Assembly (NCBI GenBank): GCA_918797485.1
Contig: CAKKNE010000005.1
Location: forward strand, 4,836,001-4,900,000
Length of the DNA: 64,000 bases
Reading direction: 5' to 3'
Source of the DNA: Pelagomonas calceolata
Lineage: Eukaryota
In this document: positions 1 to 64,000 of the stretch, piece after piece
Position numbering within the stretch: the stretch's first letter is position 1
How the letters are laid out: every line of letters starts with the position of its first letter
Notes under the pieces: model-generated
What the model was told of the DNA's origin: nothing
The model's database searches: none
Seen by the model: the letters and a program-made list of their open reading frames with translations, nothing else
Made by a program: the position numbers and the translations under genes

Positions 1-802
1 CGACGTAGCCCCTCGCAATGGTCGCTGGCGCTCGGAACGCGCGCCGCATGGACTCCGTCGTCGACGCGTGCGGGAAGACGTCGCCGCCGTACGTCTTGGC
101 GACGAGGCGCTCGCCGGCGGCGTCGCATTGGTCGGGGTCGCGCGGCGCGCAGCCGTTGACGTGGGGGCAGTAGGCGTCGAAGAGGTCCGGGCGCTCGACG
201 CTCAGCGCGCAGGCCTCGAGGCGCGCGCGGTTGCCCGCGTCCTTGTCGCAGGGCCGCGAGCTGATGTTGCCCCGCCAGAGGGCCTTGCTCGACCGCGCCG
301 CGAAGGGCACGACGTCCTCTGCCACGTCCCACGCGTCGAGGTCTGGCCCGAAGTAGGGGTTGGGCACGAGCGCGCCGCACTGCCGGTGGCCCCCGACCTT
401 GGCGATGACCGCCGTCGGCACCGGGCGGCACGACGACCGCTTGACGCCGCGCGTGCCCGCAGAGAAGCGGTAGGCGACGTTGCCGAGGCGGACGCGCCTC
501 GCGGCCGACGCGACGAACGCCGCGTGCGCCGCGTGCTTGCTCTTCGTCAGGAAAGCGCGGTCGACGAAGACGCGGTTCCGTAATATAAGCAGGAAGTCGT
601 CCCTCGATTGCAAGACCGCCCGGAGCACGTCCGCCGCGGCGCCCGGCGCGGGCGCGTCCCGCCGGAGCGTCGCGGCGACCTCGCGCGCCGCGAGCGCCGT
701 GGCGTTGGCCGTGGCGCGCTGGCCCGCCATGGCCGTGGCCGGGACCGGCGGGCAGTCCGTTGCGTAGCTCTGTGCGCCGAGGACGAGGCAGTACCACCAC
801 AT
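1..802 (-). CDS. Glycosyltransferase family 90 (CAP10)-like protein, 3' part runs off the window
   Basis: ATG at 802, signal-like MWWYCLVLGAQS; read by hand: ALVPNPYF..DAW..VPFAARSSKALWRGN..RARLEACALSVERPDLFDA, typical of GT90. Not in the ORF track. Confidence 0.65.
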   Translation of the reverse strand, partial: MWWYCLVLGAQSYATDCPPVPATAMAGQRATANATALAAREVAATLRRDAPAPGAAADVLRAVLQSRDDFLLILRNRVFVDRAFLTKSKHAAHAAFVASAARRVRLGNVAYRFSAGTRGVKRSSCRPVPTAVIAKVGGHRQCGALVPNPYFGPDLDAWDVAEDVVPFAARSSKALWRGNISSRPCDKDAGNRARLEACALSVERPDLFDAYCPHVNGCAPRDPDQCDAAGERLVAKTYGGDVFPHASTTESMRRAFRAPATIARGYV

Positions 803-1006
803 TGTTGTGGTGCGGCCCGCAGCCCTCATCCTTCAACGGTGTGGGCCTCCGCGACAGCGTGGCCGCGGCGGCAGCTTCGCTAGTGAGGGGCAGCCCTCAT
901 TTTTGCTGCCCTCTCCAGCTTTTTGCTCTGCTTTTTGTTTGAATGGCCGGCCCTAAAGCGCGGCTCCCAGACCAGGATTGCCCGCCCCAGGACGCACGGA
1001 TCAGTC

Positions 1007-1606
1007 ATGGCGGCCCTGGAAGCGCAGCAGCAGCAGCTCACCAGCGATGCCCCAGTGGAAGCTGCCGCGCCTCCTGAACTACCCTGGTGGATGCAAACTC
1101 CGTCCGTGCAGAGGCTGCTCGCAGAGTACGATTCCAAGACGGACGCGGAGCGGGCGGAGATCAAGCGGCGGGCCGAGGAAGCCGAGGAGGAGGCGTTCCA
1201 GCGAATCGCCGCCCGGACGACGCCAAACAAACCGACGGAAGAAGGCGCGCAGCTCCGGACCCTCGCCGCGGCGCGCTATGTGAGCCGCCTGGAGAGCGTC
1301 CACGACCACGTGCCGAAGCGCGAAGAATTGGAATTGTTCGCCGACTTGATCGGCAAGCTCGGCCTGCGCATCGACTACGACCGGTACGAGGTCGTGCGGC
1401 GCAAGGTGTTGGAGGCGGGCGGGACGCCCGGCTTCTGGGAGCAAGCGCAAAACGCGACGCGGTTCTTCAGCGTCCGGCCGCGGGCCGCGGACGGCACGGT
1501 CGCGGTCGCGGCGCTGCGGCAAGCGACGTTCGACGAGGCGGAGAGTCTATGCGTGCTCGCGTCGCGGGCGCGGAAACTTCCGGAAGGGGGTGTAAGTTCT
1601 TCTTGA
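1007..1606 (+). CDS. Hypothetical protein (very weak resemblance to the N-terminus of PP2A B''-gamma)
   Basis: ORF with coding-like composition from ATG 1007. A GTAAGT at 1592 could mean a spliced 3' end. Confidence 0.5.
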   Translation: MAALEAQQQQLTSDAPVEAAAPPELPWWMQTPSVQRLLAEYDSKTDAERAEIKRRAEEAEEEAFQRIAARTTPNKPTEEGAQLRTLAAARYVSRLESVHDHVPKREELELFADLIGKLGLRIDYDRYEVVRRKVLEAGGTPGFWEQAQNATRFFSVRPRAADGTVAVAALRQATFDEAESLCVLASRARKLPEGGVSSS

Positions 1607-1666
1607 TTCATCTTGCGCTCTCAATTCACGGTGCTAGGACACGGTGCTAGGACTGCATTCTTGTGG

Positions 1667-1687
1667 CCTAGCCTTTGACACACTAGC
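1667..1687. promoter_or_regulatory. Degenerate bipartite CTAG motif upstream of pirin
   Basis: cctagcctttgacacactagc. Confidence 0.4.
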
Positions 1688-1831
1688 TTTCTCAGGCCGG
1701 CCTGAACACCGAGCAGCCTGAACACAAAGAGCGGCCTTGTCTGGAGCAAGAGAGCATTTGCAGAGTACATAGCACTGTCCACCCTGGCCTCTGCTAGCTT
1801 GTACCGCAAGCTCGTTCCGTCAGTTGCTCGC

Positions 1832-2884
1832 ATGCGCACGGCAGCCTTGAGCACAATGAGCACCATCCTGAGTGTCGACCCGCTATCGTTCCCGTTCGCA
1901 ACTGACAGTCCGTTCCTGTTTGGTGTCCACCACGACGACCGCTACCCGAAGGGTAATGCTAAAATGGGTCCGGACGCCAGCCTGCGCGGCCATAGCATCG
2001 GAGCCGACTTTGGCAATCCCGCGGGCTGGAGCATGTACCACGGCGAGGGAGGCGTCCCCGGCTTCCCGCAGCACCCGCACCGCGGCTTCGAGACGATCAC
2101 TGTGACCGTCAGAGGCTTCATCGACCACGCGGACAGTCTGGGGGCTGCGGGAAGATTTGGAGACGGCGACGTGCAGTGGATGACCGCCGGCGCTGGCATC
2201 AGCCATGCCGAGATGTTTCCTTGCTTGGCCCAAACGGAGGAAAATCGGCTCGAGCTCTTCCAGATCTGGCTGAATCTACCACGGGCCAAGAAGATGTCGC
2301 CGCCGCACTTCAAGATGTTCTGGGGCGAAGATATCCCTAGCATCGAGGCCGACGGCGTGACGGCGAAGCTCATCGCGGGCTCCGCTCCCGGGTTCGAGAA
2401 GCAAGCGCTCGCGCCGCCGCCGGACTCCTATGCGTCCGACCCGAATTCCTCGCTGCTCGTCATGACGATCAAGCTCGAGCCGCGGAAGTGTTATACCATT
2501 GCCGGCGCCTCGGGCTCTGGGAAGATCCACCGGAACTTGTACTTCTACGCGGATGGCAGCGCGACCGTCGACGGCACAAAGGTCGTCGGGCGGAAGCGGG
2601 TCAAAGTCGACGCGAGCGCGGATTTGAGACTAGAGGCCGGGGACGCGCCGGTCGGCGTCTTGGTTTTGCAGGGCCGCGACCTCGAGGAGCCCGTCATGCA
2701 GCACGGTCCCTTCGTCGGATGCACTTCGGCCGACATTCGCAAGGCGTTCACGGACTATCAACAAACTGGATTTGGTGGGTGGCCCTGGCCCGACGTGGGA
2801 GTCGTCCACGCGCGGGAAGAACAGCGCTTCGCCCTCTTTCCCGACGGCACGAAGGAGACGCGGCCGCGGCGCGAGACGAAATGA
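1832..2884 (+). CDS. Pirin family bicupin
   Basis: GFPQHPHRGFETIT, DHADSLG, VQWMTAGAGISHAEM, QIWLNLP, HGPFV motifs. Confidence 0.95.
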   Translation: MRTAALSTMSTILSVDPLSFPFATDSPFLFGVHHDDRYPKGNAKMGPDASLRGHSIGADFGNPAGWSMYHGEGGVPGFPQHPHRGFETITVTVRGFIDHADSLGAAGRFGDGDVQWMTAGAGISHAEMFPCLAQTEENRLELFQIWLNLPRAKKMSPPHFKMFWGEDIPSIEADGVTAKLIAGSAPGFEKQALAPPPDSYASDPNSSLLVMTIKLEPRKCYTIAGASGSGKIHRNLYFYADGSATVDGTKVVGRKRVKVDASADLRLEAGDAPVGVLVLQGRDLEEPVMQHGPFVGCTSADIRKAFTDYQQTGFGGWPWPDVGVVHAREEQRFALFPDGTKETRPRRETK

Positions 2885-2929
2885 CGACGGGGTTTTGTAA
2901 GATTGTAACACAGCACAAAGAATTACAAA

Positions 2930-4089
2930 CTAGAGCTCGTCGGCCAAGCGCGCCTGGTCGACGAGGCCCTTGGGGACACCCATCACCGAGATGAGCGACG
3001 CCATCCGCTCGTCGCTGAGCAGCGCCTGGAACTTCGGGTCCCGCAGGATCTCCGCGTACTTCACGTCGAGGCCGTCGCGCCGCGCTAATGCCTTCGCCGC
3101 GAATGGTTTTTGAAAGGCGAGGACTGCGTCCTTGTCCTCGAGGTCGCCCCGGAAATGCGTCTGCGCCCCGCCCGGGTGCTCGTCGTCAACCTCGGTCATG
3201 TCCGAGATCAAGTAGGAAGGAAATTCGGTCACCTTGAGGAACGCGAGCGTGTCCCTGAGCGCCGCGCCGTACTCGTCGTCGGCGTCGGCGGGCGCCTGTG
3301 TGGAAATCAAATTTCAGGCGCCCCACGCGACGTTGTCCTTGTGACTGCGTCTGCTCAATGGTGTGGAGATTCTACGCCATCGACGCGACGTTGTCCCCGT
3401 AACTGCGGCAGCACGATGGCGTATAACCTAACTCACTGGTTGATTTCCACACAGTCGGGTGCCTTGAACATGACGATGTGCATGACCTTGCCCCGATGCC
3501 GCTGCGCCGCGTGGTAGAAGGCGTCGCGGACCGGCGGCGCCGGCGGGTCCGCCGGGTCGACGGCCAGGATGGCGTGCATTTTCAGCGGGCCGCCGAAGAT
3601 CATGTCCACATAATCAGGGAGATAGGGCACAACTAACGGCAGCATGGTATCCTCGACCCACCGACTCAGCTTCTTTCGCCCTTTTTTTGATGTTGTAAAC
3701 GTAGTGACGTCGACCAACTCGTCGTAGGGCTTGAGGAGCAGCACGGCATTGCCGTGCGCCTTCGCCTCGGCGGCGGCGTACAACCGTAATCGCTCCGCCT
3801 GGTCGACGGCCCGGCCCACGAGGTCCGGCCCGTCTACCAAGTAGAACTCGGCCGGATATTTGAAGGATGCCGCCACGGCTCGAAATGCGGCCGCCGCCTT
3901 GCCCTCATCGGGCACCAGGGCGAGGACGCGGACGCCCACGCGTCCGCCGAACAACTCGTCGACTGCTTTCACACTCCTGAGCGTTCTGCAGCGGTCCGCC
4001 TGCTCGCCGTCGACAGCCGCGGCGTGCTGCAGCTGGCATAGCAGGGCAATCAGTGTGAGCGCGAGGGATCGCATGGATGGTGCGCGCAT
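2930..4089 (-). CDS. ER-resident PDI-like protein with non-catalytic thioredoxin folds; exons 4089-3463, 3295-2930
   Basis: Signal peptide, b/b'-type segment (WVEDTMLPLVVPY..IFGGP), C-terminal ADEL. Removing the GC-AG intron 3462-3296 gives VMFK|APADADD in frame. Confidence 0.75.
3296..3454. mobile_element. Introner element (short subfamily); intron 3462-3296 on minus strand, GC donor
   Basis: TIRs ctgtgtggaaatcaa / ttgatttccacacag; TSD gcgggcgc vs tcgggtgc (6/8). Confidence 0.9.
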
Positions 4090-4177
4090 TGCTGGCAAAA
4101 GGTACAGAGCGATCTGTGCGGAGCCTGGTTGACCTATGCTGTGATATAGCCCGCTCGCGCGGTTCACGGCAGAATTA

Positions 4178-4202
4178 GCTAGCGGCATGTAAGACCACTA
4201 GC
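4178..4202. promoter_or_regulatory. Bipartite CTAG motif in a divergent promoter
   Basis: gctagcggcatgtaagaccactagc. Confidence 0.55.
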
Positions 4203-4480
4203 CAGCCGCGGGCGAAGCAGACTTGCAGCGCCCGAGCGGTCGAACCAGTCAAAAGTACACACGCTCGGCTTGCGTATTAGTACAAATAGCCGTGAGCTGC
4301 CTGCCCACTCAAGCTGACCGACACAAATCCATCGCTTGCCGCCGAAATAGCCCCCTCAGCGCTGCCACTGCAATCGCACGCCGTCGACGCGAACGATAGA
4401 ACAAACACGACGCAGCGCTCGAGCAAAGCACTGCCGCTGCAACCGCACGCCGTCGACGCAACACAGCGCTCAAACAAACA

Positions 4481-4780
4481 ATGGCCAAGCAGGGTCGCAT
4501 CGGCCTCGGCGGCCGCAAGGTCTTGCCCAGCAAAAATCAGGCCAAGCGCCTCCGCAAGGTCTCTGCGTCGACGAACGTCGAGAAGGCCATGGTCGTGTCC
4601 ACGAAGCGCCGCGGCCACCAGCCGAAGCGGGCGCTCCGGCCAAAGCGCGGTATTGATAGGGAGAAGCTGCGGCGGCTCGCGCGCGAGCCGTCGCCCGACG
4701 AGCCGCGGCCCGACGGCAAGTTCGTCTTCGCGCACCCGAAGCGCGCGGCCCGGCTCGAGGCCGCCAAGATGAAAGACTAA
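4481..4780 (+). CDS. Small basic hypothetical protein
   Basis: 99-aa K/R-rich ORF with good start context (aaacaATG). Confidence 0.55.
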   Translation: MAKQGRIGLGGRKVLPSKNQAKRLRKVSASTNVEKAMVVSTKRRGHQPKRALRPKRGIDREKLRRLAREPSPDEPRPDGKFVFAHPKRAARLEAAKMKD

Positions 4781-4795
4781 GACACTGTAGTAGTA

Positions 4796-5512
4796 CTACC
4801 TACCTTTCCTGCTTCCCCCAAAGCTCCCGAAGCCCATCATCGCGTTCATCGCCGCGGCCTCGTCGTCGACGTCCTCCTCGGCCTCGGCGGCCGCGGCCGC
4901 GGCCTCCTCGCGCTTCCGCTTCTTCGCGTCCTTTTTGGCTTCGCGCTTCGCGGCCTCGTCGGCCTCGCGCGCCTCGAGGATGCGCTCGTACTCCTGGTTC
5001 GTGTCGAGGCCGCGCCGCCGCTTCGCCTCCTCCTCGGCGCGCCGCCGCTCCTCCGTGACCGTGGCGAGGCGGTCGCGCACCTGCTCGACGCCGACGCGCT
5101 GCGTGCGCATCGAGTAGCCCAGCTTGCGCTGGTGCTTCTTGCCGTTCACGTGGTCCAAATACGACGCCGAGTCCCGCAGCAAGCACTCGCAGACGTCGCA
5201 GTACCAGCCCGTCGCCTTCTTCTGGATCTCGGCGTTCATGAGCACTTGCGTGTGGCCCGCCTGCTGCTCAAACCCATACGTCTTCTCGCGCGGCTGGAGC
5301 CACGCGCGCTTCGAGCCGGCCGGGCCCGCGGCGCCGGGCTCCGCTGCCCTAAATTCCTGGCGGTCGCGGATGCCCTCTTCCTCATTTGTTGTGGGCTTGT
5401 CGACGTGCTCGTCGCCGTATTCCTCTCTATCTTTCGCCTTTTGCTCGTATTTGTCCTTGTCCCACGTGCGCCGGACGACGTTCGCGGAGCCCTTGGGGTT
5501 GCGCTCGGCCAT
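4796..5512 (-). CDS. ZMAT2: Matrin-type zinc finger spliceosomal protein (Snu23/ZMAT2)
   Basis: RRTWDKDKY; GWYCDVCECLLRDSASYLDHVNGKKHQRKLG; C-terminal MMGFGSFG. Confidence 0.93.
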   Translation of the reverse strand: MAERNPKGSANVVRRTWDKDKYEQKAKDREEYGDEHVDKPTTNEEEGIRDRQEFRAAEPGAAGPAGSKRAWLQPREKTYGFEQQAGHTQVLMNAEIQKKATGWYCDVCECLLRDSASYLDHVNGKKHQRKLGYSMRTQRVGVEQVRDRLATVTEERRRAEEEAKRRRGLDTNQEYERILEAREADEAAKREAKKDAKKRKREEAAAAAAEAEEDVDDEAAAMNAMMGFGSFGGSRKGR

Positions 5513-5706
5513 CGTTTGCTGGTGGCGCGTCGACGGCGTACGAGCGCTGCTGCGGCGCTGCGCTTGCGCTAGCTGGCTGTGGTGCCGCGGCGACGACGGG
5601 CGGCGTTTCCGACACAGAGCGTCCAAGGCGCGCTGGCAAGCTGTGTTTGGTGACCTCTGTGCGTACGAAACACACTAATGCGCGTCGTCTCCTCTGCCAG
5701 CATAAA

Positions 5707-5728
5707 GCTAGCGGACCAACATACTAGC
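5707..5728. promoter_or_regulatory. Degenerate bipartite CTAG motif in a divergent promoter
   Basis: gctagcggaccaacatactagc. Confidence 0.4.
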
Positions 5729-5896
5729 ACCGCTCTCCCTGTTTCTTTGAGAGGGCTACTGGATCAAGACAGCGGCGTCGTCCGACGATCTACGACGAGG
5801 TTCTGTGGCCTCCGACGTGCCCACTCCCGATAACGTCGAAAGCGCGGCGCTTTGGGGCTGCCCCCGGCCTCAAAAGTCGACTGACAGCTCCCCACC

Positions 5897-6973
5897 ATGG
5901 CCGAGACCACGACGACGCCCCCCCCAAAAAAGAGCAAGGTCGAGCCCCCGCCGCTGTCGGAGTACGAGCTCCAGCGCAACGAGAGGATCGCGGCCAACCA
6001 GGCGTTCCTGGAAACGCTAGGCCTCGGTGGGACTGGCCAGAAGCTACCCAAAAAACCAGCGCGGGCGAAGCCCAAGAAGCGCAAGGTCGAGGAGCACGAG
6101 AAGCGCAAAAGTGTCAGGCTGGCGGGCGGGCCGGCGCCCATCGAGCGGCTCCAGGACGACCCTCGCTCGTACGACGATTTCTTCGAGAGCCGGAAGCGGC
6201 AGAAGCGCGCGCCGCGCCAGGAGCCGTGGGAGCCTACAGACGAGCAGCGCGACAAACTCGGCGAGTTTTGCATGGAAGAGTGCTACGACTTCCTCGGGAC
6301 GACGACGCCTTATCACAAGGAGATCTCGCCGGACAACCGGAAGACCGTGATCCGGCAAATTACTAAGCTTGTAACCGGCGTAGGCGTCGACTACCACCGC
6401 TGGCCCGCGGGCGTCGTGTTTCGCAAGGGAGAACCTGTGACTCTCCAGGACGATCTTGTGCAGATAAAAGAGGACGCGAAAGATTTCGAGGCCCAGCACG
6501 GCCGCGACCTCGGCAACGGCTGGCTCCTGAACCATCCGTTGCAGAAGATGATTCTGTTCCGAGACCACCTCGCCGCCACCAAGCTCCCCGGGAAGGCGCG
6601 GAAGAAGACCAAGGCCGCGACGGCCCCGTCGAGTGACGACGACGAGGAGGAGGCCGCCGCCGCGCCGCCCGAGGCAAAGCCGGCGAAAGGCACGCTGACC
6701 CCCGAGACCGTACGGGCCATACGCGAGGTGAAGAAGCGCTTCGACGAAGGGGAAATCGACGAAGCCACGTACAAGGAGACGAAGGCCGGGCTGCTCAATA
6801 AGTCGGCGCCGTCGCTGGTCGGCCGCGCGGTCCGCAAGAGATTCCCTGGCTCGGGCTGGTTCGACGGCATCATCGAAAGCGTCGCGGAGGACGGGCGCTG
6901 CGAGATCGCGTGGTCGGACGGCGCCGTAACGTCTATGAAGGTCTCGGCTGTCGCGAAGATTCTGAAGGACTAA
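5897..6973 (+). CDS. Putative nuclear protein with SHOCT-like helix and C-terminal Tudor-like domain
   Basis: LSEYELQRNERIAANQAFLETLGL; FDEGEIDEATYKETK; LVGRAVRKRFPGSGWFDGII..IAWSDG. Confidence 0.7.
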   Translation: MAETTTTPPPKKSKVEPPPLSEYELQRNERIAANQAFLETLGLGGTGQKLPKKPARAKPKKRKVEEHEKRKSVRLAGGPAPIERLQDDPRSYDDFFESRKRQKRAPRQEPWEPTDEQRDKLGEFCMEECYDFLGTTTPYHKEISPDNRKTVIRQITKLVTGVGVDYHRWPAGVVFRKGEPVTLQDDLVQIKEDAKDFEAQHGRDLGNGWLLNHPLQKMILFRDHLAATKLPGKARKKTKAATAPSSDDDEEEAAAAPPEAKPAKGTLTPETVRAIREVKKRFDEGEIDEATYKETKAGLLNKSAPSLVGRAVRKRFPGSGWFDGIIESVAEDGRCEIAWSDGAVTSMKVSAVAKILKD

Positions 6974-6985
6974 CAATTATCACAC

Positions 6986-7690
6986 TTATTTCTTCTTCTT
7001 AGGTAGGCTCAGCTGCTTCGTCGCCGGGTGTCGGACGCCGGCGACGCCGTGCGCGTCGTAGAAGCGCAGATCCTCGATGACGAGGCGCCGCACCGGCAGC
7101 GGCCTGATGCCCCTATCCTTGCAAATCGCCTTGAGCTCCGCCGTCTCCATGGACTCGTAGTCGACCACGTCAAGCACCGGCGCGGCACGCGTCTCTGCCG
7201 CGGCCGCGGCCCACGCGGCCTCGTCGACTACGCCATTGGGCGCAATTGCTCGGAGCTTCGACTGCACCTCGTTTCTGCGCAGCAGTTTCGGCGCCGACGT
7301 GAGAGTCCGCCAGGCGACGTCGATCTCCTCCGCGGGTAGCTCGTCAAGCGCCGCCTCGAAGCCGTCTCGCGTCACGTTCGTCGCCTCGCCGAAGACGACG
7401 TCGACCCATTTCGCGGTCTGCAGCCGCGGCGGCACCGAGGTCTCAGCCTGCGTCGGCAGCCAGCGGCCGCCGGTCCTCTCCTCGTACGCATATTCGCCGT
7501 CGTCGTGGTAGCTGCAAGAGGCGCATTCGTTGCGGCAACACGTGCCGTCCGCGGGATCTATGAGCACGCACTCCTCTGCTAGGACGTCAAAAAACGTGGC
7601 CCCTGGTCGCGTTGACGTCGTGCGCGCGTACGGAGCGACAAATGCTGTGGCACCACAGCCCAGCAGTGTGAGCCGCCAAAATTGCATCAT
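6986..7690 (-). CDS. Plastid-targeted hypothetical protein with a Cys cluster and a SAP-like helix
   Basis: Bipartite signal ...GATAF; CCRNECASC; DYESMETAELKAICKDRGI. Confidence 0.7.
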   Translation of the reverse strand: MMQFWRLTLLGCGATAFVAPYARTTSTRPGATFFDVLAEECVLIDPADGTCCRNECASCSYHDDGEYAYEERTGGRWLPTQAETSVPPRLQTAKWVDVVFGEATNVTRDGFEAALDELPAEEIDVAWRTLTSAPKLLRRNEVQSKLRAIAPNGVVDEAAWAAAAAETRAAPVLDVVDYESMETAELKAICKDRGIRPLPVRRLVIEDLRFYDAHGVAGVRHPATKQLSLPKKKK

Positions 7691-7809
7691 TGGTTGTCGG
7701 TACGCTCTCGATCAATGATAAGGATGCGTGTGTACTGCTCGCAGCCTGTGGCCAGCCAAAGATGCCTGTCTGCCGAGCAAAAGCTTGTCTGAGGTTGGGT
7801 TTAGTTTTG

Positions 7810-7833
7810 ACTAGTGACTTACATGTCGCTAGC
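7810..7833. promoter_or_regulatory. Bipartite CTAG motif in a divergent promoter
   Basis: actagtgacttacatgtcgctagc (reverse orientation). Confidence 0.55.
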
Positions 7834-7883
7834 TAATCTTGGTCGAGAGACACAGCGCAAACAGAGCGCAAACCGCAACAAAA

Positions 7884-8471
7884 ATGATTAATATACACGC
7901 TAGAGCATCAATGTTTGTCGTACTGTTGCTTCAACTAACGAAAACGGCAGCCTTCAGCCAGAGGCCATACAGCAACATCAAACAGAGCGCACTGCAAGCC
8001 GCCTCAGCCATCGCAGACGTCAGCGACGGCTGGCTGAGCCCACAACAGATCAAAACCCTGAGAAAAGAAATCGACGATAGACGCCGACGGAAGCGCCTCG
8101 CCTACAAGCGCCTCCACGACGGCGAGCTCGCGGGCGACTTCGACCAAGCGACGGTCGATGCCGCCGACGCGGCGCTGGCGAGCAGCGAGTTCTTCGAGGC
8201 CGGCGGCCCGGAAAAGCTCAACGTCAAGGCCTGGCCGGCGGTCGCGTTCGCCCTCGCGGAGTCGTGCGACGCCATGGTCGTCCAGCTCAAGAAGAAGAAG
8301 TGCGTGCTCTACCGGCCCCTGCCCCCGGGCACGCCCGGCGCCGTCGTGCTGCGGACGACGGGGAAGCAGATCCCGTGGAAGGCGCGGTCGCCGGCCGTCC
8401 GCGACGGCAAGGGGCGCATCCTGGGGCGGGAGGAGGACTTCGAGGACGAGGAGGACGCGGAGGACGCGTAG
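7884..8471 (+). CDS. Plastid-targeted CRM/YhbY-like RNA-binding protein
   Basis: Signal ...TAAF; LSPQQIKTLRKE ... ALAESCDAMVVQ...VLYRP resembles the CRM domain. Confidence 0.6.
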   Translation: MINIHARASMFVVLLLQLTKTAAFSQRPYSNIKQSALQAASAIADVSDGWLSPQQIKTLRKEIDDRRRRKRLAYKRLHDGELAGDFDQATVDAADAALASSEFFEAGGPEKLNVKAWPAVAFALAESCDAMVVQLKKKKCVLYRPLPPGTPGAVVLRTTGKQIPWKARSPAVRDGKGRILGREEDFEDEEDAEDA

Positions 8472-8582
8472 GCGGCGGGAGGCCATTTTCCCGGCGCGGC
8501 GGAGGGAGATTATTTTCCTGGCGCGGCGGAGACATCTAGAGTAATTGTTGTGTGCTTAGAGACCATGTGCCCCCAAACACCC

Positions 8583-11500
8583 CTACTCGAAGAACAGCGC
8601 GAACTGTGCCACGTCCGCGCTCTGCGACGCGTAGGCGAACTCGGAGAACGCCGGTCGCGCCCCCGCCTCCGCGCGCCGCCGGCCCTCCGCGACGAAGTCC
8701 TGCGTGGTCACGTCCTCGACCGCGGCCGCGTGGTCGGCGCCCGCCGCCTGGGCCGCCATCGCGTCGGCGTCGCGCAGCGCGAGCCGCGTCGTGTGCGCCT
8801 GCACCAGCGAGATCTGCCACCACTCCACGTCCAGGACCTTGCGCACGTCGCTCCGCGACCGCCCCGCCGCGAGCGCCGCCTTTATGGCCGCGAAGACGTG
8901 GGGCCCGCCGACGTCCTCCTCGAAGCGCGCCCAGTCGTAGGCCAGGCCCCGGTCGACGGCCTCGCTCAGGTAGTTGTACACCGTCCCGATCTTGATGGAC
9001 TTGTCCGCCGCGATGGCTTCAGCCGTCTTACCAAACAGGAAGTAGTCGTCGTAGGCGGCCTGCTTCGCCGGCTGGACGTGGCCGACCTGGGGCCGCGCCG
9101 CGACGGGGTCGCGCCACGCGACGGCGGACCTCCGCGGCTTGCACTCCAGTTCCGGCTGGGACTCCGGGGGCGTCTCGCCCGCCGGCATCACGGGCGGCAC
9201 GCTGTCGGCCGCGCGGTTCGTCACGTCGCCCAGCGCCGTGGGCGACGCCCGCGCCGCGAGCATCGAGAAGACGCGGAAGGAGGCGTAGGCGTCGAGCGCA
9301 GCGTAGTCGCGCTGCTCGGCCGTCAGCGGGTAGGCCTCCCAGTCGCCCGTGCGCGTCCGGGCCGGCTTCGGCAGCAAGCACTTCAGCGCCGTCGCCACGA
9401 GGTCCGCGAGGCCCCGGTTGCCCGGCAGGTGCACGGCGTCCGCGAGGTCCCGCAGGTCGACGACGGGCGCGACCTTCTTCTCCAGCGCGTAGTCCGTCGA
9501 TAGCTTCCGCGCGTCGTTCCGCGCGCCGACGCCGACCTTCAAAATCGTCGGCGACGCTAGCAAAAAGGCGAGGCGCGGCGGCACCTTGCCGAGCTTCGAC
9601 ACGTGGAAGACGCAGGCGTAGTCGTGCGCCGCGAGCTGGACCGTGGCGACCTTGCGCGGCGGGCAGCCCGCCTCGTAGGTCACCTTCCACTCGACGTCGA
9701 AGCCCAGGACGGCGTCGACGCGGGGCCAGCGGCCCTTCTGCGTCCGGCAGCACCGCTGGAGCTTGGCGCAGGCGTCGGCCGCGTCGCTCAACGTCGCGGC
9801 GTACTCCACGACGCCCGTGAACTTGAGCGCGCGCGTCGGCGGCGACGCCGCCGCCGCCCAGGGCGCCCGGGACCGCTTGTCGCCCCTTTTCTCCGGCGAC
9901 CGGTGCGTCGACGGCCGCTTCTGGAGGAGCGTCTTCGGGTCGAGCGGCGGCGACGGGCCCGTCAGCGGCGACGCGGGGACGCCGGCCTTCTCCTCTTTTG
10001 GCACTTGCTTGCCCCAGGCCGACGGTTCGGTCAGCGACGACACGGCGTCCATGGACGGCGGCCGCGGCGGCGCTTTCGGCGCGTCGTCGTCGTCGCTCGA
10101 GTCGCTCGCGTTCGCGTCGAACCAGGCCCGGACGGCCGCGCGCGGGTCGCCGCCCGGGCGGCAGTGCTCGCGGAAGCCGGCCTGCGTGAGCTTGCCCGGC
10201 GGCTTTTGCGCCTCGTCGATCTTCTTGTACTCCGCGCCGAGGTTGCGGCCGTCGGCGGTCTCGTAGAACGAAGCGGCCGGCGGCTGCGCGACGGGCGGTC
10301 GCTTGCGTGCCTCGTCGATCTTCTTGTACTCCGCGCCAAGGTTGCGGCCGTCCGCGGTCTCGTAGAAAGAAGCGGCGGGCGGTCGCGGCGCGACGGCCGA
10401 GAGCCGGAGCGCCGAGGTGTCGGCGGCCCCGGCCTTGACGCCGGCGGCCGGCGTCGGCGCGCGGCGCGGCGCCGCTTCCGTGGGCGGCGGCGACGCCTCG
10501 GGCGCGGCGCCGCCGCGGCGGAACCCGGGCGGCGCCGGCGTCGGCGGCCGGCCTCCGCGCGCTGCGGGCGCCACGGGCGGCGGCCCCCGCGGGGCGACGG
10601 GCCGCAGGCCGCCGGGCAGCAGCACGGCGGCGCCACGGCGGGCGGGCGCCGCGCCCGGCGCTGGGGCCGGCGCGGACGCCGGTGGCCGCGCGCGCGCCGC
10701 GGCGAGCGCCTTTCGCTCCGCCTCGCTGTGGAAGAGAGCCCGCGCGTCGGGCCGTTCGGGCACGCCGTCGTGACCGCCGGCCGGCGGCGGCGGCGACGAG
10801 AAGTCCATCAGGTCCTGGCTGCACTGCGGCTCAGGAGTCGGCGGGCACAGCACCGACGGCTGCGGCGGTGCTACTGCTGGCGCCGGCGTCGGCGCCGGCG
10901 CGGCGCGCGGCGCGACTTGCGGGGGCCCGCGGCGCCGCGGCGCAACCTTCGCGACTTCCGCCAGGATGTACTCTATCACTCCTTTCTGCCGCGGGTCTGT
11001 CGCCGACTTTGCCGCCGCGGTCATGCCCTGCACGTCGGCGCTCGCCGCGTGCTCGAGCGCGAAGCGCAGCTGATCATCAAATCCCGGGCAGACGGCGTAG
11101 AAGTCGCCCGCCCGCGCGGCCCGCCGATGCGCGGCCCACGCGTCGCCCTCGTCCTCGGCGTCCCACTCCGTCTCGAGCGTCGTCTGCTGCTGCGGCATCG
11201 CGACTTGCGGGATTGCGACCTTGGGTGGCCCGCGTCTCTGCTGCAGCGGCGCGACGGGGGGCGGGCCGCGCCTCGGTGGCGCTGCGGCCTTCGGCGGCTT
11301 CGGCGCCGTCGGTTTGGGCGCTTTGGGCGCGGGCGCCGCGGGCGGCGGCAGGCGCTGGAGCGAGTCGGCCTTCGGCGGCGCCGCGGCGCGCGGTTGCGGC
11401 AGTGGCGCTTTGCGCGCGGGCGGCGCGGCGGTGCGCGGTTGCGGCGGCACTGCTCGTGGCACCGGCGGTGCCGCCTTGCGCGCGGGCGCCGGCGCGGCCA

Positions 11501-11648
11501 GCCGCGCGAGGCTTTCGGCCCGCGCCGGCGGCACCGGCTTAGGCGCGGGCTTCGGCTCGCCGCTCGTCCACGCCGCGCCCGCGTCCCGCTCGGCCGCGAT
11601 CACTGACGCTAATAGGCTCTCGTCGTCGAAGCCGTCGTCGCTGGCCAT
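8583..11648 (-). CDS. WRN/WEX-like DEDDy 3'-5' exonuclease with C-terminal HTH and long Pro/Ala-rich N-terminus
   Basis: LGFDVEW, VATVQLA, ILKVGVG..ND, DWEAYPLTAEQRDYAALDAY; IAADKSIKIGTVYNYL. Confidence 0.88.
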   Translation of the reverse strand: MASDDGFDDESLLASVIAAERDAGAAWTSGEPKPAPKPVPPARAESLARLAAPAPARKAAPPVPRAVPPQPRTAAPPARKAPLPQPRAAAPPKADSLQRLPPPAAPAPKAPKPTAPKPPKAAAPPRRGPPPVAPLQQRRGPPKVAIPQVAMPQQQTTLETEWDAEDEGDAWAAHRRAARAGDFYAVCPGFDDQLRFALEHAASADVQGMTAAAKSATDPRQKGVIEYILAEVAKVAPRRRGPPQVAPRAAPAPTPAPAVAPPQPSVLCPPTPEPQCSQDLMDFSSPPPPAGGHDGVPERPDARALFHSEAERKALAAARARPPASAPAPAPGAAPARRGAAVLLPGGLRPVAPRGPPPVAPAARGGRPPTPAPPGFRRGGAAPEASPPPTEAAPRRAPTPAAGVKAGAADTSALRLSAVAPRPPAASFYETADGRNLGAEYKKIDEARKRPPVAQPPAASFYETADGRNLGAEYKKIDEAQKPPGKLTQAGFREHCRPGGDPRAAVRAWFDANASDSSDDDDAPKAPPRPPSMDAVSSLTEPSAWGKQVPKEEKAGVPASPLTGPSPPLDPKTLLQKRPSTHRSPEKRGDKRSRAPWAAAASPPTRALKFTGVVEYAATLSDAADACAKLQRCCRTQKGRWPRVDAVLGFDVEWKVTYEAGCPPRKVATVQLAAHDYACVFHVSKLGKVPPRLAFLLASPTILKVGVGARNDARKLSTDYALEKKVAPVVDLRDLADAVHLPGNRGLADLVATALKCLLPKPARTRTGDWEAYPLTAEQRDYAALDAYASFRVFSMLAARASPTALGDVTNRAADSVPPVMPAGETPPESQPELECKPRRSAVAWRDPVAARPQVGHVQPAKQAAYDDYFLFGKTAEAIAADKSIKIGTVYNYLSEAVDRGLAYDWARFEEDVGGPHVFAAIKAALAAGRSRSDVRKVLDVEWWQISLVQAHTTRLALRDADAMAAQAAGADHAAAVEDVTTQDFVAEGRRRAEAGARPAFSEFAYASQSADVAQFALFFE
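10209..10382 (-). repeat. In-frame 99-nt tandem duplication (PPAASFYETADGRNLGAEYKKIDEA x2)
   Basis: Near-identical copies 99 nt apart. Confidence 0.9.
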
Positions 11649-11902
11649 CGTAGCGTGGTATGTGGGCGCTGCGCTGGGCCTGGGACCGCTGCGCTAGTCC
11701 CTAGCGCGCGGCGCGCGTAGTTTGTACCGTTCCGCGCCGCAAGCGCACAGTGGCTGTTCCCGGCCGCTGGTGGAAATCTGTTGACGGCGCGGCACAGCGC
11801 TACAGCGCCCACACAGCTGGGACCAGCTGGCAAGCTCAGTAGCGAATCTGTGCCGATGGTGAGCCGTCAGAGTCGATGAAAGCGAGTCCCGCTCCCTTTC
11901 CC

Positions 11903-11924
11903 GCTAGTGTCTTGCACCACTAGC
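11903..11924. promoter_or_regulatory. Bipartite CTAG motif upstream of the exonuclease gene
   Basis: gctagtgtcttgcaccactagc. Confidence 0.55.
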
Positions 11925-11927
11925 TGA

Positions 11928-12006
11928 ATGCACAGATAAACTCCCCCCCAGGGGCTCCGCCCACTAGTCCTAGCACCGTAACATCGACTTCATGCACAGA
12001 TAAACT
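11928..12006 (+). mobile_element. 49-bp dispersed repeat flanked by perfect 15-bp direct repeats
   Basis: atgcacagataaact at 11928-11942 and 11992-12006 around cccccc..ggggctccgcccactagtcctagcaccgtaacatcgacttc. Confidence 0.75.
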
Positions 12007-13646
12007 TAAGCCTCCCCACCGTCAACCGCGGAAAGATGCAGATGCACCGACCCGAGCCGTCTCGCCTGCTCCTGGCTATGCGTCACGACGACGAGCGCGC
12101 CGGGGAACGCCGACAGGGACGCTTCGACGAGGGCCGTCGTCGCCGCGTCGCAGGCGCTCGTCGGCTCGTCTAGGAGCAAAACGTCCGGCGCGAGCGCGAG
12201 CGCGATCGCCAGGTTCGCCCGTTGGGCTTCGCCGCCCGAAAGCGACGCCCAGGGCGCGCCGAGCTTCTCCGTGGGGAGCCGCCAGCTCTCCGCGTAGCTC
12301 TCGATCGAGGACCGCACCTGGACCGGGTCGCGGTGCCGCTGCGCGCCGAAGGCCAGCACCTGGTCCAGGTGGTCGCGCGGGCTGCCGGCGACGGTGGGCC
12401 GGTCCTGGCTGACGAACGCCACGCGCGCGCGGTAGGCCGGCGGTGGTCCGTCGAAGCCCGCGAGGCGGCCGCCCGTCGCGGGCACGAGCTTCGCCAGCGT
12501 CTTCAGCAGCTGCGTCTTGCCGGCGCCGGTCTCGCCGGTCAGGGCCGTGCGGCCGCCCCGCCGCAGCTCGAGCGAGCACGTCAGGTTCGTGAGGGCGACG
12601 ACCACGTTTTCCGCCTTTAAGAGGACCTCGCCGGTCGACGCGGTCCCGCGCACGACGCTCACGGCGTACGCGCGCGGTTGGGGTTCGTCCTTCGCCACGA
12701 CGTCGTCGGCGATCGGCGCGTAGGCCCGGCCCGCGAAGGACGCCCTGAGAAGGGCGACGCTTCGTACCGCCGCGTCCCGCAGGAATAGAAGGAAGGAGAC
12801 GAGTATGTCGCGGCGCTGCGCCGGCGGCCGCGGCGCCAGCGCGCCGCGGCGGAGCGCGTGCCGCGCCGTGTCGAACGCCGCCGTCGACGCCAACCCTAAC
12901 AACACCAGCGTCGTGAGGCACGACGCCGCGCAGACCAAGTACATGATCATGACCTGGTAGCAGCCGGCGACGACGGGCGGCTGGCCCCCCAGCATCTGGC
13001 CCGTCATCATGCCCGGCATCATCACGAGCCCCATGACGGCCATGCTGTTCAGCGTCGGCGTCAGCGCGGCCGTCGTCGCCGAGCGCAAGGACGGCAGTGC
13101 CGCCTCGCGCCACGTCGCGCCGCGGGCGAGCGCGAGCTCGACGACGTCCGCGCGCTCCGCGACGTCCGTGAGGAACGCGCCGCAGCCCAGCGCCGTCGCC
13201 GTGAGCACATTGCCCACGACCATGCCCGACACGGGCACGACGTACTTGGCGTCCCACGGCGGGCTCAGCGCGAGGACGAACACCGCCGCGTAGAGGATCA
13301 CCGTGCCCGCGCCGCACGCGAACGCGGCGGCGAAGTGGAGCCGCAGGCCCGCGTAGCCGTACTTCAGGCGCGACGACGCCTCCTTCGCCGCGAGGGCGAC
13401 TATTAACGAGAGGTAGGCGACGATGAGTCTCGGGTCGTTGCGGCCGAAGAGCGGCTCGAGCACGAACGCGCAGAGGATAAGGAGCTGGACCGCGCACCGC
13501 GACGCGGAGACGACGATTCTGCCGGCGAGGTCCAACCTTAACGCGTGCGACGCCGCGATGACGAATATCAACAACAACGCGCAAGCGAATAAATGCGTAA
13601 CACCGAGTTGCTGGATGGCGGCCTGGTGCTTTTGCGCTGCTACCAT
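12006..13646 (-). CDS. Fused UPF0014 permease (FetB/STAR2-like) plus ABC ATPase (FetA/STAR1-like)
   Basis: LALARGATWREA, PTLNSMAVMGLVMMPGMMTGQMLGG..P..YQ; Walker A GETGAGKT, LSGGE, LLLDEPT, VTH. Confidence 0.9.
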   Translation of the reverse strand: MVAAQKHQAAIQQLGVTHLFACALLLIFVIAASHALRLDLAGRIVVSASRCAVQLLILCAFVLEPLFGRNDPRLIVAYLSLIVALAAKEASSRLKYGYAGLRLHFAAAFACGAGTVILYAAVFVLALSPPWDAKYVVPVSGMVVGNVLTATALGCGAFLTDVAERADVVELALARGATWREAALPSLRSATTAALTPTLNSMAVMGLVMMPGMMTGQMLGGQPPVVAGCYQVMIMYLVCAASCLTTLVLLGLASTAAFDTARHALRRGALAPRPPAQRRDILVSFLLFLRDAAVRSVALLRASFAGRAYAPIADDVVAKDEPQPRAYAVSVVRGTASTGEVLLKAENVVVALTNLTCSLELRRGGRTALTGETGAGKTQLLKTLAKLVPATGGRLAGFDGPPPAYRARVAFVSQDRPTVAGSPRDHLDQVLAFGAQRHRDPVQVRSSIESYAESWRLPTEKLGAPWASLSGGEAQRANLAIALALAPDVLLLDEPTSACDAATTALVEASLSAFPGALVVVTHSQEQARRLGSVHLHLSAVDGGEA

Positions 13647-13815
13647 GGTAGATGCGGTGGTCCTGCCTTTGAGTTGTCTGGTGATATGGAGAGCTATTTA
13701 TGCGACTGAGCCTGGGTTTGCGAGATGGTGCTATTGGAGCTTGCTATTGCAGCTCGCTGCTGTTGTTTGGTCTCCCTTCAAGGCTGTCGTGGCGACCAAA
13801 AACACGAGGTGTGTG

Positions 13816-13840
13816 GCTATAGCGGGCGTAAGACACTAGC
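13816..13840. promoter_or_regulatory. Bipartite CTAG motif upstream of the FetB-FetA gene
   Basis: gctatagcgggcgtaagacactagc. Confidence 0.55.
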
Positions 13841-13853
13841 TTTACGGACCTAC

Positions 13854-14297
13854 TTACCCATCGCTAGGAAGCGCGTCGTTCAGCGCCTTCGCGCGCGCCG
13901 CGAGCGCGTCCGCCGCCGCCTTGTCCTTCCGTCGCAGCAGCGCGAATTCCTTCGCGAGGCGCTTCGTCGCCGCCGCGCGCTCCGAGCCGCCGAGCGATGC
14001 ATCGATGCGGTCGGCGACGAAGAGGCTGAGCGCGCTGTGCCGGACCTTCGACGTCCCCTTCGGTATCGCCTTTATCTCCGGCTCCGGCGGCTCCTCGCGA
14101 GCCTCGATCTCGCGCACGCTGACGAGCGACTTGTCGTTGAACGACACGCGGCGGCCGTTTTTCCTTGCGGAAGGGGCTCCGCCCCCGCGGTCGCGCGCCC
14201 AGGCGTGGATGTCGACGCCAGAAGTCGCGTAGGCGAGGCCGAGGCTCACGAGGCGCTCGTCGTGGAGCAGCGGGTGGTCCGTGATGCGTTCGACCAT
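13854..14297 (-). CDS. Hypothetical protein
   Basis: 147-aa ATG ORF with coding-like codon use; contains RRVSF (RVxF-like). Confidence 0.55.
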   Translation of the reverse strand: MVERITDHPLLHDERLVSLGLAYATSGVDIHAWARDRGGGAPSARKNGRRVSFNDKSLVSVREIEAREEPPEPEIKAIPKGTSKVRHSALSLFVADRIDASLGGSERAAATKRLAKEFALLRRKDKAAADALAARAKALNDALPSDG

Positions 14298-14521
14298 CGC
14301 TACGAGTAATCGTGCACGGTAGGCGCCGTGCGGCGGTGCAACTTATGGGCGCCGCAAGCAAAAAGAGGGCCGGTGCAGGGAGGCTGCCCCAATCGTTTTT
14401 TAGAGGGTGGGCGCGGCACGATCGCTGGAAGATCGAATGACGCGGTCACTGTGGCTGTGTGCCTGCCGCCGATGGCGTGTTAAGGCAGCTGTGCGGCCGC
14501 GTCGTCTGCTTCTCGTCTTTT

Positions 14522-14543
14522 GCTAGTGTCTTACACCGCTAGC
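14522..14543. promoter_or_regulatory. Bipartite CTAG motif in a divergent promoter
   Basis: gctagtgtcttacaccgctagc. Confidence 0.6.
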
Positions 14544-14655
14544 AAGCATCCGTGGAGTCGCTCGATTGAGGCCCTGCGGGGCTGTGCGGTGCTTTGTGGT
14601 GCTGTGCGCAAGCGGTGCGAACCTCTGCTTGCAGGGCGCACCACCTGCGCGAACT

Positions 14656-15315
14656 ATGGCGGCCCGCCATGCGCCGCCATCGCGCACCTGCGCCGCACTG
14701 CTCCTAAATATCGCACTGCTGGCCGGCGCCCAGAACAACCACGCGAGCTGCAGCGACTGGGCGGCCACCGGCGAATGCGAGAACAACCCTGGCTACATGC
14801 TCACCAACTGCAAGGACGCCTGCGACCTCCAGACGATGGAGGTCGCCGCGTCGTTCTACGACTTATCAGCCGAAACGGCGTCGGGAGGATCGCTGGACTT
14901 TGAAACGTTACGCGACAAGGTCGTCCTGATCACGAATGTCGCGAGCGAATGAGGCAAGACGGACGCGCACTACTCCGAGATGGTTCGATTACACGCGGAG
15001 CTGGGCGCGTCCGGCCTCGAGATTTTAGCGTTCCCGTGCAACCAGTTCGGGAACCAGGAGCCCCAGGCCGCGCGCGACGTCGAAGCGCGCATCCGGAAGC
15101 GGTACGGCGTCGCGTTCCACGTCATGGCCAAGGTCGACGTCAACGGTCCCAATTCCCACGCCGTCTTCCGGTACCTCAAGCACAAGACGCCCAAGGTCCC
15201 GCGGATCTCCTGGAACTTCGGCGTCTACTACGTCGTCGGCCGGGACGGCTACGCGCGCGCCTTCCCGGACACGTCGCCCGCACTGCTGTCCGAAGCCATC
15301 CGCGCCGAGCTCTAG
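14656..15315 (+). CDS. GPX: Selenoprotein glutathione peroxidase with signal peptide and ShKT domain; TGA 14950-14952 = Sec
   Basis: KVVLITNVASE-TGA-GKT in frame with LEILAFPCNQFGNQEP and ISWNF; ShKT CSDWAATGECENNPGYMLTNCKDAC; SECIS downstream. Confidence 0.93.
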
Positions 15316-15323
15316 GTCAGGAC

Positions 15324-15386
15324 CGGGCTGCCGCTCGTGACGCCGCAGCGCACGCCACCGCGCGTTGCGGCCGACCCGCGCAGTCG
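15324..15386 (+). promoter_or_regulatory. SECIS element in the GPX 3' UTR
   Basis: Helix I ggctgc/gcagtc; core GTGAC (15337)...CGAC; 10-bp helix II gccgcagcgc/gcgttgcggc; apical AC plus mini-stem gc-cacc-gc. Confidence 0.85.
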
Positions 15387-15416
15387 TTCCCGAACTAGTA
15401 AGTGTGCTGTGAATTA

Positions 15417-16103
15417 CTAGTCGGGCGATGCCTCGAAGCGCCGCAGCGCCGCGTTGCGGATGAGGGCCCGTTTGCCGGGAGCCATCTCCTGCGACTCGAA
15501 GCGCACCGAGGGGGGCGGCGTCCGCGCGCGCGACAGCGTCGGCGAGTCGGTCCCGCCGAGCGCGTTGCCCCTCCCGGAGAAGGCCCGCGGCAGCGGCGCC
15601 GTCAAGGGCTGGCGATCGGCCGGCGCCCCCGTCGTCGGGTCGCGGTGCCTCTCCTGAGCCGGCACGAGGCATGCCACGCAGCTCCCGACCGTCGCGGCCC
15701 GGTTCACCCAGCCCGGCGTGTGCCGCCCGCACAGCGCGAAAACCAAAGCGTCCGTGAAGTGGTTGCAATTCCTCTGCACGAGATCGTAGGCCGACGCCGG
15801 GAAGCGGCCCCGCAGCTCGTCGACGGCGCGCCCCAACGCCTGCAGCGACTCGGCCTGACCCATAACGTAGCTACCTCTAAACCGCGCGACGCCCGGGTTC
15901 TGCGCGGCGCTCCGCGGCCGCGCGTCGCCGATGCCGTAGCCCGCGCCGTACGAGTACTCTCGCCCGTCGACCTCGACGCCCGTGTGGTAGAGGCCCAGGC
16001 CGAGCGCCGACAGGAACTCGTTGCCCGGGCTGTCGAGGTCGTAGACGTTGAGTTTCACGGTCACGCCCGCTGGCTGGCGGCCACCGGGCCAGAGGGCTCT
16101 CAT
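15417..16103 (-). CDS. PPPDE/DeSI desumoylating isopeptidase
   Basis: VKLNVYDL, GLYHTGVEVDGREYSYG, YDLVQRNCNHF, PGWVNRAA. Confidence 0.93.
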   Translation of the reverse strand: MRALWPGGRQPAGVTVKLNVYDLDSPGNEFLSALGLGLYHTGVEVDGREYSYGAGYGIGDARPRSAAQNPGVARFRGSYVMGQAESLQALGRAVDELRGRFPASAYDLVQRNCNHFTDALVFALCGRHTPGWVNRAATVGSCVACLVPAQERHRDPTTGAPADRQPLTAPLPRAFSGRGNALGGTDSPTLSRARTPPPSVRFESQEMAPGKRALIRNAALRRFEASPD

Positions 16104-16268
16104 TTTGTGATCTGTTTTCAACCGCTTGCCGCGTCGGCGGCGTATTTAGCGCTCAGTTTTCGTGTGGCCCAGCTGGCTTATGAGCTTGTGGCGGCTCTCG
16201 CTGGGCAGGAATCGCTGTAGCGGTGGGCGTAGCGTATCGAACTGGTGTATGAGACCCCCAAACAATTC

Positions 16269-16291
16269 GCTAGCGGCACTAAGACACTAGC
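16269..16291. promoter_or_regulatory. Bipartite CTAG motif in a divergent promoter
   Basis: gctagcggcactaagacactagc. Confidence 0.6.
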
Positions 16292-16511
16292 AAAAAGCAG
16301 GTCGTCCGCTTTACAGGCCTTGTTACGGCCCTGTGGCGCCCAGGTGACGCTACAGCCGTGTAACTGCGCTGCAGAACCAGCGCTGCGGGCTGGAGGCTGG
16401 AAACCGCATCTCTAGGCGCCGCGCTGCGCCACAGAGAACCGTCCGCGTCCTCAGCCTCGTCGGCGCGGCCGTCGGCGCGGCACGCCGTCGGCGCGCCCCA
16501 CGCCTATAACG

Positions 16512-17792
16512 ATGGCCAAGCGCGGCACCCTGGACGACAACACGGTCTGGAAGGTCGAAGAAATAAAAAAAATCCCGAATTCCGACGAGGCGCGCAAGTT
16601 GTTGCTCCGCGTCAAGGAGCACGCCGACAACGTGCTCAAGGCGCGCGGCTGGAAGGTCAAGCGGCTGATCGAGATCTGCTGCTGCGAGCGCAAGAACATG
16701 GGCACGAACCTGGGCGTCGGCGGCTGGTGCCGCGGCGACGGGCCCGGCGCCGCGCACACGATCGCGCTGCGCCTGCGCCGCCCGCGGTCGCACGACTTCG
16801 TGAGCTTCGAGCACTGTTTGAAAGTTATGTGGCACGAGATGGCGCACATCGTGCACGGCAACCACTCGGCGGCCTTCTACCAGGAGATGGACGACATCGC
16901 GCGCCACTACGAGCTCATCAAGAGCAAGGGCCAGCTCGTCGGGCTCGACGGCTTCCCGATCGGCGGCGGCCGCAACGCGGACCCGCAGCGGCACAACCCG
17001 TCGCGCGCGGAGGGGCGCGCCGCGGGGCTCAAGGCCGCCGAGGCCCGGGCGAAGAAGCAGCGCGTCATGGGCGGCGGGCGCCTCGGCGGCGGCGCCGCGC
17101 ACCGGAAGCTGTCGCCCCGGGAGGCCGCGGCCCGCGCGGCGGAGCGGCGCGCCCAGGACGCGCGGAACGGCCTCGGCGACGCGGAGTTGGAGGTCGCAGC
17201 GGGCCGCGGCGAGAAGCGCAAGTCCGGGCCGGGCCTCGTCTGGGACGGGACCTTCCGCGCGGTCTGCCCCGTGTGCGGGCCGGTCTGCACGGACAAGGTG
17301 GAGCACGCGGAGGTCATCTCCGACTCGGACGACGACGACCTCGCGGGGCCGGTGGACTACAGCCAGGAGAGCCAGGAGGACGAAAAGCCGCCGGCTCCGG
17401 CGAAGCCGGCGGCGCGGCCGAGGCCGGCGCCGACCGCACAAGCTCGGCGGCCGCCGCCTCCGCCCGCGGACCGGCGACCGGCCAAGCGCAAGGCGCCGCC
17501 GTCGCCCATCGACCTCACCGCGGAGGACTCGGACGGCGGGAGCGGGCCTCCGGCGGTGGCTTGGACGTGCGCGCGCTGCACCCTTGTCAACTCCGGCGGC
17601 GACGTCTGCAACGCGTGCGCGGCGCCGCGGAACGCGGGAGCGCAAGAGGAGGCCGACGCCGCGCTCGCGAGACGGCTCCAGGAGGGCCAGGCGCCGCGGC
17701 CAGCGCCGGACTCGCGGCCGGAGCCTGCGCCGTTCGACCCGTGCAAGCCGTCGCTGAACGGTTCAAGCATGGCTCGCCCGGCAAAGAAGTGA
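16512..17792 (+). CDS. WSS1: WLM-domain metalloprotease (Wss1-like) with SIM and RanBP2 zinc finger
   Basis: IALRLR, HEMAHIVHGNHSAAFY (HExxH), GGGRLGG, PIDLT, WTCARCTLVN..CNAC. Confidence 0.88.
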   Translation: MAKRGTLDDNTVWKVEEIKKIPNSDEARKLLLRVKEHADNVLKARGWKVKRLIEICCCERKNMGTNLGVGGWCRGDGPGAAHTIALRLRRPRSHDFVSFEHCLKVMWHEMAHIVHGNHSAAFYQEMDDIARHYELIKSKGQLVGLDGFPIGGGRNADPQRHNPSRAEGRAAGLKAAEARAKKQRVMGGGRLGGGAAHRKLSPREAAARAAERRAQDARNGLGDAELEVAAGRGEKRKSGPGLVWDGTFRAVCPVCGPVCTDKVEHAEVISDSDDDDLAGPVDYSQESQEDEKPPAPAKPAARPRPAPTAQARRPPPPPADRRPAKRKAPPSPIDLTAEDSDGGSGPPAVAWTCARCTLVNSGGDVCNACAAPRNAGAQEEADAALARRLQEGQAPRPAPDSRPEPAPFDPCKPSLNGSSMARPAKK

Positions 17793-17815
17793 CTGTCATG
17801 TGTGACTAACTTATG

Positions 17816-18736
17816 TTATGCAATTGTTGGGAATCGTGGCACCAAGAGCCGTGCGAGCCCGCCGAGGAACGCTCGCAGCGGCGCTAGCACCATCGTCAGG
17901 ACGCCCCCGGCGCGCGCCGCGGCGGGCAAGTCCGCTTTCACTGGGATCACGAGTTCCGTCGCGTTGGAGAGTATGACTTCGACGGGCGGTGGCGCGGTCT
18001 CGACAGCGCGCCGCTGGTCGTAAATCGCAAAATACAAATTCGCCGCGAGGAGCGCGGTCAGGATTCCGAGCAGGGCGTCGCGCGCGGTGAGGTCGCCGTT
18101 TGATGTGGCGACCTTCGCGGGCGACGGCGTGGCGACGATTGGTTGATCGACGACCGCCAACGGCGCGGCGACGGCGGCCGGCGCGGCTGGGGGCGCAACG
18201 ACGGCAGGCGACGACGAGGTGACGGCCGGTGGCGCTTCGACCTCCGGCTGTACAGCGACAGGTGACGCCGCTGCTATCGCAGCAGGCGCGGCGGCACTCC
18301 GGACTATACGGTCGCGCACCTCGGTGCGGAGCTTCTCCGAGCGCGCGGCCTCCGCCGTCCTGGCGGCCGCCTCCCGGCGGATGGCCTCGTCGGCGTCTCC
18401 GTCGAACCAGCTCGCCCAGAAGTCACCGTCCTCGGCGGCCGCGGGCTGCTCGTCGACCCAGGCCTCGTCCGGCTCGGTCCAGGTGCTGACGCCTCGCTCA
18501 TGATTGTACCAATAATGATACTTGTAGCGCGGGTCGAAGCAGCGCGTCCACGGCGGGTACTCGCTCGACGCGGCGGGGCTGGGGGACGGCAGCGGAATGC
18601 TGGGGCTGGGCGCTGCTTGCGTCCGAGCAACCGGCTTCTTTCGCGTGGCCGCGCGCTCAGCACTATTGCTCAGGTCCGCGAAGGCGACGCGCCGCCGCGG
18701 CATCGGACTGGCTTCCGCAAGGCGGTCGAGCTCCAT
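17816..18736 (-). CDS. WW-domain membrane protein
   Basis: PPWTRCFDPRYKYHYWYNHERGVSTWTEP; hydrophobic helix near the C-terminus. Confidence 0.75.
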   Translation of the reverse strand: MELDRLAEASPMPRRRVAFADLSNSAERAATRKKPVARTQAAPSPSIPLPSPSPAASSEYPPWTRCFDPRYKYHYWYNHERGVSTWTEPDEAWVDEQPAAAEDGDFWASWFDGDADEAIRREAAARTAEAARSEKLRTEVRDRIVRSAAAPAAIAAASPVAVQPEVEAPPAVTSSSPAVVAPPAAPAAVAAPLAVVDQPIVATPSPAKVATSNGDLTARDALLGILTALLAANLYFAIYDQRRAVETAPPPVEVILSNATELVIPVKADLPAAARAGGVLTMVLAPLRAFLGGLARLLVPRFPTIA

Positions 18737-18794
18737 GCTCGTGCCGGGGCAGCCTGCCAAAAAGCTTGCCAAAAACCAACCGGCAGCCAGGATC

Positions 18795-18818
18795 CCTAGT
18801 GTCTTACAAGTCGCTAGC
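18795..18818. promoter_or_regulatory. Bipartite CTAG motif upstream of the WW gene
   Basis: cctagtgtcttacaagtcgctagc. Confidence 0.55.
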
Positions 18819-18820
18819 GA

Positions 18821-18921
18821 GATTGCCTGATTGGCCTAGGCACCGTAACATCGACTCGATTGCCTGATTGGCTTCGCCCACTTGTCCTAGCACCGTAACA
18901 ATTATCGATTGCCTAATTAGC
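18821..18921 (+). repeat. Two truncated copies of the CTAGCACCGTAACA repeat, each bracketed by a 15-bp direct repeat
   Basis: gattgcctgattggc at 18821 and 18858, gattgcctaattagc at 18907. Confidence 0.75.
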
Positions 18922-19039
18922 TAACGCTGAGAGAGTACTCTCATTGAGCGGCCCGTTGACGGCGCATGTTCCAATCATATGCATTCTAGAATACGAATAC
19001 GAATTAGACGGTACGGGCCAGGACTCCCACGTTGCGAAT

Positions 19040-21612
19040 TTAAGCGTTCAAAAGCCCGTTCCACCACGCCTTGACTGCCGTGATGAAGACGAAGCCGAGG
19101 ACGCAGAGCATGAATAGGAGGAAGAGATAGGGGTCTGGCAGGCATACGCCGAGCCACCTCATGCGTCCCCGGAGGGGCGCCGCGGTGAGGGCCACGAGCG
19201 TCCCGGCGACCATCGCGAGCATCCCGCCGCCGTAGCTCTGGACGCAGCCCGACGCGCACGGGGTCGCGACGGTCGCCCACGGGCCGTCATCCCACCTCGA
19301 CGTGGCGATCTCCAGCAGCGCCCCGTACGCGCCGGCCCCGGAGACCGCGGCCGCGCCCGAGACGAAGAGGGCGCATCCCACGAGCGCCGTCTGCCGGCGC
19401 CACGAGGCCGTGCAGGACCCGACGATCCCGCCGAGGCGCCGCTTCGAAACGATGTAGTCGAGCTCGTAGGCCGCCGCGAACGCCACGAGGCCCGCGAAGA
19501 ACGCCATCGCGCGCGCCTGCACGGAGGCGTCGTAGATGCGCTGGCACGACGCGGCCTGAGCGGCATCATCGCCGCAGTGCGCCTTGATCTCGTACGTGGT
19601 CGAGGCCGCGTCGCTCGCATCCCTGCAAGGCTTGTCGAGGGTGCCGCAGTCCACGTCGAATTCGATGTAGCCCCGCCAGAGGTCGAGGCTCACCGTCATG
19701 ACCTGTGTGGAAATCAAAATTCACGGCGCGTCCGTGCCAAATCTTCGCGTCGACCTCCACGCCATCGACGCGACAACTGCTCGATGGCGTGGCGATGCCG
19801 GTTCCGCACCGCTCGACGGAACTAGCGCGGCCACGTCACCCGACACACTGGTTGATTTCCACACAGGTCATGACCGCGGGCACCCAAGAGCCGAAAAGGG
19901 CGCCAGCAGTGGACTCACCGAGGTCGTAGTCGGTCTTGGACCAGTGGCCTCGCGTGCAGAGCGCGAGGATCTGGAGGACGCCGGCGATGGTCCCCATGTA
20001 AATCGCGAGCATCAGGCGCTTCCCGGCGGCCTCCGAGATGCCGTCGCTCGGGGGTGCTTCCGTCGGCGCCGCGGGGCTCTCCTCCACGTCGGGTTCGCCG
20101 ACGAGGGCGCGCCGCCACGCCCGCAGCGCGCCGAGTTCCACCCTCAGATCCGCCGGGCCGCGCTCGACGAGGCGCTCGCGAATCTTGCGCGCGACGTCCG
20201 CGCGCTCCAGCGCGAACTCTTCGCCGACGCGCAGCGCCTGGAGCTCCGCGAGCAGCGCCCCGTCCCGGCCTCCGAATCGGGCGGTCCCCTCGAGCGCGGC
20301 CTCGACGCGGAGAAGGAGCGCCCCCTCGGCCTCGCGCAGCTGCCGGAGGTCGCCCTTGACCTGTGTGGAAATCAAATTTCGGCTCGATGGCGTCGTCGGC
20401 TCGACGGCGTGATGACCTAACTCACTGGTTGATTCCCGCACAGCCCTTGACGTAGGTCCCGTCCAGGAAGGGTCCCGCCGCGTAGGTCCCGTCGGCCTCC
20501 TCGCGCGCCTTCGCCTCGGCGGCCTCGCGCGCCCGCCGCGCCTCGGCCTCGACCTCGCGGGCCCGCGCCTCGGCCTCGGCCTTCTTGGCCGCGAGCGCTT
20601 TTTTCTCCGCCGCGTGTTCCGCAGCGAGCGCGCGCTGCTTCTCCGCGAGCTCGCGCCGCTCCCGCGCGTGCTCCTCCTCGAGCGCGCGCTGCTCCGCCTC
20701 GAGCCGGGCCTTCTCTTCGGCCGCGCGGCGCCGGGCGGCCTCCTCGCGCTGCAACCATTCGAGACCCTCGCACAAGCCGTCGCCGTTCGTCGCGCAGCAC
20801 GCCTGGACGTGCCACGGGCGGCCGAAGAATTTGCGACCGTTCAGGCCCAGCTTCTCCTCCAGCTCCCGGGGGTACAGCGCCGTCGGCACGTCCTGCTTGT
20901 TCGCGAAGACCAAGAGGACGGCCTCCCGCAGCCGCTTGTCCTTGCAAAGGCGGTGCAGCTCGTCCCGCGCCTGCTGCAGCCGGTCCGCGTCGGTGGAATC
21001 GACGACGAAGACGAGGCCCCGCACGTCTCCGACGTTGTTGTGCCGGAGGAGATCGTTAAAGGGATGGCCGAGGTCGCACGCCGTGAAGTTCCAGCCCGTG
21101 AGCTCGACCACCTCGAGAACGTGATGCGTGACCACCTCGCCCAGCTTGAGCTGGTGGAGGGCCGTCGTCTTGCCGGCGCCGGCGAGGCCGACCAAGAGGA
21201 CGGTCTTCGTCTTCGCCTCGGCGGCCCGGGCCTCCCGGGCCGCCTCGGCCTCGCGCGCGCGGCGCTGGGCGGCCTTCTGGAGCTCCTGGGCGCGCCGCGC
21301 ATCCTCGCGCGCGCGAGTCGCGGCGGCGAGCTCCTCGGCCGCGCGGCGCTCGGACGCTTCTTTCTCGCGCGCCTCCGCTGCCTCCTCCTCCGCGAGCTGC
21401 GCCTGCATCTTCGCGATGCGTTGCCTGAGCGCAGCCACTTCGTCCTCCTCGCCGACCGGTTCAGCCACGACCGCCTCGGGACCGGTTCCGCGCCAGGACG
21501 CCAGCCTCGTGAGCAGCGAAGGGCGCGCCGCGTCGGGGTAGTAGTCCGTGACGCCATGCCGCGTGGTATACACGTAGCCGGGGCGGCTGCCCGTGTACGC
21601 GCTACCGCCCAT
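19040..21612 (-). CDS. Coiled-coil protein with degenerate Arf GTPase domain and C-terminal multi-pass membrane domain; exons 21612-20452, 20360-19875, 19702-19040
   Basis: GLAGAGKTT, LVFVVDSTDADR, FANKQD, QACCATNGDGLCEGLEWL; removing two introners joins three ORFs in frame. Confidence 0.8.
19703..19866. mobile_element. Introner element; intron 19874-19703 (minus, GT)
   Basis: TIRs present; perfect palindromic TSD gtcatgac. Confidence 0.95.
20361..20443. mobile_element. Introner element (short); intron 20451-20361 (minus, GT)
   Basis: TIRs present; perfect TSD cccttgac. Confidence 0.95.
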
Positions 21613-21972
21613 TTGTCACTCGTGTGGGGCAGCTTGTTGGGCAGCACGGGGGTCCTGTGGACGCACGCAAGTCCGCCGGACGCGAGGTGCAGGACGGCAG
21701 CAATGACCACCGATAGACGCAGCTGGACCTTGCCGGAACTCGGCTCGCGCGCCGGGCAATCTAGACTCTGCAGACTTTGGATGGAAGGAAGTTGAAGGAC
21801 CCCGCACGGATTTAAGCGAAGGACTCGCGCGAGCACGTCGGAGAGACCCCTCGAGGCACGCTTCGCGGCCGCCGCGCGAGCTGCGCGGCGCCTCGCTTCC
21901 AAGGATCCAGAAAAGCAGGGCAGCCTGTCGCGAACGCGTGCGCCGGCCCCGTGGACGCCAAAGCCGGTAACC

Positions 21973-23171
21973 ATGGCGATGCCTGTCGCGCACGTGATTC
22001 CCCCTTCGCTGCGGGCCTTCGGCATCGACGAGGTCCAGCCCCAGCAAAAGCTAGACCCCAACAAATATGAGGTGCCGCGCGGCGTCGACCGTCGGGACGC
22101 CTTCGACGCGACGGCGGCTGCTCGTCGAGCGTCGGGACGCCTTCGACGCGACGGCGGCTGCTCGTTGACGGTCGGGATGCCTTCGATGCGACGGCTCGTC
22201 GACCGTCGGGACGCCTTCGACGCGACGGCGGCTGCCCAATCGACCCGCGCAGGTGCTCGGCCAGGACATGCAGGTGCTGCGTATCCACTTGAATCGGGGC
22301 GAAAAGGCCCTGGCGGAGCCCGGGGCCATGGTCTACATGTCGGAGAACGTCGAGGCCGGCTGCGACTCGGCCAAGTGGTGGCCGCGCTGCATGGGCTGCG
22401 AGCCCTGCTGCTTCGCGACGTTCGAGGCGAAAGGCGACGGCGCCTACGTCGGGTTGACGCCGAACCGGCCGGCGAAGGTCCTGCCCCTCGTGTTGGGGGG
22501 GCGGCGCTTCCTCGGCAAGAAGGGCATGTACTTCGCGTCGACGGGGCACGTGGACGTGGACTTCAACATGGATCTGAACCCCGTGACCTGCTGCTGCGGC
22601 GGCCAAGGCATGATCCGCCAGGTCCTGAAGGGCGACGGCATCGCCTTCATCGGCGCCATGGGCGTGCTCACGCACAAGGTGCTGGCGCCGGGCGAGAAGC
22701 TGATCGTGGACACCTGCGTGGAAACCAAAATTTACGGCGCGTTCTCTCGACCTCCACGCCATCGGCGCGACGCCTGCCCGATGGCGTGGCGATGCCGGTT
22801 CTTCAACGCTCGACCGAGCCAGGACGGCCGCGTCATCGCCGAGAAATGACTTAGTGAAGAGTTGTCGGGTGCACCCGACGCACTTGTTGATTTCCACACA
22901 GGTGGACACGAACAGCGTCGTCGCCTGGGAAGAGACCGTGGAGTACGGCGTCAAGAAGAACTCGGGCGGCCTGTGCATGTGCTGCTGCGGCGGCGAAGGC
23001 TTCTTCTCGACGCAGCTCACGGGGCCCGGCGAGGTCTACGTCCAGAGCTATAGCCACGCGAAGTTCAAGCAGTACGCGGTCGACTGGTACCTGGGCGCGC
23101 ACCCCATGACGCGCCAGGGCGGCGCCGCGTTCGGGGGCGCGGCGCCCGCGGCGGAGATGGACCGGTCCTAA
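21973..23171 (+). CDS. AIM24/DUF124 family protein, Cys-rich; exons 21973-22071, 22253-22705, 22902-23171
   Basis: GQDMQVL..AEPGAMVYMS, VDTNSVVAW, CCGGEGFF..LTGPGEVYVQS. Confidence 0.88.
22072..22252 (+). other. GT-AG intron with internal tandem repeats of acgccttcgacgcgacggcggctgc
   Basis: Restores frame KYE|VLGQDMQ; imperfect terminal inverted repeat; GTG repeated at both junctions. Confidence 0.8.
22714..22901. mobile_element. Introner element (long subfamily); intron 22706-22901 (plus, GT)
   Basis: TIRs present; perfect TSD gtggacac. Confidence 0.95.
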
Positions 23172-23187
23172 AATTCATCCAATTAAA

Positions 23188-24267
23188 CTAGCGCGCCATC
23201 TCCGCCGCCTCGGGCCCGCCGCCCCCGCCGTCCTGCGGCTCGGACTCCTTGGTGATCGTGACGAGCTGCGACATGAGCTTGTCGACGGAGATGGACTGGA
23301 GGTAGACGTGGCCGGGGCCCGTGAGCACGGTGTTGAAGCAACCCTCGCCACCGCAACAGACTGTGACGATGTCGCCCGTTTTTTTGACGTCGAACTGCAC
23401 CGACTGCTCGAAGCCGACGATGACGTCCGAGTCGACCTGGATGGCCTCGCCGGCCTGCAGCTGCCGGCTGACGACCGTGCCCGCCGCGCTCAGGAACGCG
23501 ACGCCGGACGGCGGGCCCTTGACGACCTGGATCACGGGCGGCAGGCCGCCGCAGCAGCACGCGAGCATGTTCTTGGCCGGCAGGCGCTTCGCCGACGCGT
23601 GGACGTCCGTCGTGCCCGCCATGTAGGCGCCGCGCTTCACGTTCAGGGCTCCGCCCGGCACGGCGCCCAGCTGCACGGGCACGACCGTCGAGAAGGGCTG
23701 GTTCGCCGTGAAGCCCACGTGGCCGACGCCGGGGCCGTTGTTCCGGTAGTCGACCGTCACGAGCGCCTCGCCGGACACGACCTGGGAGAAGGCCCCCTTG
23801 AGGCCCCGCCCGCCGCCCGTCTTTGCGCTCATTTCCACATTATCCGACATGAAGACCATCGCGCCGGGCTCCGACTTGACGACCTCGCCGGGCTGCAGCG
23901 TCTTGGCCACGATGCCGTACTTGTCCCCGAAGAGGTCCCAGCCGGAGGGCATGTGCTGCTGGCCGAGGCACTGGAAGCCGGAGACGCCGCTCACGTCGCC
24001 CGTCGCCTCGATGGCCACGACCGTCCCGACCGGCGGCGCCGGCGGCTGCGCCTGCCGCGGGCTGCCGCCGAACCAGCTCGACTTCCGCTCGACGGGCGGC
24101 GCGACCGCTTGCACGGGCCGGGGCGTGGCCCCGGGGTCCGGCACGACGAGGACCGCGCCGGGCGGCGCGTTCGGCGGGATCTCGATGCTGCAGTCCGTGC
24201 CCGAGGGCATGCGGACGAGCATGTGGCTGCCCGGGGCGGCGCCCTCGGGCACCACGACCTGGACCAT
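23188..24267 (-). CDS. AIM24/DUF124 family protein, intronless
   Basis: SEPGAMVFMS, SGEAL, CCGGEGCFNTVLTGPGHVYLQS; N-terminal VVVPEGAAPG repeat. Confidence 0.9.
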   Translation of the reverse strand: MVQVVVPEGAAPGSHMLVRMPSGTDCSIEIPPNAPPGAVLVVPDPGATPRPVQAVAPPVERKSSWFGGSPRQAQPPAPPVGTVVAIEATGDVSGVSGFQCLGQQHMPSGWDLFGDKYGIVAKTLQPGEVVKSEPGAMVFMSDNVEMSAKTGGGRGLKGAFSQVVSGEALVTVDYRNNGPGVGHVGFTANQPFSTVVPVQLGAVPGGALNVKRGAYMAGTTDVHASAKRLPAKNMLACCCGGLPPVIQVVKGPPSGVAFLSAAGTVVSRQLQAGEAIQVDSDVIVGFEQSVQFDVKKTGDIVTVCCGGEGCFNTVLTGPGHVYLQSISVDKLMSQLVTITKESEPQDGGGGGPEAAEMAR

Positions 24268-24542
24268 CCTTCACGCGGCGCGCGGCGCAGAGGCTGCCGA
24301 CTGCCGATCTGCCGCGGCGAGTGGCGGCGCGGGACGACGAGCGAGGTCGCGTGTGCGGTGGCGCGCGCGTCGTGGTCGGCGCGTGGCGGAAGTGCCTCCT
24401 TTGGCGCCGCGGCACGCGAGGCTCGAGGCTGCCCTTCCCCAAGATCTGCGAGGCAAAACAGAAAACGCGGTCACGTGCCGGCGGATTGCACGGCGCGGTC
24501 GCGTCCGCGCTGCCCCGGGAAGCCCACGAGGAGCCCTCGGCA

Positions 24543-24694
24543 CCCTTAAGCAGCTGCCGCCGTTGCGCGCGCTGCCGCCTCGCTCCGTGCCGGCGGATTT
24601 CGCGGCCATTCGCGTCCGCTGCCCCGTGGAGCCCACGCGGCCCTTAAGCAGCTGCCCGCCGCCGTTGCGCGCGCTGCTGCCTCCGCGCTCCCGC
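24543..24694. repeat. Imperfect ~50-bp direct repeat in the AIM24 divergent intergenic region
   Basis: cccttaagcagctgcc..gccgttgcgcgcgctgc at 24543 and 24641. Confidence 0.75.
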
Positions 24695-24701
24695 CGATAA
24701 C

Positions 24702-25987
24702 ATGGGCTACGCCGACCTCATCGCGCGCGAGCGCATGCCCGACCGGATGGTCGACGTCGAGCTGGCCCACAGCCAGTCCCAGAAGGGCATGGGCCTCGGC
24801 TTCTACCGCGCCGGCGCGGGCAACGACGCCGGCCGCGGCAAGTGGGACATCGTCGGCGAGCACATGCAGATCCTGAGCGTGGCGCTCGCGCCCGGCGAGC
24901 AGCTGGAGTCGGAGCCGGGGGGCATGATGTACATGTCCGACGGCGTCAAGGCCGAGGCGGACTTTTCGTGCCCGGGGGCCTGCGTCCGCTGCAGCGCATA
25001 AATCAAATGGTCGCGGCGCGTCTCCGCCACTGCTGGATCATGACCTCCACGCCATCGACGCGACGCCAGCTCGATGGCGTGGCGGTGTGGTCGTTTACCG
25101 CTCGTTCCAGCCAGCACGGCCGCTTTCTCGCCGAGAAAGGACTTAGTGAAGAGTTATTGTGCACCCGGCTCACTGTTTGATTTGCGCACAGGTCCGCTGC
25201 CTCGGGGGCGAGAAGTGCGTGCTGATGCACTACAAGAACGCGGGAGGGAAACCGGGCTTCGTGGGTATCACGCCGGCCCGGCCGGCCGACATTGTGGCCC
25301 TGGACTGTGTGGAAATCAGCCAGTGCGACGGGTGCACCCGGCAATTCTTCGCTAAGTCATTTCTCGGCGATGACGCGGCGGTCCTGGCTCTGTCGAGCGG
25401 TGAGGAACCGGCATCACCACGCCATCGAGCAGGCGTCGCGTCGATGGCGTGGAGGACGACGCAACGATTCAGCGCGAACGCGCCGTAAAATTTTGATTTC
25501 CACACAGGCCCTGGATCTCGCCACCTACGGCAACAAGATTTCCGCCCGGTCGGGCGCGTACCTCACGTCCATCGACGGGGCCACGCCGGGCTGCGAGCCC
25601 GAGCTCAATCCCCTGCTCTGCTGCTGCGCGGGCTTCGGCTGCATACGCCAGGTCATCGAGGGGACGGGCACCGCCTTCGTCGAGGCCTCGGGGACCGTGG
25701 AACGGAAAGCGCTCAAGGCGGGCGAAAAGCTCGTGCTGGACTCCGCTTCGCTCGTCGCGTACAGCGACGCCGAGCTCGGCGTGCAGATGGTGCCCACGTG
25801 GTACGCCTGCTGCTTCAACGGCGAGGGCATGTGCTACACGACGCTGACGGGCCCGGGCACGGCGTGGGTCCAGTCGATGCCCTGGGCGCGGTTCAAGAAG
25901 CACATGAGCGTCACAATCCAGCTGGACAAGGACGGCAACGTGAAGAACGTGGGCGGGCCCCCGGCGGCGGAGATGGCGCGTAATTAG
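24702..25987 (+). CDS. AIM24/DUF124 family protein; exons 24702-24983, 25192-25296, 25508-25987
   Basis: GEHMQIL..ESEPGGMMYMS, CCFNGEGM..LTGPGTAWVQSMP; two introners removed in frame. Confidence 0.88.
24992..25191. mobile_element. Introner element (long, variant TIR); intron 24984-25191 (plus, GT)
   Basis: cagcgcataaatcaa / ttgatttgcgcacag; perfect TSD gtccgctg. Confidence 0.92.
25305..25507. mobile_element. Introner element (long, opposite orientation); intron 25297-25507 (plus, GC donor)
   Basis: TIRs present; perfect TSD gccctgga. Confidence 0.95.
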
Positions 25988-26240
25988 TTTCCCTATGATT
26001 TATTATCGGTCCCGGGTCCACGAACGGAATGGCCGGCGCGGTCGGCGGTCGCGCGGCCGCGTCGGGACGGCCGGCTGCTGTGCAGCCCTCGCGGCCTCGC
26101 CTAGGTAATTTTATGGGAAAATATTAGACGTGCGAGAGAAGTGGGCCCTGGCAGCTGCTCTCGAAAATGGGGACTTTGAGTGGCAAGGGGGGCGCGCCGG
26201 GTCGGATAATCTTGTACGAGAGACCAGCGCGCGAGTAACT

Positions 26241-29200
26241 TCAGAGGCCGCCGCAGCCCATCGTGCCGCACGCGATGTCGTCCGAGTCGACGATCACGTC
26301 GTCGGTGCCGCCGAATAGCGACGGCTGGTCCGTCGCGTCCGCCGACGCGCCCTTGACGCGCTCGAGGAACGCGGCCGCGGCGTCGTCGTGGCGCTCGAGC
26401 CACGCGTTCACGGCCTCGAGCCGCGCCTCGACGTCCGTGTCCTTGTCGATCGGCGGCCCCGGCAGGGCGTCCCGATAAACCGGATGGTCTTCGGGTGGCA
26501 GCACCTGTGTGAAAATCAAAATTTTACGGCGCGTTCGTGCTGAATCATCGCGTCGACCTCCACGCCATCGACGCGACGCCTGCTCGATGGCGTGGCGATG
26601 CCGGTTCCTCGCCGCTCGACCGAGCCAGGACGGCCACGTCATCGCCGAGAAATGACTTAGTGAAGAATTGTCAGGTGCACCCGACACACTGGTTGATTTC
26701 CACACAGGGCAGCACCTCCGGCGCCTCGAAAAAGCGGTCGCGGTCGGCGAGGTGGGCCAGGGCATCACGCACCGTCTCCGCGTCGCGTCCGCGGTCGACC
26801 GCCGCCGCGCCCTGCAGCGGCATCCGCCCGCGCGACAGGCCGTGAAGGTTCCGCTTGGCGTAGCGCCGCCGGGCGATGTCCCGGTAGCGCTTCCACATGA
26901 GGAAGATGGGTATGCCGCCGAGCGCGGGATACCACCCCTTGCTGGTGCTGTTGAAGCAAATAATGCCAAGCTGGACGACCAGCGCGATGAAGAGCGCGGC
27001 GTGGGTCTGCGCGACGCCGTCGAACCAGAGCGAGCCGCGCGTGTCGAAGGGCATGGACTCGAGGCAGCAGAGCGCGTGCTTGCCGGCCTCGTACGCGGCC
27101 ACGAAGTAGAGGTAGCAGACGGCGCACGTGAACGGCGACACGGCCGCGTACGACGCGCCCACGAGCAGCGCGAACGCCTCCCAGCCGGCCGGCGCGCCCA
27201 CGTCGGCGTCGTCCGGCTCGAGTGACTCTTCGACGGACGCGTCCGAGGCGACCTTGGCCCGCTTTAGGAGCTTGTACTTGATGTACGGGACTACCCTGAG
27301 AGCGTCGGCCACCATGTCGCCGATCTGCATGAGGAAAATCGAGGCGAACGGCCACGCGTGGCGGGGCACCGCGCGCGCCATCAGCTTGAGCGCGATGCCG
27401 GGGTTGAACTTCTCGCCGCCTTCGAGGTCGTAGGCCTCGTCGGTGTCCTCGTCCTCCGCGGTGTCGCACGCGCCCTCGCAGACCCAGGCCTCGTTCGTGA
27501 TGTCGGCCCAGGTGACGGAGAGCAAATACGCGCCGAACGCGACGATCCAGAAGAAGATCGAGTAGTCCCGCGCGACGGACCCCTGGAGCTTCGACTCGCT
27601 CCACAAACTGTTGAACATGCGGTTCGTGTTGTACAAGATGACGGCCACGTAGTCGAAGAGCCAGTCCTGGAAGTAGGCCGGCACGAAGCCGGCGATCAGG
27701 TCCCAGAGCAGCGCGTTGTCCGTGGGCTCGCCGTCGTCGTCGGTGGCGTACTTCTCGCAGAGCGCCTCGAAGTTGACGGCGAAGATCTGTGCGCAAATGA
27801 ACCAGTGACTCGGGCGGTCCCAGGGAACCGCACCTCCACGCCGTCGAGTAAGCGTCGCGAAATATTGATTCGCGCACCGGCAACCACCGCGACGATCGCC
27901 GAGTAGCCGAACCAGACGCCCAGCTTGATGAGCCGACCGGCGTTCATCCGGTCCGCCTTCTCGCCGTGCTCCTCGTCGAGCGTCTCGAGCTCGCCCCAAT
28001 CTATGTCTCTCGGCTCCGGGAGGGGCGTCACCTCCATTGGCGGAGGCTTCCGCTTGGTCCAGCCGCAGCCCTGCACGCCCGTTAGGTAATAGCCGGCCGT
28101 CTCCAGCGCGACGACCAAGCGGCCGCGCTGTTCCTGCTTCCGGTGCGGCTTGTCCTCGCGGTACGTCGGCCCCTTGTGAGCCGCGTCCGCGGCGTCCGAC
28201 GCCCCCAGCGGGCAGTTCGCGGCGGCCTGGGCGATCTCGAGGCTCGAGAAGACGACGATCGCCGACCCGCCGTTCGGAGACGCCTCGGCCGCGTGGTCCG
28301 CGACGGCCTTGCGCGCCTCCTCGCAGCGGCGCCGCGCGTCCGCGGGCGACGCCGCCTCGTCCTGGATCCGGTGCTCGACGAACGAGCAGCAGCAGATGCA
28401 GCCGTCGATGCACTTGGCGCAGCTCCGCTGGCACTTCTCCATCTTCTTCTCCTCGCTTTCCCAGCGCTCGTACAGCGCCTGCCGCCACTCGGCCCGCTCG
28501 ACCTCCTTGAGGGCCTCGCGGAACGCCTGGACGCGGCCGCGCGCGCCGCCGTCGCCGCCGAATAAGTCGGCCAGCCGGTCCTTCACCGACTCCTGCCGCG
28601 CCTCGGCCGCCGCGACGGTCCGCGTCGACGCGCCGGCGGCCTTGAGCTCCGCGACGCGCGCGGCGGCCGCGTCGGCGCCCGCGGCCGCCCCCCCCTCCAC
28701 GTCCTTCACCGCGCGCGCGGCCTCGCTCAGGTGGCGACACGGCACGACGCGGACGACGCTTCCCTGCGCCGCGAAGACGCCCTCGAAGAACGCCTCGAGC
28801 GCGGCCGGGGCGCGCAGGTCCGCGCGCAGGCCCGTCATCGCGACGGCGTAGTGGTGCGGCGGCGCGTCCTCCGCCGCGGCGCGGATGGTGTCCGTGGCCT
28901 CCTCGTCGTGCGCGTCGATGATCCGATACGCGGCCCAGTGGCCGAGGTACAGCGCCAGCACCGCGATCCAGAGCTGCCACGTCGCCGTGTTGCCCTCGCT
29001 GCACATGACGTTCTCGAGCGAGATGCGGTCGAACCCCGGCGACCGGGCCCGGCCCCAGCCCGCGCTTTTGACCTTGACCTCGCAGACGGGCTCGCATTCT
29101 TTTCCTTCGCTTATCAGCCCCTCACATTTAGCGCTTATACTTGATGAGCCACACCCCGTGCCACATGCGGGCACCGATAGTCCTGTAGCATATCCCCCCC

Positions 29201-30284
29201 CTTGACTGACATAGATCGTGCCCATGCTTCCCCAATTATTCGGTTCATAGTCGATACCCAGCATATCACAACAAAGCTCATAGGTGATTTCCGACGGATT
29301 GTGGAAATGGGCTTCCGACCCCGTCCAACAATATTGTTCCCCTTCGCCGCAAACCTCCATCGCCGAATCCCATCCAGAGCTAGGGTGGTTTTGCCATTCG
29401 CAGCACGGGTTCACGCCCGTGCAGTCGGGTGCTTCCTCCACTACCGTTCGTTCTGGGAACCACCCGCATCTCTTCGGGTCCAGCGCGTAGACGCACGCAA
29501 GCGGCACGGCCAGCAACGCCCAGACCTCCAGACACGCGAGCCGCATCCGGATCCGCCGCACGTGCAGCTCCGCGTCGACGCCGCCCCGCGCGCGCGCGCT
29601 CGCCGCGTCCAGCTCGAAGGTCTCGTGCGTCCACGCGCGCAAGCTCGTCGCCGTGCCGACCTTTCCCTCCGGGTCCGCCGGCGCGACGACGGCGCCCGCG
29701 CCCGCGCCGGCGACGTAGCGCGCGAAGAGCAGCGCCATGACGCCCGACTTGAGCGTCACCTCGAAGACGACCGCCGCGAAGCCGACGACGTCCTCCGGCA
29801 GCTCCTCCTCGTAGACGACGAGCCAGACGACGAGCCACACGCAGAGGCTCACGAGGGCGAGGGCCGCGAGGTGCAGCTTGAGCTGCGCCCGCCAGGTGCC
29901 CTTCTTGCGCGTGCCCGCCCGCTCGGCCTTCAGGTCGCGGCGGACCGAGAACGCGATGGCCCCGAGCGCCAGCGCGAAGGCCAGCGCGGCGCCGAGGACG
30001 AGCCAGAGCCACGCGTCGCCGTCGCCGCCGTCGCCGCCGTCGCCGTCGCCGGCGCCGCCGTCGCCAGACTCCGCCGCCTCGTACCACTCGCAGATATTCG
30101 GAATGCCGTTGTGTTTTGCCCCTGCGCACTCTTCTTGCGTCGTGTGCTCGGTGCACGAAGTTCTGGTTATAGGTGTTTGAAAGTCGCCTGTGACTTCGTT
30201 TGCACATCTCGTAAGACTGTATGGATTCTTGCAATCACAACCGGGATACGGGTGCTCGTTTTTTGATGGCGCGGGCGTCGCCAT
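26241..30284 (-). CDS. OSCA/CSC1/TMEM63-like mechanosensitive channel with Cys-rich insertions; exons 30284-27888, 27786-26716, 26504-26241
   Basis: HHYAVAMTGL, AIVVFSS, PEPRDIDW, FDTRGSLW; multiple TM helices. Confidence 0.78.
26505..26707. mobile_element. Introner element (long); intron 26715-26505 (minus, GT)
   Basis: TIRs present; perfect TSD ggcagcac. Confidence 0.95.
27787..27879. mobile_element. Diverged introner; intron 27887-27787 (minus, GT)
   Basis: ctgtgcgcaaatgaa / ttgattcgcgcaccg; TSD decayed; GT exactly 8 nt outside the TIR; frame YSAIVA|IFAVNF. Confidence 0.8.
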
Positions 30285-30667
30285 TGTGGTCCGGCTCTTT
30301 GGCGCGCGGTCGGCGCTGCCCCGTCGCCCTGTTTCTCTCGGCCCCTGCTCCCGCGCGAGGAGGAGGCAGGCGCTGGTCCGCTGGTCCCCTCCACGCCGCG
30401 GCGATTCTGGGGCCTGGGCAGCTTCCGCTGCCCCGGGCCGGGCGGGGACACATAAGTGCTTCAAATGCGAATCTTTCTCGCCGCAGTCGTCCGCGACGGG
30501 CCGTCGTCACGGCGACGGCGTGCGCGGGGTTTCGCAGGCATGGGGGGGTACGTACCAAGGTAGGTATCACGTTTCTGCTCTCCTCGCGCTGGGGGCAGCC
30601 AGCGCTCTACGACAGCGACCAAAAAACGTGCCAGCGGCGCGGCGGTTAGCAGGAGGACCGCAGCAAA

Positions 30668-32134
30668 ATGGACACCAAGAAGCCGTCGAAGAAGCCCGCC
30701 AAGAAGCCGACCGCGGCCAAGGGCAGGCAGGGCCCGCGGCCGCCCGGCGGCGAAAAGCGCTGGGTCCGCGCCTGCCTCGAGCTCTGCGGGGGCAGCTTCG
30801 AGGCCCCGATCCGGTGCAAGACGTGGCGCGAGGCGTTCACGCGGCTCGAGGCCGCGCGCGCGGACTTCGTGCGGGACACGACGCGCAAGGCGGGGAGCTA
30901 CGAGGCCGACGCGCGCTGGGCGCCGCCGCCGACGCTCCCCTTCGGCGGCGAGACGTGGACGAGGCGGGAGCCGCCGGACGCCCTCCGCGTCGCCTTCGAG
31001 CGCTGCGGCCTGCTCTTCCCGGACCTGGTCGACGGCGCGGGCGACCCGCAGACGGACACCTTCCCGGTAGGGGTGGCGATTTACGATCGCGACTGGGACG
31101 CAGTCGAGGAGGACGACGGCGCCTGCTCCTACGTGCTGGGCAAGGCCGGCGCCGGGAACGCGGCCCTCGCGGAGTCGCTCTACAAGCTCGCGGCCGCGAC
31201 GGGCTCCAAGGCCCTCGAGACGCTCGAGGACGACGACGTGCATCAATTGGTTGGCAAGGTGCGCACAGTCCGGCAGCTCCTGGAGGCGGGCCCGTCGCCC
31301 GTGCTGGCGGACGCCTCGAGCAAGCTGCTCCGGGGGCGGTGCCTCGAGCTCATGGTGACGAAGGCGATCGCGGACTGCGACGCGTTCGTCGCGTTCTGCG
31401 CGTCGCGCCTGACGCCGGCCCAGGGGCTCAAGGTCGTGCGGGACGCCGTGCAGTCGCTGGGCTACAACGGGGACAGCCTGCGCGAGACGTGCGCGGACTG
31501 CGACGGCGCCGTGCGGCTCGCCGCGGTCGCGCCGGAGGACAACGACGGCGACGTGTACGTCGTCGGCGCGGACGCCGTGGCGCGGAAACTGCGGGAGGCC
31601 GCCGCCGCCGTCGCGGGCGGCGGCGTCCCGGAGTTTCCGCTGGCCTTCGCCGAGACGGACGTCGAGGCGTTCCTCAAGGATGTGCTGCGGCGGGAGGACG
31701 GGGCGCTGCGGGAGGCCATCCGCAGGGAGCTCCGGGCCGCCGAGGGCCTGCCCGAGCGACCGACGCCGCGGAAGGGCGCGCGCGTTTTGGCACCCTGGAC
31801 CGACGGCACGCTGTACGCGGCCAAGGTGACGGCGGTCGAGGGCGCGTCCGTGTCTCTCGTCTTCGACGACGGCGACACGCGCGACGGCGTCGCGTGGGCG
31901 GCCTGCGAGCTTCCGGACTTCCTCGACGACGACGCCGTCGATTCGGACGACGACGACGAATCCGACGGGAACGACGACGTCGTGCCCCTTGGGCTGTCGC
32001 TGAGCGACCGCATGAGCCTCTTCCCCGGCGCCGGGCTGAAGGACGGCTCCAACGACCACGAGGGCCACATGGCCTGCGTCTACGTCGCGCCGACGTGGGC
32101 GCTGCTCCTGCTCTACAAGACGGCGTCCTGCTGA
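30668..32134 (+). CDS. Hypothetical protein with Tudor-like domain
   Basis: GARVLAPWTDGTLYAAKVTAV..LVFDDGD. Confidence 0.7.
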   Translation: MDTKKPSKKPAKKPTAAKGRQGPRPPGGEKRWVRACLELCGGSFEAPIRCKTWREAFTRLEAARADFVRDTTRKAGSYEADARWAPPPTLPFGGETWTRREPPDALRVAFERCGLLFPDLVDGAGDPQTDTFPVGVAIYDRDWDAVEEDDGACSYVLGKAGAGNAALAESLYKLAAATGSKALETLEDDDVHQLVGKVRTVRQLLEAGPSPVLADASSKLLRGRCLELMVTKAIADCDAFVAFCASRLTPAQGLKVVRDAVQSLGYNGDSLRETCADCDGAVRLAAVAPEDNDGDVYVVGADAVARKLREAAAAVAGGGVPEFPLAFAETDVEAFLKDVLRREDGALREAIRRELRAAEGLPERPTPRKGARVLAPWTDGTLYAAKVTAVEGASVSLVFDDGDTRDGVAWAACELPDFLDDDAVDSDDDDESDGNDDVVPLGLSLSDRMSLFPGAGLKDGSNDHEGHMACVYVAPTWALLLLYKTASC

Positions 32135-32216
32135 ACGTCGAATTCCCTTCCCTCCCCCCGTTCAAGTTAGATTAATTCGAAGACCACCTTTACCTCTGAC
32201 TTAGGGCGAACTGGAG

Positions 32217-33191
32217 CTAGCCCCGGTCCTTGCGCTCCGCGTGGCCGCGCGACCGCGTCCGCGCGTCGGGCCAGCCCATGTACTCGTCGTCGTCGTCGTC
32301 GTTCGCGGCGCGGCGCGGGGCGCCGGCCCGCGAGTCGTCGTCGCGCGAGTCCTGGGGGGAGTCGCGCGGCGACCGGCGGCGAGCGGTTCGGCGCTCGGTC
32401 CGGCGCGACGGCGCCTCGTCCTCGTCGCGGCCGATGGCGAGGCGCCGCGGTGCCTCGTCCTCGTCGCCGCGGCGCCCGGAGCGGCGCGCCGAGGCCGGCG
32501 CCTCGGCTTCGTCGCCGCGCCGCCCGGAGCTCCGGCGCGACGCGTCCTCGCGGCGGCCGGACCGCGTCCGGCGCGGCGCCTCGGCCTCTTCCTCGCGGCG
32601 GCGCGAGGTGGAGGACCGCGACGGGTTGCGCGGCGCGGTGGCGACGTCGCCCGCCCGCCGCCGGTCGCCGCGGCGCACGGGCTTCCGCTCGTCGTCGGCC
32701 CCGCGGAGCCGCCGGCCCTGCGTGACGGGCCGCGGCCGGTCCTCCCCGAGCAGGCGGCTGTTCTCCTTGCCCGCGCCCTGCGCGAGGTCGCGCAGGAACT
32801 CCTTGTCGGAGGGCTCGAGCCGCACCAGCGCCTCGCCGTACTCCTCCCGGGCCTTCTCGTCGACGGCCGTGATGGGCTTGAGCTCGTCGCCGTCGAGGAC
32901 CATGAGCTCGCTGCCCGGGTTGAAGTCCTCCCCGTCCGCGGCGTCGCCGTCGGGCAGCGCGTCGCCGTCGACGGCCTCCGGCACGCGCAGTCGCGGCGGC
33001 TCCGGGACCTTGGGGCAGCCCGCGAACTTCGGGTGCGCCTCGAGCTCCTCGATGAGCTGCTGGTTCTCGTAGACTTGCGCGGCCATCTCGTGGATCTGCG
33101 CCATGAGCGCGCGGACCTCGGGGTCGTCCTCCTCGTCCGCCTCCGCCCGGCGCCGGGCGCTGGCGGGGCGCTTCTTCGGCTTGCCGAACAT
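32217..33191 (-). CDS. Hypothetical protein with Arg/Ser/Asp-rich low-complexity C-terminus
   Basis: ATG 33191 (MFGKPKK); coding-like N-terminal half. Confidence 0.6.
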   Translation of the reverse strand: MFGKPKKRPASARRRAEADEEDDPEVRALMAQIHEMAAQVYENQQLIEELEAHPKFAGCPKVPEPPRLRVPEAVDGDALPDGDAADGEDFNPGSELMVLDGDELKPITAVDEKAREEYGEALVRLEPSDKEFLRDLAQGAGKENSRLLGEDRPRPVTQGRRLRGADDERKPVRRGDRRRAGDVATAPRNPSRSSTSRRREEEAEAPRRTRSGRREDASRRSSGRRGDEAEAPASARRSGRRGDEDEAPRRLAIGRDEDEAPSRRTERRTARRRSPRDSPQDSRDDDSRAGAPRRAANDDDDDEYMGWPDARTRSRGHAERKDRG

Positions 33192-33534
33192 CGCGTGCGG
33201 CCGGCGCCGGCTCTGGCTCAGACAGACACGGTGTGTGCACACGCTGTGCGGCGACGCGCTAGCTGTGGTGGGCCGCGCGTGCCAAGCTGTGCGCTTAGGA
33301 CCGCACAATGCGGCCGTATGTGTAGAGACTGGCAGTCCGCGCGTCGACGGGCAGCCCAAAAAAGTTAAAATTGGCACACCGGCTGAACGCCAGCCCCGCA
33401 CTCACCGCCGGCGCGGCGCGCGGGATATTTCCTCGCTTCAAGGGACCGAGGCTCTTTCTTCCTCGGGGGGACAGTCATGCCTCGTATTTTTTTTTCTAGC
33501 AATCACAAAACTACATATTAAACTGAGAGGAGGG

Positions 33535-34710
33535 CTACCAGTCGTCGTCCTCGGACTCGTCCTCGTCCTCGTACTCATCCTCCTCCTCCTCCTCGTCGTA
33601 CTCGTCCTCGTCGTCCTCATCGTCTTCATCCTCATCGTATTCGTCCTCGTCCTCGTCGTCATATTCCTCGTCGTCGTCTTCGTCCTCGTCGTACTCGTCG
33701 TACTCTTCATCATCGTCGTCCTCCAGGTCCTCGTCGTCGTCGTAGTGATCACACTCGTCGTCGTCCTCCTCGTCCTCGTCATCGTCGTCGTAGTGATCAC
33801 ACTCGTCGTCGTCGTCGTCCTCCTCCTCCTCGACGTCATCTAGCTCCTCGTCCTCGTCCTCAGCAGCAGTGTCTTCGTCGTCCTCGTCGACTGCCTCCTG
33901 CGAGTCCTCGTCCTCGCCGTCGTAGGCCTCGTCCTCGTCCTCGTCGGATTCGTCGTCCGAGCCTTCCTCCTCCGCCGCGTCGGCGTCAGCATCCTCGTCC
34001 TCGTCCTCCTCGTCCTCGTCCTCGTCCTCCTCGTCGTCCTCGTCCTCGTCCTCGTCCCAGGCCGCACCGTCGTCGCCCGCGTCGCGCCGCATTGCCGCTC
34101 GCCGCAGCGACCCGCGCTCGGCCTTCAGCGCCTTGCCCCCGAAGATCGAGTCGACGTCCTTCGACGACGCCGCCGCCGCCGCGTACCTGCCGAGGCCCTC
34201 GCGCCGCAGGAACGCGTCCGACACGGAGGCGTACTTGTCGAAGGGCTTGTCGAGGAAGGCGTCGGCCTCGGCCGGCGCCAGCCCGTAGTAGCGGTGGCGC
34301 GCCTGGAACTCCTGCGACCGTGGGTCCGCGGCGCGCCGCTGGAACGCGCGTCGCACGTCGCGCCGGTCGGCGCCCGCGACCCAGTACGGCGCCAGCACGT
34401 CGGCGCAGAGCCGCTGCCAGCCGTAGCGGCTCGCGCACGCGAGCGGCGGCGCGTACGTGTCCAGCAGGTCCAGCATCTCGAAGCCCGTCAGCGCGGCGCG
34501 GCGGCCCGAGCCCGTCGCGAGGAGCCGCGCCGCGACGGCCTCGCGCGGCGGCCGGCGCCGCTGCGGCGGTGGTGGCGGTTGTGGCGGTTGTGGCGGCGGC
34601 GCGTCGGCGCCGCCGCGCAGCTTGAGCGGCACCGGCGCCGTCGCCCGCGGCCGCACGGCCGACAGGGGCGCGAGGAGCAGGCACGCAGCGATGAGTTTTT
34701 GCATGGTCAT
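33535..34710 (-). CDS. Secretory-pathway protein with a very long Asp/Glu tail
   Basis: Signal peptide plus LRGG motif; last ~170 aa almost entirely D/E with spaced Y and two ECDHY units. Confidence 0.75.
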   Translation of the reverse strand: MTMQKLIAACLLLAPLSAVRPRATAPVPLKLRGGADAPPPQPPQPPPPPQRRRPPREAVAARLLATGSGRRAALTGFEMLDLLDTYAPPLACASRYGWQRLCADVLAPYWVAGADRRDVRRAFQRRAADPRSQEFQARHRYYGLAPAEADAFLDKPFDKYASVSDAFLRREGLGRYAAAAASSKDVDSIFGGKALKAERGSLRRAAMRRDAGDDGAAWDEDEDEDDEEDEDEDEEDEDEDADADAAEEEGSDDESDEDEDEAYDGEDEDSQEAVDEDDEDTAAEDEDEELDDVEEEEDDDDDECDHYDDDDEDEEDDDECDHYDDDEDLEDDDDEEYDEYDEDEDDDEEYDDEDEDEYDEDEDDEDDEDEYDEEEEEDEYEDEDESEDDDW

Positions 34711-34726
34711 TTGTCTGGGCGCGTCG

Positions 34727-34788
34727 GCGAGCCTTCAAAAAATGCCGCGCGCGTTTGCGAGCGTTCAACAAATGCCGCGCGCGTTTGC
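34727..34788. repeat. 30-bp tandem duplication in the 5' region
   Basis: gcgagc(c/g)ttcaa(a/c)aaatgccgcgcgcgttt x2. Confidence 0.8.
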
Positions 34789-34962
34789 TGCAACAAGCTG
34801 TCCGTACGGGCTCCAGGTGTTTGAGCTTTGCAGCCACTTTGGAGCGCTGAGCGTAGCGCTGCCGCTCAAGTCTGAAAGGTGATTATATAATATTGCGTTC
34901 TTGACGCGATTGGGCGTGCATAAACCCGCTTTTAAGGCGTCGCGCTTCCGCAAAGATTGTGT

Positions 34963-34982
34963 CCTAGTGCCTTACCGCTAGC
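34963..34982. promoter_or_regulatory. Bipartite CTAG motif in a divergent promoter
   Basis: cctagtgccttaccgctagc. Confidence 0.55.
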
Positions 34983-35183
34983 AGCCGTGCTTGGGCTCAA
35001 GGTGTGTGTTAGCTAGGTCCTGCGTGGCTAGCGACGTCTGGAGATCGAGAAAACAATTGATCCTAACGCCACCACAGCCGTTGGGCATCACTAGCCATCC
35101 GCATCCATTTCACGCCAAGCAATTACCAGCGGACACCTCATCAGAGACGCCATCGACGCGAGCCCGAAGACGCATAGATCACA

Positions 35184-36143
35184 ATGAGACGAACAGCCAG
35201 GATAAGCGCCTTGCTCCTCTGCGCGGCGCACGCGCTCGTCGCGCCGCCCGCGCGGCGCTGCCGGCCGACCGCGCGGCGGGCCGACCGCGTCGAGGAGGTG
35301 CAGGAGGTGACGAGCGACGACCCGCTCGTCCAGCGCATCGCGGCCGAGGTCGCGGAGATCAACAACGGCGCGTCGATGGACGCGCTCCTCAACCCCGCGA
35401 AGCTTATTAATGTGGAGCGCGAGCTCATCGAGCTGCGGGCGCGGCGCGACGCCGGCGATTCTTCATCTGATCTGCTCAAGCAGATCGAGAAGAAGGAGAG
35501 CGTGGCCTACGTCGAGAAGCGCGCGGTCATGCGCGACTGGCTCAAGGCGCTGTTCCGCGGCCAGGCGTACGCGACGATCGGCCTGAGCTTCCTGCTGTCC
35601 TACGACCTCATCCCCTTCGTGGATTTGGATTTGAGCATCCGCGTGCTCGGCTTCTGGTCGTGGTGGCTCTTCACGGTGCCGTCCTTACGAAGCATCAAGC
35701 CGCTGCCCGCGCCGGAGAAGAAGGCGCTCGACGCGGCCTTCTTGGCCACGCTCGTCGCGTCGCTCGCGGCTCCTTTTGCAACCAAGGACCCGGGCGCCAT
35801 CTGGTGGGTCGACGCGGTAGTCGTCGGCGCGTGCTACGCGTACGGCTACCTCGCGCCCGAGTCCGCCGACAGCGACGACGACGACGTCTTCGACTCGAAG
35901 ACGGGCGTCGGCGGCGGCGCCTTCGGCCAGCAGCTCTGGCGCTCCGTCAAGTGGGCCGGGCGGGCCCTCGACTTCGGCGCGGGCCAGGAGCGCGGCGCGC
36001 GGTCCGACGAGGCGTCCGCCGTCGAGAAGGCCCTCGAGCGGACCGTCTCGCAGAAGGCGGAGCGCGTCGCCGCCGAGGACGACGAGGCCGGCGAGGAGGT
36101 CGCCGCCGACGGCTCAGGGACCTACGAGGGGTACGCGCCCTAG
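35184..36143 (+). CDS. Plastid membrane protein, RPH1-like
   Basis: Bipartite signal; WLFTVPSLR..EKKALD.AF..APFATKDPGAIWWVD..CYAY resembles plant RPH1. Confidence 0.65.
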   Translation: MRRTARISALLLCAAHALVAPPARRCRPTARRADRVEEVQEVTSDDPLVQRIAAEVAEINNGASMDALLNPAKLINVERELIELRARRDAGDSSSDLLKQIEKKESVAYVEKRAVMRDWLKALFRGQAYATIGLSFLLSYDLIPFVDLDLSIRVLGFWSWWLFTVPSLRSIKPLPAPEKKALDAAFLATLVASLAAPFATKDPGAIWWVDAVVVGACYAYGYLAPESADSDDDDVFDSKTGVGGGAFGQQLWRSVKWAGRALDFGAGQERGARSDEASAVEKALERTVSQKAERVAAEDDEAGEEVAADGSGTYEGYAP

Positions 36144-36202
36144 TGGGGGATATTAAGTGGTCTTCGAATTTATCATGATCCGCGGGCAACAAAGTACCCG
36201 CC

Positions 36203-36610
36203 TCACTTCTCGGCGGCGGCCGCTTTCGCGCGGCGCTCGGCCGCTTCGGCCGCGCGGCGCCGACGCGTCGCCGCGTCGACGACGGGCGCCGGTGCTGTCT
36301 GTTGTTCCGCCGGTCTCCGCGGCGCGGCCGTACCGGCGTCGCTGTCGTCCGGTCGCGGGCCGCCGCGCAGTTGGGCGTCGAACTGTTCGGCGGTGAACGT
36401 GCCCGCGATTCTTCGGCCGCCGTTGAATACGCTGTAGGCGGAGGTCTCACCATCCCACGCGTCTCTACCGAAGACGAACGGCGCGATTATCAGCAATAAT
36501 AAGGCACAAGGGCCGCCGAAGCCGCTCCTCGTCGCGTACGCCTGCAGCGCCACCGCCGCCGCCGCGATGGCGAGGTCTCGCTTCGACCACGCGTTTGCGG
36601 CGCGTACCAT
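36203..36610 (-). CDS. SAYSD1: SAYSvFN-domain protein
   Basis: TM hairpin then GETSAYSVFNGGRRIAGTFTAEQFDAQLR. Confidence 0.88.
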   Translation of the reverse strand: MVRAANAWSKRDLAIAAAAVALQAYATRSGFGGPCALLLLIIAPFVFGRDAWDGETSAYSVFNGGRRIAGTFTAEQFDAQLRGGPRPDDSDAGTAAPRRPAEQQTAPAPVVDAATRRRRAAEAAERRAKAAAAEK

Positions 36611-37370
36611 TATTGCTCTTGAGAGTCGTCGTCCGGGACGATGGTTGCGAAGTCGCCGAACAGGTTCGGGATCTTTGGCGGGTCCTTGCCGATGATATGT
36701 ACGAGTCCTGAGCGCTGCACTTTGCTCGAAACCGGCGGCGGCGTCACGAGGCGGCGTTGGCTGTTCACGGGAGTGTGAGGGTCAGAATCTTCGAACTGTA
36801 TTTGCCCAACGGGAGTGCTGTGAGACATCTGTGGAAGTCTCCGGAGGTGCTGCGAGTTTTGAGCTTGCGTTGGAAACAGTGCAAGTTCCACTGAGATGCT
36901 GCTGGTCGTCGCGGAGCCAAAAAAATGCTGTACACCGCTCACGGAGTATCCTGAGAGGGGATGAGCTGTCTGGAATTGCGCTACGGTGCCTTAAGTGGTC
37001 GTGTATGCCTGGCAAATGTTGCTCTGTTGCGGCTGATGTGGACGCAGGCGGCCGCAAACAATGGGCTGGAGGCATCCCACGGCACTCGTTGTGACCTGTG
37101 TAGATACCTCCTGGCCCCCGTTTTTGAATTTGGAGAATTAGGTCTCGGGTTTTCAAATGTGTGAAAACGCGGCATGCCGCTGTTTGAGTACCGTTCGGCT
37201 CGCGAATGGTCCAAAGAGATCAATGGGACACGTACTGAAGGCCGAAAAAATTAATTTTTTTAATTCGCGATATTGGCCGTCCCGCCATGACGGCCGCGCC
37301 GGCTGAATCCTGTCAATTCGTGGCCCGGAGGTCTCCCGGGGGTCGCTTTTGGTCGGTCATAGACGTGCGC

Positions 37371-37523
37371 AATCGCCTACGCCGCCTACGCTGCCGCTTC
37401 TAGAGTAAGATACATCTCCCATGGTCCTTTGCGCTATACCTCTATTGGCCATGATCCCCCAAAGTTTTCGATCCAGAGCTCTCTGGCGAGCCCCAAGAAT
37501 CGGCGCATGCGGCGTAGGCGACT
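37371..37523. repeat. MITE-like 23-bp imperfect inverted repeat in a lower-GC non-coding block
   Basis: Core tcgcctacgccgc (37373) / gcggcgtaggcga (37509); no TSD seen. Confidence 0.45.
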
Positions 37524-38482
37524 ATCCGACCTTAGATCTATCCCGGAGGACGTCCACGAGCCGATCTACCCCCGAAAAAAGTAAATAATTTGGGCCCGAT
37601 GGCGCCCCGTTCCCGTCAAAAACGTCAATTACCCGAGGGCCCCCAGTAGTCGCCGTAGCGGTCTCGTTGGACCCCATACTACCCCAGCGATAGTCAATTA
37701 CAAGTATATGACATCTACACCACGAGAAGGGTACTTTTGGCCGCCCACGCTCGGGACGTGAACATCTTGATCTGGACCTCGCGCAAGTCGGTCGATCATA
37801 GAACAAATGATCGCGTCATGGTCCATGGTGATGGTACACGGGCTGATGGTCGCCGGTCCAAGTGAAATGCCGAAATTAGCGAGATGTGGGGTCTCGAGAC
37901 CGACGAGCAGCCGGGAGCCTTCGGAACAGTAAATCAAATGTGTGACCACTCAGGCGGTTCGGATGGCCGGTCCTACAACTGAAGTGCCTAAAAAGCAAAT
38001 TTATTTTATAACTCACGGGTCTGGGGCCTTTCCGGTGCTCCGTCAACGTACCGTCGTCCGCGGAGAACGGGCAGGTCGGTCGATTGTGAATAGAACAACG
38101 GCGTTATGGTCCATCTGGATGGTGTCGTCGCTGATACTCGCGGGTCTAGGTTTTACGCGTGTCCTTAGGAAACGTGGGGTCGCGGATTCGTCGTTTCGCG
38201 CGGCTCTAACGGAGCACCTAAAATAGATGAGTAATTGTTCAATTGGCCTAGATGGACTCTACCACCAACAAACGGAAGGAAACGAACATAAACTCGGGAG
38301 TTGTCTAGTAGAATTCTTCTCCCGCCCTCCGAGCGCGCGCCGTCGGCTCCGGTTCCGTCGATTGTGTATGAAAACTGGGCTGGAGTTGATATAATGTGCC
38401 ATTTGGACGGTAGAAGGCGCCATCAATTGCTGGTGTATTTTGGCAAGCCGTAAGATTCATCCGCGAATGTCGCGAGCGGTGC

Positions 38483-38748
38483 CTTCCGGGAGGCGCGAGG
38501 GTACGTTCCCCGGCCGCTACTCTGAAATATTTGGTCTCGGCGAACGACTTGGATGTATTCTGAATTTGGGTCATTCTTTTGACGCTATCGAGGCGCATCT
38601 TTGAATTTTCTAGTGTGTCGTTTTACGCTAGGTAACTAGTGTCTTTTTACGCAGGTAAGGACGGTAGGCAATGTGTCGAGGCGGATCTGCGAATTGGCCA
38701 GCGGCTCGACGGAACTTCCGGGAGCCGCGAGGGTATGTTCCTCGGCCG
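38483..38748. repeat. 34-bp imperfect direct repeat
   Basis: cttccgggagNcgcgagggtaNgttccNcggccg at 38483 and 38715 (31/34). Confidence 0.75.
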
Positions 38749-38860
38749 TTTCGAGCGAAGAGTACGTCTATCGACGCGCCCCAAGTAGTGTTCTTCATTT
38801 GGTTATAATTATATGGACAGACAGACCCGTGCGGGGGGGAGGGTCAAGGGGGGAAACAGG

Positions 38861-41795
38861 CTAGCCCATCACGGTCTTGGAGGACTTGCCCGTGCTCGCG
38901 TAGAACGGGTTGTACTGCTTGAAGGTCGTGACGATCTCGTCGTCGGGCCCCAGCGACATGATGAAGTCGAGGCGCTCGAGGATCTTCGGGAGCACCTCGT
39001 CGTGCTTCGACTTGTCGAAGCCCGTCAGCGCGATGCGCAGCACGCCCGTGTCAACGAGCACGGGGCAGCCCAGCCGAAGGCTGAGTTCGCGGAACCCTTT
39101 ATTGGATAGGCCGAGCTTTTCCAATTTATCGCGCACATCCAACGTGATGAACGGCGGGCCGTCCGGCCGCGCCAAATAGTCGCAGCCCCACCGCGCCTTG
39201 TGTTCATCCACGAAGGCCAGCATGGGCTTCTGGAGCTTCTCCCACACGCTCGGCATGTAGGCGTCATCTAAGGTGTCGCGGTAGTAGGGCAGGTCGTGCA
39301 CAAAGACACTGGTAGGCCCCGTCGCGACCCGCTGGTAGTGGTCCACGAGGAAGGGCAACGAATCCTTGTCGGCCATGTACAGCGCCGGCTGGCCCGACGC
39401 GTACATCGACTTCGACGTACTCAACACAGCCACATAAATTTGATTCTTGTGCGGCATGCCGTCGTCGCGGTACCGCTTCCCCGAGTCCTGCTGCTGCGGC
39501 TGGTAGCCCTGATACGCAATATCGTGGATCACGGACACGTTGGGGCAGTCCCGGACCACGGCGTGGAACTCCTCGACCTCCTCTTCGTTCATCGTGATCG
39601 CCGTCGGGTTGTGCGGCTCCAACAGCAATAGCACCACAGGCTCATCTGGTAAAGCCTCGGCCGAGGCCTTGCGCGTCGCCTCGAAGAGGGCCTTGAAGCG
39701 CCCTCCCGGCTGCACCTCGACGATCTCGTGCTGCGACGTGTTCCGCGCCGCGTCGATCGTGGAGGCGTACGTCGGCACGTGGCAGACGACCTTGCCCGGC
39801 TTGAATAAAGAGAGGAGGTGCTGGAGCAATACTTTCGAGCGTAGCGCGGAGATGGCGACCTGCCGCGGCTGGACGTCGACACCTAGTCTCTGAAAAATGT
39901 CCGCCACTATCTGTTTATCTTTCGGCGTCGCGTGCGTGACGTAGCCCCTACTAACATTCTTGAACTCCGTGCGGTCCGGCGTATCTCTATAAACGCCGCC
40001 GATCGTCAGGTTGTAGAACGGCGGCGGCGGTACTGGTGAAGAGGAGGACGCGCCGGGTAGACCAGACGTAACTTGCAAATTCTCGTAGAAGGCCTTGTAC
40101 TCTCCTAACCTTTCCTGGAAGGACATGGCGTGCTCGCCCATGTCGCGTAAACCCGTCACGAACGTGTCGGGGATGACGGGCTTCTGGAAGTGGTGCGCCT
40201 GGATCTTCACGAGCTGGACGGGGTCGTAGGCCGCCTCCACGTTCGTCTTGATGGTGTCGACCTCCGGCGTCTCGAGCCAGGACCGTTCCTCGTTCCACTT
40301 GAAGTCGTTCGAGAGCGGCTCGTTGTCGCCCTCGACGCGGCGGAAGGCCTCCAGCAAAGCGCGCATCTCCGGCGTCTGGCAGACGCCCACCGCATCAATC
40401 ACGTCCTCGAGGAGCGGCTCCGACGGGCGCCGCTCGAAGACCGCTAAAGCATGGGTGGGCGGGTGGTTCGACGGGATGCGCTTGCCATTATCATCCAGCT
40501 CCGTCCAGTAGAGCTTCGCCGCGTCCAAGACACTAGCTTTGTTGATGCCGACGTCCTCGAAGAGCTCCTCGTGGACGTCGTGGTACTCGCCGACGGCTTT
40601 CAACGACATGTCGCGCGCCGCCGCGATCTGGTCCCTGACGACGCCCAGGCGGTCCTGTCCTACCAGTTCCCCAAAAGCCCCCTCAACATCAAAATCCGGG
40701 TGGAGGACGCCGTACGGCAGGGGCCCCTCCAACGTCTTCCCATTCAACTCCGCGTGGTGCTGCACGACCTTCGTGACGATGGCCGCGCCGTAGTTGCCGC
40801 CAATGTTGTTCGCCGTCTTCGCGAGCTTGCCCGACACGGCCTCCGGCCGTAAAGTCACGTGCGTGTCCTCGGCGCCGGCGTCCGTCGCGTCTAGTAATTT
40901 AAACCACTCCGTGAAGTTCTGGGCCTTCTCGAGCGTCTTGGGAGAGACCTCCTGGTTCAGGGCGACGCCGCCGCCCCCCAGCAACTCGTAGGCTCCAAAC
41001 ACCCACTTCGCGCCGGGCTGGAGCACCGTCGCGGCGCGCGTGTCCGTCGCCGACATCTTGACGAACATGGCGGCGTCGATGCCTGCGTTTATTCGTGTCT
41101 CTCGTTCGACGGCGTCATGAGCGTCCAGCTCTGTCGAGGCGACGACGTCGCGTCGACGGCGTCTCGACGCCGTCGCGGCGACGACCGGAAGGCGTCGACG
41201 ACAGAAAGGACGCCGAAACGAGACCGACGACGTTCTCGAGGATGGCCTTCTTCTCCGGGTGGCGCTCCACGTACTTCTGGGCCGCGTCGGCGAGCATGCG
41301 CGCCGACGGGCCGTTCTGCGCCGTGACGACGAACTCCGTGGCCGGGCCCATGCTGTCGAAGATCTCATCGTAGTCGCCGCCGAGCTGTCTTCCATTCAAG
41401 ACGATGCGCGGGCTCGCGATCTTCTCCCCCAATTCCTTGATGACGCTCGTCTGGGGCAGCTTGATGTCGCCGGCGGGCACGACGTACTCGTCTCCTCTGT
41501 GATGGAGCGTCACGCCGTCCTTTTCGATGTCGTCGGCGTAGCGGCTCACCAACGAGAGGTTCGAGGAGACCTGGGACATGAGCGCGAGGAGCGTGTTGTT
41601 CACGGCGCCGGCGCCGAAGGCGACGATGCCCTCGTCCTCCTTGAAGCCGAGCTTGTTCGCGGCGTCGACCTTGGACGGCTGGAGGCCCGAGACCACCTCG
41701 GGGCCCTGGTCCGGCAGGCTGGCGAGGGTGCGCGCGTGCACCGGCGTCTTCGCCAGCGCCGCGGCGGCGTGGCGGGCTCTCTGTACGAAGAGCAT
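38861..41795 (-). CDS. Ketopantoate-reductase-like Rossmann domain fused to a class I/II PLP aminotransferase; exons 41795-41225, 41082-38861
   Basis: Mitochondrial-like presequence; AFGAGAVN..LVSR..IEKDGVTL..TAQNG; PTY, EPHNPT, HDIAY, STSKS, LRIA. Confidence 0.78.
41083..41224 (-). other. GT-AG intron carrying the introner internal motif
   Basis: Frame ENVVG|IDAAM; cgcgtcgacggcgt at 41149. Confidence 0.75.
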
Positions 41796-42161
41796 CTTTG
41801 TCTTGGGTCACTGAGCTCGGAGCAGTGCGTGTTCGCGAGGCGCGCAGAGTTCTTTCGGCGCGGTGGTGGCGTCGACAGAGTGTCACTTACACTCCTGAAC
41901 GCTGTTGGAAGCCGTCTAGCTCCGCTCGGAGCGCGTTTTGGCAGCTCTTTTTGCGGCTGATGTGTCTAAAAAATCGCATCGGAAGATGCTCTGACGCGCG
42001 GAGAACGCGTCAGCCACCCGTCCAAGGGGCCTCTCGATGCGTGAAACCCGCGTCGAGAGCTAGGGCCAGGAAACGACGTACCCGCACGGCATCCGATCGA
42101 GTTGGCCTCGGCATAAAATCGACTTGCCTGATCGCATAAATAACTCGCTGCGAGTAGAAAT

Positions 42162-43636
42162 ATGCTCACCTACGCCACAAGGTCAGCCCTGCTCCTGAGG
42201 CCGCTCATTCAGAGCACCAGAGCAACGGCTCGAGCTCTCTCAGCCACCCCTTACCTGGACCGCACGCAGCAGGGCCCGGTGTGGCCCACATTAACACAAA
42301 AACCGGACGAGAAAACCCTGGAGAAGGACGGCAAGGGCGTCTGCGCCTGGCTCGGCTCCGCGAGCTCGAAACCGGCGGACCTTGACGCACAGCTCGCCGC
42401 GCGCGTCTACGACCTCTACCTGCCCGTCTACTACTGGTGCAAAGACGTCGTGGAGAAGAACCCCACCAAACCGACGGTCATCTTCATGAGCGCGCCGCAA
42501 GGCTGCGGGAAGACGACGATCTGCGACGCTTTGGTCGAGCGCTTCGCGGCCGACGGCAAGCAGTGCGCCGCTCTGTCGTACGACGACTTCTACCTGACGC
42601 ACGCGGAACAGAACGAGGTCGCGAAGACCCACGAGCACAACCGGCTCCTGGAGTTAAGGGGCAACGGCGGCACGCACGACCTCCAGCTCTTCGACGACGT
42701 GCTGACCTGTGTGGAAATCAAATTTCTCGCGGCGCGTCTCCACGCCATCGACGCGACGCCTGCTCGATAGCGTGGCGATGTCGGTTCTTCACCGCTCGAC
42801 GGAGCTAGCACGGCCGCGCCATCACCGAGAAATGACTTAGTGAAGAATTGTCGGGTGCACCCGACGCACTGGTTGATTCGTGCTGAATCGTCGCGTCGAC
42901 CTCCACGCCATCGACGCGACGCCTGCTCGATGGCGTGGCGGTTTGGGTCTCTCACCGCTCGACCGAGCCAGCACGGCAGCCTCATCGCCGAGAAACGACT
43001 TCGTGAAGAATTGTCGGGTGCACCCGATACACTGGTTGATTTCCACACAGGTCCTGACCGCCCTGAAACGCGACGGCAAGGCGAAGGCGCCGCGCTACGA
43101 CAAGACGGCCTTCGGCGGCTTCGGCGACCGCGCCGGGCTCGTGGACGTCGAGGGCGCGGACGTCGTGCTGGTTGAGGGTTGGATGGCGGGGTTCAAGCCC
43201 GTAGCGTCCCGCGTCGACGCGTCGACGGCGCCGAGGGGGTCACGGTCGCATCGACGGAGCCGAGGGGGTCACGGTCGCATCGACGCAGGTCGGCGCCGCC
43301 GCCGCGACGGCAGTCGACGTGGACCTTGGCGCCGTCGACGCGTGCCTGGGCGCCTACGCGCGGTGGGACGCGCACGCCGACGCGTGGCTCGTCGTCGCGA
43401 TCGATTCGCCGGCGGACACGGTCTACGGCTGGCGCCGCGAGGCCGAGCGCCGCGCGGGCGGCGGCCTGAGCGACGAGCAGGTCCGGGACTTCGTCGGGCG
43501 CTTCCTGCCTTCTTATGAAGCGTATTGCCCGGCATTATACGCGGCGGCGGCGGGCAGTGGCGTCGACGCGAAGCCCACGCTGCGGCTCGACGTCGACACG
43601 ACGCGGTCCCCCGTCGGCGCGGTGCGCGGCGGCTAG
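42162..43636 (+). CDS. GLYK: D-glycerate 3-kinase; exons 42162-42698, 43051-43200, 43289-43636
   Basis: YLPVYYW, SAPQGCGKTT, SYDDFYLT, LLELRGNGGTHD, PRYDK, VEGWMAGF, VYGWRREAE, FVGRFLPSY. Confidence 0.92.
42707..43050. mobile_element. Dimeric introner (internal body duplicated); intron 42699-43050 (plus, GT)
   Basis: TIRs present; TSD gtgctgac/gtcctgac; two copies of the ctccacgccatcgacgcg...cactggttgatt body. Confidence 0.93.
43201..43288 (+). other. GT-AG intron with a 30-bp tandem repeat
   Basis: Frame GFKP|VGAAA; ccgagggggtcacggtcgcatcgacg x2. Confidence 0.8.
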
Positions 43637-43977
43637 CCTAGTGTTGTGCTTAACTCTATTGTCCATATCTGCGTATTCTTACGGTGCTAGGACTAGTTTT
43701 TGGAGCCCCAGGACTAGTGGTGCAAAAAACTAATTGCTAGCGTCTGTGAGACACTAGCCAGCTCCGAGAGGATCAGTGTGATTCACGCTGCTAAATGCGT
43801 ACAGGAAGCACCGATTTAGATAAAATTCGCAAGACAAAAATTACACGATAACCCACAATGCTAGCGACCTTTGTTCTCGACGGCGCGATGACGACGACGC
43901 GGGCTCGCGGGTAAATTTCATTATTATAAAAGATACATAAACAAAAACATAATGCTCCCCGCCGTCGTCGAGCACAA

Positions 43978-46900
43978 CTAGTACTTGAACGCCACCGCCA
44001 TGCGATGGAACTTTTCCAGCACGACGGGCGCGATGGCGTTGAGCGACTCGTGGATGAGCTCGAGGAAGAAGTGCTCCGCGTCCTCGTCCGACAGGTCGAG
44101 CCGGAAGCGGTCCTGGAATTTTTGGGAAGCGTCCTCGCTCAGGTGCTCGACGCCCGCGTCCTTCATCAGCGACATTAAATTCAGTAACAGGGGCGCGTGG
44201 CGTCGCAAGCAACAATACGCCTGGCAGCACTTGGTTCGGAACTCCGTCCAATTGGCTCCGTCCGGGTAGCCCATGGCCTCGGCCATCTCTCGAGTTAACC
44301 GGAACGGCGGCGGGTACGGCTTTGGATCTCTACCGAGGATGAAGCCGAAGTCGATGTGGAAGAGCTGGCCGTTCTTGCGGACCATGATGTTGTCTAAATG
44401 GCGATCGCCGACGCCGAGGAGATATGTAATCACGCAGTACCCGGCGCACGACTTCGTGAACGCGTCGACGGCGTCCGCTCTGACGCCGTTCGGCGCCGCG
44501 GCGTCGGGGTTATTCGATCTCAGATAATTCAGGATCGACGACTGATTCTCGGCGAGAATGTCGGATATGGCCTTCGAGTCCTCTACAAATTGCACGATGC
44601 CGCTCGAGGCCCCCGTAGCTAGAGCCCCGTAGCAAGTCAGCTTCATGTCCAGGTTCACGCGCTTAAGCAATAAATCCATAAGAAGTACAAACCTGTGCGG
44701 AAATCAAACATTCGGGCGCCCCGCATGTTGAAGGTTTCTCGAATAAGCGAACACTGGTTGATTTCCACACAGGCACTGACTGCAGCACGACCTGGTCCTG
44801 CCGCAAATCGTCGCCGTGTTTAACAATGACTCGGTACGGTTTTGTAGTTGTGGGCTCGTCCGGTGCCGTCGGCGGCTTCGCGGGTTTGTCACCGAAGGCC
44901 GCGTCTCGTAACGCGTCGAAGAAGCCGCCGTCCTGCGTGAACGATATGAGGCGCGTCGAAGGCGTGGAGCATCACACATTGAAGCCACGAAGGTACACCG
45001 AGGCGCGCGGTCGACGGCGCCCGCTTCCTTGGCGGCGGCGGTGGAGGCATTTGCGGCGGCGCCGCAGTCGTCTGCGGCCTTCGAACCGTGAATCCAACGA
45101 GCGAAGGCGTCAAGGCGGATTTAAACATGGTCGGCGACGAAGTCGGCGCGTGCAGACCGCTTATCATAACATCTGGATCGAGTGGGCACGGGACGCCGCG
45201 CTCGACAACTAAGGATGGCGTCCGCAGCGCTCCAAGCGCCTCCCTCAACTTCTTCTGCTTCTGAGGTGCTCTCCCCTTCTCGTCTTTGGCGCGCGCCTGC
45301 GCCTCCAAGACGCCGACGATGAGTTCCTCCTGGGCTCGCAGCGTCGCATACACGTCTGGCGCTTTCTCGGCGAGGTCCTCGGCGAATCTACCTCTAAACA
45401 CGCGATACGTAGCACAGGACTGCTCGTCGGTCGCGTCCTCCGCCTGCGTGAGAATTGAGGCGTCGCGTCGATGGCGTAGAGGGGGGGGGAAACGCGACAT
45501 ATCGAAGCTGTTTGACGCCGCATGCGCACGCCTACTTTCAGATACCACCACACGAAATTTGCGACCGCGATTGATTGCGCAGCTCTCTCCGAAAGAAAGC
45601 TAGCGAGAGGCGAACGACCCTTCTCGTCCTTCTCGTCGTAGCGCAGCGCTTGCACGAGCTGTAGCAAGTAAGTAACTAGCTCGATGTCAGACGCCTGGCG
45701 AAGAGCGTCGACGGCGAAGGCTCGCACGACGCGTCGCTGGTAGGCTTGATCTGGTCCCAATAGTTTAATGGCATCCGCCACATCTATCCGAGTCCACTGC
45801 TTGAGTAAAGCAGGTACCTGTGCTACTTCCGTCGCGTCGCGCCAATCAACGGCTAACAAGAACTTCGGGAGGGCTTTCTTCTCCCCCGTAAGCGCATGCC
45901 GGAACTTCCACAGCAGCTCGAGGTCCGACGACGCGAGCGAATCGCCGGGCGCCGACATAACGCGCTTTAGCGCTCTTCCTTCCTCAGCGTCGGGCCGCAG
46001 CTCTGTGTCGACCAAGGCGCGCGTCGCGTCTCTGGCTAGCGCACCTGCGCGGGAATTGCGGTGAGTGACGCGCCGCGTCGATGGCGTGACGCTGGAAACG
46101 CGCGATACTTCTCCTCCGCGGGCGTTCCGCGAGCGGCCTGGGCTTCGTCATCATCGAAGTCGTAGACGATCACGTCATTGTTCGTCTCGAGTCCCGCCTG
46201 CTTCAGCGCCTCACTGAGTTTCGAGGCATCGTCGCCGGTATCAGCGGCGTCCGCGACCAGTCGGGCCAGCGCAGCATCCACATCGGGCGCCACCGGCGGC
46301 GGGCCGTAGGGCCGCTCCTCCCAGAGCACAGGGTGGTCGAACTTGGGCAATTCGACACAAAGGAAGGCTCTATCAGCCATCGCGCGCTCGTCGTCGTGGC
46401 AGTGCGGCGCCCGCAGCCACTTCTCCCGATCATTTAAGGCGGCCCGCTGCTCGCCGATGCGCTTCAACGCGAGGTCGTCGAGCCAGTCCTCCCGCTCGTC
46501 CAGGATCGACCCGTGGTCGCCGCCGAAGCCCTCGCGAAAGACCTCGGCCCGAAACAAGTGGTCGTGCGGCGCATATCTTTTATACCCGCCCTCGGCCTCG
46601 GCGTCGCCGCGCAGCTCCCCGTGGAAGGCGCCCAGCCGGCCGCCGACCTCGGCGCTCGCGTGCGCCGCCTCGAGCTCGGCCTCGGCGGCCTCGGCGTCGT
46701 CGTGGAGCGCCAGCTTCTGCAGCCCGCCGCGGAAGACGCCCCGGGCGTCGAAGACGGGCAGCGACGCCGCCGCGACGATGGCGCCGGCGCCGTCGCGCAC
46801 CGTGAACACGAGCAGGCTGTCGCGGCTCAGGTCCCGCACGCGCACGGGCAGGCCCAGGGCCTCGCCGTAGAAGAACGCGACGCGCTGCTCGTCGTACGAC

Positions 46901-47124
46901 GCCGCGCCGCTCGTCTCCGCCTCGACGGCGTGGAGCGGCGCCCCGTTGTTCAGGACCTGGCAGCCGACCGACAGGTCCGCGTCGCCGCCCTCGCGCCAGC
47001 GCGACGCGTTCCCGTGGATGCCCGCGGGGTCGACGCGGTTGAGCGGCAGCTCGAGGTAGCAGACGCCGACCTCCAGCTCGGCGCTCAGGGAATGCGAGCT
47101 GTAAAAGGGAAAGCTTTTGTACAT
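43978..47124 (-). CDS. VPS34: Class III phosphatidylinositol 3-kinase; exons 47124-46104, 46044-45536, 45443-44997, 44932-44781, 44692-43978
   Basis: C2 domain, YLLQLVQALRY, MFKSALTP, KHGDDLRQDQ, SCAGYCVITYLLGVGDRHLDN, HIDFGFILGRDPKP; all four introns restore frame. Confidence 0.95.
44693..44772. mobile_element. Introner element (short); intron 44780-44693 (minus, GT)
   Basis: TIRs present; TSD 5/8; splits the Q codon in QDQVVLQFV. Confidence 0.9.
44933..44996 (-). other. Short GT-AG intron with introner motif
   Basis: cgcgtcgaaggcgt at 44952; frame restored. Confidence 0.7.
45444..45535 (-). other. GT-AG intron with introner motif
   Basis: cgcgtcgatggcgt at 45464; WYLK|AED. Confidence 0.8.
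46045..46103 (-). other. GC-AG intron with introner motif
   Basis: cgcgtcgatggcgt at 46074; EEKYR|ALAR. Confidence 0.7.
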
Positions 47125-47322
47125 GGTTGGTTCTCGGCCTCTCGCGCGTCGATGGCGTGCGCTCCTGTATGTATGGTTCACAGCCTCGCGTCGATGCGTG
47201 AGTGCCTGTTTCGCGCAAGCCCTGCTCAGTGCTGTTCACAGGCGCTCTCCGCGCTCGCGCCACCAAATGATGACCGGCGAATGGCGCAAAATGCCGCCAA
47301 AAACGCTGCGCGTGAAAGACTT

Positions 47323-47346
47323 GCTAGTGTGTAACTGGACGCTAGC
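47323..47346. promoter_or_regulatory. Bipartite CTAG motif in a divergent promoter
   Basis: gctagtgtgtaactggacgctagc. Confidence 0.5.
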
Positions 47347-47564
47347 TTGTAGACGCCGCAGCGCTCAATTTTACGCGATGTGTGCGTGATTTTGCCATCG
47401 CATCAGTGCCTCAGACTCTGCAAGTGACCGCTGCTGCGCAGCGCGAAGCATCGAGCGCTGCACACCCTTTTGGTGTGGTGAGCCGAAAATCGGGACGCGC
47501 GGCGGCGGGAGCGCGAAGCGCTGCTTCGGGAGCCGCGCAGCGGCGGAACGGAACGCTAGCGAAC

Positions 47565-48347
47565 ATGGCCGAAACCGCCAAGACGAACCGCCGGCGGCGG
47601 CGCACGGAGCACTTCGTCGCGACGAATCCCGAGGACGACCGCGCATTCCAGGAGTCGCTGCGGCTCGCGCTCGCCATGTCCGCGGCCGAGGCCGCGGGCG
47701 CGCCGCCGCCGCCGCCGCCCGCGCCGCCGCCGCCCGCGCGGCGGTCGCCGCCCGCGCCCAAGAGCGGCCGCGCGTCGTCGCCCACGAAGAAGGCGCCGTC
47801 GCGCAAGGGCGAGGCGGCCCGCGCGCCGAAGCGCCGCAAGAAGAGCGGCGCCGCCCCCGAGTCCGGCGCGCTCGAGGAGAACGCGAACCTCGCGCTCGAG
47901 CCGACGGCGTACGCCGGCGTCGAGAGCGCGCCGGCGGCCCGCAAGTTCCGCGCGACGCTCCCGGCCCGGGGCGGCGGCAAGGGCCAGGTGCTCGGCTGGT
48001 ACGCGACGTCGCTCGAGGCCGCCGCGAGCCACGACGAGGCCGCGCGGCTCAAGGGCCGGCGCACGAACTTCGCGGCGCGGCGCCCGGACAGCGACGAGCT
48101 GCCGCTCTTCGGCCGGCCGCCCGAGCCGAAGCGGCCGCCGCGCGCGCCGTGGTACGAGCGGCTCATCGCCGAGCGCGTCTCGTCGTCGCCGCGTCGCCCG
48201 CCGAAGAAGCCCGCGCCGCCGCCGCCCGCGGCCGACGCGTCTGACGACGACGACCTGCCGGCGGCGGCGGCATCGTGCGCCGCGTGCCGGGGCAAGCACT
48301 GCCGCCACACGTGCGGGCGGCAGACGCGGATGGATGGCGCGTACTAG
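47565..48347 (+). CDS. AP2-domain protein with UIM-like helix and C-terminal CxxC..HxxHxC motif
   Basis: YAGV..KFRATL..LGWYATSLEAAASHDEAA..TNF; LRLALAMS; CAACRGKHCRHTCG. Confidence 0.75.
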   Translation: MAETAKTNRRRRRTEHFVATNPEDDRAFQESLRLALAMSAAEAAGAPPPPPPAPPPPARRSPPAPKSGRASSPTKKAPSRKGEAARAPKRRKKSGAAPESGALEENANLALEPTAYAGVESAPAARKFRATLPARGGGKGQVLGWYATSLEAAASHDEAARLKGRRTNFAARRPDSDELPLFGRPPEPKRPPRAPWYERLIAERVSSSPRRPPKKPAPPPPAADASDDDDLPAAAASCAACRGKHCRHTCGRQTRMDGAY

Positions 48348-48401
48348 GGTATTAGTTGTTGTAAGTTTCAAAAGTCTGGCGCGCAATGTTGGGTTGCTAA
48401 C

Positions 48402-48990
48402 TTACGAACTCCCCGGCGCCGGCGGCGTTTCGCGGGCGCGGAGCGCGGCTCGCGCCTTGAGCAGCTCGCGCCCGACCCCTGCTGTGATCGGGTGCGCGGC
48501 GCCGAGCACGCGCCGCGCGATCCGTTGCGTCTCCTCGAGCGTCGTCACGGCCTCGCGGAGATCGTCGAGCGTGGCGTCGTCGGCTCCGCAAAGCGCCCAC
48601 GCGTAAAGCGACCTCATCCTACAAAATCTTCGCCTGCTCCACCAGGCACGACACGTGCGCGAGTCCCGCCGTCCCTCGACAGGAGCACCCGCGCACGAGG
48701 CCCTCCTTCGTCTTCCAGTGGAGGGCCTGCGTGCAAATGAAGCACGTCTGCCCCTTCGTGTCGTCCGCGCACGCCTCGACCGCGACCGCGACGGCCTCCT
48801 TGTATTTTTTGTTGGCGTGGTATTGTTCCGCGTTGCCGCCGCGGTGTATTTTCTTGCACATCTGCTTGTGGCCGCGGCGCCAGTGGTCGTGCTGGCAAGT
48901 TTTGTTACAATATCTTGTGTGACATCTAATGCATCGCGGCGCGTCGTGGGCCAGTGGGGCGGCGCAGGCGGCGCAGTTTGTGAGGATCAT
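48402..48990 (-). pseudogene. MYND zinc finger plus RING-CH gene with apparent internal deletion and frameshift
   Basis: CAAC..CIRC..YCNKTCQHDHW..HKQMC; CFIC..CSCRGTAGLAHVSCL; stop at AKIL*, followed at once by a coding-like helical tail (LDDLREAVTTLEE..RRVLGAAHP) in another frame. Confidence 0.65.
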
Positions 48991-49151
48991 CTTGCGTTTT
49001 GCGGTGAGTTATTGGCTTTGCGCGGAGGCAAAGTCCGAGAAACCCGTTTTTTTCGTCCCTCGACGCGCTGCGCGATACGGGTCTAATCTAAACCGGGAAT
49101 GATCGAGAAGAGACATCTGACAGACAACCACAACTTAGAGTAGTAGTACAA

Positions 49152-51341
49152 CTATGATCCAACGACCGCCCAGAGCGCGTCCTGGCCCAGGGCGACTTTT
49201 CCGATCGTCTTTTGGCGCGCCTTGCCGCGCTTCTGCTTCTCGAGGAGCTTCTTCTTGCGGTCCTTCCCTAGGACAGCTTTGCTCCCGCCAGTCGTCAACA
49301 CGTCCTTCCGGAGCGGAGCGATGCGTGCTCTCGCCACGACGGCGCCGTTGACGCGGGCCTGGATGATGCACTCGAAGAGCTGGCGCGGGACGTGCCGTCG
49401 CAGCTTCTCGACGGCGCGGCGGCCCCGGTCTCGGGCATCGGCCGACCGCGCGGCGAAGGCCAGCGCCTCCACTGGCTCGCCATTCAGGAGCACGTCGACC
49501 TTCGCGACGTCCGCGGCCTCGTACCGGGGCAATTCGTCGACGGCTAAAGTAGCGTGCCCTCGGGACGCATGCGCCAGGCGCTCGCCCAGTCCGTCGACGA
49601 CGGAGGCCCACGGTGCGGCGCAGGCGATGATCGAGCGGCCGTCGAGTGTCGACTCGATGCCTGTCTGCTGCGCGCGCGCCGTCTCGAGGTGCTCTAGGCC
49701 TGGGTGGAATCAAATTTCAGGTGCCCACGCCAAACCTAACTCACTGGTTGATTTCCACACAGCCCGAGGCAGGCGCCGACGTGTTCGCGCGGCGTCACTA
49801 CTTCGATGTCGACAACCGGTTCCAGTATATCTGAGACCTCGCGGCTTAGTTGCGCGGCGTCCGGCCAGTCGTCGAGGGCTTCGAGCGTCGTTACGTTCCC
49901 ATCCTTCCACCTCACCTTGTAAGGCACTGTCGGGCTCGTGAACAAGACCTCGGCGCCGAATTCGTCACGCAGTCGCTGCCTGAAGACATCCATATGAAGC
50001 AACCCGAGGAAGCCGAGCCGCAGCCCCGCACCCAACGTGGGTCGTGCTTTGGCCTCGCGGCCTGTGCATAAATCAAATTGTCGCGACGTGTCTCCGCCAC
50101 TGCTGAATCGTGGCCTCCACGCCATCGACGCGACGCACTGCTTGATTTCGACACAGCTCATGGCGGACGGTCACGCTCGCATCGTTCAGCGCAAGGCGGT
50201 CGACAGCGCGAGACATCTCATCAAAAAGACCACCATCGGGCGGAAAGACGGACGCGAAAAGGCCAGGCTGCGTCGCCGGCGGCAGCGGATCCACGGGCTC
50301 GAGACGGTCGCGTTCTGTCGCAAGACATAACGTGTCGCCGACGCGCGCCTGGCGCACATCACGCAAGCCCGCCACGAGGTATCCGACGCATCCCGCGTTC
50401 AGGAACCCCGTCCGGTGGTGCGCTGGCGTAAGCAGCCCGAGTTCCTGGACGGTATGCTCCTTGCCGTCTCCTCCTAGGAAGGCAATGCGGTCGCCCTCCC
50501 GCAAAGAACCGTCGACGCACTGGATCACGGCGACGACGCCCCGCGTGATGTCGTAGCGGCCGTCCAGGACGCGGCACCGCGTCGGCCGAGCTCTTCTGTC
50601 GTCCGCGGGTTGTTTAAAAGCGTCGATGATCGCGGGCATCACCCCATCTACGCCGTCACCGCTCTTCGCCGAGACGTAGAGCACGTCCTCCGGATCTTTG
50701 GTAAATTCTAAAGCTGCGAGCTCGAGCGCGACTTCCACCGCATCGGCCGTCGGGAGGTCTATCTTCGACGCGGCGCAAACGAGCGGCACGCCAGCAGCGC
50801 GCGCGGCCGCGGCGACTTTCAAGGTCTGAGCTTCGATACCTTGCGAAGCATCCACAAGTAAGAGCGCGCCGTCGCAGGCGCCGAGGCTCCGCCGCACTTC
50901 GTGGGCGAAGTCCGCGTGGCCCGGCGTATCCACGAGATTCACAAGGTACTCACCAACAAGCATCGACGCCGTCACCGCCTTGACCGTAATGCCCCGCTCG
51001 CGCTCGACGTCCAGCGTGTCTAAAGCCGACTGCCCGACCGCGTCCGTCGAGGCGATGTTGCCGTACATTTCGAGGAGGCGCTGCGCTAATGAGGACTTCC
51101 CGTGGTCAACGTGGGCGACGATGCTGAAGGTGACCGTTTTCTCGACTGGCAGTGCTGCCAGCCGTTGCTCGTCGAGCGCTGTGATCGATGACGCGCAGCG
51201 CTGCGCCAGCGCACGCTTTATGCGCCTGCACTGCGACCGATCGCACTGCGCTGAGACATGCGACGCATTGCGCTGCAGTGCAGCTTGCAAGCGTCTGCGC
51301 GGAGCACCAGGCGCAGCCAAGCGCCGAAGGAATTGCCGCAT
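49152..51341 (-). CDS. GUF1: Mitochondrial translation factor GUF1/LepA (EF4); exons 51341-50165, 50061-49771, 49699-49152
   Basis: IVAHVDHGKSSL, ERERGITVK, DTPGHADF, GFLGLLHMDVF, PRQLF, RKDV, KKLLEKQKRGK. Confidence 0.93.
49700..49762. mobile_element. Introner element (short); intron 49770-49700 (minus, GC donor)
   Basis: TIRs present; TSD ctctaggc/cccgaggc. Confidence 0.88.
50062..50156. mobile_element. Introner element; intron 50164-50062 (minus, GC donor)
   Basis: TIRs present; TSD ctcgcggc/ctcatggc. Confidence 0.9.
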
Positions 51342-51437
51342 CGATGGTTTTGGGGATCAATGCATTTCTTCACGTCCACGAATGATGCACCAACAGCTCG
51401 CAAAGCTGCGATTGGCGGCGCTTGCAAAATGCGATTA

Positions 51438-51461
51438 GCTAGCGGCCTGTGAGACATTAGC
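51438..51461. promoter_or_regulatory. Bipartite CTAG motif upstream of GUF1
   Basis: gctagcggcctgtgagacattagc. Confidence 0.5.
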
Positions 51462-51579
51462 AGACGCCCGCCGGCGGAACAGGCCACCACCACCCCTGCC
51501 CCATCAGAATCAGTCACTACTACTTATAAAAGAATTGCCCGCCGTCACCGGCGAGCGCGGGGCCGAACGAACGCCGCGC

Positions 51580-53100
51580 TTAGTAGACCTCGACGCGCCA
51601 CTGGCCCTTCTTCTTCAGGTCGGCGACGAAGTCATCGTACGTCAGGCCCTTCTTCCGGCAGACCTCCTTGAGCATGTCCTGGATGCCGGGCATCATGCCC
51701 TTGAGGCCGCAGAAGTACATGACGGCGCCGTTCTGGAGGCGCTCAAAGATCTCGTCGGCGTACTCCTCGACCTGTGTGGTCAAATGTCGGTCGAGCGCTG
51801 CGCCGTCGTCGCGTCGAGCGCCGCGCCGTCGACGCGTCCCCCGCCGCAAATCAAATCGAAGCGACTGTGCGACGCCGCAACGGACCTTGTCCTGAATGTA
51901 CATCTTGCCGCCCTTCTTGTTCTTCTCCTCGCGCGAGAGCGCGTAGTCGACGCGGAAATTGTCGGGAAACTTGCTCTTGGCCGCCTGCCACCTGTGTGGA
52001 AATCAACCAGTGAGTTAGGTGGCGGGGCGCCCGGAATTTGATTTCCACACAGCCTGCCACTCCTCATCATATAAGAGGGCGTCGCTGTTGGCGACGCCGA
52101 GGAAGAGCCACGCCAGGCCCTTGTAGGCCTCGCCGGCGGGCGTCGTCTCCGTGAAGAGGCGGCGGATGAAGCCGCGGTACGGGGCGATGCCAGTGCCCGT
52201 CGCGACCATGATGTAGTCCGTGTCCGCCTTCTCCTCGGGCATCAGCCTGCGTGGAAATCAACCAGTGAGCTAGAGATACAGACGCAGCGCCTGGTATTTG
52301 ATCTCCACACAGGCGCTCACATCACTTTGCCAGTCGGGCCGGTCATCTTAACTTGTTCGCCCGCCGTGGCGTCGCACAGGAAGTTCGAGCAGACGCCCTT
52401 CTTCGCCGGGTCCTCCTTGCCCATGTCCGGGTCCCAGTACGTCGCGCGGCGCACGCACAGCGACGACGTCTTGCCGGCCATGTTGTCGCCGTAGCGCGAC
52501 GACGCGATGGAGTAGAGGCGCACCGTGTGCGGCTTGCCGTTCTTCGGGTTCGTGCCCGGCGGGATGACGCCGTAGGACTGGCCCTCCCAGTAGGGCATGT
52601 TGCCCTTGTGGTCGAAGATGATGTGGCACGTCTCGCCGGTCGCCTCGGGGCCGACGATGCGCTTGCAGCTGACGACCTTGGCCGTGTAGGGGCTCTTGTT
52701 CTTGAAGGTGTTCACGGGGACCGTGGACTGGTCCCAGTAGGGCGAGGCCTCGAGGAAGTCCTGCTTCTTGCCGGCCGGCGACTCCGTCAAAATGGTGCCC
52801 TTGTTGCCGCCGAAGAGGCCCGAGAGCAGGCCCATGCGCGGCGTCGCGCGGAGCGCGTCGGCGCCGCCGAGCGCGAGCCTGTGTTATCGATGCGTTTTAT
52901 ACGGCCGTGGCTGCGTTTTCTACCGCGGTCGCGTCGGCAGCGCTTCTGGCGCCTTCGGCGGATCCGGAAACGCGGCGGCGGGCGGTTTCGGCAGCGATGC
53001 TGCCTTGCGTCGCGCCAGAGCAGCTGCTGGTCTGCGCGCCTTCCTCTCGCAACGCGTGTTTTGTGTCTTAATGCCGCCGCACGGCTAGCAGGTCGCGCAT
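51580..53100 (-). CDS. petH: Plastid ferredoxin-NADP+ reductase; exons 53100-53081 (tentative), 52878-52321, 52246-52061, 51991-51886, 51771-51580
   Basis: [48 protein letters not shown]-terminal VEVY. The first exon gives the signal [15 protein letters not shown] through a GC-AG intron. Confidence 0.93.
51772..51885 (-). other. GT-AG intron, decayed introner-like
   Basis: QDK|VEE; GTC at both junctions; one end ctgtgtggtcaa; internal cgccgtcgacgcg. Confidence 0.8.
51992..52052. mobile_element. Minimal 61-bp introner; intron 52060-51992 (minus, GT)
   Basis: Perfect 15-bp TIRs; perfect TSD cctgccac. Confidence 0.95.
52247..52312. mobile_element. Short introner; intron 52320-52247 (minus, GTGAG donor)
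   Basis: TIRs present; TSD diverged; restores GKVMLMP. Confidence 0.88.
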
Positions 53101-53559
53101 CCAGTTTATAGCCAAACTGGCCATACTCGCCATATGCGTAGCCGATTTCGTTCGCATTTTCGCTCACCGCGGCGACAAAGTAATAATTCTTCGATATTTT
53201 GCAACGCTGCTGCAATACGCTAAGATTACAGCCTTCATCGTAGCCTGTTTTAGTCTCGATGTCAGCGTGGGCCTCGATCCAAGTCCGGGCCCAGCGGCGC
53301 CGGACGTGTCGCAGTGCGAACGAAGTATCCCTCGGCGGAGAGATAGGCCCCGTTACGCGCAAATTTTAAGCTAAAAAATGGCCTTGCTCAAATCCAACTA
53401 ATTTTGAGTGCACGTGCTAGCCCTGCTACGCATCGGAAATCAATTTTCGTTCATTTGACCTCATGGACCCGTACTAGTATCGTCAAGGCCCCGCTAGCAC
53501 AATTACACCACAGAACGACGACGGCGACGCCCCGGGTGACAATAAAACGAACTTACAAG

Positions 53560-53765
53560 GACTACACCGCCTCCGCCGACCGCAGAGAAGAAGTTCGGTC
53601 AAAGATCAACAAGGAAACAAACCGTGCTTACAAAGACAGAGAAGACTACTACACCGCCTCCGCCGACCGCAGAGAAGAAGTCTGTTCAAAGATCAACAAT
53701 AAAACAACCCGTGCTTACAACGACAGAGAAGACTACTAGACCGCCTCCGCCGACCGCAGAGAAGA
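53560..53765. repeat. 87-bp tandem repeat (~2.4 copies) covering the ABCG stop codon region
   Basis: cta(c/g)accgcctccgccgaccgcagagaaga at 53562, 53649 and 53736. Confidence 0.92.
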
Positions 53766-56700
53766 CGCCTGGTCCCCCGGCCAGAGCTTTGGCGACCCGC
53801 TCTCCGCGTGCCGCACGGACCAGACCGTGTTGTCCGAGTCGACGGTGAGCGGCGAGTCCGGGCCCATCGACGAGCCATCATCGTCGACCGGCGGTGGGCC
53901 GAAGGGCGCGGTGCCGCGGCGGCAGGCCGACCGGACGAGGATCGCCAGGAGCAGGAGCCGCGCCAGGACGTAGTTCAAGACGATCACCGCGACCGCCGAC
54001 CCCACGCGGTCCTCGAACTTCTCGAAGCCAAAGTGCTCCACGACGACGTCGCCGTCGCTACAAATGGTGGGATGGGCCAGCGCGTCGCAGTCGAACGGCC
54101 GGTCCGCGAAGAGGTAGAACACCATCAGCCCCATCGCGTTCGCCCCGGGCAAGAGCTTCGCGATGCCCCGCCAGAACGGCGGCATCTGCGCCAGCGGCAC
54201 CACGACGCCGGCCAGCAAGAAGATGATAAAGTTGTACACTCCGGAGAAAGCGATGCCACAGAGCGCCGACTCCTTCGGCGTGCTCACGTAGTAAAACAGC
54301 GACCCCGCCGCGTGGAACGCGTGCTGCGCCAGCAGGAACACGACCACACACGGCGCGAGCCGCCCCCCGCCGGACCCATCCATTCTGCAACCCGCGTACG
54401 TCGCGAGAAAATACGGCGTCGCTCCGGAAGTGACCACGAGCACGTCCCGCCCGCAGACGAAGAGCCAGTGCGCGAGCGGGCTGTCGTACTGCGACGCCGC
54501 GTTCCGCTCGAAGCGCTTCCACTCGATGGGGCACGCGCCGCAGTTCACCTGGAAATTGGAGATGCCACACAACGTGGTAAGTCCCACGAACAGGATGAAG
54601 ACGACGTCGCCGCCTTCCGCCGTCGACGCCGGCTCCCGCGGCGCGTCGACGCGATCGAACAGCGTCACGAGCACCAGCGCCAGCAGCATGGCCGTCGCGA
54701 GATACCCAAACACCTGGCCCGGGCCGCTCGCGCGGTAGAAGCGAGCCGCCTTGAGCGCCGCGGTCCGGAGGCAGAGCGCGTCGACGCCGAGCGCCAGCGT
54801 CGCCTTCTCGGCCGGAACGACGGCGGATACGAAGTCGGGCGGCGGCGCGAAGATCTCGCTGCCCTGGAGCGCGTCGCCGAGCAGCACGTCGGCTGGGTTC
54901 GCCGCCAAGTTGGGTTGTCGTGGACGGAGCGCGGCGACGGCGTCGCAGATGGCTTGCGGCGAGGCGACGTCGCAGCCCGCGCCTCCGGGCCGCACGGCGA
55001 TGACCTGGTCGAAGAGGGCGAAGAGCTCCGCCGCCGGCTGGTGCACGACGACGACGACCGCCAAGCCGCGTCGCGTCAACTGCCCCGCGCCCATCGTGAG
55101 CGCCAGCGCCGTGCCGGCGTCCTGGCCCGTCGTGAGCTCGTCGAGACAGAGAATCGACGGCAAGACCAGCAACCGGATCGCCACGAGCAGTCGCCGGTAC
55201 AAGCCCTCCGACAACCGGTCGACCCGCGTGCCGTCGTGGGCCCGCAGGCCCGTCTCGAGCGCCACCGCCGCCGCGCGCTGGAGGCGGGCCGCGGTCGACG
55301 CGTTCAGCGCTGGGATCGTCAGGGCGTAGAACCGCAGCTGCTCGCCGCAGGTCAGCGCGCCCGTGAGGGGCACTTCTGTCGCGAAGGACGAGTACTGCGA
55401 CCGCGCCGCCGCCCAGGCGCGCGACCGCGGCGTCGCCTTGTCGCCGTACTCCGTCACGCGGAGCCGCCCCGTCGCCTTCAAGCCATAGAGCGCCTCGCGG
55501 CCCGCCAGGACTTTGAGTAGTGTCGTCTTGCCCGATCCCGACGGCCCGACTATGGCCGTGAGCGTCGCCGGCGCGACGGCGCCGTGGAGGCCCCGGACGA
55601 GCCGCCTCGGTTCGCCGCGCCAAGAGATCGCGTCGATGGCTATGTCTCGGAACTGGATGCCGACGCGCCGCGCCGGCAGCTCGTCCGGATGTGCGCCGTC
55701 GTCTTCGGCCGCGGGCGGCGCGCCGCTGCACGCGTCGTCGTCGACGAAGCGAGGGACCGGCCGGTGCGAGAGAGAGGTCCAGTCCGGGCGGTCGCGCAGC
55801 GGCGACGCGTCGCGCCGCATCGGCGACAGCTCCAGGCCCGACGCGTCGCGCGGCAGCGACAGGAGCGAGACCGAGGAGCCCAGCGACCGACGCAGGGAGC
55901 TGTCCGCGAGCGACTTCGAGCTCACGAGGTGAATGAGGCGGCGCCGCGCGTCGGTCGGCTCGGGCGCCGCCGGCGCGGCGACGTCGCCCCAGCCCCGCGC
56001 GCCGGCCGCCACGAGCACCAGCGCCAGCACCGCCGGGACGAGCAGGAACGCGACGCCGGACGCGGCGAGGCCCGGCCGCGTCGCGTCGCGCTCGAGGCCG
56101 AAGGGCGGCGACGTCGCGCCGCAGTAGGCCGTCACGCGCGACCCGGACCGCGCCTCGGCCGTGCACTTCTCCGAGTCGGGCCCCAGGTGGGGGCAGTGGA
56201 CGATCGGGTCCAGCAGCGCGAGCTGCAGATGCATCTGGCGGCACGCGCGCGTGTCCCCGCTGAAGAAGCCGCCGGCGCCGTCGAGGCAGGCCCCCGGCAC
56301 GGTCTCGGTCAGGTAGCTCACGCAGGCGTCCATGGAGTCGTAGGGGAAGAGCGTCCCGGGGCAGTACGCCAGCGCCGTGCCGCACAAGACGGTGGGCGTC
56401 ATCGAGATCTGCGACATGAACTCGTAGGTCGGTCGCGAGAACTCCGTGTAGGTCAGGCGGTAGGCCTGGCCCGGGTCGTCGGAGAACCCTAGCTTTAGGA
56501 TGGTTGTCTCGTCCGGCTTTCCGTCGAGCGTCTCGTCGTTGAACCCGGCGGCCGTGCGCCACGTGTAGTTCATGACCCAGTCGCCCTCGCCTTTTGCAAT
56601 GTCGACGATGTTGATCGGCGAGTGCAGGAACGCACCACCATTGAACTTCGGCGACAGCGTGTAGGCGTACTCGATGAACTCGTTTCGTCCTATATAAGCG

Positions 56701-57125
56701 CCGATGTGCGGCTGCCAGTACTCGATGTCGGCGTGGCAAATCGCCGTCATCTCGGCGTCCCATTTGAGGGTGTCGTCCTCGTAGCTCGGGCCCCAGTCGA
56801 TGAGCTTCGTCAGCTTGATCGCTGTCGCTTCTCGGTCCGCGTCGACGAAACATTGCGGCAGCGCCGCGCCGCACTCGTCCGCGACGCGGTAGGCGCCGTA
56901 GCCGTCTCCTGACCAGGCGTTCAGCGCCTGGAATCCTGAACTGTTCCGCACGCCGGCGGCGCACCAGACGCTCTCGTTGAGTTCCTTGTAGGCATCGCAA
57001 CAGTCTTCATAGGGCCACTCATGGGCAGTGGTGTTTCCGCTCATGCAGGCGCGCGTCAAGTTGTCCAACGCGCATGCCCGCGCGGCGTAAGGCGATAGCA
57101 GCAGGGGCAGCCATAACCGCGCCAT
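53736..57125 (-). CDS. ABCG-type half transporter with a Cys-rich N-terminal ectodomain
   Basis: Signal peptide; GPSGSGKTT, LSEG, CLDELTTGQD, VHQP; ABC2 membrane domain. Confidence 0.88.
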   Translation of the reverse strand: MARLWLPLLLSPYAARACALDNLTRACMSGNTTAHEWPYEDCCDAYKELNESVWCAAGVRNSSGFQALNAWSGDGYGAYRVADECGAALPQCFVDADREATAIKLTKLIDWGPSYEDDTLKWDAEMTAICHADIEYWQPHIGAYIGRNEFIEYAYTLSPKFNGGAFLHSPINIVDIAKGEGDWVMNYTWRTAAGFNDETLDGKPDETTILKLGFSDDPGQAYRLTYTEFSRPTYEFMSQISMTPTVLCGTALAYCPGTLFPYDSMDACVSYLTETVPGACLDGAGGFFSGDTRACRQMHLQLALLDPIVHCPHLGPDSEKCTAEARSGSRVTAYCGATSPPFGLERDATRPGLAASGVAFLLVPAVLALVLVAAGARGWGDVAAPAAPEPTDARRRLIHLVSSKSLADSSLRRSLGSSVSLLSLPRDASGLELSPMRRDASPLRDRPDWTSLSHRPVPRFVDDDACSGAPPAAEDDGAHPDELPARRVGIQFRDIAIDAISWRGEPRRLVRGLHGAVAPATLTAIVGPSGSGKTTLLKVLAGREALYGLKATGRLRVTEYGDKATPRSRAWAAARSQYSSFATEVPLTGALTCGEQLRFYALTIPALNASTAARLQRAAAVALETGLRAHDGTRVDRLSEGLYRRLLVAIRLLVLPSILCLDELTTGQDAGTALALTMGAGQLTRRGLAVVVVVHQPAAELFALFDQVIAVRPGGAGCDVASPQAICDAVAALRPRQPNLAANPADVLLGDALQGSEIFAPPPDFVSAVVPAEKATLALGVDALCLRTAALKAARFYRASGPGQVFGYLATAMLLALVLVTLFDRVDAPREPASTAEGGDVVFILFVGLTTLCGISNFQVNCGACPIEWKRFERNAASQYDSPLAHWLFVCGRDVLVVTSGATPYFLATYAGCRMDGSGGGRLAPCVVVFLLAQHAFHAAGSLFYYVSTPKESALCGIAFSGVYNFIIFLLAGVVVPLAQMPPFWRGIAKLLPGANAMGLMVFYLFADRPFDCDALAHPTICSDGDVVVEHFGFEKFEDRVGSAVAVIVLNYVLARLLLLAILVRSACRRGTAPFGPPPVDDDGSSMGPDSPLTVDSDNTVWSVRHAESGSPKLWPGDQASSLRSAEAV

Positions 57126-57343
57126 CGCGCGGCCGTAGAGCGACTGTTTAAAAACAAGTCGTGTTGCAAGAATTTATTTGAGGCGCACCCGTTGAGGCAC
57201 ATCCGTAATCCCAGGAATTTCCCCCGCGCGCCCACCGATGACTCGGAGACTGCGCTTGTACCACTCGCGAGCAGGCCTCACTAGGCCGGACCGCAAAAAT
57301 CACACTAGATGGTAGTTAGAAGATAAAGCGAGCGGCGAGCGCA

Positions 57344-58837
57344 TCACATGACGCTGCACCGGGCCGTGCGCAGCGCGCGCATCTTGAGCCAGAGGTAGAG
57401 GTCGACGATGTTGCCCGCGCGGTCGTACGGCGGGTACAAACCGTCGAGCACGAGCTGCGAGAGCCCCGCGTGGCCGATCTGGCGGTGCACGCCGCGGACG
57501 TTCGACAGCTCGCGGAAGCCGTCGCGGCCGCGCGTGCGGCCGTGGCCCGACGCGCCGACGCCGCCGAAGGGCAAATCTTCCTGGCCGCAGTGCATGACCG
57601 TGTCGTTCACCGTGACGCCGCCCGACGCCACGGCGTCGAGGACGCGCCGCTCCTCGGCCCGGTCCGGCCCGAGGTAATATAAAGCGAGCGGCTTCGGCCG
57701 CGCCGCGATATAGGATAAGGCGTCCGCGAGTCGCGCGTACGTCCGGACCACGAGCAGCGGCCCGAAGATCTCCTCGGAGGACACGCGTAACGTGTCGCCC
57801 GCATCTAAAATCAGCGTCGGCGCGACGCGCCGCGCAGCGTCCGAGGGCGCGTCGTCGGCCGCGCCGCCGCGGCACTCGATGACGCGACAGCCGGCGCTCT
57901 TCGCTTCGGCCACCAGTGCCCGTAACCGGTCGCCGTGGGCCGCGGAGATAATCGAGGCGTAGTCGCCGCTCCCCAAAACACCATGAGGGAACATGTCGGC
58001 GATCGTCCGCTCGAACGCCTCCACAAAAGCGTCCCGGACCGACTCCTCCACAAAAACATAGTCCGGCGCGAGGCAGGTCTGCCCGGAATTCAAAATCTTG
58101 CCGTGGACGACGCGCTTCGCGCACGCGGTCACGTCCGCCCGCCTCCCGACGATGACGGGGCACTTGCCGCCCAATTCCAGCGTCGTCGGCGTCAGGTTCC
58201 GCGCGCACGCCGCCGCCACGAGCTTCCCGACGCGCGTCGAGCCCGTAAACACGAGATGGTCGAGGGGCAGCGCCGCGAGCGCCGCGGACGTTTCGGGCCC
58301 GCCGAGCACGACGCGCGCGATCGACTCGTCGTAGGCGCCGTTGACCAGCCGCGCGATCAGGAGCGCCGTCCGCGGCGCGAGCTCCGACGGCTTGAGGAGC
58401 ACGGCGTCGCCCGCCGCGAACGCCGACGCGACGGGCGTCAGGAGCAGCATGATGGGGTAGTTCCAGGGCGCGACGACGCCGACGACGCCCTTGGGCTGGT
58501 ACTCGACGGAGTTCGTCGCGCCCACGACGTTGAACGGGAAGTCGACGCGCCGCCGCTCCGGCCGGCACCAGCTCCGGACGCCGGCCCGCGCGGCCTTGAA
58601 GGCCTCGAGCGCCATGAGCACGTCGGCGAAGCGCGTGACCTCGCGCGGCCGCACGCCGAAGTCCGCCGTCACGGCGGCAACAAGATCATCCTCGTTCGCG
58701 AGCAGGAGCTGGACCATGACGTCGAGGCGGCGCTCGCGCTCCCGGACGCTCGGCGGGCCGCGCTCCCGCAGGGCTGCCTTTTGGACTTCTAGTAATCGTT
58801 GCAGCTCCGCTGGGGTTGTCTCCTCTGCCGCAGCCAT
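57344..58837 (-). CDS. Aldehyde dehydrogenase, ALDH3 / coniferyl-aldehyde dehydrogenase (CalB)-like
   Basis: QPKGVVGVVAPWNYP, KPSE, FTGS, LELGGKCP, NSGQTCLAPDY, EEIFGP, LPFGGVGASG. Confidence 0.92.
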   Translation of the reverse strand: MAAAEETTPAELQRLLEVQKAALRERGPPSVRERERRLDVMVQLLLANEDDLVAAVTADFGVRPREVTRFADVLMALEAFKAARAGVRSWCRPERRRVDFPFNVVGATNSVEYQPKGVVGVVAPWNYPIMLLLTPVASAFAAGDAVLLKPSELAPRTALLIARLVNGAYDESIARVVLGGPETSAALAALPLDHLVFTGSTRVGKLVAAACARNLTPTTLELGGKCPVIVGRRADVTACAKRVVHGKILNSGQTCLAPDYVFVEESVRDAFVEAFERTIADMFPHGVLGSGDYASIISAAHGDRLRALVAEAKSAGCRVIECRGGAADDAPSDAARRVAPTLILDAGDTLRVSSEEIFGPLLVVRTYARLADALSYIAARPKPLALYYLGPDRAEERRVLDAVASGGVTVNDTVMHCGQEDLPFGGVGASGHGRTRGRDGFRELSNVRGVHRQIGHAGLSQLVLDGLYPPYDRAGNIVDLYLWLKMRALRTARCSVM

Positions 58838-58948
58838 GGCTTCGTCGCGCAAACGAGATATGGTCGTGAGCGCAATCAAATAAATTCCCTAGCACGCCTA
58901 CTGCGAGCGCTGGCGCTGCCTACGCGGCTGTGGCGGCTGTGCTTGCTT

Positions 58949-58971
58949 GCTAGCGTCTTAAGGCCACTAGC
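58949..58971. promoter_or_regulatory. Bipartite CTAG motif upstream of the ALDH gene
   Basis: gctagcgtcttaaggccactagc. Confidence 0.5.
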
Positions 58972-59030
58972 AACAGCTTCCAGTAGAAATGGACGCTCCA
59001 GCCGCCTATTAGTCGGCGACGCGCGGTGTC

Positions 59031-59072
59031 TCCCCCCCAGGGACTCCGCCCACTAGTCCTAGCACCATAACA
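59031..59072 (+). repeat. Copy of the dispersed CCACTAGTCCTAGCACC(G/A)TAACA repeat
   Basis: Near-identical to 11943-11983; lies at the 3' end of the EGF gene. Confidence 0.8.
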
Positions 59073-59091
59073 ATATATTTTGAAACAAAAT

Positions 59092-61412
59092 TTACCCTGT
59101 CGCTCCGCACCATGCGTCGGTACAGAGTGCTTTCCGGTAGCCGCAGTCGTCCTGCTTGCCGGGCCCGCCGACGCCGTCGCTGCTCGCGTAGCCGGGAAAG
59201 CACTCGCACTGCCCGGTCGATCGATCGCACAATCCGCGGCCCGAACATTCGAGCGACTCTGTTGTGCCCGTCACCGAGACCAGGGAGGCGTCCGACGCGG
59301 CCGCGGCGCCGTCAACGAAGAATACCACTGAGCCGCCGCCGATTTCGTCGCCGAAGTTCGAGTCGAACAATTGGCTCGTGTCCGCGCTGAGGTCTGGGAG
59401 ATCACCGTGTTCCGTGACGAAGGCGACCGTCACCGCGTTCACGGAGAGGCCTATGTCGGTGCACGTGGAGTTGCCCGACGAGAAGAGAACTATGACGTCG
59501 CCGATATTCGTCAGCCACTCGAGGGCTTCCTCTAATTCTTGCCTCGAGGCGTTGTACGCGATCGGCAAAGTCGTCTTCTGTCTAAAGCTAAGCGTAAGCG
59601 TGCCAGCTGTCCCGGCGCACTCGAAGAGCTGTACCTCGTTAACCTGGCCGTAGGTATTGGGGTCGTCGCCGTACGTACATTCCCGCTCGCTACAATCGTA
59701 ACCAGTCCAGCCCTCGTCGCAGATGCAGCCGTATATTCTATCCGCATCCCACGTGTTGCCGTTGTTGGGGTCAGAACCGTACAGGCGGGGGTCCGAGTCG
59801 CCGTTCGAAGTGGCAAGTAGCGCCATCTCGCGCATCGTCGCGCACCGCCCGTGCTTGTTGCACTCGTTCGTCAGCCCGCCGGGGCACTGAATAAATTCGC
59901 ACGCGTTGCCCGTGAAGGGTACCGCGCAGGCGCACTCGCCCTTCGTCGTGTCGCACGTGCCCGCGCCACTGCATACCTCGAGGACGTCGTGGCCGACGTT
60001 GTCTTCGGACCTACGTGGAAATCAAAATTCGGGCGCCCGACGCCATCGACGCGATGTTGTCTCCGTAGCTGCGTCTGCTCGATGGCGTGAGGTGGCCACG
60101 CCATCGACGCGATGTTGTCTCTGTAGCTGCGTCTGCTCGATGGCGTGGGGTGTCCAGGCCATCGACGCGTCGGCTCGATGGCGAGGAGGCTCGAATGACC
60201 TAACCCGCTGGTTGATTTCCACACAGCTTCAGACGGATAACTGAACCACGCGAGACCCTTCGGACACGTCCGCAAGGAACAGTCGGCGCCCGTGAAGCCT
60301 TTCGCGCAAGAGCATCGATAGGTACTCAGGTCACAAATGCCCGCCCCGGAGCACGCGGTCATCCCCGGGCATTCGTCGATCGCCGTGGCCGCGAAGCCGC
60401 AGTCGCCGCGGTTTCCCTCGTTGCCGTAGCCGTCCGAGCTCTTGAACGTGTCGCCGTTCGTGTCCAGGCACAGGCACGTCGCGTCGAACGGGTTGCAGAT
60501 GCCCCGGTTCGAGCACTCCTCGTCCTCCTTCGTGCCCTTCTTCGAGACGAAGTCGGCGCCCAAGCTGTCCGTAAACACCGTCTGGCCGTCGGCCGAGACC
60601 TGGATCGTGCCCGCGAGGTCGTCGTCCAGCGGCACCAACGGAGGCAGGCTCCCGAAGTCCTGCGTGAATTCGATGCGCACGACGTTGACCGAGTCCGTGG
60701 TGCACGCCGTCCCGTTGTCGATCGAGTAGGTGACGTCGACCTCGGTGATCGCGGCGGACTGCTCGAGCGCGGCCTTGAGCTGGTGCTCCTTCATGCCCGT
60801 CCGGATGTCTCCGGAGGCGTGGCCCGCCATCAACAGAACGAACGTCCCGCCCGTCGCCATGCACTTGAAGTACTGGACCTCGTTCTTCTGGTCCGGCGTC
60901 ATGGGGTCGTCGCCGGAAGGACAGCGTCGGAACGCGCAGTTGAACACGGCGTCGTAGGGCGAGTCGCAGACGCAGCCGTACATCTTGTCCGCGTCCCAGG
61001 GCGTCTCGTAGACGAACTGCTGCGAGTCCTCGTTGTACTGCGACGACGCGAAGTTCCGCATCGACACGCACTTGCCCTTGAAGCCGCATTCGCGGTCGCA
61101 GGCCAGGTGCTGGCACGCCTTGCCCGTGAAGCCCTCGGCGCACTCGCACTCGCCCGTCCCCTCGTCGCAGAGGCCGCGATTCGAGCACTCGGCCCGCGCA
61201 TGCGCGACCTCGTCGCTCGACGCGACGTCGGCCCACGCGTAGTGCGTCGGGCACTTCCGGTAGCCGCAGTCGGCGCCCGTCCAGCCCGAAAAACAGGTGC
61301 AGCGGCCGAAGGGGTCGCATTTGCCCTTGAGATTGCAGTTGTTGGGGCACTGCGCGTCGACCGCCGCCGCGATAAAGATCACGAGGAGGCGCTGCCTCTG
61401 GTGCCCAGGCAT
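59092..61412 (-). CDS. Secreted EGF-like/tenascin-type repeat protein; exons 61412-60235, 60010-59092
   Basis: Signal peptide; many CSNRGLCD..GECEC..GFTG.AC repeats; CPSGDDP.T..NEVQ units. Confidence 0.9.
60011..60226. mobile_element. Introner with internal tandem duplication; intron 60234-60011 (minus, GT)
   Basis: TIRs present (acceptor TAG); TSD cttcggac/cttcagac; cgccatcgacgcgatgttgtctc.gtagctgcgtctgctcgatggcgtg x2. Confidence 0.93.
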
Positions 61413-62660
61413 GGCGCCCTTTAAGCGCTGGACCTCGTCCGTTGCAATGAACAGCGAAGAGTGGGCGTCCTTTCTCTCTTGCCCAAGGAGAGCGGGCCTG
61501 GCTTGCGCCTGCGTACAGACCGCCGCCCCTCCAGCGGACCGGCGCTCCTATGAGGGGGGTAGCTAGGTAGGAATATGCTGTACGTTGGTTTTGATGTCCA
61601 GCAGCTGGCTTGGCGGTGCTGCCGGCCATGCCCGCAGCGGGGCTTTGGCGTGGGGGCTCCTTATGATGTCGTCGGGTCCCATGCAAAGCGGGCTGCCATA
61701 TAATTGCGATGCTGCTTTGATCTCCTAATTAGCTGCCGACGGCGCCTAATTCACGCTAAAAACCGAGCATTTGAAAAATACGCTATCGGCGCGAGGGAGA
61801 GCCGCTTGGAGCCCTGGGCGCCCGAGACACGGACTCCTAGGAAAATTTAGATAAATCTCGGCGACCCCCAATTTTTACACCCCCTTCGCTTCGCCTTCCA
61901 GGGCTCCTCAGCGTCAATTATCGTTCACAGGGACGGATAGTACCCTCGGCTGCCCTCGCGTAACTTGGATTTGGTCGTTTCGGTGCTTTTAGTCGACTGC
62001 GAGACGGTCCCGCCCGAGACACATAATACGACACTATCTCCAGATTCTCGAGCGCTCGAACGCGGCCGCAGTGTCCGGGGGTACCCCACGCATGTGCCCG
62101 AGCCGTTTCCGTCTTTCGTGCATGCCGTCTAGCGATGGGGTGTAGGTCGCACCGCGGGGCGGTACGCCGAAAGTAATCTCAGCGACAGAATTGGTGCAGA
62201 TAGCTGCCCCTGCGCGTTCCACTGGCTTCAGTACCTTCTCGGGCAGCCTCGGCTCAGCAAAAGTTTTTCGCGGGGAGCCTCGCGCGGCCCGCTAAGGTGC
62301 GTCGAAGGGCCGAACTTCAGGCCAGCTTTTCTCGGCCGCTACAGGCGCACACTTGTCACGGCCAACGCGGCTGGGTAGCCCTGGCTATGGGCTTTCCAGC
62401 GCACCAGCCCGTGACAAGTGTGCACCCGATGGGGCTGAGCACTGGACGTGTTTTGCCCCCAGTGGCGCCAGCTCTAGACTCAGTGGCGCTCCTCGAAGCC
62501 TGGACGCTGCACCAAAAGCTGCCAGCCGCAGCAACTCTCGCGCCGGGACGCCTCCGAGCCCTATCTGACTGCTCGTGAGGAAAAGAACAGCCCACATTTC
62601 GTGCGGGTACACGCAGCCCGAAGCTTTTGCGCGCATCCAAAGGGCTGCCCAGAGAGCAGG

Positions 62661-63875
62661 ATGCCCGCCGAAGAGGCGGCGACGAGCGACAAAAAGCCGA
62701 AGCAGAATGGCTGGCGGGCGCTCCTTCGCGCGCGGCGGCGCCGCGAGAAGCGGGAGAAGCGGCAGGAGATGATGATCAACCACAAGCCGAGCCTCTTCCG
62801 CTGGCCCACGCGGGCTCTTCCAGCGGTGGCCGGCTGCCGCACGGAGCCCCACAAGCCGTGTTGCGTCAGCTGCGACCAGAACGTCGGCTCGCATTTGGTC
62901 CTCGACCTTGGTGCTCGGCTGCTGGCGACGAGATCCGCATTCCAAGCGATCGAGGTCTTCGACACGGAGGCTTTCGGCCACGTGATGACCATCGACGGCG
63001 ATCTGCAGCTTACGGAGCTCGACGAGTGCCACTACCACGAGATGATGGTCCACGTGCCGCTCGCCTCGAGAAAACCCGGCGCCGGCGCGCCGCGCGTGTT
63101 GATCATCGGCGGCGGCGACGGCGGCTGCGCGCGCGAGGCGCTGCGCTGGCCCGGCGCGACCGTCACGCTCGTCGACATCGACGCCGCCGTCCTCGACGCC
63201 GCGCGGCGCTTCTTCCCGGCGTGCGCCGCGGGCCTCGACGACCCGCGCACGGAAGTTCACGTTTCAGACGGCGCCGCGTTCGCGGCGGCGGCGGCTGCGC
63301 GCGGCGACACCTACGACCTCGTCATCTGCGACTCGACGGATTGTAGCGCAGCAGAACGAGCGTCCGGGACGCTCTACACGGACGCCTTTTTCGTCTCAGT
63401 CGCGGCGCTCGTAGCGCCGGGCGGCTTCTTCTGTAGAAATTATACAAGTCTGCTCCTGTGCACATGGAAATCAAAATTTCACGGCGCGTTCGCTGAATCG
63501 TCGCGTCGACCTCCACGCCATCGACGCGACGCCTGCTCGACGGCGTGTGCACCCGACGCACTGTTTGATTTCCACACAGGTCTCCTCTGGAATACTGATG
63601 AAGCCGCAGCGACGCTGCCCCGCTACGCCGCGCATTTCGCGCACGCTAGCCCTTTTGTATGGAATCAACCGACATACTCGTCGGGCTCCTACTCGGCCCT
63701 CCTCTGCGGCGCCGCCGCGCCGTGCGCGACGCGTGACCTCGCCGCCATCGCCGCGACCCTCGGCGAGACGGACTACTGGACGCCCGCGGTTCACCGCGCA
63801 GCATTCGCTCTCCCCGCATTCGTGGCGCGCCGCATGAGTCCCTCAGCGCCCCCCGCGCCGCCCAACGAGTCCTAG
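62661..63875 (+). CDS. speE: Spermidine synthase (aminopropyltransferase); exons 62661-63447, 63580-63875
   Basis: SAFQAIEV..FGHVMTIDGDLQLTELDE..YHEMMVH, VLIIGGGDGG, VDID, YDLVICDSTD, PTY, HRAAFALP. Confidence 0.9.
   Translation: MPAEEAATSDKKPKQNGWRALLRARRRREKREKRQEMMINHKPSLFRWPTRALPAVAGCRTEPHKPCCVSCDQNVGSHLVLDLGARLLATRSAFQAIEVFDTEAFGHVMTIDGDLQLTELDECHYHEMMVHVPLASRKPGAGAPRVLIIGGGDGGCAREALRWPGATVTLVDIDAAVLDAARRFFPACAAGLDDPRTEVHVSDGAAFAAAAAARGDTYDLVICDSTDCSAAERASGTLYTDAFFVSVAALVAPGGFFCRNYTSLLLCTWKSKFHGAFAESSRRPPRHRRDACSTACAPDALFDFHTGLLWNTDEAAATLPRYAAHFAHASPFVWNQPTYSSGSYSALLCGAAAPCATRDLAAIAATLGETDYWTPAVHRAAFALPAFVARRMSPSAPPAPPNES
63456..63579. mobile_element. Introner; intron 63448-63579 (plus, GT), 132 nt and stop-free
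   Basis: TIRs present (4-nt insertion in the left TIR); TSD gtctgctc/gtctcctc. Confidence 0.92.
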
Positions 63876-63900
63876 TAGCACTATAACAAAATTAAAAAAC

Positions 63901-64000
63901 TCAGAGCGTCGGCGTCGCGAGAGCGAGTTCCTCCTGGGCGTCGGTTTGAACGAGGGCGCGCGCCGGCGTGTTGAGGCGGAAGACGGCCCCCGCGTCGCCA
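63901..64000 (-). CDS. 3' end of a gene entering from beyond the window
   Basis: Open frame GDAGAVFRLNTPARALVQTDAQEELALATPTL* with TGA at 63901-63903. Confidence 0.45.
   Translation of the reverse strand, partial: GDAGAVFRLNTPARALVQTDAQEELALATPTL

Follow-up and report, generated by a model that had tools for sequence, protein, structure and literature searches.

The window analysed here, 64,000 nt of genomic DNA from the alga Pelagomonas calceolata, contains genes for a thioredoxin-like protein, an Arf-domain protein, two AIM24 proteins, an RSN1/CSC1-type channel, a P-loop kinase, the kinase Vps34, GUF1/LepA, an FAD/NAD-binding oxidoreductase, an EGF-repeat protein and spermidine synthase. 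The coding sequence of each is interrupted by at least one short element that ends in terminal inverted repeats (TIRs) and is flanked by a target-site duplication (TSD). These elements, the introns predicted around them and the evidence for each are collected in Table 1.

Table 1. Elements in the window and the introns predicted from them. TSD, positions at which the two copies of the duplication agree.
Feature	Position	Strand	Predicted intron	Host gene	TSD	Evidence
Element	3296-3454	-	3296-3462, GC-AG, phase 0	Thioredoxin-like	6/8	Open frame and codon-position GC only
Element	19703-19866	-	19703-19874, GT-AG, phase 0	Arf-domain	8/8	RNA strand, open frame
Element	20361-20443	-	20361-20451, GT-AG, phase 0	Arf-domain (gene of 19703)	8/8	RNA strand, open frame
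Element	22714-22901	+	22706-22901, GT-AG, phase 0	AIM24	8/8	Pfam AIM24 continuity, RNA strand
Element	24992-25191	+	24984-25191, GT-AG, phase 0	Second AIM24	8/8	Continuous AIM24 profile over both introns of this gene
Element, reverse orientation	25305-25507	+	25297-25507, GC-AG, phase 0; possible alternative in-frame GT 3 nt further upstream	Second AIM24	8/8	AIM24 profile count, RNA strand
Element	26505-26707	-	26505-26715, GT-AG, phase 0	RSN1/CSC1-type channel	8/8	Homologue join, RNA strand
Old element	27787-27879	-	27787-27887, GT-AG, phase 0	RSN1/CSC1-type channel	4/8	Homologue join
Longest element, internally duplicated	42707-43050	+	42699-43050, GT-AG, phase 0	P-loop kinase	7/8	Open frame
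Element	44693-44772	-	44693-44780, GT-AG, phase 2	Vps34 kinase domain	5/8	Homologue join 9/9
Element	49700-49762	-	49700-49770, GC-AG, phase 1	GUF1/LepA	6/8	Spliced product equals P0001; site empty in 4/8 and filled in 4/8 relatives' loci
Element	50062-50156	-	50062-50164, GC-AG, phase 1	GUF1/LepA	6/8	Spliced product equals P0001; site empty in 7/8 relatives' loci
Element	51992-52052	-	51992-52060, GT-AG, phase 2	FAD/NAD-binding oxidoreductase	8/8	Pfam NAD_binding_1; empty in L003/L004
Old element	52247-52312	-	52247-52320, GT-AG, phase 2	FAD/NAD-binding oxidoreductase	3/8	Empty in L003/L004, where the single 8-mer agrees with the exonic copy in 7/8 positions
Element	60011-60226	-	60011-60234, GT-AG, phase 2	EGF-repeat	7/8	EGF repeats in same frame on both sides
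Element	63456-63579	+	63448-63579, GT-AG, phase 1; 132 nt, no stop on retention	Spermidine synthase	7/8	Homologue join 5/12
Decayed 17th member	51772-51885	-	114 nt, GT-AG		3/8	Absent in L003/L004, present in L011

Census and anatomy of the elements

A scan of the 64-kb window for the 15-nt TIR, with up to two mismatches allowed, gave 26 matches; the mean over 30 order-2 Markov simulations was 0.0. Taken in pairs, the TIR matches delimit 16 elements with lengths of 61-344 bp, located between positions 3296 and 63579. On alignment, the 16 copies form one family with two distinct ends, within which internal deletions and duplications vary; pairwise identity among the seven longer copies is 72-95%. 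An initial annotation of the window had described 16 elements of this size with TIRs of about 15 bp, and both the scan and the alignment bear this out. Full-length copies are 200-203 bp long here, and their predicted introns 208-211. Relative to the gene, seven elements lie one way and nine the other. The two TIRs of an element are self-complementary at 11-15 of 15 positions in 15 copies; the exception, 63456, reaches only 8 of 15 when ungapped, because its left TIR carries a 4-nt insertion.

The TSD is 8 bp long. Its two copies are identical at 19703, 20361, 22714, 24992, 25305, 26505 and 51992, exactly the seven elements for which a perfect duplication had been reported, and at the remaining nine, previously called diverged, they agree at 3-7 of 8 positions. 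The pairs differ site by site, each being specific to its own location. Duplications of this length occur in P and Merlin elements as well as in the hAT superfamily. Most copies start with CTG, and 24992 with CAG; hAT termini generally begin with (C/T)A.

A profile of the element family located a 17th, decayed member at 51772-51885. Two further TIR-like matches, at 48727 and 58079, are not counted as elements, since the stretches inspected around them contain no partner end; the second of these sits within an open aldehyde dehydrogenase ORF. In introns of the window that have no TIR, the core motif of the element interior is still present, immediately before the acceptor.

No transposase domain was detected in Pfam scans of 75 pieces, comprising 31 exon pieces and 44 long ORFs (a chosen subset of 178 ORFs), which agrees with the earlier statement that none is visible in the window. 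Comparison with Rfam gave 0 matches. When viral contigs were searched, a 21-nt motif from the element end had 0 matches and an 18-nt motif had one; the latter is regarded as a chance match, since it is part of unrelated phage sequence and nothing of the element follows the motif.

Splice sites and exon joins

On the gene strand, a GT (12 elements) or a GC (four elements) is found at position -8 in all 16 cases, and the terminal dinucleotide of the element is AG in all 16 (15 CAG and one TAG). This confirms throughout the donor 8 nt outside the upstream TIR and the terminal acceptor that the initial annotation had assigned. The background frequency of GY is 0.184, so that 16 out of 16 would arise by chance with a probability of about 2e-12; counting both strands as permissible raises this to 2e-8. 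The edges of the predicted introns coincide with the start of the TSD and the end of the TIR in every case, with no other intron sequence, and 14 of the 16 have lengths that are not multiples of three and would shift the frame if retained. It had further been argued that orientation is irrelevant since both ends finish in (C/T)AG. Elements do occur in either orientation, but the symmetry of the ends is not universal; YAG is missing at the unused end of 24992 and 27787.

Removal of the element and the upstream TSD copy had been expected to restore the reading frame everywhere. An exact join is obtained at 11 of the 16 sites, as judged by homologues, Pfam profiles or an empty orthologous site; at the other five (3296, 19703, 20361, 42707 and 60011), the evidence is that the frame stays open and that the translation to either side looks like plausible protein. 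Profile positions count through several joins. At 22714, position 157 of Pfam AIM24 falls on the last upstream residue and position 159 on the second downstream residue; at 51992, positions 44 and 46 of NAD_binding_1 follow each other across a split codon; and in the second AIM24 gene the profile runs without gaps over both predicted introns (24992 and 25305). The join in Vps34 (44693) lies within a conserved kinase motif and is ungapped against nine of nine homologues. In the channel gene, the join at 27787 is ungapped in five close homologues of the seven shown, and that at 26505 has no insertion relative to the closest homologues shown, several distant ones aligning poorly. Twelve homologues of spermidine synthase were compared at 63456: five correspond to the spliced form at the join, five read into an element at the same site, and two (P0128 and P0131) are uninformative. 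At 52247, it is an empty orthologous site that confirms the join.

GUF1 gives the most complete comparison with a known product. With both predicted introns cut in silico, it is identical over 671 of 671 residues to P0001, an NCBI protein named for P. calceolata, and of 120 homologues the 21 that were aligned show no gap at its joins. One GUF1/LepA exon is 100% identical to P0001 and 69% identical to the Aureococcus protein P0053, on which ground Aureococcus is rejected as the host. The published annotation of P. calceolata drew on aligned transcripts, aligned proteins and ab initio prediction (Guerin et al. 2022, PMC9481584). P0001 is a gene model, and its agreement with the spliced form is supporting evidence rather than a junction read.

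Wild relatives and sequencing reads

A metagenome scan with P0001 yielded ten loci, eight of which cover the GUF1 junction region; L010 and L011 do not, and are excluded from the counts out of eight. Over 3400 nt, L003 does not differ from L004, and the two are counted as one lineage. The 50062 site is empty in seven of the eight loci, and the 49700 site is empty in four and filled in four. L003/L004, about 80-89% identical in DNA, are empty at 51992 and 52247 in the oxidoreductase gene as well. At each of these four empty sites the 8-mer is present once, and it matches the window's copy on the exon side. At 50062, the match to the exonic copy is exact in L002 and L006, and it is the intronic copy that has drifted. 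L002 and L006 have introns elsewhere and L003/L004 extend over a number of syntenic genes, so the empty loci represent genomic DNA.

The same TIR family is present at other positions of the same genes in L006 (two copies), L008 and L011. Across nine sequences, the 2-kb coding sequence of GUF1 has seven intron positions, all of which start with GY and none of which is common to all nine; four have a TIR of the element family, and six have a TSD match of 5/8 or more. The presence/absence comparison in metagenomes that had been proposed with the initial annotation thus finds the elements lineage-restricted at the GUF1 and oxidoreductase sites.

Reads from one raw RNA run and three public DNA runs were compared over positions 17500-29500. 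Among the pieces listed, DNA contigs pass from unique flank into five elements in X3, five in X13 and two in X14, so the elements are not assembly artefacts. Bins within elements have a much higher DNA depth than the flanks, which fits the presence of many copies and is not a measure of copy number. An empty allele within the species does not occur among the contigs listed. In the RNA run, the strand of first mates on the flanks agrees with the predicted gene strand for the seven elements of this interval, though only weakly at 24992. No junction-spanning RNA read is found among the joints listed (15 of 593), all of which are repeat-derived from DNA contigs. In poly(A) reads, element sequence continues into flanks that do not belong to the window, with loose ends of 640-2,300 reads; some copies elsewhere therefore persist in RNA and are not always removed.

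Origin of the introns and known systems

The elements are very probably copies of one non-autonomous TIR DNA transposon (introner) family within coding exons of P. calceolata, each of them likely spliced out together with one copy of the 8-bp TSD. Their anatomy, the restored frames and the empty orthologous sites are observed directly; transposition, the enzyme responsible and the splicing event at these sites are inferred. A transposase encoded elsewhere, probably of hAT type, would insert the element and duplicate 8 bp of the target. As the TIR begins with CTG, each strand of the element ends in CAG, which would provide a 3' splice site whichever way the element lies. A target 8-mer whose first two bases on the gene strand are GT or GC would provide, in its upstream copy, the 5' splice site; the downstream copy would remain in the exon and the mRNA would be unaltered. 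Coding insertions without GY at the donor position would presumably be purged. A mild palindromic target preference (GY....RC) may add to this selection, as is hinted by the 7 of 16 exonic copies in which the target 8-mer finishes with RC (p about 0.017). At later stages, the intronic TSD copy and the interior of the element would decay. The core of this scheme, a donor from the TSD and an acceptor from the TIR in either orientation, had been put forward in the initial annotation and is upheld by the exact joins at 11 of 16 sites, the single 8-mers at empty sites and the RNA strand on seven flanks.

A different donor is conceivable for some copies: splicing from within the TIR (GT at +5 of CTGTGTGG) would leave the TSD plus 4 nt, 12 nt in total, in the mRNA. 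The TIR does contain GT dinucleotides, an addition of 12 nt keeps the frame, intronless orthologues fit both donor modes equally, and this mode is reported for an introner of Aureococcus sp. in the legend to Fig. 2F of 10.1101/2022.06.06.494994. We nevertheless consider it highly improbable, as it leaves the GY that all 16 elements have at -8 unaccounted for, P0001 is without a four-residue insertion at either GUF1 junction, and at 50062 the upstream TSD copy, and not the downstream one, has drifted from the 8-mer of the empty site.

Less probable still, these would be ordinary introns of long standing which a MITE entered at a later time or which relatives have lost, and not introns created by insertion. 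Precise loss also yields an empty site, so that empty sites alone fit gain or loss, and the 49700 copy is common to divergent lineages; on the other hand, TSD start and TIR end define the intron edges in all cases with nothing left over, the TSD pairs are specific to each site, and none of the seven intron positions in GUF1 is common to all sequences. That the elements are unspliced MITE insertions which break genes, or artefacts of assembly, deserves the least credence of all. The abundance of element sequence in poly(A) reads and the want of a junction read among the joints listed would suit such a reading, but it leaves GY at -8 unexplained, conserved hosts such as Vps34 and GUF1 have intact frames on both sides, and contigs from three DNA runs confirm the insertions.

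With insertion of an introner family as the preferred origin, perfect TSDs mark the younger insertions, as the initial annotation had supposed when it deduced recent activity. The term holds only in a relative sense, because seven of the longer copies are 72-95% identical to each other, the 49700 copy predates a lineage split (it is common to lineages about 85-93% identical in the flanking exons) and the contigs listed include no empty site within the species; ongoing activity is unsupported. A broader and more tentative proposal, which we think possible though not the likelier outcome, is that the family has been redistributing introns in wild Pelagomonas lineages and may be mobile to this day, and that most introns of this alga may be its decayed copies, far above the 340-956 catalogued. 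The first part draws on the seven intron positions in GUF1, and the last is suggested by the core motif in TIR-less introns. If the proposal is true, ocean metagenomes of this very abundant alga constitute a population-scale record of the birth and ageing of introns.

The origin of new spliceosomal introns is a long-standing question, to which introners with TIRs and TSDs are the accepted answer for many marine protists; the window offers a clean textbook case. The observation is real and was correctly interpreted, and it is already known for both mechanism and species. The mechanism had been attributed to Aureococcus, and it is indeed the same, but it is also published for P. calceolata itself in the accounts of PMC9481584 and PMC12130899. 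From introns aligned to the transcriptome of this species, Guerin et al. 2022 (PMC9481584) define 956 putative introner elements, with GT and GC donors, an invariable AG acceptor, a conserved TIR and an intron length peak near 210 bp. The elements described here resemble them in donors, acceptor, TIR and intron length (208-211 for the full-length copies here); the portions of that text drawn on here name neither TSDs nor a co-option mechanism.

Introners are listed in Pelagomonas and Aureococcus genomes in the tabulation of Gozashti et al. 2022, and 11 introner families are listed for P. calceolata in that of Gozashti et al. 2025 (PMC12130899). One of the latter, fam2, is entered as TIR DNA, hAT, 202 bp, with a 13-bp TIR, 340 copies, donors GT 281 / GC 42, and the splice-site label 'co-opt 5' carry 3''. 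It shares with the present elements the species, the length (about 202 against 200-203 bp for full-length copies), the short TIR, the splice-site logic and the use of GT and GC donors. The table row gives no TSD length, and the likeness is one of description, not of consensus: two 11-nt TIR strings had 0 matches in the 14 supplementary files searched. The short copies of 61-95 bp may belong to other P. calceolata families in the same table (PMC12130899), or to none. The hAT label is likewise taken from this table; an 8-bp TSD and a short TIR, as in hAT elements, are present here. What the present analysis adds is modest: the 8-bp TSD, which the P. calceolata rows and text consulted in these sources do not give (their figures and bioRxiv supplements may), the sites found empty in wild relatives, and an indication that this family may also be the source of older introns.

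Beyond this species, introner elements of Aureococcus anophagefferens carry one splice site, take the other from the TSD and function in either orientation (Huff, Zilberman and Roy 2016, as summarised in 10.1101/2020.10.14.339549 and PMC10228655). They follow the same logic in a different genus, and are comparable by mechanism rather than sequence. The share of GC donors, 4 of 16 in the window, exceeds the 2-3% tabulated for the two large A. anophagefferens families (Gozashti et al. 2022). In the dinoflagellate Polarella glacialis, ILE classes 6, 8 and 10 have an 8-nt TSD beginning with GH, draw the donor from the TSD and occur in both orientations, as described in 10.1101/2020.10.14.339549. 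The 8-nt TSD, its use as donor and the two orientations are shared with the elements of P. calceolata, again by description; the P. glacialis elements differ in their dinoflagellate host and in using GA donors as well.

Internal motifs, a decayed copy and possible relics of the family

A 14-nt core motif from the interior of the element occurs 25 times in the window against an expectation of 0.23, and 12 of these occurrences fall outside the 16 elements. In the apparent TIR-less introns of Vps34 (minus strand) and AIM24 (plus strand; motif positions in the table), a CGCAG acceptor-like site lies approximately 10–25 nt downstream of the core motif. Such sites may be old relics of the element family; alternatively, the core motif may serve as a splicing aid. 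The window also harbours a decayed 17th member (see table), which is present in the metagenome locus L011 and absent from L003/L004, two loci that represent a single wild lineage.

Decayed family member and core-motif sites outside the 16 elements
Positions	Strand	Feature	Basis or property
51772–51885		Decayed 17th family member, predicted 114-nt intron	In-frame and stop-free; one TIR still recognisable
44952–44965	minus	Core motif	Motif count
45464–45477	minus	Core motif	Motif count
46074–46087	minus	Core motif	Motif count
22097–22224	plus	Core motif, three copies	Motif count

Five elements (3296, 20361, 49700, 51992 and 60011) have one end variant in common. In this variant, one strand reads CTAAC, a branch-point-like sequence, approximately 20 nt inside the element; four of the five also have a donor-like GTGAGT at that distance on the opposite strand.

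Exons and surrounding loci

Five exons flanked by neighbouring element-introns measure 105, 186, 291, 486 and 1071 nt, each divisible by 3, and nine of the 16 element-introns are in phase 0; five exons and 16 introns are too few to judge phase bias or nucleosome spacing. Three adjacent AIM24-domain genes occupy 21796–25987 (strands plus, minus, plus), the middle one being devoid of an element. A repeat of short tandem units at about 18800–18930, where DNA depth is high (bin 18703–19103), showed no match to the element family and is unrelated to it.

Compared with window positions 49152–51356, metagenome locus L009 is 99.7% identical in the middle GUF1 exon, and 86% and 93% identical in the outer exons. 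Divergent lineages may have recombined to produce this mosaic, or the contig may be chimeric.

Retention and read-through

The spermidine synthase intron (63448–63579) is 132 nt long and contains no stop codon; its retention would therefore extend the protein by 44 residues. In P0121, a homologue of this protein from a relative, a shorter element occupies the same site and is likewise read through in frame. At the loose ends of 22714–22910 and 26505–26708, 1,100–2,300 poly(A) reads connect the end of an element with flanking sequence that does not belong to the window, which indicates that one or more genes elsewhere, with high expression, retain an element in a fraction of their RNA.
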